Origin: Dudresnaya verticillata
Lineage: Eukaryota
Direction of reading: 5' to 3'
NCBI GenBank assembly: GCA_977862235.1
Contig: OZ374565.1
Coordinates: forward strand, 1,860,001 to 1,924,000
DNA: 64,000 nt
A program made the position numbers and the translations under genes. Under the pieces are notes generated by a model. That model was not told the origin of the DNA. It made no database searches and worked only from the letters and a program-made list of their open reading frames with translations. How positions within the stretch are numbered: the stretch's first letter is position 1; each line of letters starts with the position of its first letter. Shown one piece after another: positions 1 to 64,000 of this stretch.

Positions 1-1677
1 AAATCTATTCGCTGCTGCTCAGGCGCAAAATACGATACCGTCAACCGAATGGTACCGATATCTTCCAGTAATGCAGGTATTCCCTCCTAAGCGGCATTCA
101 GACTATAATATATTGTCTATTGATGGATGTTGGGCATAGGATAAAGTATGGAACGTTCGTTTCATTTCTAACTTCACGTTTGCAGACTGGTACTTGTTGT
201 CCATGGTATTACCTGTTCAGAAGCAGGTGAATAGATAGATGTGGCCCACATCTGCGCATGTAATTGACTTGTCTTTGCATAGTTGAAGAACAATTGAGGG
301 ATCTCTTTAGACGGTCGGATGCGCAATCCTCGGTCCCTCGCGATGCGCTCCCTTCTACTTGACGCTCATCAATATCACACGCTTGTGGGAAGACATTAGT
401 TGTATGGTGGATTCAAGCAGTCTGCAGGGGGTACCCTTTCAATACCAAGGAGCGCTTCTTGATTGCCGGGGACTCGAGATTCGTGGCTGTTGCCCTTCTC
501 ATTGGCGATCTGGCACGCTCGTCTCTCGAATCAAACTTTGATATTCACACTGCCGCTGGAGTATATGTAGGAGCGGAGTGGTGCATACAGAGAGAGCGGG
601 AGCCTGTTTCAAGACGAGTCGATTCAATTGCCATCCGTAGGAACTTTGGGCATGAGCTAGTCTATTATGTAGATCCCCTGAGCCACTGAAATATTATAAT
701 ACCGGTCCTGTTTCAGAAGCGCCCTCTACCCTCGCTAATATTTCAATTATTCCGAGGAAGTGCTCCACAAATATCGCTCTATAGCCGGAATATCGGTTTC
801 GTGGTTTCGCTTGGCTGCCCTGCGCGAAAGGAGAACCTCGCTCTAGTGAATTGAAAAGGTTCAGGATCCCGTGGCGAAAGGGATACTGGGACATCGATCA
901 AACCTAATCTGGACAGGCTTTGCGAGTAGCAAACGTTGAAACGCACAACGAAGATGAATTGGGCGAGGAGGTGCGTCCCGGAACAAAGCCCACGGCACGA
1001 GTCATGCTCACTCTCAACGGGTAATAAGTTACTACAACAACTCTGTTACGACCTCAGAATTTCTTGAAGGGAACCGTTGTCCCCAGTGACCGATCATGCA
1101 CCTTCCTGTATGGGAACAGACTCGGGCCTCAACGACGGGACGGAGAAGTACCGGTTGCAGTTCACCTCTTTCGTTCCCTGCACAACTGCAATTTCTACGA
1201 AAAACATTTCAGTACAAACCAGGAAGTAAGCCTTTCCCCGAGACACAAAGTCGAATGCAGACGGAAAAACGACCTGCAACCTGTTCCAGATTGAGGATCG
1301 CGTTACTATTTATGGTACAAGGCGCAGAAAAGGAACACATGCGCTTGTTTTTGCAGCGGAAACACTTACGGTGGCTCACGGTAACCCAAATTCACCCGCT
1401 CTACTCATCAATGTTGGCCAATCCGCTCCTCATCCAAAACACCAGAATCAGGTAGAAGAAAGCGCCGCGGTGAACAGCCCTTCTTAGCCATCTCTAAATG
1501 AAGAAAATGAAGATGAAGCGGACGCAAAGTTTCAATACACAGCTGTACGCCGGCCATATATGCGTGAAAGCCCTCATAAACCATCCAAGGAGAACATTCC
1601 AGACGCTTTACCAGTCTAACCAGCCCCATATGAAACGGGCGAAATTGATATAAAACTCGATCAGGGCTGTCGGAGTT

Positions 1678-3147
1678 ATGCCTTCTGGGGCAAAAGGAGC
1701 AAGCGACGAATATGACTGGATCGCGCCCCTGCCACATCTTGAACGCAATATCAGACGTACTACTGCAAACAGTTCGGATTGTACTAGTCGTGCCCCAGAA
1801 CAAGGCCCTCAAGCTAATCCAGCGTTGCCCGCAGGTACTAACACACAAGGGGACGTGCAACCACAGCTCCAAATCAGCACAGGAGAACTTACAGCAACCA
1901 AACCTGATCTAGTCAAAAACGACCCTGCCCGACCTGATGTACAAAATACAGGTGTTGATGTATCGGAAATAGAAGAAGGCGAGGAGCAATCAGATGCTGT
2001 GACATTAGATGTATTGAGCGATGCTGAGGCGCAAAGTTCTTGTGATGAAACATTAGACGAAGAAGGTGCTGGAAGCTACAAGGAAAGTGAGGCTCGCACC
2101 AAAGCCATGGAGTACGTATCGATTGAGATACTGCCACAATGTCTCAGGGAAGCAGCTGTGGCTAAAAAGTGCCGGAAACGCCGAAACGACTCATGATGAG
2201 ACTAATGGGTCCCGAGAGAGAATCTACCGCTCACAAGCCAGAAACAAAAAAGCCCTATTGGTGATAAAACGTCTTTGCAGAAACGTCGCGATGCTGCTCT
2301 GAAGAGGCTCGAAGGAGCGCTTCAAGTAGAAGCAACGCTTCCGAAGCATATCGATACAGTACAGGAAATTCGAGGTCCGGAAAGTGTTGTGTATGGATGC
2401 TCATGATCAACGAAATTGTTTGTACGCGTTGCTGCAGCGACCAGAATGGAACTATTTCGTCAACGGTAAGCCAGTATGCTATGCGTTCCCGGAGAGGGAA
2501 TTAGGGCTTTCCATGGACCTGCAATATTCGATCAAACAGTTTGATGGAAGAGACCATAAGGAGGGTGACAATGCCGTGCCGTGCTAACCTCTGAGTGAGG
2601 GCAGGGATAAAATACTAAGTTACTTCAACCTACTTGGTGAGATAGAGGTGAGCTGTATTATCGGTGCAGATGAGAACCAGCTGCCATATGTTAATAAGAC
2701 TTTTTTGTATACTAGAAGTTCCTCCCGGACCAAAAACGACTGTATCTTGAAAAAGAGCCGCCCCGACCAACATATTTCTCCCACGTCTGGAAGAAACACT
2801 ACAGCGAAATAAAAGTCCGGAAAGTACAACGCTTCACAAAGTGATCAAAGTGTGAAGAACGTCGTGCGGTACTTTCCAGGCCCGGTACAAACCGTAGACA
2901 TGTGGAGCTGTTCCTGCTCCGTAGAAAGGAACATTACAAACTGGTTACAAAGTAGAGGTTGTACTACAGGGAGAACACGGAAAAGCGACTCTCTATGCCT
3001 CCGAATATTGCCTGCTGATAATTGATGGCGCGGACCAGAAAGCGTTCGGGTCCCGAAGTTCGCGGTGAACACGACGGCTACGCGCGGACATGCCACGGCA
3101 ACTAAATGTGTGAGCTCATAGGAACACAGTTCATTTAAGCACTTATC
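1678..3147 (+). pseudogene. Sola-like (DUF7869-type) DDD transposase pseudogene, N-terminal half
   Basis: Manual translation of about 2780-3147 across stops and frameshifts gives YFSHVWKKHYSEIKVRKVQRFTK*SKCE...EHYKLV...EYCLLIIDGADQKAFG. This fits the FxKCxxC and IIDG(M/A)DQ motifs of this family and is collinear with 23742-24730. The 5' boundary (acidic ORF at 1678) is uncertain. Confidence 0.65.
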
Positions 3148-3356
3148 TTAAGCATCGGCGCCGGGTCGATCATTCATCTCGCGAACACTGGATCGAAGCC
3201 GTCTCACAGACCCGACGATGGGTAGCTTGGTGGGGTAGAACGGTGTCGGCTGTGTGCGCCCCGGAGGTGCGGAGCGGCGGCGTAGATGCCGGAGCGCGCA
3301 CGGCACGTACCGTAAGCGGGTAGGCAGCGACCGAATCCCAACGACCCTTTCGAAGG

Positions 3357-4632
3357 TGTGACGCTTAACCGCTTTTGCCTTCGAAGCAGTAGATCGCGAA
3401 CGCGAAAAGGAAAAGTAAAAGGTTGGTAGAGAGAAAGTTGGGGTTGGCAAAGTCACGGCGTGGATGAGGAGTGGTGTGTTGTCCCTCGTCGTCGTCGTTC
3501 GACGCCAGCGTGCTGCCTTTATTATTTCTACAGCTGGACGGCTGTGGTGAAGCGGCCGTTTCGGAGTGCGGACGACGGTTGAGCCGACCCGCGCCCGGCA
3601 CAGTGGTGAGCTGGCGCCAAAACTCGAAACGGAGTGCAGCGACACAGTAGCACTGTACGCCTTGCTGGAGTCTGCGCGCGCCACCAATAGGAGTCAAGTA
3701 GTTGTTTTTTCATAATTAGGTAATTATAATCATTCTGTACAGTACGTAGTGTCAGCCGGCCAATAAGAATGCCGAGCATGTCCGCAACGGTGACCGGGAC
3801 CAGTAGGGCCGGACCCACCTGGTGGACCAGACCCATTGGGGTCTGGCCCACACGGGCCGGACCGCGGGGCTATCTCCCAGTATATTAATGGGTGGCCACC
3901 GCGAGTCCTACAGTAAACGGGTACGCAACCCTCGGCAAAGTGACTTACCCTAAGCCTTACCCTCATACTCCTTTACGGTTTCCCCTCGCCAGCCCCGTGC
4001 ACGGATTCTTCTTACCTCCGTACCGGGGTAGCTGTCCTGGCACTGTACCGTCCCCCTTGTCTGTTGCGTCCCTTTACTCCTTACAGGTGTTGCCGCTCGA
4101 GGTACTCCCTTCGGTCTACGAACTAAGCTCTACCACCCCGGTGTCGTGTGAGATCACTCCTTATTGGGATTGCCTGATCAGCTCTCCTTATAGGTGTGCC
4201 TTTCACTTCACCACAACGGCTCAAAGCGACCCACAGTATTTGTGGCCCGCATGCTCGCGGGGTCCGCTCCAAGTCAGATAGACCTGAACAGGTGGATGTG
4301 TTCACACCCGCCGTCCCACAGTGGGTCGGGGACGGGCGGAAAGTCGTTCAGGTCTGAACCCTGTTTTCAGGGGACCCTGAGCGTTAGCCAATAAGATGCA
4401 GAGGCTTGTCCGAAGGGACGCAAATTCGCATTGTCAGACCGGCAGTTCTGCCTTGTGCAGGCTCACCAGGTCTGTGCGCGATAGCCATGATCGGCCTTGG
4501 GGTCTGCCATTGTTCAGCAGTGCGTTCCTCAGCAGGCTCCCATTCTAGGGAATTCAACTGCAGCGTCGCGTGTGCGCGTTGGGATCCCATTGTAGGGAGT
4601 ACTCCCAAACAGTGCGAGCGCTTTGTGTAACA
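3357..4632 (-). repeat. 3' LTR of element A (contains solo LTR F and a 266-bp segment absent from the 5' LTR)
   Basis: Matches 22834-23165 with about 6 substitutions once 3543-4220 and 4348-4613 are removed. Confidence 0.88.
3543..4215 (+). mobile_element. Solo LTR F (673 bp), related to the element C LTR, opposite orientation
   Basis: Perfect 10-bp terminal IR tgtggtgaag...cttcaccaca; 5-bp TSD ACGGC (3538-3542, 4216-4220); the empty site is visible in the other A LTR; the internal block ggtgaccgggaccagtagggccggacccacctggtggacc is the reverse complement of C LTR sequence. Confidence 0.93.
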
Positions 4633-4673
4633 GTGCCCCCAAGCTTCTGTTCAGTGTGAACAAAGAAGCTTGG

Positions 4674-7600
4674 CTACGAGAAATTGCATTGCGCGAGCGC
4701 GCGTCGTTTGAGACTGCGGGTCCCGGCAGTGTGGAGAAAATCTTCGAGCAGTCCAGGCGTGTCCTCGAAGACTTGGCGCAAGGGTTCCCAGGTCTAGTCG
4801 ACCTCATCGGGGAGCCCACTCCACTCCAAGTGAATCTGGAGTTCTCCATCAACTTCTCTGATGCCACGTATTTGTTCGGCAATCTGGTAGCTTGTCTCGG
4901 AGTGCTCCGCAGCTTTCAGCAGTACAGGAAGGACTTCCTTGCCATCCATATCCGAGCGGTAAAGGTGTAAGCGGCGCGCGTGCACCACTTCCCTTTTGTC
5001 CGTGATGAGGTTCTGTATCTCGAAGACCCATTCCGAACGGACTTGTGTGACGCGGCGAGGTCCTCGCCAAACTAATTTCAGCTTGTGTCCACCGGGCTGA
5101 GCGCGACGAACGAGGACAAAGTCGCCTTCGACGAAGTTAGCGCGGTGAACGTTCGTGCGCTTGTTGTGTTGATCAACTTTTCGCTTCCGCGCAGCACTTG
5201 AGATCTCTTCCACATCTCGATGAATGTTGAACAACGCATCCTGGAGTTGATCAATGTTGAGAAGCACGCGTGCGGGTAGCTCTTCGATTGTTTTGGCCAA
5301 CCGGTACTTGTTCATCTGTAAGGCTCTCAGTAGAGGAAGCACAGGTCGATGTCCTGTGAAGACCTCGAGCGGAGTGCGGTGTACACCTGGCGTTTCCGCG
5401 TCGCGAAGGCCAAGCTTCCGAAGCGGTGCTTGATTGATGATGCTCTGTACAGATTCGGTTACTGTAGGCCAATCCTTCGGCGATAGCTTCCATTCGCTGA
5501 GCAGCGCGCGGCATGCGCGAAGTACTTCGCGGCAAACTCTCTCGACGGAACCGTTCGCCCACGGAGAATAAGCCGTGGTGAAATGATGTTGCGAACGCAG
5601 TTCTTCCACCATCTCCTTGAGTAGTTTGTTCTTGAAATGGGATCCCTGATCGCTGACGAGCCAATCCATATAACCAAAGCTGCCAACCCAAGCGTTCAGG
5701 GCAGCAGCGGCAGCGTCGGCGTCCGCCTCGTCTGTTGGCCAAAGCCAGATGTACGAGGACAAGTCGTCCCGTATGATGAGGACGTATTTCTTCCCGTCCA
5801 CACCTTGAACCATGTAAAGGAAATCGGCGTGGACAACTTCATTAGGGCGTTCGGCGTGCAGAGCGTGTCCGAGCGGTCGCGGGACGATCTCCCCCGTACG
5901 AGTTATTATGCAGTGTAGGCATCCGCGAACCAACTCATCGACATCCTCCTTGATGGTCTCCCACCAAAATTTCTCGAGTATGATGCTCTTGGTTGCATCC
6001 ATACCTCGGTGTCTGATTGTACCACAGTGTGAACACACAATTACTTTGAGCTTGAGTTCGAGGTCCTCCTTCGGAATCCAGATGAGATTTACTTTCTTCC
6101 ACAATCTGTCATCCTCGTCAAGGAGTACTCCTTCAGTGCGTGTGTGAGACGCTTGTGAGTCGCAAATCACGTCGATATCCGGCCAGACAATTGCGTCAGC
6201 GACAGGGATGAGCTGTTCAGCTTCTTCGAGTATAACGCTGCACAGCATTGACTTCTCGTTGCGGTAGCCCTTGACCCAGCGAGTAAGAATATCTGCGAAC
6301 ACATTTTCTTCTCCCTTGATGTGCTCAATTACGTAGCTGAACTTGGACAAGTACAGAGCCCAACGTTGAACTTTTGAGACAATGTGCCTTCTAAGAGCTG
6401 GTTCCAGCGCAAGAGGTGCGAACACGAACAGTAGATTTCGATGATCCGTGAACACGTGAGTACGCGCGTGACCAAGCAGCATGTAGTCGAGTTTCTCAAA
6501 GGTCTGGAACACCGCGAATCCTTCTTTCTCGAAGGTAGACCAGTTCAGCGATGCGCCTGTAAACTGGGAACCCAAAAATGCGAGGGGTTCACGCTTCTGT
6601 TCGCCGACCGGCTTCTTCAGATCTAATTCGTCGCACTGCGTGACAACGCCAGACCAGAACCGTTCGGACGCATCGGTGAATACGCAAATAGCTTTGTCCG
6701 GATCCGGATAAGAGAGGGTGACAGCGGTCCGTAGGCTGTCTTGAAGATCGAGAAAGGCCTTCTCATGCGGGACCCCCAAGACAGGTTACTGAGCGCGATC
6801 TTGCGGATAGATCTCTTCGTGCGCTTTGCAGATTTGGCGTACGCCTCTTCCAAGATGTGGTTGAGCGGCGCGATGCGGCGCGCGAAGTCGGGGATGGCGA
6901 GCGACATCCAGCGACAGCAGTAGATGAACTGCGCAAGTTCTTCCGCAGTCTTCGGGGTTCCCATTTCTTGCAAACCCGAAAGACGTGTGGGGTCGAGTGT
7001 GTACCCTTCCCCAGACACAATGCGACCGCACCAGCGAAGTTTCTTGCGAAAGAGTTTGCATTTCCGTGCGGAAAGCCACAATCTCTTCCCCTTACAGGTG
7101 CGGGGAAAACTCTCGAGATTGTCCGAAAGAATATCCTCGGATGGGGCGTGAAGGCTGAAATCGTCCAGCTATGCCTTCCGAAAATCACGCAGGCTGACGA
7201 ATAGAGGCTCGACCGAGCTCTGGAAAAAGCCACGGCGTTCGCCAGACCATGCAACACGCGTTTTGATATCATTACCCGGCGCGGTGTGATGACGCCACAC
7301 GCGGTGTAGGAATCGGGATGCAGTAGAAGCTGCCAATAACCCGACACGAAATCCAGCGAGGCGAAACACGTGCTCCCTGAGAAATCATACACCTCACTGT
7401 CCAGATGAGGCATTGGCCACGACTCTTTGATTGTCGCACCATTGACCGGACGAAGGTCCACGGTCATACGATACCCAGCTCTGGAACCAGGCTTCGGCAC
7501 AAGGAGAGGTGCCGCTTGCCATTCGGCGGTTGGCATCTCCTCGAAAAATTCCATCTCCTTGAGCTGATCCACGTACGCGCTCAGGAAGTTCCGTTGTTCA

Positions 7601-7964
7601 CCGGAGTATCCCCTTGCTTTCACACGTACCGGTCGGTATCCTTGTTGAAGTCGCACCCTCATTGGCGGAACGTCGGCTGGTTGGGATTTGCCCAGCCGAA
7701 TCCGAAAACCGGGTACCTGTCCAGGATAGAGGTCAGCCGTTCGGCTCCGGCATCGCTCAGTCCATTGTTGCGAGCGTCTTCGACCATTGTGGCGATCGCC
7801 TTTTTCAAATCATCCGGTGAGTCCTCGCCAAGATCGACGTAGACGTTACTGTCTTCGAGTTGATCGTCCTCAGCACCCCCTTCGCTGTTGAAGGTGCTTC
7901 CAAAGTCCAAACCGCGTTCGCGAAGGATTCCATGAATAGACGCACCGGCGTCGGCGCAAGGAGT
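4674..7964 (-). pseudogene. pol of element A (RT, RNase H, integrase, chromodomain), frameshifted
   Basis: Motifs TVDLRPVN, LDFVSGYWQ, *LDDF, FTDAS, NVFADILTR, HHCC (HCGTIRHRG...CLHC), SDQGSHF, NGSVER, WRGP and chromo-like LEWSGLPDEVD*TWEP, spread over ORFs 7659, 6763, 6623 and 4794. Confidence 0.92.
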
Positions 7965-7969
7965 GTCGC

Positions 7970-8787
7970 TGTGATGCAAAGCGTCTGTAGACGATGGACC
8001 GCCGAGCAGTTTGGGGCTCGGTGGGTAGCTGCGCCCTTGGCGAGGGGTGGTCCCGCCGTAGACGACTTGGTGGTAGAGCAAAGGAACACGCCTTGGGCGG
8101 ACTGTAGACGCCCGAGGCGGAAGGTGTGAAGGAAAGGGAAAGGAAACAGAAAGGAACAAAAGGAAAGCACGTCAAGGACGGGTAGAGATGTGGAAGCACG
8201 GGAGGTAGACGCTTAGCCGTAGGCAGCGGTAGGATACGCGCGAGCGGAACGGGAAAGTCTGGACCAAGGCCGGCTTGTCCGGGGTTTACTCAGCGTCGCA
8301 GACGGATTACCTAATATACTACGTGAGCGACGGCGGTAGGCGCGGTGCGCGGGAACTCAGGACGCTTGTCGCGTCGTCGAGTGTCTGACACGTCGTCGTC
8401 GCCATGCAGCCGCGCGCGCGGGAGCTCAGGAGTAGCTTACAGGCGCGTGCGTGTAGCGTTGCGGGTGATCCGGATTCGGATCCGGATCCCGGCCAGCATT
8501 GCTGGCGCGCGGCCCTTACAGGCGCGCTCCTTACATCGCTGTGGATCCGGATGCCGGACCAAGCTTACAGGCGGGCGCCTTGCGCCCGGCTGATCGGGAT
8601 CGTGCATCCGGATCTGGCCGTACAGTGGGCGCGTGCGCCGCGCCGCGCGGGGTAACGGCGGCCGGATGCCCGTGGGCCAATCGTCGATGACGTGTTCGCG
8701 CCCCAACGGCGGTGGACGTGCCGTCGGTAGACGTTGACATATAATACGCTCAGAGCGAAAAAGGGGCAGCCCTCCCCTTGCACCACA
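7970..8787 (-). repeat. 3' LTR of element B
   Basis: tgtgatgcaa...ttgcaccaca; direct repeat of 20444-21261; adjacent PPT (minus strand gcgagggggtcg, about 8788-8799). Confidence 0.96.
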
Positions 8788-9255
8788 CGACCCCCTCGCA
8801 AAACGCGAACACGTCCGCCGCAAACTTGCGTTTCTCTGCGGGTCCCCCATCGTTGTGCGTGCGTTCCTGCGTTCCGGCTGTGCCGTGCTAACTTCGCGTG
8901 CTGCGCGTTGCGTCCGGCGAGCTCTCTCTTTCGTGCGCGCTTTCCTCATCGTACACCATCGCCGTTGGCGCCTTGCGAATCCCGTCAACGACGCCACATC
9001 CATTTCGTCGCCTAGGGCGTTTCAGTTGCATCGTCGTCGACGAGTTGTTGTGAGTTTGTGTGAAGCTCATCGCCCAAGGCGCAGGTGTTTCCCGTCTGTG
9101 ACGCAGCTTCATCGTAGTCGCCCGTGGCGCAGGACAAAAGGCGTCTTTGACGTAAGCAAAAAGTATAACCGCCTGTGGCGTGGGGCAAGGGTCGTCGTTG
9201 ACGTGTGGTTGACCTTAAGCGCCAGTGGCGTACACGAAGTTGCGTCGTTGACGAT

Positions 9256-11613
9256 ATGCCGACGTTCAATGGTGTGCAGGTCGCGGCGCCCTCGGCCGCG
9301 CCGGTATACTTATCTCCATACGACTTCGTCGGTAAGAACCCGCAAGATCACGGGGACATCTTCGCGCAGTCCCCCTGGTTTGACCAGGAGGCCTTGCGTA
9401 ATGAGGAGCTCATTGCTCATTACGCTACCAGCGGATTTTTGCCTGGGGGACTCCCCCTTGCCGTCGTCTGGACGATGGATTGGAAGTTGGGCTGCGCGGT
9501 GCCGCCCGAGTGGCTGTGGGTTCGCGCAGGGCAATCGCGTGCGCGCGTGCATGCCAGGTTCGTCGCAGACGTGTATCGCCGCTCCACGCGTTATCTGTGC
9601 TCGGCGTTAACGCCGGCTATCTTCGAGTTTGATGCCGGTCAATACCGGACCAATGGCGAGATTGAGTATGGGAATCGTCTAGGGACGTTATCGCTCAAAC
9701 ATCTGAGCGTGCCGACAGAGCCGCGTATCAGGCAGGAGGCGTACCTCCTGGGAGTATGCTTGAAAGCGGATTTTCGTTACCAACACCGAACGGGGACGTT
9801 CTTTTGGGAACGATGCATACGTTGGGAATGTGAAACGCGTCGCCGAAAGGGCGTCTTTGTGGCCTACCAGGATATTCAGGTCGATCATATCGAACGCAGT
9901 AAGTTACCTCACTGCTTCGTGAAGGTACCGCCCGTTTGGCGAGAGTTCGAAATTTGCGAAGGTTTCGATACCGAACTTCCTTCGTGTCTCACGTATATCG
10001 GGTCGGAGTTAATGACGGACCCGTACTCCAAATGGTGGGTCATGTTCTACACCGAATGGGTGGCAAACGTAGCGTACGCATGGATTTGGGAGGTGTATGA
10101 CACCTTCCGCATGTATTGGTTGCCACCTCGCATAGTTGCGTCTCTTGGTGGCCTGGACCTAGCCGAGATACTCGGCGGGTCGAGGAACAGCCAGGAGTTC
10201 TGGGATTTGCGCTCAGTAGCGGATGAAATTAACTGGAACGACCCGGCGATGGTGCCGTTAGGGAACAACCGTCGTAAGACGAACCGCCCGCGATTCGCGA
10301 TGAGTCGTAATCACTCCGCCTGTGGCGATTGGATCCATTATAATCCATGGACAAAGCGTCGTACGATGAAGAACGTTGCGGAGCGCCATCGCAAAACGGA
10401 TCGCTTCACCCCGGGTAACCACCCGCGTGGTTTGCGTAAGAGCTGCGACTCTGTCGGTGATTTTCCTCCGCACTTGAGTGCCTTGATGGCCGAGGAAGAT
10501 GCTTTTAACGCCGATGACGAACCGGATAACCCGTCTGGGACGGCTGTTGCTACGCCTATGGCGGTTGAGTCATCTGCCGAGGCTGCGGTTCCACCATCAG
10601 CTTTACCAAAAGGGTCTGCCGGTGGTGTTGGGGTGTCGGCTGGCTTGCCAGTTGTGGCACCTTTGGACCTCGCGGCTCCCGTCTCGGACGTTGATGGCGA
10701 TGCCGTTATGGCGACGCCAATAGTCGAGTCGGCTCCGCCGGCCGTAACGCCTCAGGGCGTAGTATCAAACGTCGTAGACGGGTTTGTGAAGGCGCCCTCG
10801 GCGCCGTTCTGGACCGAGGAACAGCGCTGCACCGTGCTCGCCTTATTGCGTGCAGCTGGAGTCGCTACTAGCGGTTTGAGTGGCTCGCCCACTGAGTGGG
10901 TGAGCCAGTCTCTGGCGGCTGCGTCGCGTCCCCAGAGTGCGTCGGTGCCGGTGCCGATGGTTGGCGTAGGTTCTGCGTCGAAAGACGGTGCAGACGGAAA
11001 GTCGTCATCGCCTAAGGCGACTGGTTCAGCGTCCCAAAACGTAATTGCTACTGTACCGCCAGCGGCGAGCGAGGCAAATGTCGCTACAACGTCTCCGACG
11101 GTTGAGGAGGGCCCAGTGGCTCCTGCGTTGATGACGGACGTTGAATCAGTGACGCCAAAGGCGCGTGAGGGGTCTACGTCGGTTCAGACGGTTCCGGTAG
11201 TTGCGCCGAAGGCGGTTGTTTCTGTTGAGACGCCGAAGGCGAGTGGTGAGTTAGATTCTACGCCCAAGGCGGTTGTGGTTGCTTCGTCGTCCAAGGGTAC
11301 AGTCCCTGCAACTACGCCGAAGGCGGGTGTTATCGTGGCAGCGCCGGAGACGAATGAACGACTTGGTTCTGCGCCATCGGCGGTTGGCAAAACCAAAGAG
11401 GCTTCGCCGCCCAAGGCGGGTGGTGAGTCGAACTCTTCGCCAGCGGCGCGTATTGCTCCTTCAGCTGTGGCGGTGGCGGTGCCTTTGCGGTCCGTCCCTG
11501 TTGCTGCTGTGGGCGTGCCGTCAGTGACGGAAGACGACCTCTATAAAGAGGCGTTGAGGGAGTCCGCCGAGGGCAGTGGTACGGCGGACTCGGCCAAACC
11601 GTCTGCGACGTGA
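9256..11613 (+). CDS. Antisense additional ORF (aORF) of element B, unknown function; aromatic-rich N-terminal domain plus Ala/Pro/Ser/Val-rich tail
   Basis: Uninterrupted ORF (track 9205..11613; first ATG at 9256, about 785 aa) between pol and the 3' LTR, antisense to gag-pol; homologous to the aORFs of C and D. Confidence 0.85.
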   Translation: MPTFNGVQVAAPSAAPVYLSPYDFVGKNPQDHGDIFAQSPWFDQEALRNEELIAHYATSGFLPGGLPLAVVWTMDWKLGCAVPPEWLWVRAGQSRARVHARFVADVYRRSTRYLCSALTPAIFEFDAGQYRTNGEIEYGNRLGTLSLKHLSVPTEPRIRQEAYLLGVCLKADFRYQHRTGTFFWERCIRWECETRRRKGVFVAYQDIQVDHIERSKLPHCFVKVPPVWREFEICEGFDTELPSCLTYIGSELMTDPYSKWWVMFYTEWVANVAYAWIWEVYDTFRMYWLPPRIVASLGGLDLAEILGGSRNSQEFWDLRSVADEINWNDPAMVPLGNNRRKTNRPRFAMSRNHSACGDWIHYNPWTKRRTMKNVAERHRKTDRFTPGNHPRGLRKSCDSVGDFPPHLSALMAEEDAFNADDEPDNPSGTAVATPMAVESSAEAAVPPSALPKGSAGGVGVSAGLPVVAPLDLAAPVSDVDGDAVMATPIVESAPPAVTPQGVVSNVVDGFVKAPSAPFWTEEQRCTVLALLRAAGVATSGLSGSPTEWVSQSLAAASRPQSASVPVPMVGVGSASKDGADGKSSSPKATGSASQNVIATVPPAASEANVATTSPTVEEGPVAPALMTDVESVTPKAREGSTSVQTVPVVAPKAVVSVETPKASGELDSTPKAVVVASSSKGTVPATTPKAGVIVAAPETNERLGSAPSAVGKTKEASPPKAGGESNSSPAARIAPSAVAVAVPLRSVPVAAVGVPSVTEDDLYKEALRESAEGSGTADSAKPSAT

Positions 11614-13036
11614 CATAGTTAGCGTCGTGTAGGGCGGGAGGCCTTCGCGAGGTGCGTATTGTGGTACCCTGTCGCCTCCTTTGGGGAGTCGGGAGGGCAG
11701 GCATCGTACGTCGTTGACGAATGTGTTAAATGTTCTGCGGCGTTTTAGCCGCCGTGGCTTGTAGCTTGGGCGCGGGACTTCCCCGTTGCTTAGCCCGAAT
11801 AAATTGTATCGTTAGTAACGTAGTTTGGTTTCGTCCCGCTGTAACCCTCGTGTTGCAGCCGTCGCGTCGTAGTGTTTTGCCACCGCGTTCCTTGTCTCGT
11901 CGTGACGACGTTATCGTATTAGTCGTCGAGAGACGTTACTTGGGCGTTTTACCTCCCTTCTTTGTTCGCTGCATTAGCGTTGTGTAGCGCGCCTGGGGCG
12001 TTTGGGGGTTTAGCGACGTTGTCGGGGCCGAGCCTCTTGGTTGTCTCGCTTAGCGAAGCGTTTCTTTGCGTTGCATTTCATCCTGCCACGCTCGACGTAG
12101 TCGTCCTAGGGGACTCGCTCAGCGCGTTCTTGGGTGGTCTGTCGAGTTCGGACCGTGGCTTGCGCGTGAGCGTGGGCCATTTGCAACGCCTAGGGCGTAT
12201 TCTCTTCTCGCTTGGTGCGCTGTAGTTTAGTTGCGCACGTCGTCGTTGACGGAGGTCGGCGTGTGGTAGGTGAGGTCAGAGCCTTGCTCCTCGTCTCCGA
12301 CGTTCGCTTCCGAGGGTGGGGAATGGTCGTCGCGCGACTGTGGTGGCCATCCCCAGCGGCGGAGCCGGTTGCGCGATATGGTTAGCGATTCGGTTGTGCG
12401 TCGTGCACGGAACCGTGATAAACGCGTCCTCGACGACTCACTCCCCCCCTTTGTCGGCGGGTGCGGCGGCGTGCCCCTTCTTCGGGAGGTGCGTCGGCGG
12501 CGTGGTGCGTGTGTTCGTGCCCGGCCGAGTCGTTCGCTGGCTGTAATGTGAAGGCGGTAGCGACTCGGTCGTGGTGCGCAAGCGTGCGGCAACGTCGGGG
12601 ACGGTCGTTGCGCGTTACGAAGTGCGTCTGGCGTCGTGCGTGCCGGTAGCACCAGTGCTGCCACTTGGCATACCTTGTTTGGCGTAATGGTTGATGGTCG
12701 GGTAGTTCGCCTCCCCTTGGTTTGGGCATTAAAATTTCCAGCTCGCGTCTGCGTCTGCAATGGGATTAGTGAGGAGCGTACCTCGGCGAGTGATCGGGAG
12801 CCACTGTCAGCCACCCACGCATCCGGGGCGTTGTATGAGGGCCTTTTGGTATGGGTGTCTTTGACGCAAGATTTGTGTCCAGCTCCGTCTGTGACGTGTG
12901 TGCTTGATTGTCGCCGCGGCGGGTGTGTCCGCGTCCACGTACGTTAGAGGGGGCTTCCACGCCGTTGGCGACATCGGGCCCGCGCAGTCTCTGAGCGTCA
13001 TTGTATTCGCTATTAGCGTTGTTTTCCCGATTAGGG

Positions 13037-16000
13037 TTATCCGCGCTGGGCGTCGTCAATATTTGGAGGCAGACGCGTGTGCTTCCGGCGGTGGTACCGC
13101 ACGGCGTGTGATCGCGGCAAACTGGATACGGGCTCCCAGGTGTTCGCTGAAGCGGGTTATCCAAACCACTTGACGCGGTAGAGGATCTCACCATCATCCG
13201 CGTAGGCGTGCGACTCGATGCGTTCGATAACGTATTCTTTCCCGCTCACAGCGTTCGGCTTGGACCTGTGTCCTTCCAGCGCCTTTGGCGGTTCGTCTTT
13301 TAGCGTTATGGGCGTCTGTTCCGGTTCGGCGAAGCGTACTCGACGAGTTGATCGCCGAAGGCGTTGGCCTTGGGCCTCGGACGCTCGATCAGCGGTCGGC
13401 GGGTTGTTGCGTCTTGAGACGACTTCATCGCTTGCAGCGTTTGGATTCGTACTTGCACGGTTAACGTCCTCGTTATCGGACGCGCTTTCAGCGGATTCAT
13501 TGTTCTCATTCGGCGGTGCTGTAGCGACTTGCTCCAAACGGGTGCGAACCCCTGGGGTATTGTCGTCGCTGGAGACGGATTGCGAAGCGCGGTCGTCGGG
13601 ATCGGCAGCGAAGGGCGAAAGCTCTGCCAACCCACGGCTGCGTGACGCTGTGATCGTACGCTCTTGCGGATCTCTCGCAGTATGCGAATTCTCTGCGTCC
13701 CCCTCCGGGTCCGCTGGTGTGCTTGGGGTAGTCGTCCCTTCGTCTTGTGACGTGGGGCGACTGCGTCCTGCTCCTCAGGCGGACCTGGTGGTACGACGAT
13801 TGGAGGGGCCGCCTGACCCGGTGGGGTCGGTGCCCAGACCACGCGGTCTCGGGACAAACGTTCCCGCTCGTCTCGTCCCTTGTTGACGGTTACTGTCTCG
13901 TTATCAACATGAGTTACCCGGTATGGTCCGTCCGCCACTGGCGCCAGATTGTGCTTACGCTCTGCGCGATCCGTGCTGCCGCCGCGGGCGAAGTATTCCT
14001 TACGTACGAATACGAAGTCGCCTATGGCGATTGATTCCTTCGATTTCCTTAATCGGGTATCGAAGTTTCGTTTGTAACGTGCTTGAGTTTTCGCTAACGA
14101 CGCTTTAGCGGTTCCCATCAGTGCGGCCAACCAGGTTCGCCACTTGGTGTAGTATTGCCCCGCGGTGGGTACGCTTTCGAGCGACGGTTCCGCTTCGAGC
14201 GAAAGTGGGCGTGGTGGCTTAGACAGCACCAATTCAAACGGAGCGAGATGCGTAGACGAATGCAACTGTGTGTTGTATGCGAACGTCAAGGCATCCGTGA
14301 ACAGGTCCCAGTCTCTCGGATGATCCGCAACGTAGTGACGCAGCGAGGCCAGGATAGTTCGATTGAATCGTTCTACCTGGCCATTGCATTGCGGATGGTA
14401 CGTCGTGGTGAAGAGGTTCTCCACTCCCAAAAGACGGCAGATATCCTGAAACAGCTTAGCCACAAACTGTGGTCCGTTGTCGGACAACAGTTTCTTGGGA
14501 GGGCCGTACACGAAGACCCAATGTCGTACGAACGCCTTAGCGATTTCCAATGCCGTAATACTACGCAGTGGGACCGTCCGGACCAGCTTCGAGAAGCGGT
14601 CCACAATGACGAGTAGGAACTTGTTTCCTCGCTTAGTGCGTATGAGTTCGCCCAGGATGTCGATCGATACGAATTGGAGAGGCTCGGTTGCCGGGAATAA
14701 CTTCAATTGCTTGGTATTCTTTCGCAGCAATACGCGATTCTTAGCGCAAGTTACGCAGTTGCGGACAGTCGCGTAGCAATCCACTGGCATCCATGGCCAA
14801 TAGTATTCGCGTCGAAGCGTATGATACAACTTACGTCCCCCTGGGTGCCCTGCCAACTTGGCGTGGTGCCGGAGGTGGGGTAAGCGAGCGCATAACGCGG
14901 AAGGTACGACCACTTGCGGACGGACTTCCACTGTTCGGACCAACAGGCCCTGTTCATCCGTTGCGAACGGTAAGGTGATCCCGTCATCAAGACGTTTCCT
15001 GACATCGTTACAGTAATTGTCATCGCCTTGGGCGTGTACCAACTCTTGATACGTCACTTGACGAAGGAGTACCTCATCCGCCGGTGGCGTGTTGTTGATC
15101 AACACTTGGTCGAACTCTTCGAACTCTCGTTCGGCGAAGTCGACCTCGCCTTCGGCGTCTGACAGATCGTCTTGTGACGTTTGATGGCCGTCTTCGACGT
15201 AGCTTCCGTGATAGCACGGTATATCATCGTCAATTGGCTCGACGGTTTCTCCCTTCGTCTGTAGACGCGAAAGGGCATCTGCCTGAGTATTCAGGTACCC
15301 CTTTTTGTACTTCACGACAAAGTCGAACTCGGAAAGGCGAAAGCGCCATCGCATTAACCGTCCAGAGGGGTCGCTGATTTCCATCAGCCACCTCAATGAC
15401 GAATGGTCCGTATGGACTGTGAACGACTCCATCTGGAGGTAAGGCCCCAGCGTCATGACGGACCATACTATTGCGAGGCACTCCTTTTCGGAGACCGAGT
15501 AGTTACGCTCTGGAGCGGTGAGCGAGCGGGACCAGAAGCCGAGTGGCTTACGCTCCCCGTCGGGCTGCGTTTGAAAGAGAGCGCAGCCGACCTGATACTT
15601 GCTTGCGTCACAATCGACGGAATAGGGGAGACCCTGCTGTGGTAGCGCCAGTATGGGCGGATGAGTCACGGCCTCGACGAGCGTACTGAACGCTTTGGCT
15701 TGTGTCTCATCAAACGGTTGTAATCGGAAGTCCTGTTCCTTCCTCAGAAACTTGTTGAGGGGGGCAGCGACATGCGCGTATCGCGAGACGAACCGTCTGT
15801 AGACGTTACAAAGACCGAGGAAACTCCGTAGCTCCTTCTGATCCCGTGGGTGCTTGGCTTCGCGTAGCGCGGCAGTGACAGTTCGGTCAACTTCTAACCG
15901 TCCTGGATGTATGACGTGTCCTAAGTAGTTGACGGTCGGGGTGAAGAAGTCACACTTGGTCAACTTCAGAGTCACCCCGGCGCGGTGCAATGTCGAAAGG

Positions 16001-17760
16001 ATCTCTTCGACATGACGGAAGTGACTGTCGATGTCGCTGGAGAAGATTATTACGTCATTGAGGTAGACGAGGCACGAACGCCACTTGTAGCCAGCGAGCA
16101 GTATGTCCAACGTTCGTTGAAACGTAGCGGGCGCGTTCGTGAGACCGAATGGCATGCGCTTATAGCGGAACAGTCCGGCGTGGCACGTGAATGCAGTCTT
16201 ATCGCGGTCTCGCGGATTGAATGGCACCTTCCAGTACCCACTGTTACAGTCTAGGGTAGTGAAGACGTTTGCTTCCCCTAGACTGTCAATGCATTCGTCG
16301 ATACGCGGCAGCGGGTACGTGTCCCGTATGGTTACTGCGTTTAAACGACGGTAGTCTACGCAAAAGCGGAGGGTCCCGTCCTTCTTGGGGGCGAAGACCA
16401 CTGGTGACGCCCACGGCGATTGTGCGGGTTCGATAACCCCTTGACGCAGCATGCGGTCCACTTCCGCTTGAGCGAGTTGTCTTTGCTTCGGCCCCGCTCG
16501 GTAGGGCGGGGACGATATCGGTCTAGAGCCGGGGAGCAAGTCGATGTAGTGCTCCGTGGTTGAGATTTCTCCCAACGAACCGTTCCACATAGACGAATAC
16601 TTGCGCAACATCTCCTTAAGCCGGCCTTGATGCTCGGCGGGGAGATGTCCCAAGTCCAAATCGTCTACTGACGGAGGTTTGGCGGTGGTTGCCTCGATAG
16701 ACTTCGTGAAAGTATCCGGCTGTGCCGCGGTGTTATCGTTCGTTTGAAAACGGAAATCTTGGTTCCCCTCCTCTTCCTCGGCCTGTTTCTCTGTGAGGCC
16801 CAAAACATCGGCTAGACTTACGTGACTGGGGAACACTGCTGTCGGATGTGGTAGCGCCGTCGCGACGACTTGACCCTTGGCCAGCGCCTGCGGGCGGGGA
16901 GAGAAGTTGGCAACCAGAATACGAAACGCTTTTAGCGGTTCCACTTGAGCAATCCCTTTTGTAACGGCCAACCCTTGTTTGTCGTACAGCGTTCCGAACG
17001 GTTGAATTGTGATGATGCCGGCGCGCTCGGTGGTAACCGATACCCATTGCTGCGCCTTAGGCGGGATGATCGCGCGCTCGGCGACTCGGATCTTGGGCGA
17101 CGTCCTCCCTTCGGCCTTGCCGTATTCCCGTTCCGTTGGTAACGGAGGATACGACGGGGGTCGGCGCAGCGGGCGGCGCGTTATAGGGACACGAGTCCCG
17201 TCATCCAATTCAAACTCGCGACTTCGCGGATATATTGCTTCGACGAAGCGGTCGCAAAAGTCGCAGCCGAGTATAACCGGCGCAGCGAGTCGTTCGCAAA
17301 CGATCAGTTCCAACTTGACGACCCTCCGTCCTAGACGACCGACCAAGTCGATGGTGCCTCTTGTCTGGATCGCCTTATTGTTGGCGTCGGCTATGACGGG
17401 GAGGCTCTTTGCCACGATGCGCGGTCGCGCTTCCAGCGGAATGTCGTCAATGCGAATGAAATTAGGACCAGCCCCCGTGTCGAGGACAGTGAGTTTACGT
17501 GCCAAGGTACTAACGGTTGCGCCCAAATCGGCGTACACCTTATAGTTCCTTTTGGTCATTACGAACAACTGCCCTCGCGCCTGAGGGGGCTGGTACCTTC
17601 GCCATAGGCGTTTTAATGACGTCTGTGACGACTCTATCCGCCCGTTGGCGTCATCAGTAACTAACTTCGGGCCCTCCTTCCGTGTCAGCACCCGAGGCCT
17701 AGGCCTCTCTTCGCGGTGCGACACCCCAGTGTCAGGGTTTGGTGCCCGAGTTAGTTTTTC
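13037..17760 (-). pseudogene. pol of element B (PR, RT, RNase H, IN, chromodomain)
   Basis: LDTGA, FCVDYRRLN, RT YLND (catalytic D to N), DCDAS, SDNGPQF, NGQVERFN, ADGPY; frameshift near 13.7 kb; chromodomain EYVIERI...YRVKWFG*PASANTWEP with an internal stop. Confidence 0.95.
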
Positions 17761-20315
17761 GCCTGCGGCGGTGGTTGTGGCGCTACATAGCGGTTGATCA
17801 TCGTCGGATGACGTTCTGCCGCGTGCGGCATGGGTCCGCCTCGTGGCGATTATTGTCGTGCAGTACGGCGAGCAGCGTCGCGGGTCGCGCGTTCCTGGCA
17901 ACGTACATACGCATCAGCGGGGACACCAGCCTTCTCGGCCTCGATTAGTCCTTCATATTTGGTAATAACCTTCATGAAGTCGCTCATGCGGAGGAAGCAG
18001 TCCGGCGCGATGTGTCCGCGGGCGTAGCATTGGTGGCAAACCAGCTGCCGACGCGCGTCTTGACGGGGCGGGCCTCTGTCCTGCCATCCGGGCCTGGATC
18101 GGTGTACGTGGGGAGCATACTCGGAATAGGGGACGCGTGGAGCGGGTACGACCGAGCGCCCAAAGGCGAGAGCAGGGTCCATATCCCTTTCGTCCTCGTC
18201 ATCGACGTAGCTGTCCGTCGGTAGAGCCGAGGTTGGCACCGACGCTTGCTCGTCTGCCAAGTACAAATCGCCTTCGGAGTGTGTTTCCATGTCGTCGACA
18301 GGACGACTATCGTCTCGGAATTCGACGGAGGACTCCGCTATCATAGTGCGCGCTCCAGGCTTGGCGCCTCTCGTCTGTGGACGCAGTACCCCTCGGGTAT
18401 CGCCGGTGGCGGATCGCGGTGTGCGTACGGCTTGAGCCGGTGTCAGTAGGTCACGTCTTGCTGACGCAGAGCCGGCTCTGCCGTGTCGTGCGCGGTTGGT
18501 ATCCCCTTCGTCCTGTGCGAAGTGGACCCGCCGCTCAAATGACAACTCCGCCCTTGGCGTTTCTTCTCGGAAGCGAGCGACCAGGGACCTGATCAACGGG
18601 TCTAATCCGTCGATGTACAGCGTCATCTTTTCCCAATCTGGATATACGTTACCGCAACCAATACACGCACCGGCTAGCCGCATCCCATAGGTCGTCTCGT
18701 ACTCGCCTTGCTTTTGGGCCGTCGACCGTAGGGCGAGGACAGCGTCCCTGATCGCCGCTGGCGTAGCATACGTACGGAGGAGGTACTGTACCGCCTCTGG
18801 ATACGAAGACACCCCGCCGCGATGGCGAGAAGACGTCGAATTGACGGAGCGGAATTGCGTGGCTGCCGTACCTCGCAAGAAGTACGGCAGTGCGATAAAC
18901 GCTTGGGCTTCGCTCATCTCCAGCGTATCGGCCTCATCCGCGTAACGCGTCAGGAACTCGAGGACCATGACGGGGTCGCTGCCGTTGAAGGCAGCGTCCT
19001 TCATGGTCAGCTCCAGTCGCTTAATGTGGTCCTTGACCTTGCCCGTATCGCGCCCTGAGCGTTTTTGCCCTACGTCTCTAAGACGGTAAGTCCTGTACGA
19101 TAACAACTGATCGAAAAGGGGTTGGAGGGGCATAGCTCCTTCAGCCCCTTGAACTGCTTTCCGCGAGGTCTTGCGGCACTGCCGAGAGCTGGGAAGTCGT
19201 CTTCTTCAGACGAAGAGTCTGACGACTCCCCGTCACTTGACGAATCCGAAGAGGAAGAGGATGAGTCCCCACGTCGATGACGGTTCTTCTTCCGTCTCTG
19301 ACGCAGCTTGCGTCGGCGTTTCTTCCGGTCATTACGTCTGTGACGATCTTCGCATGAGCTCTCGTCGCCCGACGGTGGACCATTGCGCCACTTGGCGTTT
19401 TCGAGTCGCTCTAAGCGGGTCGCAAGTCGCTGAAAGCGTTCGCGTGAGCTAAGCTCAGAATGAGAATGAACCGTTACTGCTGGCGGTGGTTGTGTACCCT
19501 CGCTTTGGGCGTTTTGATTCCTCAGTAGACGGTCGAGGTCGGATCGAAGTCCTTGTAGGGCGCCGTTCCGATCCTCTTCCAACGTCTGTAGACGACTCGC
19601 GATTCCTCCGACACTGTCGTCCAGCAACCCGGCGAACCGAGCGAGCATCGCATCGTACTCTAAGACGCACACCTCTCGGATCCGTTCGCGTGGTATCGTT
19701 ACGTTACTCACGCGGACAACCGAGGGTGACGCCGTTGGCGGTTGGCTTTCGCGGTTTGACCGGTCGGGCGTCCCTTGCGCCCTTTTGACTTGGCGAATTT
19801 GGCTTAGCCGGCGAACAACCGGCACTGCCGTGGGGAGTGGGGCAGCAAGCCCCGTGTGTCAATGGTTCGTCAACGACGTTGCGCTCCGCGGAGTGCGCTT
19901 GGCCGTCGTTGACGGGAATGGTTGGTTGATCCCGAAGTTCCGGTTGTCCCTCGACGATGTCAGCTTGTGTTCCGTCTACGACGTCCTGTTGCTCGGCTTG
20001 TACTGTATCAGCCGAGTCAACGTAGGAGCGGTAGGTGCGGAGGGCCGATCCCTCGGGGACTGAGGTGCGGACGACGACGGGGTTGTGGCGCGTCGGCGGG
20101 GGAGGTAACTTTCCTCCGTTGAGCGACGCGTGGGAGCCTGCGTGGCCGTGGTCCGGGGGTAGCGTCGGGAACGCCGACGCGATCTCGGGGCTCACGAGGC
20201 GCCCAGACCTCGTTGTCATCCGCTGTAGCGACCGTTCAGACGCGGGTACACTCCCAGGCGTCGAAGACGGTCTTCTTGAACTTGGGCCTCGCGACGGCGG
20301 CGGTCGTGAGGCCAT
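17751..20315 (-). pseudogene. gag of element B
   Basis: Three overlapping ORFs (19704, 19070, 17850); YRTYRL and FNGSDP core shared with the C gag; zinc knuckle CHQCYARGHIAPDC; premature stop at 17850, after which the same frame continues to QAKN* at 17751. Confidence 0.9.
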
Positions 20316-20422
20316 GATACAATCGTAGAGTTGCTTGAACGTCGTGGACGATTAGCGACAAACATCTGAAGACGGATAGTTGGACGTCGCGCGACGGAGA
20401 AACGCGTTGAAACGTAGCACTG

Positions 20423-20441
20423 CTTCTAGGTCGGGAGACCA
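20423..20441 (-). promoter_or_regulatory. Primer binding site of B (TGGTCTCCCGACC...)
   Basis: Starts TGG 2 nt inside the 5' LTR boundary; identical 19-mer in element C at 53043-53061. Confidence 0.85.
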
Positions 20442-20443
20442 GA

Positions 20444-21261
20444 TGTGGTGCAAAGCATCTGTAGACGATGGACCGCCGAGCAGTTTGGGGCTCTGTGGGT
20501 AGCTGCGCCCTTGGCGAGGGGTGGTCCCGCCGTGGGCGACTTGGTGGTAGAGCAAAGGAACACGCCTTGGGCGGACTGTAGACGCCCGAGGCGGAAGGTG
20601 TGAAGGAAAGGGAAAGGAAACAGAAAGGAACAAAAGGAAAGCACGTCAAGGACGGGTAGAGACGTGGAAGCACGGGAGGTAGACTCTTAGCCGTAGGCAG
20701 CGGTAGGATACGCGCGAGCGGAACGGGAAAGTCTGGACCAAGGCCGGCTTGTCCGGGGTTTACTCAGCGTCGCAGACGGATTACCTAATATACTACGTGA
20801 GCGACGGCGGTAGGCGCGGTGCGCGGGAACTCAGGACGCTTGTCGCGTCGTCGAGTGTCTGACACGTCGTCGTCGCCATGCAGCCGCGCGCGCGGGAGCT
20901 CAGGAGTAGCTTACAGGCGCGTGCGTGTAGCGTTGCAGGTGATCCGGATTCGGATCCGGATCCCGGCCAGCATTGCTGGCGCGCGGCCCTTACAGGCGCG
21001 CTCCTTACATCACTGTGGATCCGGATGCCGGACCAAGCTTACAGGCGGGCGCCTTGCGCCCGGCTGATCGGGATCCTGCATCCGGATCTGGCCGTACAGT
21101 GGGCGCGTGCGCCGCGCCGCGCGGGGTAACGGCGGCCGGATGCCCGTGGGCCAATCGTCGATGACGTGTTCGCGCGCCAACGGCGGTGGACGTGCCGTCG
21201 GTAGACGTTGATATATAATACGCTCAGAGCGAAAAAGGCGCAGCCCTCCCCTTGCACCACA
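20444..21261 (-). repeat. 5' LTR of element B
   Basis: tgtggtgcaa...ttgcaccaca perfect 10-bp terminal IR. Confidence 0.96.
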
Positions 21262-21266
21262 GTCGC

Positions 21267-22782
21267 CACTCCCATCCTTATGAAGAACTTCTGGGACGTC
21301 GACGACTCCTCCGAATCTATCAGCCGCGAACTCGAGCATGACACGGTTGTTCAACCCTATAGACGCGAGAACATGTCGTCCGACATAAACGTGCTGTACT
21401 TCAGCGTCTGCGACCAGCCACTTCATTCCTCGCAACATGAGGTTCGTACCATGGCGTACGCGTAGCATTACGACAGCGGATACTTGCCTGCTGCACGTGA
21501 TATTCACTGCAGAAGAATGAGCATCGGAGAACTCCAGCTTCTTTGGTAGAGTCACAACTCGAACATCTGGGTCGGCCTGTAAGATCTCCTTCAGTACTGA
21601 TGGTGAAATTAGATTAGCATCTGAACCTTGATCGGTTAAGGCGGACACCTCTACAGCACCTGAACAGAATGAGGCTGAGAACATTGAAGTGTGTTCTCCC
21701 TCGGTAGGTAGTTCTACAGATCCGATGTTTCCTCGCTTCTCTGAGTCCTGCTTCGATCGCTTGCGCGCTTGCGAACGTTCACGGCACTCATCCTTGAGAC
21801 GTTTCTTCTCTGCGTCCGCAGTTATTTCACAGTCATCAACCCAATGGCGCTTGTCGCACTTTGGGTTGAGACAATGGGGAGGTTCGCGAAAGCGTTTACT
21901 TCTGCCATCGTTACCACCGAACGGTTTGTCTTGATTGCGGTTCCCATCTCCTGCAGTACTGCCAGATGCACCACCTTGATTACGACGGTTCTTATTCTTA
22001 CGTCCGGAACCGGAACTGACCGATCGGTATGGCGCCGTCGGCGGCGGATCATCCGCGACACGAGTAGCAAACTTATCGAAAGCGGTAGCGGGCGCTTTGT
22101 ATTTCTTGGCGGCGTTCATGCGGTCGATCAGCCGCGCTTCCTTCGCGAGTTCTCCTACGAAAACTTTGAAGTTCTTCTGATAGTCCTCGTCCTTCTTCAG
22201 ACGTACAGTCATGATCACGCGGTTCTTCAGGAACGGGTGAGTGATACGCTTCAGTATGTGCTCCACGGCAAGCTTCGGGTGCCGTTCGGCAAACTTATCG
22301 TAACCACAGTTCTGTAAGATCTTGGTGTATTCCAAGATCAGCTTCCAAACTTGGGCTTCTAGGTTGTGTTCACTATCCGCTCGTCCGAGCTTCAAGTCCT
22401 TGAGGGAATCATCGAGCCTTCCAAGATCATAATCATCAGTATTAACTACGGCATGCTTGGCCACACAGTCCTCAAGATGCTTCTCCGTGATGTCGTCAAC
22501 GGTGTCCACCGGAACCCAGTCACCTAGTGCGAAGATCTCCAGCACATCAGGTAGAACAGAGTCCTTGTAGGTCGTAAGCTGGATCTTAACATTCGGATCC
22601 GAATTCTTCTCAGCGACTCGTCGTTCATAGATCTCGCAATCGTCCTTGAACAAGACGAAGTCAGCCGTTGACAGTCCTGTCAGCCTCGGCGCTTCCACCA
22701 TTTCGACGATCGTCTGACGGACACGGTTTGTGCATGAATCTTGGGCATTGGATCCATTCGTAGCACTCCTAGTGTTGGTCAT
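21267..22782 (-). pseudogene. gag-protease of element A (interrupted by B)
   Basis: ORF from ATG 22782; CLNPKCDKRHWVDDC knuckle; protease LTDQGSDAN; continues at 7964 after removing B. Confidence 0.88.
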
Positions 22783-22833
22783 CGATCTCGTTTCGTCAAC
22801 AAAAACGAAACTACTCCCGTGAAAAGTAATTAC

Positions 22834-23165
22834 TGTGACGCTTAACCGCTTTTGCCTTCGAAGAAGTAGATCGCGAACGCGAAAAGGAAAAGTAAAAGGT
22901 TGGTAGAGAGAAAGTTGGGGTTGGCAAAGTCACGGCGTGGATGAGGAGTGGTGTGTTGTCCCTCGTCGTCGTCGTTCGACGCCAGCGTGCTGCCTTTATT
23001 ATTTCTACAGCTGGACGGCTCAAAGCGACCCACAGTATTTGTGGCCCGCATGCTTGCGGGATCCGCTCCAAGTCAGATAGACGTGAACAGGCGGATGTGT
23101 TCACACCCGCCGTCCCACAGTGGGTCGGGGACGGGCGGAAAGTCGTGCGAGCGCTATGTGTAACA
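22834..23165 (-). repeat. 5' LTR of element A (332 bp)
   Basis: TG...CA termini; repeat of the left LTR. Confidence 0.9.
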
Positions 23166-23741
23166 AAGGGCGGAATGAAGCCGACGGGAACGGGAACGGA
23201 AGGACGAAAGCCTCGCGCGTCTAGGGAAAGGTGAACCGCCCGCTGGCGTATAGGAAAGCGATCTAACTAGAAAGGCTAGGGGAGGATTCAATGCGAGTTG
23301 CTCCTTGCCCGCTTTACTGAGCCGTCGATCTCAGACGACCTTAAATACTCTAGACTGTGTACACCTACAGCTATTATTACAGTTAATACTCATCTACAGC
23401 AGTGAATACTCCTCTACAGCATCAACACGGGATGTGTGCGCGCGCGTCCATACACATGTACACATGTCTGCGTTATGGCTACAAGTGGGCGCATACGCTG
23501 CGTCACAGGCAGCGGCCGCCTCAAAGGCTCGATGCCCGAGAGCACCACTAAGGCGCGCCCTGTGCGGCACAGCGCGCGGCCGCTGCCGACAGCAAGGCGA
23601 TCGACCTCCGCTAAAACCACCGAAAAACGGACGGGCTAGCTGCCAAAATACGACTTGCCAGCGGGCGTCGTCGTGCGCACCATTACAATCCGGAGCTGCG
23701 CACCCCTTATAGCCCCTGCTGATGGGGCTGCTGACTCCATC

Positions 23742-24730
23742 CCTGCTCGTCACAACCGGTACGTTTGAGAGCGGCAAAAATCATATGATCGAAACAGTCT
23801 ATCGCCTTCTCCCGGTCGAACACAACCGTGGAACATTGCAGCCTACACTGTTTTTGCAGCTGGATAACTGAACCCGGGAGAACTAAAATAAGTACATGCT
23901 ATCTTGCTTGCAGTATTTAGTCCCGTGGGTTGTTCTGCATGAAGTGCAAGTTTCCTTCTTCGCAATCGGCCACACCCATTTCGTTATCTACCAGGCCTTC
24001 AGTTTCACAAGAAAGAAGCTCTCGCTTGTGAAACTGAAGACCCGAACATCTGAGCAAAAGATATTCCGACGATGTCTTGCTTTCTCCGCGATCGCGGCAT
24101 TTCATACACGCCTCGTCCATCGATGGAAAAGTTGCTGTAGGTAGCCAGCTTCTCCGGGCTGTGTAAAACTATGGATGCATTGGCTGGACTGAAGCATTCT
24201 CGAACTATAGATTGTTTTGCATTACTCAAAAATGCGGCGAGGGAATGGGTACAAACGCGAGATTACGGACGCAATATCCCGTCAACGTTCAGTGCGGAGA
24301 TGAATGGCAACCACTTGTAACAGAAGTGCGTGGCAACGCCTTAAAACAGGAAGGCTTCATACTGTTTACCCATGATCTCGCTGAGATGCCATACACCGAA
24401 GCGCGATGCCGACATGACATCAGGGAGGACAATGATCGCATAACCTGCACGGAATTACGAGAGTTAAATGCGTCGGAGATCGCCGCACTGCAAAGCATCA
24501 GGGACCGCATGTGCAGAGGTCGATATGAACCGTTTACTTGGGACTTCTGTTGGGCTCCGAAGACAATTGGGAAGCAACGAACGGACAATAGACAGCATAC
24601 AGACCCTGACAGGCTTTCTGAGATATCGAAAGTGGGTCATGTACATGTACACGGCTTCATGCAGGGCCACAACAGAATAGTGCCCGTGAATTACGTAAGG
24701 ACACCGAATAATGTCTGTTTTATGTGGTAA
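23742..24730 (+). pseudogene. Sola-like DDD transposase pseudogene, C-terminal half
   Basis: FESGKNHMIET...LFLQLDN*TREN*NKYML...EVQVSFFAIGHTHFVIYQAFS matches the family consensus LQLDNCxRENKN...VGHTHEDIDQxFS. Confidence 0.78.
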
Positions 24731-24819
24731 AATTGATGTACGTTGTGAGTGGAGACGATAGAAAAGTGGTTAAATTGTTGTTGCAATGTTACGAAGCCAA
24801 TCACACCCAAAACCTCTTC

Positions 24820-25207
24820 AATTAAGCATGAAGTCCAGATATTATACACCCCGTCAGAACAAAACAAAGCCGACTCTCTCACTAAGGTATTGGTTGGCAG
24901 CACATTTACTCAGCATCGTGAATGGCTGGGTTGTACTACCATAGCTTAACAGAAGTTAGTTCGCTTGAGGGAGCGTGTCATGGATTCAACATTTAGTGCT
25001 AGCTCACGTCACGCGCAGTGAACAGTTTTACCATCAGCTATCGCTGGCAGCCACTTTAGCACAGTGCATATTTAGTTTCTCTGCGGAGAGGAACTCTCCC
25101 GTAATGCAATAGTTACAATTACGGAGAGAGGTGCTGTGTTCTGTAGTACATAAAGGAGAGCTTGCGTCCTACCAAGGACCAAAGCAAGCACAACTCAGCA
25201 AAAGACA
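24820..25207 (+). mobile_element. Ty1/copia 3' fragment: RNase H end, PPT and probable 3' LTR
   Basis: ILYTPSEQNKADSLTKVL (copia ADxLTK motif), stop at 24949, PPT ttgagggagcg, then TG at 24976. The LTR end (gaca, 25207) is tentative. Confidence 0.75.
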
Positions 25208-28200
25208 TTCGTTCTAATCACAGTACCGCGAACACAGACGCATGCATGAAAACACGCTGGGCACACGCATGCATTAGCAGGATTGTAGAGGGAGAGGGAC
25301 CTTTGCGCAGTAGAACAGGGGTAGCCACTAGATTTAGGTGGGGTTTGTGAAGGCTGATGTAACGACGACCTTCTTGTTTACGGAAACGATGTTCCCTGAC
25401 AACTTGTTTATTCATGAGCTTTATAATGCGTACATTAAAGTCATACAAAGGCCGGTAGTAGTGGCGAAGTGACCCGTTGTGGTGCAAGAATATGGATATT
25501 TTCAGCCATGGCCGTTGCGGATCTTTGCACGCTTTGCGAGTCGGAAAAATGTAAACGAATCCTGTCTTGTACAAAGCTGCTGGCTTGTTGGGGCAAGTTT
25601 AGACGGACGAAGAACTGCATGAAAATGGTTTGTGGGCTCATACGCTTACAGAGTGAGGTGTGGATTGAAGAGTGGAGAGATGGGAACAAAGGGATTATTG
25701 GAACGTGTGGCCACAGAACGGTTGAGCGGTTGCGATGTGCGTGTCGTTTCTCGTGTTCAATGGCGGCGGATTGAAACGCCTTTGGTGGCGGATCACCAAC
25801 AATTAGTGGCTGCGAATGAACTGCTATGACAAAATGACATATAACATTGTGTCACTACAGTGTCGGCTTCAGGTTGTTGAACGTAGATTCGGAGGGAGTG
25901 GTTCGTTGCTGGAAGCTGGAAGGCAACGGATAGAAGTAGTATAAATACTGTACTCTTTCTTTAGATAGAGGAAAGAGGTAAGCAATAACAAGAAGAAGAA
26001 GACAAAAGAACAGCAGTAAGGGTGAGAGTCCTTTTGCCCGCGTCGCATACCGTCGCAAACCGTGGCACCAGCGAACGGCCTGAGCACGCAATAGCTCCGC
26101 CGTACGCCGCTCGTCGTGTAGACGCTACAATTGTCCGACTACTCCGGCCATCTTCGGCCTGAAGTAACGGGATTGAGTATACCGAAGCGTTCTGAATACC
26201 CCGGACACACGTGTCCTGAAGCACCAGACGCCCTCGGCACTAATCAACTTGGTCTATTTCTTCCTGACCGCGCGGTACTCCGCAACAGTGCGTGAAGGTG
26301 ATGACGTGCGGTTGTTGGTGACGTGACTGTCTGGTGTGCGCATAAGATAAATACTGCAACGGGGGGCAACGCTTTCACATTCTGCCATACTATAAAGACA
26401 TGCTCCGCATCCCATCCCGAACTGCGAAGATAAGTCTTGTCAGGCTGGTTTAGTACTGAGATAAGGGATTGCTCTGGAATCGCCAGTGCCGAATGTTATT
26501 TTTTGTTTCCTTTTGCTCCTCCGTTGGAGAGAGAGAGAGAGCTCTTTAATGCACTAAATGGCTGGAACCAGCCGAACTACATTACTTAAAAGCACGGAAA
26601 CGCACGCTGAGCAAGCATGCGGAGATAACTCACAAACAAGACTATTCATTTGTATGCATTCCCTTCATTTCAGCGTCTTTTCCTTTTGTATGTTGCCGTT
26701 TTTCTATTGTTGAGCAGTCATGCTGTTCTCTCCTTTTTTGCGCTGCTGTTGAGCGCAATAATTGTGCCATCCAGGCTGACCAAGAGAAAGAGAAATGGTG
26801 ACTTTACTAAGGCATTAACCAGGGGACCAGAAAGGCTGGCCCTCACAATATCGCTACAAAGACTTTGCTGTGACCTTCCCTTGAGCGGACTTGCCTATTG
26901 CGAGGTTCTCGCCTGACACAGTACACGTACAGCCCCAAACATCTCAACCGTCATGCGAAAAAATCACAACGCCATGCAAACGGAATACTGCAATTTTATA
27001 GGAGGACTGCAAATCCGAAACGCCGCCGTCCATTTTGGTGGTCGGCATTTGGCAATGCCTAAAAAAACCGCGCGATGTTATTGGTTGCCGTTCCAACTTG
27101 TCGTTTCTTACAGCATTTTACAGTCGAATATCGAAGTGGACTGGTGGATCGAGCACCCGCCAAGCGCGTCAAGTAGAGACCAAGCTGTGAGCCGAGCCCA
27201 GTGGAGAGGTCGGACGCGTCGGACGCGTCGGATGCTCTGCTTCCCACCTCCCAGCACCCACCCGCTTTCCTCTCAACAACTCTCAGCAAGAAGCTGTCCC
27301 CTCTGTTATCTTCCAAGTGCAAGGTCTCAGAACTTCTGCATCTGAGAGAACGGGAAACTTACATACTCTGGTTTCAAAAGCTACTGCACCCGCACCTCCC
27401 CGCGCACTTTCTCCAATCGCCACAGCGGCTGCGACAACGTTGGCCACGCCAACCAACCCCCCTCGTAAGTTTTCCGGACCGTCCACTCCTTGTCCACGGC
27501 CGACCCCATTTCGCCCCGCCTTAAGACTTGCACTGATCCGCATCACAGGGTAACAAACTTCGCCGCTTTCAACAGCTGCTGAGGATCAGCAGGGCTGATC
27601 AAATCGCCTAGTCGAGCGCAACGGCTGGACCCTGACCTCTCTCACGGGCATGCTCGTGTGAATGCCTGGACCCGGTGCGAAACAGTGACAATTTTGCATT
27701 GCGTGGCGAGGCGCCGCAGAGCTGCGGCGCGGACGTTTTCGTCGCATCATTGCCGCGTGCAGTACTACAGCTTTCACAACCTCGCTCCGCGCTCTTTTGG
27801 CATAACTGGAGGTGTACCATTAACGCCACGCGTGTGATAAAAAACTGCAGGAGTTGTCCAATTGCCTTGCGCTGGATCTGTACTGGGAGAGAACCCAGAG
27901 CTGTTCGGCACGATCGTCGTTCATCGTGCATTTGCTGCCGAGACGCGGCCGAGTTCCTACCGGAAATTGTTTTCGTGCCTGCTAATCGCACTGAAGGCTG
28001 TCGCGACACGTGAGAGGACGAAACAGGCAGCCCTGGGATGAAGATTGTTGACAATGAAGCAAGAAAAAAAATGAAGGGTACGCACAATGTTCAATACCCC
28101 GCAGACGGTGCGAAAACTTTATTGAGAGAGGGGGCCTTTATGCCCACCAATGCTTGTTGTACTGAAGCGGATTTGGAAAGGCATGAGCCAGTTGTATTCT

Positions 28201-29154
28201 GAGCTCACGCTTGTTATCGCGTACTTGTTGCCGACTCGCAACGGTGTATTCCAAAACCCAGCTTTCCATGCATCCCGTGTGATTCAATCGCATTGCTTTA
28301 TCAAAGTCAGGTCGCGCACGCCATGCAGAACTCTCGTTGACTCGAGACGCAGATGCCGTGGTACCTACCACGGTAGGCCTGATGGGGTGTGAATATGTCG
28401 AGCAAAGTCATGAGCAGGTCCAAACGAATTCGATGCGAACTTTTGAGCTTCGCGCATCCTCGCGCAGCGAGTTCTGGTTACTTCGGGGAATCGGGGGTGT
28501 CGCCTGCGGCAAAAATCGGTCGCCTGTATCTGAGATGCTTAAAGATGCTTACTGTCGATTTATCAAGCCTTTCTGGTCACCCCCAGCCACCGTTGAGCTG
28601 ATCCATGCGAGTCTGCACTCCTCGCTTCGCCAGTTCAAGCTTCAGAACACAGAATCGATACTGTACTACAGCCTTGAAGACTTCCAGAACTTGGCGGTAG
28701 AGATGGTTAACAGCAGGTGCGCAGAGAACCGCGATACACTGGAAGGCATTAATTGCGTTAAGCATTACAGGCCAAATTATGATATTTGGGCGGGGTTGTT
28801 CTTGTTGAATGCGGTGGTCGCAATTCACGGCTTTCTATGAGACCTACTGTACCTCTTTCCGTGTTTACTGCATAGAACATCGGGGGCCCCGACACGGTTG
28901 CGCAGTTCTGTATGCACTCATCGAGGAAATGAGCACACTGTATCAAGGACGCAATTATCAAGTATTCACAGCACTTCGTAAAGTGAGTTCTTACCTCCCT
29001 ATTCAATAGATGCTTACGAAAAGGATAGCCACCCCTATTCAATAGAAATACAGGAAAATAATATAATTAATATAATACAAGCCAAGAGTCAAGCGCTGCT
29101 CTTGCTTTCCCCAACTTCAAGCTTCGAATAACCCTCGTTGACCCTTCTCTGTCG

Positions 29155-30225
29155 ATGCTCTCGTTCCCACGGAAACATCCAGCGCATCTGTCAAGCATGA
29201 AGCCACGCTCCAATGACGCCGTGAAGGTAATCGGCGGCGCTGCCGCCCTCATTTTCCTCCTTAGCGCGTTGCATGGGGCCAACCTCTCCGTGTTCAATGC
29301 GAACAAACCAGGTGCAGACACTGGACTCACACAGTCCTTACCCACCAACTCCACAGCCGAGCTCGGCAACTCCCCTCCAAAAGGGACAACCGACGATAGC
29401 AGGCAATCTACGGAGGGCATCATGAAATCGTCTTCTGCCTCTCACAAGCTCTCTCCGACCGCACGCGTGCACTGTGTGATCTACGATCGGCCCCCTCGTA
29501 CAGGCTCATCCACGACGTCTGTGGCTCTGCGCGAGTGCTTGGTGGATAAGCACGGGTTTGCGGAGCCGAAGTATAGCTTTGGACATGAGGCGAACGCTCA
29601 GGTGGGCAAGTTGTTCACGCAGGTGAAGGGGGGCCGGCGGGCTCTGTTGTCGAAGCATTTGCGGATCACTGCGGAGGACGCGCGGTTGATCCGAAAAAAC
29701 TGCCGAACTGCGTTGTTCTTAACGAACTGTCGGCCTATGGCGGAGCGCATTTGGTCCAAGGTAAAGTTTAAGCAGTCGCTGGCAGGGAGCGAGCTGAGTG
29801 AGATTAATTGGATCAACTCGACGTTGAACGAGAGTCAGTTGCGGGCAGCGTTGAATGCCATTGACGCTGGAGAGCAGGGGTACGAGAAGCAAATGGAAAT
29901 GCACCCTTACATCAATGTGCGCCACAAGGCTGCGGAAATTTCGGACGAGGAGCGGTTTGTGCCCGACTATGTGCTGAGGAATGCGGGTGGACTATTCAAT
30001 GAGGACTTGGGGAATTTGCTTAAAGCCTTGGGATGTGAGGCGAACTTTACGACTTCAAATATACATGCCTCCAACATTGATGACTCGGATATTGTTCAAA
30101 GGATCGAGGGGATGTTGATGAAAGGTGATGCAAAGTATAAGGAGTTGAGGAAACTGGGGGATGAAGGGAATGCGGAAGGGTTGCGGAAGGCAACTGCTTT
30201 CTTGGAGAATTCGCGAACATCGTGA
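29155..30225 (+). CDS. Type II membrane sulfotransferase-like protein (PAPS-dependent, Golgi-type)
   Basis: Intact 356-aa ORF; N-terminal TM (VIGGAAALIFLLSAL), Ser/Thr-rich stem, 5'-PSB-like YDRPPRTGSST and 3'-PB-like R-x7-S (RPMAERIWS). Confidence 0.72.
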   Translation: MLSFPRKHPAHLSSMKPRSNDAVKVIGGAAALIFLLSALHGANLSVFNANKPGADTGLTQSLPTNSTAELGNSPPKGTTDDSRQSTEGIMKSSSASHKLSPTARVHCVIYDRPPRTGSSTTSVALRECLVDKHGFAEPKYSFGHEANAQVGKLFTQVKGGRRALLSKHLRITAEDARLIRKNCRTALFLTNCRPMAERIWSKVKFKQSLAGSELSEINWINSTLNESQLRAALNAIDAGEQGYEKQMEMHPYINVRHKAAEISDEERFVPDYVLRNAGGLFNEDLGNLLKALGCEANFTTSNIHASNIDDSDIVQRIEGMLMKGDAKYKELRKLGDEGNAEGLRKATAFLENSRTS

Positions 30226-31570
30226 TAGTTGGTGGACTTGGCGAACGAGCAACGTTTTGTGATGTTGCATTGTTTACTGTTGTTTAAGGTGGTCCTGCGC
30301 GGGCGACCATAGCCCATTTGCAGGCGCACCGTGTGATTACTTCGAAAGGTGGGAAGGAGGGATCTTAGACTACAATGGTGTTTGTGGGTATTCGGAAGCG
30401 CAAAGCAAGCGGATTTGTTGTAATGCGTCGATGATGGCGCGAAGGGTGGGGGGCGAGAGGTCGGGGGAGCCAAGGGTCCGTAGTGCGGGGGTGTGCATGC
30501 GGAGGCTTTCGCGGGTCGTTGGGCATCGCGGCGGGATCGGGAAGGTTCCTAGATGCCATTGTATTGCCAGTTTCCTATCACGGGGGTCCGGTTTTGTAGT
30601 ACTCTAGGAAAGTCGGGCTATGCCGTTGCGACATTCTAGGAAGATGTGGGAAGGGGACCAACCAGGAAGGTGTGTTTGTTAAGTGATCAGACGTTGCGAA
30701 GAAGTCTTCTTCCGGGAGTTGGAGACTTAAGCTGGGCCCTATCGCATATCATACTGTGAGGGCGTCACAGAGAGTATCCCTCCTCTCCGGCTCGTAAGCC
30801 GCGTTGTCTGTGTAGTTACGTTCATGATACCATCTTTGCGCTCAAAGCACAAGCTTTGGACGTATCAGTTGTGAATCCCCACTCTTTACGTAATAAGACC
30901 TGCCGCGTTGCCGGTCCAGGCACTGTCGCAAGAGACACGTACCTCCTACCGTGCTCTTTGCGAGTCGCAAATTGCTACCTCTACGATATCAAGCATCATC
31001 CCTTGGCAATGGATATCCATAGGTGTGTGGGCATTGGGTTCGACAGTGGCACTCAGCTCTTCGCAAACTTCCTTGCTGAGGAGAGAGGAGCATGCCCGCA
31101 GAAGCTGTTGGGGATGAAACTTTACTCAGAAAGTGAGCGGAAGCTATTGGTAAGATCCGAGCCACCATTTACTAGCCAACTTAGAACTTGTTGGTTTTTT
31201 ACAACAATAGAATGTAAGATACGTAAAAGCAGAGCACTGGTGGGCTTTGCCCAATGGCCCGTGGGGCCGAAGCGACCACACCGCCAACACGTAGAGAATA
31301 GAATATATAAGAACATGTCTTCTTGCCGAGAAACAGGCCAGCAGCACTCCTCTCCTCTCCTCTATGCATAAAGGTCATCTCTCTATTCATTAATCTGTTG
31401 CAGTTAGTGTCAGGCGACGCCTCACGGCCGTCTCCCATATTCGTAGAGCCCCTCTGAACAGTGCCGATAAAGGTCCCCATTCTCTCCCATAGTAGCTTGC
31501 ATCATACACTTCCCCCGTCTCTCCCATGTTCTTAAGGATGCCTCGATACTGCCTTGGTAAAGTGATGATT

Positions 31571-31599
31571 CCCCCCCCCCCCCCCCCCCCCCCCCCCCC
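31571..31599. repeat. Poly-C tract (29 nt)
   Basis: Direct read. Confidence 0.95.
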
Positions 31600-32239
31600 A
31601 TGTTCTGGGTTTTTTTTGTTGCACCTTCAAGACACTACTATTATCCGTAAAGTGAAGTTCCCCCCATGTCTGCAGCCTTACCATAAGGTCCCCATGTTCT
31701 GGAGCCTGTTTTTGAGTGTCTAAAAGGGAAGCTCCCGGAAAATAGCTCAACAAAGTGATGACCTCCGTTACAAACACGCCCGCTGCGAGCGCCAACGCTA
31801 CAGGACGTTGCGACAAATTATTTCAAAGCATTAGAATTTTCTATAAACTCTTGCGACTTCACCTAAGAAGTCGCCCTCGCAGGACCACCTTAAACAAGCA
31901 GTAAAAGTTGATCATCACTAACAACCCCCTATAGTTACAGTAACTCGCGGTAGTTCAGTGACCGATAAATTTGTCATCGCGGTATTTGAATATAGACACG
32001 TTTCCCGACATCCCGACTGCCCACTTGCACAATTGCACCTCCGTTCGCAAACATGCCGAACGTCCCTCTTACGCAATGAACCGTTTGCAGCGCCATCTGC
32101 TCCTTTCCGCTGCGCGCGATGCGCATCAAACCACATTCGGAGGATAAGGGCACCCCCCCTCATCGCATTCTGTAAGTAAATGTGCTCTCATTCTGCAATG
32201 TGCTTTGTCATTCACCTTCTATATATGGACTTCGTAAAG

Positions 32240-32270
<31 letters not shown>

Positions 32271-32926
32271 GATATATGGATACTCGGGCTATCTAAATAG
32301 CAAGAATGACAGTCGACCTTGCCTTATTCATTTATCCCGACCTCTTACATAAAGACAATGAGACCACAGGGGTTTAGGGGTTTTAGGGGTTTGTATAATA
32401 TATATATATATATAATAGCGCTCTGGGTTGTTTTATACATATGGTTGTGGTCTCATTGTAATTATCTGCGGGTCACAGCCTCAAATGTCGTCTAAAGTAC
32501 GGAAGGACTACAGTACTTCATGTGGAGCATTGTGCTACCTTACTGTTGAGGTGGATGAAATCTATCATATTTCTTGCGGGGTGGCATGCTTCGACTCCGG
32601 AAAGGAACAATGGGCGATCCTGGACTTTTGGACGTCCACCATAATCGTAGACTAGTGTGTTTTGTAACCTACAGTACACCAACTCGGGGCTGCCCTATAC
32701 TTAGTAGGCAGTAAAACGCCCGCGTTGGAGATGACCTAAAATGTCACCCAGAGCTTTTGTGTGTTATGCCACTCTCATGCCTCATTGCGTCCATCCTGTT
32801 CCTGTTCCTGTCTTACCGTATTATGCGCAACGCGAACGCCACTGCCACCCTTCATCCAGTGCCTACGCCACTCTTTTGCGACGGTTATTAAAACTAACAA
32901 CGTCAGCGCGCGGATCACATTTCGAG

Positions 32927-34483
32927 CTATTCACGAAGAGAATTCCTTCCACCGTTATATACACCTCTGCATATCATATGCAGCATATGGAGGCCGTGGC
33001 CGCACAATGCAAACCAAACATTTGCCAAGTTCTGCATCCTTCTCTTTGAACTTACTGAAACCAGAACCACAGCACTTGCACTAGCCGCAAAGACAATCCC
33101 CATTGCAATTTCCGTGTTTGCTACCACCAAGTTCGGCATTTTCTGCACACTTCCAGCTATCCTATTGCCAATTCTAGAACGCACTTCTTCATGCACACGA
33201 CCCTCACTGTTCGTCAAAGACGTTCCAATATTGGTCTCAGCGTTTTCTCTAACCCATTCGTCCTTGTTTCTCGCCTCAACAGGCGTCCTCGCTCCCTCAA
33301 CCTCACCCGAAAGAGCTCCCAGGTCCAGTCTCCTCTCCATTCGTTCCATAGCCACCTCTATAGCCGTCATCAGCTGCGTCTCATCCGTATATCGCGGTCC
33401 CTGCGTGTCCTCTGCATCAACATAATGGCACCCCACATACTGCAATCCAAAATTGAGCAGCGGCGCATGCCAAGACGTCCACTTACCATCCGTAAACTCT
33501 TTCCGACCCCGGCAAAACTTCCAAACCTCGATAATTTCCGACCCCGGCCGCATGAATATCGTGTTCACCATCGCCGCACCATGCGGCGCAATCACCAAAT
33601 CAGGCCAAGCGTAAAGCTCGATCTGACCCTGCACGCTGGGAGGCGTCTTGGGCACAAACCGCACATCAATACGTTTGTCCCTCTTCAACAGCTCATACAG
33701 CTTCTCCGGCTCCGCCCATTGCCTACGAGACGTGTCACTACGGTCGTATAATAATACACGTACAGGGCCTGCATTGCCGCCAGCTCGCCCAAGATTCAAC
33801 CCGAAGTGCTGCGCCATGCTATTCCTTACAAACATGAACGCCTCGGCCTTCTGCTCATCCGGAAGCATCGGCTCCAGCTCCGATCCGTCGCCGACATCTT
33901 TGCAGGCGCGGTCTTTCTCCGGGTCGACGCAACCACGTCCGAACCAGGAGAGGTAGCGAAAGTAGCAACTCTTTGCCTTTCGTTCGTACCCTTCAGGCGG
34001 TGTGACGCCAAGGTCGTAGTCGGGAGGGACAGAAGCCCCAATGTAAATGTCCATATCAACGCAACCCTCCACTGCAATGTCGCTCCCAATTACGTTTGCG
34101 CCGAGCTGCTCAGCCATTGCGCCGACGGCGACCATCGCCCAGCACTTTGCGCCTTCATTCGCTCGTTCTGGAAGATCCTCCTGCGGTGTTTTGCAGAAGG
34201 TGAAGTTGGACATCGGCTCCTTGGTTCGCAGGGTGAGCTTGTGGTCGTCGGTTCCCAGGCAGTGTATGACGTAGTGAGACAAAGCCCATAGAGTGTCGTG
34301 GAGGCCGTGATATGGGTTGCCGTGCTTGAACTTTTGGATTCTGACAAGGATTCGCTTTGTACCGTCCGTCCGCTCACATTTCTTAGTGGTAATTCTAAGA
34401 CGTGGGTCATGGTTGCAGAAATCGGTCGCTTTTGCGGCCTTAGTGGCGATAAGGAGAAGTAGGCAGAGTTGATGAAGATGCAT
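32927..34483 (-). CDS. Glycosyltransferase family 61 (DUF563) protein
   Basis: Intact 518-aa ORF; signal peptide; GT61 signature QIELYAWPDLVIAPHGAAMVNTIFMRPGSEIIEV; NPYH; hydrophobic segment near the C-terminus. Confidence 0.88.
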   Translation of the reverse strand: MHLHQLCLLLLIATKAAKATDFCNHDPRLRITTKKCERTDGTKRILVRIQKFKHGNPYHGLHDTLWALSHYVIHCLGTDDHKLTLRTKEPMSNFTFCKTPQEDLPERANEGAKCWAMVAVGAMAEQLGANVIGSDIAVEGCVDMDIYIGASVPPDYDLGVTPPEGYERKAKSCYFRYLSWFGRGCVDPEKDRACKDVGDGSELEPMLPDEQKAEAFMFVRNSMAQHFGLNLGRAGGNAGPVRVLLYDRSDTSRRQWAEPEKLYELLKRDKRIDVRFVPKTPPSVQGQIELYAWPDLVIAPHGAAMVNTIFMRPGSEIIEVWKFCRGRKEFTDGKWTSWHAPLLNFGLQYVGCHYVDAEDTQGPRYTDETQLMTAIEVAMERMERRLDLGALSGEVEGARTPVEARNKDEWVRENAETNIGTSLTNSEGRVHEEVRSRIGNRIAGSVQKMPNLVVANTEIAMGIVFAASASAVVLVSVSSKRRMQNLANVWFALCGHGLHMLHMICRGVYNGGRNSLRE

Positions 34484-35407
34484 CTTGTCAGATGCCGAAG
34501 TGAGTCTTGTGCGGCTTCACCCAGTTTGCGTTTCGGGACGGAGATTTTGAAAGTACTTGTAATTGTGCCTTGACTCTAACGGGGAGGTTGATCAGCATGT
34601 GAACCTCCGGGCTATTTTCTCAAGGGCTATCTGAAATCTTTTGGATGCTTTTGGTGAGTCATGCAGTCAGCACCAAGTGGGACAGGTTATTAGTGCTGGT
34701 GCAGCAACAGCCGTTCGTTCCTTACATTTCGATTACTGGAGGGCGAAGTCCGGAGTTCAGGATGTCGGAGTGCATGTGAGAAGGGCATGAAATTGAGTAT
34801 ATTAAGAGCATCTCCATCGGCGGTTACACTTGGGTCACGGAAATGAATCCGCTAAAGACGTATCAGTCTATAGAAATAGAATAGCGTAGATGTATAGAAC
34901 GCATCCCCGCTGGAAGTTGGAATGACATCCACTCTGGTGACGTCATTTTCGGTGACAACGCTGAAGTAACTTTTCAACTTTCGGTAAGTACTCTAACACT
35001 CTAGAAACATGGCCTCCCCTTTAACAACACTTGTAGGGCTTTGACTCATTCCCGACTGTCTTCTTCTGTGGTTTGTGGTTCACCGGGAACACTATAACCA
35101 GAGAAGGATAAAAGCGTGGTACCTTTCTGAGTAGGGTTGAAATAACTATTTGCAACGCTCTTTGAGACAAACGTCCCGAGACCAGGCCGAGCTTTACTGT
35201 AGTCGATGGTCCGATGCCCCTCTTTCTTATTTTCGAGGAGACTCTCGGCCTTTTATAGTCTAATTTGTACACATAGAACAACACAGAAGTCTCTACAAAG
35301 ACAACTGGAACCCTCCAGCTCTAGAAACTGTCACTTCATACATGTGACTTACAAACGTTTCTAGATTTGTCGGAATAAAATTGCACACGTCACTGACATT
35401 TGTTTCA

Positions 35408-36949
35408 CTCTTTACCCCTGGAACCCCACATCAAGAAGTGGAGATTACATCACAGATTGGGTCTAAAATCGCACAGGACGACCCCATCCATGTTCAAAAG
35501 TTACTAGATGGGTTCACCAGTGCTCGAAGCTCGAACTTCTTTTTAGTCCTCATAGAAGGGGTGGCAGCAAAATAGGGCATAGTATTTCGAAATGTGACAT
35601 AATCGTAGTATTACGACTCTTTAACATATAATAGTACTGTAATTCTTAATAAACTATGACTTCAGGACCTATTCATTATTTACATCGTTTAGGGAAACTA
35701 CAGTGGACGGGTCCTGAAAACACAGTTTCGCTTTTGCGTTAACACATTTATCCTTTTAGGCATGCTCATTTGTTACTTAGGCACGCCTCTGTATCGATAT
35801 ATCCCGCACAAATGGCGCTGGCAGTTGACGAGCGCCATCGATCGAAGTTGATTTATGTCAAAGCATAAATCCGCAATATTACATTCTGTGCGCTGTACAG
35901 AGAAATCGGGGCAAATGTTGTGCCCTCAGTCCACAACCTACCCGCTCCACGATTCGTCTGAGCGCGCGCCAGCGTCGACTCGAATCCGATGCGCTCGTCT
36001 CATCGGATTCGGGAAGGCTCGTTCAGAGGGTGGCCCGACGCATCGTGCCGGAGGACACAACAACGATATGCGCGAAGCGCTGAGTCGAGAGCTCTATCGT
36101 AAATGTGTGTCATAGAGATTTCCGTGACCAATCCTCTGAAGACGCAAACTATTACTAGTCTTTAACATATAATAGTACTTTAGTAAACTATGTTTTCAGG
36201 ACCCGTCCAGTGGAAGAACACTCTCGTCTACACATTCATTAATGAAACGGGAGAACTGGTTTAATAACCAAGATTTCCCACAACCTCGTACCTAAATAAT
36301 TAAAAGGACCTTGACTTTGCTCTTCATCCCGCAACGCCCTCGGCTCTGTCAAGAACACTTTTATCCCTTTCCCTGCACTCACCTGAGTTGCGACCGTCTC
36401 AGACACTCAATCAGCCAAGTTTAGAAATCTTTATGCGCACCAGACCGGGTCAGTTAGCACCTGGGTATTATGTAACTTGTTGCTCGAAACACATTAAAGT
36501 GATGTTTCCCCACCTTTAAAATACGTATACCGGCAGGCGATTTTGCGCAGGATTGTAAACATTTTCTTTGGTTTACCCCGATTTATGTTTGCTGCGGCTT
36601 GAAAGCAATGCACACGTACTAAACACGTACTGTGCAGATGGCTACAGTGCACTATAATTGACTAAAAAAAGGCCTTTAGGCTGCAAAAGTGGAGGCATCG
36701 ACCGGCTGTCTGTCTCCTGAAGGAGTACTGCGACCCGGTAAATGCAAGCTTGCCTTAAAAGCTAAGGGAGTGTGGTTTTTCTACTGCTGTAGGAGGTTTG
36801 ATCCAATTTCAACTCGCGGCGGTCTCAAAACATTACACCGTTACACCCCATCATAACTTGTGAACATGGATGGGGTCGTCCTGTGCGATTTTAGAGCCAA
36901 TCTGTGATGTAATCTCCACTTCTTGATGTGGGGTTCCAGGGGTAAAGAG
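35408..36949. mobile_element. Non-autonomous long-TIR element
   Basis: About 89-bp inverted repeat (35408-35496 vs 36861-36949, 1 mismatch seen); no clear TSD. Confidence 0.7.
35701..36212. mobile_element. MITE with 22-bp TIR
   Basis: cagtggacgggtcctgaaaaca ... tgttttcaggacccgtccagtg; internal sequence repeated at about 37060-37525. Confidence 0.8.
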
Positions 36950-37059
36950 CTTCGCAATGAGAGAACGGCGACAACAGTTAATAACAGCTAACGCATGATG
37001 CAGTAGTGGACGAGTGGCTTAATTCTACTTACTGGACTGGGGAAACTCTGGACTGGTAA

Positions 37060-37525
37060 CACAAATGCGCTTTTGTGTTAACACATTTATCCTTTTAAGC
37101 ATGCTCGTTTGTTACTGCGCCGCTGTATCGATATATCCCTCACGAATGGCGCGGGCGGTTGACGAGCGCCATCGATCGAAGTTGAGAAATGCCAAAGCAT
37201 AAATCCGAAATAGTTCGTTCTGAGCGCTGTGCAGAGAAATCGGGGCAGATGTGGTGCCCTCAGTCCACAACCTACCCGCTCCACGATTCGTCTGAGCGTG
37301 CCCAGCGTCGACTCGAATCCGATTCGCTCCTCGTTCAGAGGGTGGCCGGACGCATCGTGCCCGAGGACAGAACAACGATATGTGCAAAGCGCTGTGTCGA
37401 GAGCTCTGTCGTAAATTATGTAGTTGGGATTTCCGCACCCACATCCATTTAGTCGAACACCTTTAAAAATCTGATCGACACTAAAAGGCGCCGGAGCAAA
37501 ATATGCTTTCAGGACCTGTCCAGTG
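37060..37525. mobile_element. Second, diverged copy of the same MITE
   Basis: Long homology to 35729-36120; right end tttcaggacctgtccagtg; left end eroded. Confidence 0.75.
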
Positions 37526-37817
37526 GATTTGATGGAGCACTAGAGCCAATTGTCTTTAAAGGCTTAAGCGGCCAACGCTTAAGTTTTGTCTCGAGTGCAA
37601 ACACAGAGGGCGGTTCATAATCGAACGCAAATCTCATGGTCTGATGTTATGTTTTGAAGAAGAGGGTATGAGACGCAGTGTGCGGTTGACTTCATGCGAA
37701 CGAACAGAAACAGGCAGTAAGAAGTTCCGTACTGAGTTCTCACAGAGGCACCTGCCATTCCACACACGGTGTGTGTGTGTGTGTGTGTGACACACCTGAT
37801 AAGCAGCCATTTGCTCT

Positions 37818-38828
37818 TTATTGTAGAGTCCGACAAGCAGAAGGCCACGTCGGCTCTGCCATACTGCTCATTGTAGCGCCTTCTCCATCCTGCCGTGATC
37901 CGTCTGTCAAGAACCTGCACCTTCTCTTCATGAGTGCCTGCCGCAGAATTTCTACGACACGAACTGGTTGGGCCATAGCTTGTTGTATATGGGGAAACGA
38001 GAGCAAAGTGGTATAGCCACCTTCTTTTCTCGCCCTGACATTAACGGAAACGAAAACCGGACACTCTTTGACTTTGATGAGCTCGCAAATGGCATTGGCA
38101 TCCTTCTGCGGATCGTCTGTGTCGATAACGCAATCCAATCTTTCTGCGATTGCCTCTGCACGTGCGGTAAGCTTTGACTCCTCGACATCGCAACCATGAA
38201 GTCCATCGTAGTAGCGGTAGAGCTCGCAGGGATCGTACATTCGGAATCGACCCGAAAACTTCCAGCTAGCCGTGGAGGAAACGTTGCGGAGCTCTTCGAC
38301 CATCTGATCGTATTCACCCTCGGAGAAATGAAAATACTTGGAACACAGCAGGTCTTTCGTATCACGGGAGGTGGCGATGACGACCCCCTTGGCGGCCTCG
38401 TGATCACGGGAATAGATATCCCTCGTAAAGATGTGCCCACCTATGATGGTGCAGTTGAAATCCTTGGCGCGAGAGGATAGGTCGGTGCGACTGCCGTGAA
38501 AGTACTGGGTCGCGCCATAAAAACGCGCGCTGAGGTTCGCCGCGTCGGCCAGGCCCTGTAACCAGAGCTTGGTGCTTGTGCTTGCGGTCTTTTCCTGGCT
38601 CCAGAACAGGATATTTGAGGCATCACGGATTGGCGGAGGCGGAGAGTCTGACCTTGGGATGTTGGCGGAGGGTTGCGAAGAGTCGGAGATGGCTTGCACC
38701 TGTTTTGCTTCGAGGGGTTCGCTCTGGGCTTGGTCGACGAGTTTCACATGGAGAAATCGGAAGATGATGAAGGTGCAGATGAATAGGAAGGTAACCCGAG
38801 TGACATGGAGAGGCGTGATGGTTTTCAT
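37818..38828 (-). CDS. Type II membrane sulfotransferase-like protein
   Basis: Intact 336-aa ORF; N-terminal TM (VTFLFICTFIIFRFL), Pro/Ser stem, 5'-PSB-like FWSQEKTASTS, IIGGH, and R-x7-S-x-Y (RDTKDLLCSKYFH). Confidence 0.72.
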   Translation of the reverse strand: MKTITPLHVTRVTFLFICTFIIFRFLHVKLVDQAQSEPLEAKQVQAISDSSQPSANIPRSDSPPPPIRDASNILFWSQEKTASTSTKLWLQGLADAANLSARFYGATQYFHGSRTDLSSRAKDFNCTIIGGHIFTRDIYSRDHEAAKGVVIATSRDTKDLLCSKYFHFSEGEYDQMVEELRNVSSTASWKFSGRFRMYDPCELYRYYDGLHGCDVEESKLTARAEAIAERLDCVIDTDDPQKDANAICELIKVKECPVFVSVNVRARKEGGYTTLLSFPHIQQAMAQPVRVVEILRQALMKRRCRFLTDGSRQDGEGATMSSMAEPTWPSACRTLQ

Positions 38829-40169
38829 GCTTTGGTTCTGGGTGCAGAACCAGTTGCAAACGCCGGAACATTTTGAGAGAGAGAAGTGTGACTTTACACA
38901 TTGAGAGACTGCCTAGCGATGTCCAACCGAGGTGTATCTATAAGGTTACGGGCTGCTACAGTGTCAGCATCACGTTTGTTATTGAGGTATCTTACGTTGT
39001 CAGCACGGCATCTGTGCTCTCCCAGTTCGTCATCGCCTTCTTTCGGTTTCAATCTCGCATGTTGGCTCAACGCCTGTTTCCCGTAATGTAAGCATTTACT
39101 CGGCTGCCTCCAGCCTTCTACTGTGATAGTAAACTTTATTGGGAACAGCCTTCTACTGAGGTAAATAGAATAATACAGTCGTTCCGTGATAGTTGCATCC
39201 CTGATAAGCGCATTTCCTCGTTGAGCGCATACAAGACCTCGGAACCGTGTTGGGAGTCGCGATTCCAAGCTTACCCACTTCTCTTGTTTACTGCATTGAC
39301 AATCCGCTACATATCATGCTTCGGCCTATGAAAAGTAACCAAATTATACGCCTAAAGTGCGCCGTGGTGCTCCCATGCACATGACCCCGATGATTTCCGG
39401 TGTACTGGATAGTGTGAGTCGCTTAGTGTCGTCAACGGCATCCGAATTGACGACCTCATCAGTCCTGCAGAGGAGGATGATATCCTTCAGGAGCCGGATA
39501 AATGTACTCTAGCTACTGACGATGCTGGTGAAATGCAGCGTTTGGAGAACGAGGAGTAAGATTATTGCGGCGAGGAGGCTATGAGTTTAGTCGATTGGCT
39601 TCCCATTGAGGGGGGGAACTTCACTTTAATGCAGATCCCATTGAAGGACGTCTCCGGACCATTATCATGGTGAAACATATGTCGGAGCAGGAGGAGCCCC
39701 CGGAGACGTTTCGCTACGCCCTGCGCCAGCTGAAGTAAGAAAAGGCTGCGAGTGGCGCGTGGCCCATGCGGCGTGGGCTAATATAGACCAGTACTTCACC
39801 GGCCAGTGAGACTTGCGTGCGTCTAAAGCAAAATCCTTGAGAAGTGCATATCCTTAACTACTGCATGGCAATCTGAGCTACACTCGGTATGCAATTATCG
39901 AGGAACGACTGTAGCAATATCCATAGCACATTGCGTTGCAGATAGCAAATTGCAATTCCTAATGCAGTGACATTGTATATTGCAATACCTATTGGTTTGA
40001 GTAGTAGTAGTATTGGAAGGCCTATTGCTAAATGTAGTAGACGATACGCATATCCGGTTCTGTGGGGGAAGCGGCATCCGTAGTGTTGGATCCCGGGAAT
40101 ACAGCATTTTCGACGCGCATCTTGTTCCTAATGCCATACATGCCTATCTCAAATCATAGTTTATTACAG

Positions 40170-40296
40170 TACTATTATATGTTTTAACATAGAAATCATC
40201 GTTTATTTACATATACAGTAATAGTACTGTATAATACTATTATATGTTTTAACATAGAAATCATCGTTTATTTACATATACAGTAATAGTACTGTA
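40170..40296. repeat. 65-bp tandem duplication within an AT-rich MITE end fragment
   Basis: tactattatatgttttaacatagaaatc... twice; followed by taaactatgatttcagaacctatcca, which resembles the MITE right end. Confidence 0.85.
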
Positions 40297-41605
40297 TCAT
40301 AGTACTGTAATAAACTATGATTTCAGAACCTATCCACAGTACGTAAACATATGCACCTATAAATGTACCCATCTTTTTCTTCATATTTTGGACTCAAATC
40401 GGGAAATCGCAGGCGACGGCTCGACGGCGCCCTGTCGCAGGTATGATAAAGAATTCAGTTAAGAGCCGTCGGTTCGCTGTGGCCACAATGGCTGCAGGGT
40501 CCGAGAGGAGCCGTCGGGGTCTGGAGCTCAGGAAGAGGGTCAATCAGTTGCTGCCCCACACCCTGCGCGGGTGAGCAACGCAGGGCTGGCGAGGGCTGGC
40601 GAACCCGAGGCCCCTTGCGCTTGCACCCATTCAGAACTTTGTAAGGCTTCTGTAAGAGCGAAGCTGACAGTGAGTGTGGACTCCGGCGGAACTGGAAGGG
40701 AGTTGGAGCCGTCAGGCTCGTGGCTGCTGGGAAGCTCGTTTCCAGAAGCATGTAGGAGGCAGCAGTCCAGATGGGCGACGACGTCCCACCCGGCGTGACG
40801 GGCCGCAACGATAGGTCCCCTACGCTGCCTTCAGATGACGGAGAACCAGTCAAGGGCCCTTTGAAGGAACATATTCATTCGAAATGCGTTTCGTAGACAT
40901 ACGTCTCCCAATATTGCCTTCACAGGACCTTCGGCGGTAGAAATGTGTTCTACACAGATGAGGGTGTTGCGACTTTGTTTTCAAGAGTCAACTTCCACGA
41001 AAACTGTTTCTTCACAACTTGAAGTACAGTATACCTTTTTGGGTCTCTTGCGTGCGCGGGTAGCTAATCCACAAGGGAAACGCAGAGCGGGTCCCAGGTA
41101 GCGTTGTTAGAGCGGGATGGGTAGCCCAGAGGGTAGACGGTTGACGATACCTTAACGGAAGCACGATAACTACGAGAGTTCAATGGGCGGGCGGTTAACC
41201 ATGCGCAGGTGACGTTAGCGCGGTGGTGCCGATGGCTTGGAGACTGCAAAGTTTGGGGCCGAAGGTGCTTACCTTTACTGTTCAGAGGTACCGCCCGAGG
41301 TTACCTTATAAGGCAACTCGGGACGGCGTAGGCACCTTCTAAGAGGGTATATACAGGAGCCCCCTGTACACCTAAAATTTCTAAATAAATAACTACTTAA
41401 TATTATCTCCATCAGGTGACCCAAATCCAGCCACTTGTCCGTTCACCACTGGTCGTCTCAGAGCACCGCCCAGCAATGTAACCAATCGGGATTCCCGGAT
41501 CGGGATCCGTCCGCGCGCTCTGCCCGCCACATTCTGTAAGCTTTGCACTGTATCACAGAACTGCCCTCTGAGATTGGGACACGTCCCCGTGTCACCCTGG
41601 CGGGA

Positions 41606-41700
41606 AAACTCTGTACGCGTGTCGTCGACCCGACGGGAACCGTCGACGATTTCAAATCGTCGACGGTTCCCGTCGGGTCGACGACACGCGTACAGAGTTT
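41606..41700. repeat. Perfect palindrome, 47-bp arms with 1-nt spacer
   Basis: 41606-41652 is the exact reverse complement of 41654-41700. Confidence 0.97.
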
Positions 41701-41732
41701 AGGAAGTTCCTAATCCATGAGGTCAACCGACA

Positions 41733-42463
41733 ATGGCCAACGCCTACTTCAGGCATCCCGTTCGGTCTCCCGAAGGTCCTCGTCACCCGCGCTCAATCGT
41801 GTCCCCTTCCCCCTTTCCTTCAACATCCCTCTGCCCTTTCCAACTCCCTTCTCGTGGTCTACCTCCTCGGCCGTTCCCAACCATGGGGTCACCTCACGCG
41901 GGCCCTCAGGATCTTACCAGCGTTCGGGTTTCTTTCACAACCTGTCTAACGACGAGCTCGCTGCGCGTTACCCGCTGGTGGACTGCCTCGGAGAAGTCCC
42001 CGTCGACCGAGTGCGGTTTCAGGCTATTCAAGGATACAAGAGGCGAGCGGCCTGGACGGCGCGGCTTCCCCATTGCCCGCCGAGCGACGAGGTGCCGCTC
42101 GACCTGCAGGCTGACCTTCGGTGGTTTCGGGTCGGGTTCGAGCGCCATTACGTTCCGGCGATATTCGAAACCTTAGAAAGGTATGCCGACCGTACACAGG
42201 TTGCTTTGGACAGTCGCCTCCTAAGGTTCTAGAAGCCCTTTCCGCAGTTGTGGTGGCTTGGAGACCGATGGGTAACAGATATCTGTTTCGAAACCCGAGT
42301 CCGCCACCGAACTGACAAGCTACTCGTCGGTTTCCATAACGTCGAGATGTGGGAAATCTCCGTCCGCGAGCGGGAATTGTACTACCCCAGGAAACCAAGT
42401 TGGTGGCACACCGATGAAGGTCCCCGGTATCTACCGTCTCTCACACCTCCGTGTCTGGCCTAT
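41733..42463 (+). pseudogene. aORF of element D, 5' part
   Basis: ORFs 41733, 41717 and 42248; RKPSWWHTDEGPRYLPSLTPPCLAY joins in frame to YGSRAKFETEAW at 53763 when C and one TSD copy are removed. Confidence 0.8.
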
Positions 42464-43154
42464 TGTGGTGTAGTACGTGGACCCACCGTAAAGGACAGCT
42501 GGCCAAGCTATTCCAAAACGGAGTACCAAATACCGAACCGGGGTGGTAGAGCTTAGTTCGTAGACCGCGGGGAGTACAGCGCGCGGCAACACCAAAAAGG
42601 AATAAAGGGAAGCAACAAGAAAAGGTGCGGTACAGTGCCGGGGCAGCTTCACCGAGACGGATATGGAGGTTAACCGTGTACGGGGCTGGCGCGGGGAAAC
42701 CGAAAAGGTAAACTAGGGTAACAGCTAGGGTAAAGCAGTTGTCCCAGGGTTGCTTTCCCTTTAATTCAGGAGCCACTGCGAGTCGCACTGATATAGAGTC
42801 AGGCGACCCTCAGCGGTCCGGTCCGAGTGATCCAGCCCGGAGAGGGGCAGGTCCACCAGGTGGGTCCGGCCCTACTGGTCCCGGTCACCGTGCCGGACAT
42901 GCGCGGCATTCTCATTGGCCGGCGCCATACTACGTACTGTACAGCATCATTACATCTACTAAATTAAAATTAAAACAATTACTTGGCTCCGATTGGTGGT
43001 TTCCATAGACTCCAGCAAGGTCTACAGTGCGGGCGTACAGGCGGAACGGCGCGGCGTGTTTTGGCGCGCAGCTGCGCTCACACGCGCCACCTTTGCGGAT
43101 TGTCCGTTTCCGTTTTGACCGACGTCGGCTTGCCGCCTTGTCCACTTCACCACA
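42464..43154 (-). repeat. 3' LTR of element C
   Basis: tgtggtgtag...cttcaccaca; direct repeat of 53067-53757. Confidence 0.97.
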
Positions 43155-43310
43155 GACCCCCCTTCTTAAATGGCGACACGTCCTCGTTCGCCCAGCCGGA
43201 TTTCCTCTCACGCCTCCCAAGACCTTCCCGACTTCCCACCTACACGGTCTTCTCCTCCTTCATCAACAACTTCTCACCACTTCCCTTTCCGTTCCGGTAA
43301 CCCACCAGAA

Positions 43311-45976
43311 ATGGCGGGCAGTAATTCCGACCGCGCGCGCTCCCCGTTTCAACCCACACGTCGCTCTTCCTCAACGGGTGATGAGCGCGCCGCGGAGCAG
43401 CGGCGTCCTATCAACACCACGACGCCGCACACCACAAAGGAGACCGATGAGGTTCGGCCGGTACCGCCGCCTCTGCTGGGCGCGGTCAGTCCGCCCATTC
43501 CGCGTATCCGCGGGGCGTCGACTGCACCGGCCGTACCACGCCGCGCATCCGACAAGGAGGCCCTCGAGGGGTACCCTCCGATTGGGGGACCCATGCCGCC
43601 GGTTGCTACGCCAATGGGTTCCAGTTCGGTACCGCGGTAACGCTGCCATCTCGGAGCCAGATGCCAATCCCATACGGTGAAGTCGGTCATCACCAGCGAG
43701 GTGTCCCTCTGATGGGTCCTTCGCCACACCTTAGCGGATGGGGCACTCCGGCCCGAGCGGGTGCGTCCACTCCGTCCCGGTTGAGCTCTGCTACTCCGTC
43801 CGGGCGCCGTCTTCCGGTCGGCCCGAGTGAGCACACCGGTGACGTGACGTGGCCGGGTCATGTTTATGACCACCGGGCCGGAAGGAGGCATCGCACCGAA
43901 GAGGAGCGCGATATGGTTGCTCTGCCAATGTCCGTTTCGGCCTTTGTGCGTAAGCACGGCGACACCTTGGAGGGTCGTCGTTATGGAACCGTTCCGGACA
44001 CAAGTGGGCAGATCAACCACAAGTGGTTTCCTAATAGGAGAGAGGAGATGTGGCGATCCCGTTGGATCCACTCCTCCTGCCGCACGAAGACTCCGCCTGG
44101 GTGCGACCTCGTATGGGTCCGCTGCCCCGAGGAGGAAGGTTACACCGATAAGGTTGGGCGGCTCTTGGCCAGTGCACATCGGCTTCAACACCGTTCGGTC
44201 GGGGTGGCGTTTCTCTGTTACGAGCGCCCCTACGACCAGAAAGTGCACTGGTTCGCCAATCCGCAAAGGTGGTCAGACGACGCGGCGAAGGAGCACCGTC
44301 TTCGTCTGCGCAATCGTGACGACGCCCGTCTCGGATCAGCTCTGATGCACACCTGGAACACTTTTGAGTTTTTCCAGGTGCCTGCCTCTTCGCATCGAGC
44401 TTTGTACCTGACAGCTCCGTCTTGGTGGCCGGAATACGAAGTATCCCGCTGGCTTTCGGTGCCAACCCCAACGGTGATTGCGTACTTTTCCGATCGGCTC
44501 ATCCAACACCGCCGCTGGGAGCAACAACACCCTAACGGAGAGCTGTCTGTCGACCAGCCACAGATGGCCGTGTTGGAGCTGATACTCCGATCGGAATGGG
44601 CCATGTTGGTGCTCTTCTCCTGGCTCCAAGTCACCTACCGCGGAGTTCGTCCGATAGGAAGTAAGGCAGCTGCTTGCCGGCCTCACGCGGGGGAACTGAG
44701 AGCACACGGTCTTCGTCCCAGGAATAGACCACAAAGCCCGGTGTCTGCCTCCAGTCCAAGTTTCCGTGAACGGTGAAGAGGCGCTCAACTCGAGCCAAGG
44801 GGTATTCGGACCCATCGACTAAGGCGGCTACTCCAACTTGGTGAATGAGGCGAACAACCGCTTGAGGGAGCTCGAAGATTCGACCACAGTCTCCTCCCAC
44901 CGGATCGGTGCGCCTATTCGGAAAGGCCCTCCAGTCGGTGAGCTTGGTGTTTGCTCGAACTCCGCGGTAGGTGACTTGGAGCCAGGAGAAGAGCACCAAC
45001 ATGGCCCATTCCGATCGGAGTATCAGCTCCAACACGGCCATCTGTGGCTGGTCGACAGACAGCTCTCCGTTAGGGTGTTGTTGCTCCCAGCGGCGGTGTT
45101 GGATGAGCTACCGCTTTGGGACGCCGAAGAGGAGATGGGGCCACTACCCCAGCCGGTACCATATCGGGGGAGTCCGTCACCTGCGGCCGTGGCTTCCGTA
45201 GCGGCTCCGGCGTCTTATCAACCCGTGTCGGACGAGCGTGCCTTAGTGCCGCGGGAGTCGCCGGATGAGCCAGCTCAACCCCTCAACTGGGCTCGTGACC
45301 CGCCCGGAGTGGAGGTTCGAGGCCACCGTCTAGGAGAGAAGACCGTCACGGGGGACCCTGCGGGGTCGCCAGCTACCGTGCCGGAGGTTACGCCGCCCGT
45401 TGTCGAGCCACCGGTGCCGATGGACTCGGTTAAGGCTACTCCACAATCGGGTAACATGCCTGAGCCTGCTGGAATGCAGAAGGTCATACCGGTGTGGTTG
45501 CTGCAACGTCCGCCCTTCCGGAGTCGCCAAAGGCTCAGCCGTCTTCGCCTACGTCAAGCGATTCGGTCATCTTCGTCTCCGATGATCGAGGTGTGTCCGA
45601 CATTCCCCCGCCCATCAAGGTAAAGAAGGAGCCGGAAACCGAAGCGGATAAGGCGCCTTTGACCGAGTCGGAGTTGAAGGTTGAGGAGGCCGACCTCCAA
45701 GCTCTCCGTACGGAGTGTTTGGCCATGGGTCTGGCCGCTCCGAAGTCGGCGACGGACGCGGTGGTGTCGGCTAGGAAATGGTTGGGTCGCATCGGTCGTC
45801 TCCGTCAAACGGTTCACCGCCTCCGTGAACGGATGAACACCACCGGTCGGAAACTGACTATGCTCACCGCCCGTGTCTATGGTGCGGACATTTCCGATGC
45901 GGAGTCCGATGCCGTGAAGGAGGAGGACGTCGAAGTTGACGAGGCGCCTAGCGCCAAGCGGCGGCGTAGAAACTAG
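43311..45976 (+). pseudogene. aORF of element C, disrupted by frameshifts and an inverted duplication
   Basis: ORFs 43170, 43661, 44631 (minus), 44838 and 45494 assemble into one protein ending SAKRRRRN; homologous to the B and D aORFs. Confidence 0.82.
44497..45108. repeat. 153-bp inverted duplication enclosing a 306-bp inverted segment
   Basis: 44497-44649 is the reverse complement of 44956-45108. Confidence 0.95.
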
Positions 45977-46068
45977 TTAGCCAGCGCCTTAGTTACACCA
46001 TTAAGGTCTTGTTGATGCACTATTAAAGAGGATTGCTTCCCTTTAACCACTTGCGATAGCCCGTCTCC

Positions 46069-49000
46069 TTAGGTGCGAGTAGGTCGACGGCTCCGTCTCG
46101 GTACTGTAGCAGCAGCACGTTTGCGATTCCAATAACGGAGTATAAAGTTCTGCGGCAATTCCTCTGCGGGTTCGTACGTGTCCTGGTCTGGCGGATAGCC
46201 ATACCAGCGCACCTTGTAGGTCATGCCTGTAGGCTCCTCACGGTGTCCTACAATCTTTTCAACGACATACTCCGTATCGGTATCAACTGGCTCTGTGGAG
46301 TCTGGAGCTCCTCCGTCTCGGTCAGTCGGGGCTGTCGGCTCCCCGGCTGGTGTAGCCGTGACGGGGGGAGGCGCGACTGCCGCTGGTTGCACTGCAACTC
46401 CGATAGGGACTTTGGTGATCCGGTCGATGCTGATCGGAATCAGCACCCCATCCTTTTTGATGGTCACGACCGTCTCCGTTGCGGTTGCCACCTCATAGGG
46501 TCCTGTAGAGTGGGGTAGCAGCTTCTTCATCTGCTCCGCGAAATCACCAGCGAGGTCAGGGCCTTGTCCCAATCGGTCTCGCTCTCTCCGTTCGGTGGGT
46601 CGCAGATTCCGTGGCGGTCGATCGACGTAGACTTGATCCCCGCTGTGGATTTCGGGTCTAAAGCGCACCCTACGGTCGAACAACTCCTTCGCCTTCAGTT
46701 GGGCTGCGGTCTGCTTTGTCTGCGCCTTCTGTAGAGCATAGCGCAGACGCCGCATGGTTCCCCGTTTTTGGATTACGGGCGTCACGCGCCCCTCCGTTAA
46801 GGTTTCTTCCAACTCCACTGGGGTGCCTCGGACAATTATGTCCGATGGGTGTCGAGTCAACACCAAATCGAAAGGGGTTGTATCTGTCATCCGGTGAACC
46901 TGCGTATTATATGCGTAGGTTAGCGGTTGTAAGTAAAGATCCCAATCGGTGTGGTGGTCCTCTACATAGTGGCGGAGACGCTGGGCAATAGTGCGATTAA
47001 ACCGTTCGGCTTGCCCATTTGTTTGCGGGTGGTAGGCTGCAGTGAGCAAATGCCTTACACCGAGAAGGGCACACACCGCGTCGAAGAACTTAGCAGTGAA
47101 CTGCCTTCCGTTATCGGTGAGCACAAATTTGGGGGCGCCATAGGCGTAGACCCAATTGTCCAGAAACGCATTTGCGACCACGACGGCTGTAATCGTCCGT
47201 AACGGAATGCACCGTGTCAGTTTTGAGAACCGATCGGTGATCACCAATACGAAAACATAACCCCGTTTGGTTTTTGGCAGTGGTCCAAGGATGTCGATCG
47301 CTATGAACTCCAGGGGGCCGCTGGCGGGGAAGAGTTTCATAAACTTCTGATGCCGAAAGCGGGTTCCCTTGGGCTTCACACAAGAGCGACAACTCCGTAC
47401 GGTTTCGAATACATCATTAGCCATGTGGGGCCAATAGTATTCTCTCCGTAAGGTGTAATACATTTTGATACCGCCAGGGTGGCCTGATACCAATGTATAA
47501 TGGGCCAGGTACAGTACTCTGCCTCGAAGCCTTTGCGGTACCACCTTTTGGAGTGCACCGTCTAGGGTTGATTTGCGAACCAGAAATCCGTGGTGGTCAT
47601 ACTCAAACTGGGAACCAGGGGAACCCACCGTGTCGGCTTTGAGTTGACAGAACTTATCTTCCGCTTGGGCAGCTATGAACTCCTCAAGGGTGATGGTTTC
47701 GTTCTGCATGTCCTCCAATCGGATTACTGTTTCCCTTAAAGGAGTAGAGTCGTCAGTGTTCGTTTGCGTCCCATCCGTTTCGGTGTCTTCTGTTTCGATT
47801 CCTAAGACGGATAATTCGTCCTCATCGGATTCCAGGATCCATTCCCAATCGGCGAGGCACATGCCATGCTCGATCATACCTTCAGGTGTAGACTCCACTA
47901 CGAAACAGGGAACCTCTTCGTCCAGGTCATTTTCGTCAGCTCCATCCGTACGGAGTCGGGACATGCCGTCAGCCAATTGATGCTTCACTCCGGGTCGGTA
48001 TTGCACTTCGAACTCCGAAAGGCGTAGGCGCCATCGTGCTAATCGACCCGAGGCGTCCGCAAGGTTGAGGATCCAACTCAAAGCGTCGTGATCCGTTCGG
48101 AGTGTGAATAGCTCACCGTAAAGGTAGGGGCGTAGCGTCAGCATGCTCCAAACGACTGCAAGGCACTCCTTTTCGGTGGTTGTGTAATTCTTTTCCGCAT
48201 CGGTGAGACTTCGGCTCCAATAGCCTACCGGCAGGTGGTCACCGTTAGGTTGCTCCTGTAGGAGAACACACCCGACTTGGTAGTCACACGCATCGGTGTC
48301 CAGCGTGTATCGAAAACCGTGACGGGGTAGAGCCAGTATAGGAGGAGAGATCAGATGTCTCTTTAACTCCTCAAAGGCATTAAACTCCGCATCGGTGAGG
48401 GTTTCGAACTCGAAAGTCTGTCCCTTACCGGTCTTCTTATTAAGCGGGGCCGATATCCTTGCGAAATTGGGAACGAAGCGGCGGTAGACGTTACACATTC
48501 CTAAAAAGGAGCGTAGTTCCGTTTGGTTTGTGGGCGGTTTCGCCTCCTTAACGGCTTGGATATTCTTGTTGTGCACTTCCAATTGACCGGGACGGATGAT
48601 ATGGCCCAGGTACTGTACGGAGGTGTCAAAGAAGGCACACTTTGACAGTTTAAGGGTGACCCCTGCTGCTTGAAGCAACGTGAGGACCTCCTTTAGGTGA
48701 TGAAAATGTTCCGTAACGGATTTAGAATAGATTATCACGTCGTCTAGGTAGACCAAGGCGAATTGCCACTTCACCGTCGATAGGATTATGTCAACAGCTC
48801 GCTGGAAGGTGGCCGGGGCATTCTTGAGCCCGAAAGGCATTCTCCGAAAGCGGAATAAACCGTAATGGCTAGTGAACGTAGTTTTGTCACGCTCCTCTTC
48901 GGGTATTTCCACTTGCCAGTAACCACTGTTACAGTCCAGCGTGGTGAATACAGTAGCCTCTCCCAGAGAGTCTATGCACTCATCCATACGGGGTAGGGGG

Positions 49001-50328
49001 TATGAATCCCGCACTGTAACAGCGTTAAGGCGTCGATAATCCACGCAAAACCGCATGGAGCCGTCCTTTTTGGGTACAAAGACCACAGGGCTGGCCCACT
49101 CCGATGCGGCGGGTTCGATCACCTTAGCGGATAACATGCGATCGATTTCCGTTTTCTCTATTTCGCGTTGCTTATGACCTGCCCGATACGGTGCTTGATA
49201 AACCGGCTTAGCTCCGGGAGTCAATTCGATACGGTGTTTGGCGGCTGTGATGTTGCCAAGCTCACCGTTCCACATGGTGCTAAACTCCTCAAGGAGTGTT
49301 AAAACCTTTGAACGGAGTGTGTCATCTTCGGCATCGATCTGGACACTGTCTTTCCAGTCGGTGGTTGTTGATTCCGGTACGGTGTTTTCTGGGTTGTCGG
49401 GGCTGGGCTGTGCTGTGCTGCTTCCGTTAGGAGGAGGCGATGTGGTAGAATTATTAATTCCTCCCCCCTCCTTAGATGGAGGCACACCGTCGACGGTAAA
49501 TATGGCAGAGGGAGCAGCAGAAGCCAAGCCCACCACTGTAGACTTAGATAACCGTACCGGCTTATTAGAGAAATTGGACAGCCATGCCTTGAAGGGTTTG
49601 TTAGGGACCACATCCATAATTCCATTTGCCATTAAGGTCAGGTGTTTAAGGATGGGTTTCGGGTGACACTGTAGATAACATAACCCACCGGTTGGAGTAA
49701 CGACTGTCGCAATCGTTTGCGTCATAGGGGGGATGATGAGGGATCGGGCGAGACGAATCTTCTGCGAAACCGTAGCGGTGGAAACCTGAGGACTCTTAAG
49801 AGTTGCTGCTGCAACCGTTTTGGAGCCTGCTTGTCCCAGTAAAGACACAGGAGGGTAGTGGTGAAAGACCACTTTCCGTACCGGTAGGAGGATCGCCTTA
49901 ACATGGCGATCAATAAAACTCGTGCCCAGGATGCATGCGGCTGCCAGATTGGCGACAACCAAAAAGTGGACACGAGCGCGTAATTCTCCGACACGGACGA
50001 AAAGTTGAATCTCACCGAGAGGGCGGATTGACCGAATGGATGCATCCCGTAAAGGTGGACTGGCGACTGGGCGTAACGATGACAGCCATTGGTGCGGAAG
50101 GCGTCGAGCATTAATGAGATTTGGCCCAGCGCCTGAGTCCAAAACGGTGGTGAGAGGCAACATGAGGTCATTACTCCGTCCGACGGTAATCTGAATCTTA
50201 TAATTTTGCCGCTGTAATACGCAGATAGAATCACCGGGTGGAGGTAACTCAAGGGGGATTTCCGGAACTAATTCAAGGGGGGATTCCGTAACGGTGGCGG
50301 ATTGGGAGGCGGAACGATCAACGGGCAT
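46069..50328 (-). CDS. pol of element C (PR, RT, RNase H, IN, chromodomain), uninterrupted
   Basis: 1419 aa; LDSGA, YLDD, DTDAC, HHCC, TDNGRQF, NGQAERFN, TGPY and chromodomain EYVVEKIVGH...YKVRWYGY...TYEP. Confidence 0.97.
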   Translation of the reverse strand: MPVDRSASQSATVTESPLELVPEIPLELPPPGDSICVLQRQNYKIQITVGRSNDLMLPLTTVLDSGAGPNLINARRLPHQWLSSLRPVASPPLRDASIRSIRPLGEIQLFVRVGELRARVHFLVVANLAAACILGTSFIDRHVKAILLPVRKVVFHHYPPVSLLGQAGSKTVAAATLKSPQVSTATVSQKIRLARSLIIPPMTQTIATVVTPTGGLCYLQCHPKPILKHLTLMANGIMDVVPNKPFKAWLSNFSNKPVRLSKSTVVGLASAAPSAIFTVDGVPPSKEGGGINNSTTSPPPNGSSTAQPSPDNPENTVPESTTTDWKDSVQIDAEDDTLRSKVLTLLEEFSTMWNGELGNITAAKHRIELTPGAKPVYQAPYRAGHKQREIEKTEIDRMLSAKVIEPAASEWASPVVFVPKKDGSMRFCVDYRRLNAVTVRDSYPLPRMDECIDSLGEATVFTTLDCNSGYWQVEIPEEERDKTTFTSHYGLFRFRRMPFGLKNAPATFQRAVDIILSTVKWQFALVYLDDVIIYSKSVTEHFHHLKEVLTLLQAAGVTLKLSKCAFFDTSVQYLGHIIRPGQLEVHNKNIQAVKEAKPPTNQTELRSFLGMCNVYRRFVPNFARISAPLNKKTGKGQTFEFETLTDAEFNAFEELKRHLISPPILALPRHGFRYTLDTDACDYQVGCVLLQEQPNGDHLPVGYWSRSLTDAEKNYTTTEKECLAVVWSMLTLRPYLYGELFTLRTDHDALSWILNLADASGRLARWRLRLSEFEVQYRPGVKHQLADGMSRLRTDGADENDLDEEVPCFVVESTPEGMIEHGMCLADWEWILESDEDELSVLGIETEDTETDGTQTNTDDSTPLRETVIRLEDMQNETITLEEFIAAQAEDKFCQLKADTVGSPGSQFEYDHHGFLVRKSTLDGALQKVVPQRLRGRVLYLAHYTLVSGHPGGIKMYYTLRREYYWPHMANDVFETVRSCRSCVKPKGTRFRHQKFMKLFPASGPLEFIAIDILGPLPKTKRGYVFVLVITDRFSKLTRCIPLRTITAVVVANAFLDNWVYAYGAPKFVLTDNGRQFTAKFFDAVCALLGVRHLLTAAYHPQTNGQAERFNRTIAQRLRHYVEDHHTDWDLYLQPLTYAYNTQVHRMTDTTPFDLVLTRHPSDIIVRGTPVELEETLTEGRVTPVIQKRGTMRRLRYALQKAQTKQTAAQLKAKELFDRRVRFRPEIHSGDQVYVDRPPRNLRPTERRERDRLGQGPDLAGDFAEQMKKLLPHSTGPYEVATATETVVTIKKDGVLIPISIDRITKVPIGVAVQPAAVAPPPVTATPAGEPTAPTDRDGGAPDSTEPVDTDTEYVVEKIVGHREEPTGMTYKVRWYGYPPDQDTYEPAEELPQNFILRYWNRKRAAATVPRRSRRPTRT

Positions 50329-50378
50329 GGCCCGTGTTGGGGGGCGTTGAACGCCGTGAGTCGGAGACGGCGGCGCCC

Positions 50379-52988
50379 TTACGTGTCTCCGTGGGCGTTT
50401 TCCGACTCGGTTTGCTCCCGCGACGGTTCCACGAACTCCTCCATGGGCTGACCGTCTTCTGCGACATCCTCCACCATCATAACCCGAAACGGACGTTGCT
50501 GTGGCCCCCCACGGGGTCGGGCTCCCGGTACGGACTGTCCGGCTGCTTGACGCCGTTGAAGGAGAGCCTGATAATTGCGCTCGCGCTCTTCCATCAGGCG
50601 GCTCCTTTCGGTGTCACCCAAGTAGGGACAGATCACGTGGTCGGGTGATAAGCAGAGACGACAGTATCCGCTACCGTAAAGGCGTCGAGTATCCGAAACG
50701 GGGTTGGCAGCAGTGCCATCAGCAGGGGCTTGCTGTACGTTACGGAAGTCGGCCTTAACAGGGTTAACGCCCCCGTTGCCGTTATGGAGTGCGGCTTGCC
50801 CGGGCTGCTGCTCGGCTTGTCCGTAACGGAGTTGACGAGGCGGCGGCATGCGGGGTGCCGGCGGCCTATGAATTGGTGTCCGAGGCGGAGTAGGGTAGAT
50901 GCTCGAGGGAGGGGACGAGTAGGCGGTTGTGAAGGTCACGCCCGATGAGGTGCCCGTCCCTCGGGCTGAACCTGCTTCCATGGCGAAGACATGTTCGTCC
51001 GATTCCCCAGGGATCTCCGAATAGGTGTAGTCCGATGCGGAGTCGACGGCCAAGACACCGGCACGACGCGTTGTCTTCGGTTTGCCATCGAAGACATGCA
51101 CCGGTGAGGTTTGGCGTCGCCCAGCCCTGTGGGATTCTCCAAGCCCCTTTGCGTAGCGCGTGATGGCCTGGTAATCCAATACGGGGTGAGTAGCTAAGTA
51201 GTTCCGCATCTGCTGACATGTACCCGGTAGGAGTCCCTCCACGAACAGCGACTTGAGCGTCCTGTCCGAAAACACAGTACCGCAACGGAGAGCTTTTGAC
51301 CAGAGCTGGTTAGAGAACTGCTCCTCCGTCATGGCCGATGTTTGACGGAAAGAGATCACGTCCGAGTGAGCCTCGGCGATCACCTCATCGGTTGCATAGG
51401 TCCGTAAAAGGAAATTCACCACTTCGGAGTAGGTGCGTATCATTTCTGCTTGCTCCTCGTCGACCGCCATGGTGCCCCCGGCGAGACGGGCTTGAAGCAG
51501 AGCTTCTGTCTGTCCGCTGAGGAAGAATTGGAAACACCATACGGCTGTTCCCTCCGAAACGGCGTTGATATTACACGAGTCCTTGAACTTCGCCAGGAAG
51601 CCAAGCACCGTGATGGGGTCTGTACCGTTAAAGGAGTGGGACTTCATCTGCACTTCCAGCTTCTTCCTTATACGGTTCATGTTCTGGGAGAGGAGGGAGC
51701 TGTAAGATGAACTCCTTTTATCCAAACGGTAGGTACGGTAATCCAGCGCCTTTACGAACTTATCGTTCAGGGGCCGGATTACCTTCGGTCGCGACTGGTC
51801 TCGGTCCTTAGGTTTGGCGTCGCGTTTGCTGGCCCGACGCCGCTCGTCCCTATCCGTATCGGAGGAGCTCGAATCCGAGCTCGATGACGAAGATGGGGAG
51901 GAGTCATGCCCGTTTTCGCGTTTGCGCCGCGATTTGCGCTTATTCTTCTTCTTCCGTGATCGGTGTTGGCTATCATCTGACGATTCCGTACCGGAGTATT
52001 CTTCGTGTCGTCGCGAAGCGCGCTTGCTTCTGTGCGATCCTTCACGGTTTTTATCGGTGCGGGAGCCCCGGGCTTTTCTGTCACCACGGTCTCGACCGCT
52101 CCGAACGGGGGGTTTCTCGGAGTCACCGCTTGAGTGCTCGCTGCCTCCACGGGATGCCACCGGCAGGGTTATACGCTCCTTCGTGGGCATGTCCACGAGT
52201 CCAGGGGCGCTATTCCGTGTCGGTTTGAGTTTTACCTGATCCGTAGCGGGGTATTGACTTTGAATTGGGTCAGGAGCCATGACCGCCCGCCTCGGGTCGG
52301 CTTGATACTCCTGAGAGGTAACTTCTGGCGTAAACTTCGTTTCTCCCTTGACCGGGAAGTCACTCCTTAATGGTGTCGGTACAGTAAAAGGCTGCTCAGT
52401 GGGGCGGATTAACTCCAGCTCCATAGCCTGACGCTCCTGACGGATGAGCGCCTGTACTAACTCCGGAAGGTGTCGCTCCAGGTAGGTGTTAACCATAACC
52501 GGAACGGTGTCGGCAAGAGCCGCTTCCACCTCCTTGACCATACCGGGTTGCACCACCGTACGGAGATGCTCCAGGACTCTGGGTATGACCTCGGCGAGTA
52601 TCCAGTGTGTCCGGTGGGAGTCACCTGGCTTGGGTACACCTTTGCGGGAAGTATCCGAGCCGGGGCGAGACCTAGAGGGCCTACTGGCTGCACCTTTAAG
52701 GAGTTCTTCGGGGTTCTCCATACCGGGTTGCAGGTCGGCGTCGTCGCCACGGCGTGTTCTCGTGGCGGCGGCTGCCTCCGAAACGGTGGGTTCACTGCGG
52801 CGTGTTCTCGCAGTGTCAGCCACCTCCGGGACGGTGTTATCGTCGCTGCGGCGTGATCTCGCAGACGACGGCACGTCACCTGGTTCCGAAACGGAAGGGT
52901 CCATGTTTTCTTCTGTGTGTAGGATTCCAAAACGGTTCAGACGGGTGTTTGACCTTGTCTTTCCAGAATTCCTAAACGGTGTTGTCAC
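50379..52988 (-). CDS. gag of element C
   Basis: 869-aa ORF after the PBS; YRTYRL and FNGTDP core; CRLCLSPDHVIC knuckle-like motif. Confidence 0.92.
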   Translation of the reverse strand: MTTPFRNSGKTRSNTRLNRFGILHTEENMDPSVSEPGDVPSSARSRRSDDNTVPEVADTARTRRSEPTVSEAAAATRTRRGDDADLQPGMENPEELLKGAASRPSRSRPGSDTSRKGVPKPGDSHRTHWILAEVIPRVLEHLRTVVQPGMVKEVEAALADTVPVMVNTYLERHLPELVQALIRQERQAMELELIRPTEQPFTVPTPLRSDFPVKGETKFTPEVTSQEYQADPRRAVMAPDPIQSQYPATDQVKLKPTRNSAPGLVDMPTKERITLPVASRGGSEHSSGDSEKPPVRSGRDRGDRKARGSRTDKNREGSHRSKRASRRHEEYSGTESSDDSQHRSRKKKNKRKSRRKRENGHDSSPSSSSSSDSSSSDTDRDERRRASKRDAKPKDRDQSRPKVIRPLNDKFVKALDYRTYRLDKRSSSYSSLLSQNMNRIRKKLEVQMKSHSFNGTDPITVLGFLAKFKDSCNINAVSEGTAVWCFQFFLSGQTEALLQARLAGGTMAVDEEQAEMIRTYSEVVNFLLRTYATDEVIAEAHSDVISFRQTSAMTEEQFSNQLWSKALRCGTVFSDRTLKSLFVEGLLPGTCQQMRNYLATHPVLDYQAITRYAKGLGESHRAGRRQTSPVHVFDGKPKTTRRAGVLAVDSASDYTYSEIPGESDEHVFAMEAGSARGTGTSSGVTFTTAYSSPPSSIYPTPPRTPIHRPPAPRMPPPRQLRYGQAEQQPGQAALHNGNGGVNPVKADFRNVQQAPADGTAANPVSDTRRLYGSGYCRLCLSPDHVICPYLGDTERSRLMEERERNYQALLQRRQAAGQSVPGARPRGGPQQRPFRVMMVEDVAEDGQPMEEFVEPSREQTESENAHGDT

Positions 52989-53042
52989 AAGTTAAGCTCC
53001 TACCGAGGCGGAGTTTAACGGCTGTTCTGCTACCTTCACGGT

Positions 53043-53061
53043 CTTCTAGGTCGGGAGACCA
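53043..53061 (-). promoter_or_regulatory. Primer binding site of C
   Basis: TGGTCTCCCGACCTAGAAG, 5 nt from the 5' LTR; identical to the B PBS. Confidence 0.85.
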
Positions 53062-53066
53062 AAAGA

Positions 53067-53757
53067 TGTGGTGTAGTACGTGGACCCACGGTAAAGGAAA
53101 GCTGGCCAAGCTATTCCAAAACGGAGTACCAAATACCGAACCGGGATGGTAGAGCTTAGTTCGTAGACCGCGGGGAGTACAGCGCGCGGCAACACCAAAA
53201 AGGAATAAAGGGAAGCAACAAGAAAAGGTGCGGTACAGTGCCGGGGCAGCTTCACCGAGACGGATATGGAGGTTAACCGTGTACGGGGCTGGCGCGGGGA
53301 AACCGAAAAGGTAAACTAGGGTAACAGCTAGGGTAAAGCAGTTGTCCCAGGGTTGCTTTCCCTTTAATTCAGGAGCTACTGCGAGTCGCACTGATATAGA
53401 GTCAGGCGACCCTCAGCGGTCCGGTCCGAGTGGTCCAGCCCGGAGAGGGGCAGGTCCACCAGGTGGGTCCGGCCCTACTGGTCCCGGTCACCGTGCCGGA
53501 CATGCGCGGCATTCTCATTGGCCGGCGCCATACTACGTACTGTACAGCATCACTACATCTACTAAATTAAAATTAAAACAATTACTTGGCTCCGATTGGT
53601 GGTTTCCATAGACTCCAGCAAGGTCTACAGTGCGGGCGTACAGGCGGAACGGCGCGGCGTGTTTTGGCGCGCAGCTGCGCTCACACGCGCCACCTTTGCG
53701 GATTGTCCGTTTCGGTTTTGACCGACGTCGGCTTGCCGCCTTGTCCACTTCACCACA
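53067..53757 (-). repeat. 5' LTR of element C
   Basis: Direct repeat of 42464-43154. Confidence 0.97.
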
Positions 53758-53762
53758 CCTAT

Positions 53763-55246
53763 TATGGATCGCGGGCGAAGTTCGAGACCGAAGCTTGGTT
53801 TGCGGTTGTCTGGTCGATGGCGAAGACCGAGCAGGCACTCAATGTAGCTGTGGCCTTCCTCCAGGCGGCCTACAACGGGATGTGGAACACCACCGTGACT
53901 CCTTCGGGTGAGTCGAACTTCCTCTACCGAGATACCCTTCCAGTTGGTCGACTTTTTCGGCTTTCAGCTTCCCTCATTGAGCAGATCCGCCACCTTGGGG
54001 TCGACCTCATCTGCGAGGGCAGCACCTATGCGGGCCACGACCTCGAGGGTTTGCTGAAGTATGTGGAGCTCCACCACTGGGCACCGACCGTGGAGTGGGA
54101 GGTTTTCGATCCCTCACGCCAAGAAATTGTCGACCGAGAAGGGCGCCTGCAAGTCATTTGCATTCCACAGGGGGTCACGCTCAATCGTTCCCGCAGTCAG
54201 GTGTTTGCTCCGGCTAACGAAGCCGACCTATATCAGCCGCTCCCTCATCCGCCATCTACCTCTTTGGATACGCGACCAGCGGTAACTCCCTTCACCTCTT
54301 CAGCGCCAACGACTGCTAACCCCATGGTAACTATCCCTGCGCCGCCAGCAACTAACCCCAGCGACTTATGGTCCTCCTCGATGGGTCTGACTTCTCCTCC
54401 CGTGTCTGCTGCGTTCCCGTCAAACCAGGTTGGGGCTCCAGTAGGTAATGACTCCGCAGTTGCTACGGCCCTGGCTCGGTTACAGTTAGCCTGCCGAGTG
54501 GCTAAGGTGACGGAGCCGAAGACCTTGGTGGAAGCACTGGAGCAGGCTCGGTTGTGGATAACTTACGAGTCGACTCGGGGTTGGTTCAGGAAGGAGATCA
54601 CCAACATGGCTTCCCATCAGGTCCGTTCACTTCAAGGAGTCACCACAGCGGTTCAGCAGGCTGCCAACGCTAAGTTCGCCTGCAGACGCAGGCAAACTTA
54701 GCGTTGGCAGCCCTTAAGCAAGTAGTGGTGGACTTGACGAGAAGCATTGGGGCCATTGGAGACTCCGAGATGAAACACATTCGGGGCTTGTTAATCCAGA
54801 GTGAGAAGCTACCGACTCCGGAGATACCACCAACGGTTGTGACCTCCTTGGGTGTTCCGGCCGACTACATCCCATCGGGGTATCAACCTTCGGGTCTCAC
54901 CACTGGATGGAGCTCCGTTGTCGGTTCCGCTAACCGCGAGGCTCCCACTGGTGGACCCAGTCCGGTTACGCCTTGTCTGGCGCCGGCTTCTCCCCGTGCC
55001 GCGGTTTCCATGATTGGAGGTGCTAGTCGAGCAATGGAAACTATTACCCCTGGGTTACCACCTTCTTCTTCTGCGTAAGATTCTGGAAGACAAGTCGTTG
55101 CTCCAGGAGTAACTCCATCGAGTCCGAGGCGTGCGTCTACTCCAGCGGCGCAAACGCCCTCACCTTTTCAGCCAACCGGTAGGGTTCCTCGTCGGCGCAG
55201 TCAGCCTGCGGATGACCCGAGTGGCAAACGCGCCCGTTACCAGTAG
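53763..55246 (+). pseudogene. aORF of element D, 3' part
   Basis: KTEQALNVAVAF...GRLFRLSASLIEQIRHLGV core, Pro/Ser/Thr tail, ends GKRARYQ*; internal stops at 54701 and 55078. Confidence 0.8.
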
Positions 55247-55590
55247 GCTAGCTTTTCGATAGTTGGTTTACGAGTCCGCCTAACTACCCTTCGAGTAGTC
55301 GTCCTGGCGGTGGTCTTTTAACCTTGTGGTAAACTGTATCTTCTGTGTTGAGTTCTTCGTCATCTTCTACCATCTATCCAGGTTTTCTTCTCAGCTATCC
55401 ACTGCGGTTCCTTGTCGTCTTCTTCCATCTATCCACTTCAGGTCGTGCCTTCTGGTTTTAGTTACTGTACAGCATAGCTTGATAGAAACTCTCTTTGTCT
55501 TGAATAAATATTAACCCTCATTCTTATGTTCACTAGTAGTAGTCATCCCAAACGGTGTCAGCTATCCCCAGCGGTTTCGAACAACGAAGT

Positions 55591-58233
55591 TTATACCCCT
55601 GCTCCTGGCGGTGGCGATTGACCTAGCCGACGCCAGTAGCGTAACACGAAATTGTTGGGGATTTGCCCAGGCGGTTCCCATGTGTCGTCCTCTGCAGAGT
55701 AGCCAAACCAGCGAACCTTATACTGGAAACCAGTATCGATAAGGCGATGCGTAATGAGGCGGTCAACTGGGAAGTAATCCGACGCGGGTAGTTCGTGAGC
55801 CGACGGAGGAGGCGGTTCAACCGGTGCTGGTGGAGGTGGCGAAATCTCTGGGTCCTCGAGGTGACCTGTCGGATGCCGATGAGGGTCGATAGAGATACGG
55901 TCCTTGCTGACCACGTTGAGTAAACCATATTGCTTAATGGTCACCGTATGGTTAGCGTGGACCGAAGTAACCAAAAATGGACCTGTAGCCTTTGGCAGCA
56001 CTTTCCGTGACAGGTTATCTTCCTCTTCGGGGTCCACCGGGTTGTCTTCGCGTTCGCCGACTTGCCGTTTGGTAAACTGGGGCCGATCGAGATAAACCCA
56101 ATCGTCTACAGTAACCATTATGGGACGTTTGACTTCATCATCAAAGGATGTCTTGTGCCTATTTTGGGCTGCTGTGAGAGTCGCCTTAGCGGTTTTAATC
56201 GCTGCGGTTAACCGATTGAGGGTAGCTCTCTTAACAGCGGCTGGTGTCAGTTGAGAATCCAAAGCACGAGGTAAAGCCCTTGCTGGTAAAGCCTGAGTTG
56301 GTATTCCGGGTGGTGGTCTAGACAGTACCAAATCAAACGGGGTTGTGCCGGTTGAGCGGTGAACTTGTAAGTTGTACGCATACGTAACCGGCTGGACGAA
56401 GTAATCCCAACCCCGTTGATGGTCTGCTACATAGTGACGTAATCGTTGAACCATGGTCTTATTAAAGAGTTCGACCTGATCATTGGTTTGCGGATGATTC
56501 GCCGTGGTAAACAGTTGTCGCAGACCCAAGAGTTGGCAGATGGTAGCGAAGAACTTCGACACAAATTGTGAACCATTATCGGACAGTAGATAGAGAGGAA
56601 TACCATACGGATACATCCAGTGTTCCAGAAACGCGGAGGCTACAGTAGGAGCATTCGTGTTCTTCAAAGGTATCGCTCTCGTCAACTTAGTGAACCGATC
56701 GGTTATCACCACAACAAATCGATTACCATGATCGGTCTTCGGAAACGGTCCAGCATTGTCAATTGCCACAAACTCGAGAGGACCCGCCGCGGGAAACAAC
56801 CTAAGGAAGTTTTGATGCTTCCTGAGGGTGCCACGATTCTTGACGCAGCTTGTACAGTCACCCACAACGGTATAAATGTCGTTCGCCATATAGGGCCAGT
56901 AGAACTGTCGGCGCATCGTGTAGTACATGCGAGAGCCTCCAAGGTGACCAGTCAAAAATGGGTAATGAGCTAAGTAAAGAATCCGAGGGCGCAGAGACTT
57001 GGGCACAACTATCTGTAGTGTGCCATCCAGGGTGGCCCGTCGGACCAAAAAGCGATTATGGTCCCAATAAAAATGTGACCCGGGGGTCCCAACATGTTTT
57101 GCCATCTCTTGACAGTACCAATCGTTCGCTTGCTCGCGTAGTAACTCTTCAGAAGGGATGGGGTCGGGCGTTTCCTCCTGGTTCACCAAATCTCGGACAG
57201 CCTTCATACCCACCAGGGTTGGTGTCGTTTCATCGATGGCGAGTACGAAGCATGGGATTTCATCATCCAACGGCGTATTGTCGACTCCTGAAGTTGAGAG
57301 CCGTGACATGGTATCCGCCGGATGGTGTTCCCTTCCCGGATTGTAGGTGACTAGAAAGTCAAACTCAAAGAGTCTTAACCTCCAACGGGCAAGGCGGCCG
57401 GATGCATCTGATAAGTTCAGAAACCACTGTAGGGGCTCGTGGTTGGTTCGAACGACAAAGCGGTCACTTTACAGGTATGGGCGCAGCGTGAGAAGGCTCC
57501 ACACTACCGCAAGGCACTCCCTTTCGGTTGCTGAATAGTTTCGCTCAGCAGAGTTGAGGGTGCGGCTCCAATACCCGATTGGTAACTTATCCCCTTGGTC
57601 ATTCTCCTGAAGTAAGCAACAACCAGCTTGGACACCACACGCATCAGTATCGACGTAGAAACGACGACCCGTACGCGGTAAAGCCAGAATGGGTGGGGCG
57701 AGGAGCCGGTGACGCAATTCGTCAAAGGCGCCATATTCCTTGTGCCACATTCCTCCTCATTCATGGTTTCGAATACCACTGGTTGGTCCTTGCGAAGTTT
57801 CCGTGACAAAGGTGATGCGATCCTAGCGTAGTTAGGCACAAAGCGACGTTAAACGTTACAAACCCCAGGGAAAGACCTTAATTCGGTTTGATCGGTCGGC
57901 GCTTTGGCTTGACGCAGTGCGATCACATTCTTCATAGCTACTTCGAGTTTTCCAGGACGGACAACATGACCCAAGTAGTCAACGGACGACTCGAAGAACT
58001 TGCACTTAGACAACTTCAGAGAGATCCCAGCTGCATTGAGCAACGCTAAGACGATACCTAAATGTGAAGTGGTCTTCGATACTCTTAGAGTAAACGATAA
58101 CGTCATCCAAGTAGACCAATGCGTATTGCCATTTGCAGCGTGACAGAATAATGTCGACCGCTCTTTGGAAAGTAGCTGGGGCATTCTTGAGACCAAATGG
58201 CATCCTGATGAAGCGGTAGAGACCTTCGTGGCA
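55591..58233 (-). pseudogene. pol of element D (RT C-terminal part, RNase H, IN, chromodomain)
   Basis: RMPFGLKNAPATFQR, YLDD, DTDAC, SDNGSQF, TGPF, YKVRWFGY...TWEP; several frameshifts; truncated within RT at about 58233. Confidence 0.94.
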
Positions 58234-58235
58234 GG

Positions 58236-58538
58236 TGTGCGAGCGCGCGCCCAAACACGTGTCGACACGTCCGGGTAACGGTTACCCTTGGGCGCGCGCG
58301 GGGCGTAACGGGCAGCGGCCATCTCAACGGCTCGATGCCGGAGAGCGTCACAGGGGCGCGCCGTGTGCGGCACGGCGCGCGGCCGCTGCTGGCAGCAATG
58401 CGGTCGACTGCTACTATTTCAAAGAAAAACTAAGGGCACGCTGCCCAACTACGACTCGCCAGAGGGTGTCATCGTGTGCACCATTACAGTGCAGGGCTGC
58501 CAGTATACCTTACAGCCGCTACTGGTAGGGTGCTGACA
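58236..58538. repeat. LTR-end fragment related to family E
   Basis: Collinear similarity to 23434-23736 (ggctcgatgcc.gagagc, tgtgcggcac.gcgcgcggccgctgc, gcaccattaca); ends tgctgaca. Confidence 0.7.
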
Positions 58539-60361
58539 GCTATACTACAGAAACCCTTCTCAAACGCATGTCGACACAAAACCACCGCATATGGGCCTCT
58601 GCCGTAATCACACCCATGTGAGTCAATTAGAACCTCTCACTACTGGCCAGGCATGGTCAGTTCCGGGCCATCACCGCGCGGGGGCCATGCAGCGCAAACT
58701 GGACCTATTCGATTAACACATGTAGAGTACATATATATTATATTTAGAGGACACCTCAAAAGGTTAGGTTCGGTATGGTTCCTTAGATTGTTGCTGCGTG
58801 GACCTTCGTCTTGAACAGGGAAGTCTGTTTGTACTGTGCACACCCCCCCGATTGCATCCTTTCGCAACCTCGTTCTCACTGCGAGAGCCGCCGAGGAGAG
58901 TTTCTATTTCCTGCCAGTCCTCCCACTGATCTTCGTTCAAGAAGCAAGCTTTCCAAAACGACAAGTCATGGTTATCCTATCCGTACGTGCGATAGGAAAG
59001 CCAAGCATAATGTTACAGGGCTCACTTGCTTGTCTGCAGAAACAAGCACTTCTATGCGTGCCACCCACTGGGTGCTCGGCAGGCACTGCGCAGTTGATAT
59101 CAACAACGTTATGAACCCAGTACCAGATGACGTGTTTACACTGCCTAATAGGACTGGAATAACACAATACAGGATGCACGGGATAGGCTTACGCACTTGT
59201 TAACGCCGTTTCCGAAATAAACATCGGAAAAACGCACCTCCATGTCTAGACGTTGACTCGGTCGTCACTCGTTCGTTTGTTGCAGTATTCGATGCCAATG
59301 ACGTTGCCATTGAAGACGTCACTGATCATCTCCAGCAGCTATGCCAAACTCTTCCACGCCCCTGGTTGGTGGTCCCGATTCTTGAATCGCTTAAGCGCTT
59401 CATCTGAAGCCCTCTCAGAGCCTTGCAAGTCTGATCGACCAGCCGACTCGGGAAGTTTTTCTTCTGTCGGCGTAGTGAGCTTAGTGATTAGTGCTTTTTT
59501 GTGGCGTCGTTGCCGTGCTTACTCCAGCCTGACAATACCTGGTCCTCGGTTTTCGCAGCTGCCGCATTCTGTTCTGAGCGTGACTCCACGGGCAGTTGAC
59601 GAGGAAGCTGTGCGAGCATCCCATTCCATGATTTGCTACGTGCCTCATATCGCCGAAACTTTACGGCTTATTGACTCTCCCCATAGTTGGACCGAGGTAT
59701 ACGGCCAAATCGGTCTGAGGAAGCTTGGTGTGCTGGGAAGGCTTGATCACCGACGCAGCCGCTGAGCTGGCCTTAGCCACAGGAATTTCTGTCTTTGCCA
59801 TAGAACGTTGACCAGAGGATTGATGAAGACTTTGACGGCCAACATGCAGCATTATCCGGTTTGCACCGGCTGAATTCAGACGCCCACGTGCGTGCAACCT
59901 TTTCCTTAGCCAGCTTGAAGGGTTTGCGCTCCCTCTCCTCATGAGTCTCGACCAGCTGAACTACATCGACGTATGTATCCTTTCTAAGAGCTCGTATTGC
60001 CGCCTTGTACCGTGAGGTACCCATACACATCGGTGCCATATTAGGCAACACGGAAGAAACGCGGAGGCGTGGGTGCGACAGCTGTGGGAGAGTATGTCGC
60101 GATAATGATGGGAGCGTATTACGCGCGCGTCTACGCTAGTTTAGCGCGGCAGCAGATGCGGCAGACCTCGACCACACCAGGCGGACATCGACGTTGCGCT
60201 GCGACTGCAGCCTGCTCAGGGCGGCACATACAGCTGGGGGTGTGGGTGTGATGCACAGGGGGCGTTTTGGGCAGGGAAGCAGCTGAAGCTATTCTGATGT
60301 GTGTCATACGGACCGCGCGGCCGCGTGCCTGCAGCGATGGGACTGTGTGATTCCGAGATGG

Positions 60362-60703
60362 CCGGATAGGTTTCTGCGAATGCGAGCCGCCAGGACCTAT
60401 CCCGTAATATCGATACTAGTTTTTAGGTTTTCTCGACCCGGCGACGCAAAAACATTTCTAATAGGTATTCTGGCTGCGTGGTTACAAATCCCTATAAAGG
60501 TATTTCTGACGCGCCGACAGCAAAACCCATTGCAATGGGTTTTGTGAAAGTGATTTGGAAAATACCTACATAGGTATTTCCAGATTCAGTGTAGAAATAT
60601 CTATCAAACAGATATTCGATCTCGCGCGCCGTGAAAACCTATTCGTCAATATTGATATTATTTTTTAGGTTTATGCAAGGTCGTGCTGTGAAAACCTATC
60701 CGG
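60362..60703. mobile_element. MITE-like element with imperfect long TIRs
   Basis: ccggataggttt...aaacctatccgg termini; repeated subterminal (a/t)aggt(a/t)tt motifs; AT-rich core. Confidence 0.55.
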
Positions 60704-61071
60704 GGCTCCCGGGGCTCGGTCGTACGCAGTCCGCCGCCTGCCTGCGCTCGTCGCCAGATTTGTGCGTGCACCTCGCGCACCATGCCGCGCACCATCCACA
60801 CTGCCGCCAGTTCTTCCTGTTTGCGCCAAGACTATCGCTGTTGACCCCGCACCGGGTTTAGAGCCGACACCGATGTGACGCAGAATCGCTCTCGCATGGC
60901 CAAAGTCCCTGCACACAGCGCACAGCGCAGGGAGTCGTCCTCCGCGACATTAACTTCAAGGGATGGATACGGGCGCGTTCCTTGATGTTCGAGCGTGAGA
61001 CGACATGGAAAGATGCAACACAACACAGTTTACATTTCAGTTTCTGGCGAGGCACAGGACCACTCTAAAGA

Positions 61072-61365
61072 TTACCGATGGCTACACATTTCCGGTATCC
61101 CCCCTCCATCCGAACTGGGGTTCTGTTCGTTCTGTGCTGGACCATGAATTCTGGTAATCGCCCTGTATAGGGCACTGACTCTCCCCCTAATGCTCCTCAG
61201 TGCGTTCACAGCTCGCCTGCCCTCACCATACACAATCTCCCTCATGGCTTGTGCCACGGCCCGAAGTTGCTCATCGAGATAGTTTGCTCTCTTTTGCAGT
61301 TGTCGAACCTGCACACGGAGTTCGTCAATCTCACCTATCAGCTCCTGTAGTGCTTGACGCGTCAT
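61072..61365 (-). CDS. Small coiled-coil ORF, unknown
   Basis: Heptad pattern LQELIGEIDELRVQVRQLQKRANYLDEQL; ATG start. Confidence 0.35.
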   Translation of the reverse strand: MTRQALQELIGEIDELRVQVRQLQKRANYLDEQLRAVAQAMREIVYGEGRRAVNALRSIRGRVSALYRAITRIHGPAQNEQNPSSDGGGIPEMCSHR

Positions 61366-62271
61366 TGTGATTTCTCTTCTAGCCCCTTCTTACTGGGCAC
61401 TTCGGTGTGCAGTGCAATGGCGATCAAACTGGAGGGGCAGGCAAGTCTGATTCCGGATCTGAATCCAACTCGATGTCCACCTCTTATCTGTGTTCAATTC
61501 CCAACCTTTCTTCAATTGAACGTAGTCTGTCCCGAGCCTGCCTGGCAAACCTCATCACCTGTACAACCACCTTTCCCACGCGGCTGAAAACATCGCTATA
61601 TATGGCATCCAGGCGCAGTCATGCGTCATCAATGAACGACCGCATCTCAAGAACCTCAGCCCGAAGAGTCTGAACTTCACGCAACATTGTAGTGGGGTCA
61701 AGAATCGGAATTCGGTCGCGATGTACATGTGAAGAGTTCGTGGGGTATGTCGTTGTCCACGTTCCAGATATTGCAAGGCCATTGCAGCAAAGCCGCACTC
61801 GATCTGGAATAAATGTTGTAGACGGAGGATTCTAAAAAGCTCGTGCCAGGCGATTATACCCAATATGCATCTCGGAGGTTACTCTGACCGTAATATTGTA
61901 CTACGACGATTCCAACTTGTGCAAATCCCATACAAAGAACCCCAACAGCCCACTTAGCATCTCCGGCGCTTCCTCTTGGTCTGTGAAACTATACGGATAC
62001 TTCCGGGACTCACATCCAGGTAATGTGCTGAATCCGTAAAGAGAGACGAGATGTTCTCCTTCACTCGCAACCTTCGACAACGACATTACGTGAAGAGTCT
62101 CAGTTATTTTGGCACTCTCAGCATTTCGTTGCACAGATGCTGTTCCGAGTTGAGCTCCGTCTTGAAGCAGGACTACCTTCGAAGCATAGGATCCGATTCT
62201 GAGCCTTCCGGACTAGTTAGTTTCTGTTTGGCGGGTTGCTAGTCTGTTACAGTTGACGTTATCACATTCTC

Positions 62272-63654
62272 CTAATTCCGTACTACTTTTCGTCTCTTCT
62301 CAGCGGAATCAGTATCGGTAGTCCTTTCGCGGTGTTGCCGTTTGACGACAGTGAGTGTGGAAGAGCGCTGCTTTTCATTACACACATCGACTGCGATTTT
62401 CTTCAAACGATCATATACCAGTCTGAATGTTGCGGGGTTCTCCTCGATGCCCACAGTCGGACGACCAGTTCTCAAACCTGCAATGAAAGTGGTCAGGGTA
62501 CCTCCGTAGGCATCCAAAACGCGTCCACTATTGGGACAGAAAGTTGTCATGACCTCCATTAGAGCCAAAACGTTATTCTCCTCTACCAGAACAGGAGATT
62601 TGGTCCCTGAATTCAGCAGCTTTTGTCTCGATACTGGAACACTTGAGAAGGTTGCGAACTTTCGCCGATCTTTTCTTCCCAGGAAGTAAAGTGGAATGGA
62701 GAGGTCAGGCTTGAATTTTTCGCCACACGTTCCCCGTCGGCGACCAAACGCGGCTATTTCCGTAGCACTCTGTGGGTAGTCATTACGGTGTCCCTGCAAT
62801 GTCCTCGTATCTTTGCAAACGGTGAAGGGATAATCCGGGCTGTTGAACCCAGCATCAACCAGAGCACGTTGATACTTTGCCAAGGTAATGAAACTGCAGA
62901 AGATGAAGACCCAGTGATCAGGTTTAACGACTGTTCGACAGAATTCGATGAATTGCTTAATCTCTCCATCGCTGATATAATTGTCGTAAGATGTACCAGC
63001 ATTAGAACGATGAGGCGGTATTCCGTACGGAGGGTCCGTCAGTACGAGGTCGAACAGGGGGCTCGAATCGTTTCGAACGGACTGATCATACGTCTGCCCC
63101 CTCATGTGGTGGCAACTGATCCTCATTGAATTCAGTGCATCGAATTCTTCAGTACCTGATGTTTCGAGCTTTTCAGACTGTACGGTAGACGCGGACGATC
63201 GTGTATGTTTTTCATTCCCTTCCAGATGGCCATTCGTGTCCTCCCCGGTGTCCCCGGCATGGCTATTGACGGTCCCTTTCTCGTTTTCACGTGTTGTGCC
63301 ACAGTTGCCATCCTCATTTGGTGATTCTTGCTCGTTTTCCTGCGGTTCTGAAGGGTTCGTTCCGGAACCAGTAGTACTGTCAACACATCCCGCGGCGACG
63401 GACTTATAATTCTGTTTATCAACAGGTGCCCCAGGTTTTGGTGAAGGAGTGGAATCTCCACAATCATTGCGCTCGGCACTATCACATTGCAAGTGCGGCC
63501 CTTCCAGAGAGGCATTACTTACGAACCTCGCGAAGAGCGGCGGTGGCCTTCTTAAAATGTTCCACAGTGTACCGGTAAGGCAGCGGTTTGAAGTTGTGTA
63601 AACGGTACAATTCTCCCAAACGGTAAAAAGTCGCAAACTATGCTTGTACACCAT
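62272..63654 (-). CDS. Beta-class DNA amino-methyltransferase (N6-adenine/N4-cytosine family), probably the C-terminal part of a longer disrupted gene
   Basis: Catalytic motif IV FDLVLTDPPY (DPPY at 63025-63036) precedes SAM-binding motif I VLDAYGGTLTT...GRPTVGIEE; intervening VKPDHWVFIFC and EENN (EKP-like); basic C-terminal KRRK. Confidence 0.85.
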   Translation of the reverse strand: MVYKHSLRLFTVWENCTVYTTSNRCLTGTLWNILRRPPPLFARFVSNASLEGPHLQCDSAERNDCGDSTPSPKPGAPVDKQNYKSVAAGCVDSTTGSGTNPSEPQENEQESPNEDGNCGTTRENEKGTVNSHAGDTGEDTNGHLEGNEKHTRSSASTVQSEKLETSGTEEFDALNSMRISCHHMRGQTYDQSVRNDSSPLFDLVLTDPPYGIPPHRSNAGTSYDNYISDGEIKQFIEFCRTVVKPDHWVFIFCSFITLAKYQRALVDAGFNSPDYPFTVCKDTRTLQGHRNDYPQSATEIAAFGRRRGTCGEKFKPDLSIPLYFLGRKDRRKFATFSSVPVSRQKLLNSGTKSPVLVEENNVLALMEVMTTFCPNSGRVLDAYGGTLTTFIAGLRTGRPTVGIEENPATFRLVYDRLKKIAVDVCNEKQRSSTLTVVKRQHRERTTDTDSAEKRRKVVRN

Positions 63655-64000
63655 CTGGTGCTTTCGACGCGTTCATGAACACTGTTGCGGACTTTAGAGA
63701 TGTTATATTGCTGAACTTGCGGTACAATCGACAGTCCACACTCTTCTTGATGTCCTTGTGATCCACAGTTGTAGTTCTAATCGACACCAAGTCATCCCTC
63801 TCCTCGTTTATAATGTCTCCGATTGTGTAAATCACTGCGCGGTCAAGTCTAAGGGCAGTCTGGGCAGTCTGTTAAACAGTATTGTCCCTGAAATGGTTGC
63901 ATCCTTCGTAGGCTTCATCAATCCTCGTAGCATTCGGAAGTTTTCCGCCATTCCCCGCTGTGAGACGATCTACCTCCTCTCTCAGGCCTCGAAGAGTATC

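Follow-up and report, generated by a model that had tools for sequence, protein, structure and literature searches.

Chromodomain elements and their antisense ORFs

The stretch of Dudresnaya verticillata DNA analysed here (64,000 nt, contig OZ374565.1; in the following called the window) holds three minus-strand Ty3/gypsy elements, B, C and D, each coding for RT, RH, IN and a chromodomain. Their Pol proteins are 40–45% identical, in agreement with the original prediction that they represent distinct families. Paired TG...CA LTRs, a 5-bp TSD, PBS, PPT and the RT-RH-IN order of Ty3/gypsy elements were found, with B and C complete; D is truncated at 58236 and its 3' LTR end is a candidate only. 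The 3' LTR of B (TG...CA, 7970..8787) shows 13 differences to the 5' LTR (20444..21261; TSD GTCGC) in 818 columns and adjoins a polypurine tract at ~8790–8800. Its pol (PR-RT-RH-IN, 13082..17913) ends in a chromodomain which is out of frame, contains a stop and, at 15.7 bits, stays below the Pfam cut-off of 25.1; it is 40% identical to the chromodomain of C. The gag region of B (17850..20351) consists of three overlapping reading-frame pieces, one of which (17850–19205) is ~30% identical to C gag. Element C possesses open gag (50379..52991, 870 aa) and pol (46069..50613, 1514 aa, with a C-terminal chromodomain) genes between a 3' LTR at 42464..43154 and a 5' LTR at 53067..53757 (7 differences in 691; TSD CCTAT). 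It is inserted within the antisense ORF of D, whose pol remnant (RT-RH-IN-chromodomain) lies at 55591..58236. The chromodomains of C and D score 44.4 and 37.5 bits, both above the cut-off. Chromodomain gypsy lineages of brown algae are, in the available part of the source, described as not being chromoviruses (PMC12477816), therefore membership of B, C and D in the chromovirus clade cannot be assumed. The Pol of a further element, A, is 22–27% identical to that of the chromodomain elements, and the gap between its pol and an LTR piece measures only 447 bp.

All three families had been predicted to carry, between pol and the 3' LTR, a long ORF in antisense orientation. Position and orientation hold in three of three chromodomain elements, but the frame is open only in B. 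There it comprises 785 aa (9256..11613, plus strand), with a folded core at about aa 9–395 followed by a Pro/Ala/Ser-rich tail. The other five frames across it contain 16–33 stops each, and the longest ORF on the opposite strand has 143 aa. The central core common to B, C and D, which contains all ten shared residues described below, corresponds to aa 118–340 of B (9607..10275, plus strand). In C the antisense ORF (43311..45976, plus strand) is broken; its core frame is open at 43451–44773, with the match to the family profile at ~44096–44512, and the tail has at least one further frame change. The peptides quoted in the original prediction could be located on the plus strand for blocks 1 and 2, for block 3 of B and D and for both helix motifs, but block 3 of C is read from the minus strand, at 44882–44829 within an inverted segment (44650..45108). 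Its borders are formed by two perfect inverted copies of 153 bp (44497–44649 versus 44956–45108). The D gene is split by the C insertion into a left part (41733..42463, plus strand), which has a stop at 42230–42232 and lies downstream of the candidate 3' LTR end and polypurine tract near 41355, and a right part (53763..55246, plus strand), which is open to 54698 and then disrupted in its tail by a frame change and a stop. Thus, two of the three copies in the window are broken, including that of the young element C with its open gag and pol. A search for TATA-like elements gave a single plus-strand TATAA at 8740 in the 3' LTR of B and none in the 3' LTR of C, too little for a promoter claim.

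Homology of the three antisense genes

That the three proteins are homologous had been proposed from alignment by eye. Direct pairwise similarity is weak (best BLASTP E-values of 0.012, 0.016 and 0.30 for the window pieces alone, those of C and D being partial), but a family profile built from 81 relatives of B from outside the window gave scores far above chance. The X-bridged C and D sequences reached 47.7 and 54.5 bits against maxima of 5.5 and 6.4 for shuffled sequences. When 1582 window segments were scanned in six frames, the top five matches after B itself were all pieces of C or D; element A did not match the profile. In C and D the match is confined to ~220 aa in the centre of the profile, and neither its N-terminal ~110 aa nor its C-terminal end was detected in either of them. 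Ten residues, mostly acidic, basic or aromatic, are common to the whole family: D126, R131, E135, Y138, E191, R195, W228, E232, P242 and Y247. The family residue is kept by C at 7/12 highly conserved versus 7/68 variable columns, and by D at 9/14 versus 15/82. The B, C and D cores are 15–24% identical, compared to 40–45% for Pol. In a tree of the ORFs, C and D group together with a support of 0.98 on long branches, and Pol identity likewise pairs them, as co-inheritance predicts. Judged from these sequence comparisons, the antisense gene is real and its three copies are homologous.

A wide protein family with a predicted helical core

The family of the B ORF comprises 427 representatives, with hundreds of clusters at 22–45% identity to B. 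Only one of 30 clusters checked bears an organism name, Gracilariopsis chorda, so that a red-algal range of the family is putative. Four G. chorda copies fall within one 90% cluster and a separate cluster has 33 members, both of which fit repeat-borne genes. The G. chorda "hypothetical proteins" BWQ96_10156, _00829, _09918 and _02238 can be re-annotated as likely transposon genes. The association with retrotransposons is established only within the 64-kb window; no homolog locus with flanking DNA was confirmed in metagenome contigs, viral contigs or prokaryote genomes. Phage records contained no match, and word-indexed protein searches were insensitive, with 0, 1 and 12 matches.

As originally stated, the ORF has no recognisable domain: no Pfam family reached its cut-off in the B, C and D pieces or in 66 homologs. 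A match of AKNA to the C tail was rejected at 20.6 bits, below the cut-off of 28.1. PHROGs matched none of ten proteins, NCBIfam gave one match among ten, below cut-off, and the ESM Atlas no usable one for the B core or a G. chorda protein. In a sequence search of solved structures B found none, and profiles reached best E-values of 8 and 0.42. The protein family was not found in the literature searched.

Structure models of the core had pLDDT values of 91.4 and 95.7. By prediction, the core of ~380 aa is mainly helical and folds stably, and a tail of low complexity follows it. For a 414-aa model the best Foldseek E-values were 3.2 in the PDB and 4.6 in a viral library, and a VIA-align comparison with 48,161 chains peaked at Z 3.1 (85 residues, rmsd 3.6). 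For the 223-aa shared core, Foldseek gave a best E-value of 7.0 and VIA-align a best Z of 2.7 (rmsd 5.5 over 115 residues), with none at Z≥5. A missing match among solved structures and the viral library is not proof of a new fold. Arg and Trp make up, on average, 10% and 3.6% of the cores, a composition that would be compatible with nucleic-acid contact; their median net charge is 0 and, therefore, the core is no obviously basic DNA binder. Neither His nor Cys forms a conserved column (at most 36% and 43%). By hydropathy alone, the median of the core maxima is 1.26, 12 of 81 exceed 1.6, and the maximum of B (1.71) is located in its Ala/Val tail.

In the tails, a second motif of ~35 aa, which may resemble SAP/LEM/HeH, recurs in 31 of 66 homologs (best E-value in reversed tails 1.7); many homolog tails are predicted to hold a second domain of this size. 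It gave no Pfam match within whole homolog proteins. Within the window it is not significant, as 29/500, 37/500 and 83/500 shuffles scored as high for B, C and D; the best-scoring window in the B tail, a candidate only (29/500), is at 10828..10929 on the plus strand. The second helical motif which C and D were thought to share is present on the plus strand in both, but its similarity is marginal (29/2000 shuffles as high); the C motif (45704..45784, plus strand) is also marginally similar to the second domain of the family. The basic, NLS-like end ascribed to C and D does not characterise the family. Of 47 near-full-length homologs, only 6 have a cluster of basic residues among their last 40 aa, whence a family-wide C-terminal NLS was rejected and the NLS argument for a nuclear role fails to generalise. 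The B translation terminates without such a cluster, and an NLS-like pattern anywhere is found in 18 of the 47.

Comparison with known systems

Antisense extra ORFs of LTR retrotransposons have been described before, their function and origin being called unknown (PMC7264820, PMC11963269). The closest parallel is the aORF-3R of plant Tat/Retand elements, such as maize Grande gene23, rice RIRE2 and Silene Retand ORF4 with TRP28 (PF04195), which likewise lies antisense between pol and the 3' LTR (PMC7264820, PMC11963269). It is similarly conserved across families with unknown function and a proposed regulatory role (PMC7264820; PMC11963269), and for gene23 of Grande an antisense promoter of its own and a product located in the nucleus have been described (PMC7264820). 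The ORFs described here occupy the aORF-3R position in all three elements and are conserved across three families of one genome. However, Retand elements form a flowering-plant lineage outside the chromoviruses, whereas the present elements carry chromodomains and, by sequence, encode a different protein family. TRP28 identity was rejected since no PF04195 match at E≤0.05 was obtained in the B, C and D pieces or 66 homologs.

Among algal LTR elements, REM1 of Chlamydomonas reportedly has its third ORF on the reverse strand. It likewise adds chromatin-related coding, and the available part of the source mentions a PHD finger (PMC6673714); in contrast, our ORF has no PHD finger, chromodomain or conserved Cys/His. 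Boty of Botrytis and Sclerotinia is another non-plant Gypsy element, of fungal hosts, whose antisense ORF occupies the corresponding site (PMC7264820). Red-seaweed transposons also carry accessory genes: according to the accessible part of 10.1101/2025.02.11.637652, red-algal DNA transposons bear some whose domains putatively modify chromatin or DNA, those of Plavaka (PAG1-3) are proposed to counter the silencing of their own element, with mention of VANDAL anti-silencing proteins, and PAG1 has no known domain. The PAG genes reside in DNA transposons, the ORF studied here in gypsy elements, and the comparison to PAG1 is by description only. Finally, the env-like ORFs of Athila and Bagy2 also lie between pol and the 3' LTR, but are sense and often have transmembrane segments, whereas here the ORF is antisense in all three elements with a globular predicted core. 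Its orientation led us to reject env; the original prediction had dismissed it for the lack of a TM segment or signal peptide.

Possible function of the antisense gene

A constant site and strand in three families, ten kept residues, 427 representatives and a globular modelled core support the proposal of an ancient, selected accessory gene distinct from env. By analogy, transcription from the 3' LTR may yield a nuclear factor that counters silencing or acts in regulation. We favour, with somewhat less than even confidence, a homologous antisense accessory gene, probably transcribed from the 3' LTR side, whose product would act in trans, bind nucleic acid or chromatin and serve escape from host silencing or use of element RNA. 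The gene would have been inherited together with a retrotransposon clade in red seaweeds and be expressed from its own antisense promoter rather than from gag-pol RNA. The protein would help the element evade host silencing or promote the use of its RNA, and, if it acted in trans, copies with a broken gene could therefore still be mobile.

An unlikely alternative is that the core is an enzyme, with D126, R131, E135, Y138, E191, R195, E232 and Y247 in an active site whose target, to be modified or cleaved, would be a protein of host defence, a nucleotide or nucleic acid. The ten shared residues are mainly charged or Tyr and the domain size fits, but a conserved His or Cys column is lacking, and R131/E135 and E191/R195 are spaced i,i+4, which is typical of structural salt bridges. 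Retrotransposon capture of an enzyme has, in the portion of the report available, a precedent in the m6A demethylase of orchid Gypsy elements (PMC9289625).

It is rather improbable that the protein assists the particle or the pre-integration complex as a cofactor, in packaging, nuclear import or target-site choice with the chromodomain, and is not a silencing antagonist. Functions of this kind have been suggested for antisense ORFs (PMC7264820) and, within the window, the gene accompanies the chromodomain clade and is absent from element A. However, the ORF diverges much faster than Pol, which would rather be typical of host-conflict proteins.

We give little credence to a mobile accessory gene that moves among unrelated red-algal transposons and is not specific to gypsy, perhaps identical to PAG1, the Plavaka gene without a domain. 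The available part of 10.1101/2025.02.11.637652 recognises no domain in PAG1 and has PAG genes crossing transposon families in Florideophyceae, and the 427 relatives may sit in other genomic contexts. Against this, every match in the window falls within gypsy elements, the region 58500–64000, near a PAG2-like methylase, gave a best profile E-value of only 3.6, and C and D pair in both the ORF tree and Pol identity. That the ORF is not under selection, being a shadow frame, a piece of transduced host sequence or incidental to a regulatory antisense RNA, is very improbable: the C and D copies are broken and direct pairwise similarity is close to noise, but hundreds of clusters are conserved at the protein level, the fold is confidently predicted, and a shadow ORF was rejected because the opposite strand has no long frame.

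Beyond the favoured trans-acting binder, one may speculate, with low expectation, that a protein of new fold, with Asp, Arg, Glu and Tyr conserved in its active site, has been the dedicated counter-silencing enzyme of a red-seaweed retrotransposon clade over hundreds of Myr, akin to the VANDAL anti-silencing proteins. LTR elements are reported to drive most of the growth of red-algal genomes, and transposon silencing is described as unexplored in red macroalgae (both from the accessible part of 10.1101/2025.02.11.637652). The intact 785-aa gene, the deep family, the high-confidence model and ten mutable residues make biochemical tests feasible. A counter-silencing protein, if true, would indicate which host pathway is targeted.

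Nested elements and their antisense genes

The LTR retrotransposons in the window are nested and lie on the minus strand. The chromodomain Ty3/gypsy element B (3' LTR 7970–8787, 5' LTR 20444–21261, minus strand; 13 differences in 818 columns, TSD GTCGC) is inserted within the unrelated or distant gypsy element A, which it splits into 3357–7809 and 21010–23146. Element C (42464–53757, minus; 7 differences in 691 between the LTRs, TSD CCTAT) has its insertion site in the antisense ORF of element D, also on the minus strand, truncated at 58236 and with a candidate 3' LTR end and polypurine tract near 41355. The chromodomains of C and D exceed the Pfam cut-off, that of B is degenerate, and B and C have a primer-binding sequence in common. 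The Pol protein of A is 22–27% identical to those of B, C and D. Within the LTR of A lies a solo-LTR-like piece (~3650–4216), 75% identical to the C LTR and in opposite orientation. Two pieces of ~300 bp (58236–58537 and 23433–23735) are 75% identical, and one of them adjoins the break in the D reverse transcriptase. A near-perfect (98.9%) hairpin of 95 bp (41606–41700) is found between the candidate 3' LTR end of D and its antisense ORF.

The original prediction of a long antisense ORF in B, C and D holds for B, where it is open over 785 aa (9256–11613, plus strand), with 469 bases between its start and the 3' LTR, but in C and D it is broken. The B ORF is not the shadow of a sense gene, since the other five frames contain 16–33 stops each and the longest open stretch on the opposite strand is only 143 aa. 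Block 3 of C, a peptide stretch formerly placed on the plus strand, is absent there and was found at 44882–44829 on the minus strand. It lies inside an inverted segment flanked by a perfect 153-bp inverted duplicate (whole structure 44497–45108). This may reflect a template switch or other recent rearrangement, or else an error in the assembly. The tail of this ORF has an additional frame change. The D ORF is interrupted by a stop (42230–42232), the C insertion and more breaks beyond 54698.

The genes at 29071–30225 (+), 32927–34516 (-) and 37818–38912 (-) probably belong to the host, and all three have a hydrophobic N-terminus. The second is a glycosyltransferase 61 (Pfam); the other two gave no Pfam match, and their short motifs may resemble a sulfotransferase PAPS-binding loop. 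The three may form a cell-wall polysaccharide cluster. Short inverted and direct repeats among them (35408–37527, 40147–40336) are possibly small non-autonomous elements. An ORF at 62272–63672 (-) matches PF01555 (N6/N4 DNA methylase; E 2.8e-9), and no SET domain was seen in it; such a methylase domain is reported in PAG2, an accessory gene of red-algal transposons (10.1101/2025.02.11.637652).

Homology and distribution

Searching 1.84 billion representative proteins with the first 414 aa of B yielded 427 relatives with E<=0.001; 167 of them reached 1e-10 and 47 reached 1e-30. A profile was built from 81 proteins among the best 150 of the 427 matches (match span at least 250 aa), excluding the window proteins. 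Against 1582 six-frame window segments, the top five after B were all pieces of C or D (E 1.9e-10, 1.1e-9, 0.0015, 0.0019, 0.074; next segment 0.13). Read through their breaks with X, C scored 47.7 and D 54.5 bits, against maxima of 5.5 and 6.4 over 1000 shuffles each, the match being confined to the central ~220 aa. Pairwise BLASTP alone is weak (best E 0.012 for B–C, 0.016 for B–D, 0.30 for C–D), but the profile bears out the homology first proposed by eye. B, C and D agree at ten positions where at least 75% of the homologs have the same residue: D126, R131, E135, Y138, E191, R195, W228, E232, P242 and Y247. We are almost certain that the antisense gene exists and that its copies are homologous. 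In the ORF tree C and D pair on long branches (support 0.98), possibly through long-branch attraction.

A red-seaweed host can only be inferred for the family, because an organism was assigned to just one of the 30 clusters looked up: Gracilariopsis chorda, with four hypothetical proteins within one 90% cluster. Several members are present in eight of these clusters and 33 in a further one, although the members of a cluster may be re-assemblies of a single locus.

An antisense extra ORF is an architecture already known in kind; REM1 reportedly carries a reverse ORF. Both the protein family and its occurrence in chromodomain elements, probably those of a red seaweed, seem not to have been described before. 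In the full texts searched, among them few subscription papers and no Repbase Reports (the publication that covers Chondrus elements), neither this family nor an antisense ORF from gypsy elements of red algae turned up. The gene may therefore already have been annotated as a third ORF without a name.

Predicted protein and possible function

AlphaFold2 gave a confident, mostly helical model for B 1–414 (pLDDT 91.4, pTM 0.89) and for the core common to B, C and D (pLDDT 95.7, pTM 0.92). A second motif of ~35 aa, which may resemble SAP/LEM/HeH domains, is present in the tails of 31 of 66 homologs. The best-scoring tail windows of B and C fall on the candidate motif without reaching significance (shuffles as high: 29/500 and 37/500; D, 83/500), and its predicted sharing by C and D is marginal (29/2000). 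The basic, NLS-like end did not hold up as a family feature, a C-terminal basic cluster occurring in 6 of 47 near-full homologs.

No Pfam family reached the cut-off in the B, C and D pieces or in 66 homologs (four had unrelated sub-threshold matches), and the homolog alignment has no conserved His or Cys column. In the cores Arg makes up 10% on average, Lys 2% and Trp 3.6%; the median net charge is 0. Within the window, the one place where the linkage to retrotransposons was seen, all three chromodomain elements have the gene, and element A, whose pol and LTR piece are 447 bp apart, gave no profile match. At highly conserved columns C keeps the family residue in 7 of 12 and D in 9 of 14, at variable columns in 7 of 68 and 15 of 82. 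Among the rival readings, an enzyme seems unlikely and a particle or integration cofactor slightly more so; still more doubtful is a mobile gene common to gypsy elements and DNA transposons, such as PAG1 of Plavaka elements, and an ORF devoid of selected function is scarcely credible.

Our tentative choice is a protein that acts in trans, either as a regulator or against silencing, and that would be expressed from the side of the 3' LTR. The core diverges much faster than Pol (15% against 42% identity for B–C, 18% against 40% for B–D, 24% against 45% for C–D) yet retains fixed positions, a pattern presumably frequent in host-conflict proteins, and this speaks for such a role. So do two precedents: gene23 of the maize element Grande has a promoter of its own and a nuclear product (PMC7264820), and red-algal transposons bear accessory genes with putative modifying domains (10.1101/2025.02.11.637652). 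In the young element C, gag and pol are open across 6.9 kb but the 2.7-kb antisense ORF has at least two lesions, a weak hint of action in trans. The antisense orientation also counts in favour, as it calls for a separate transcript.
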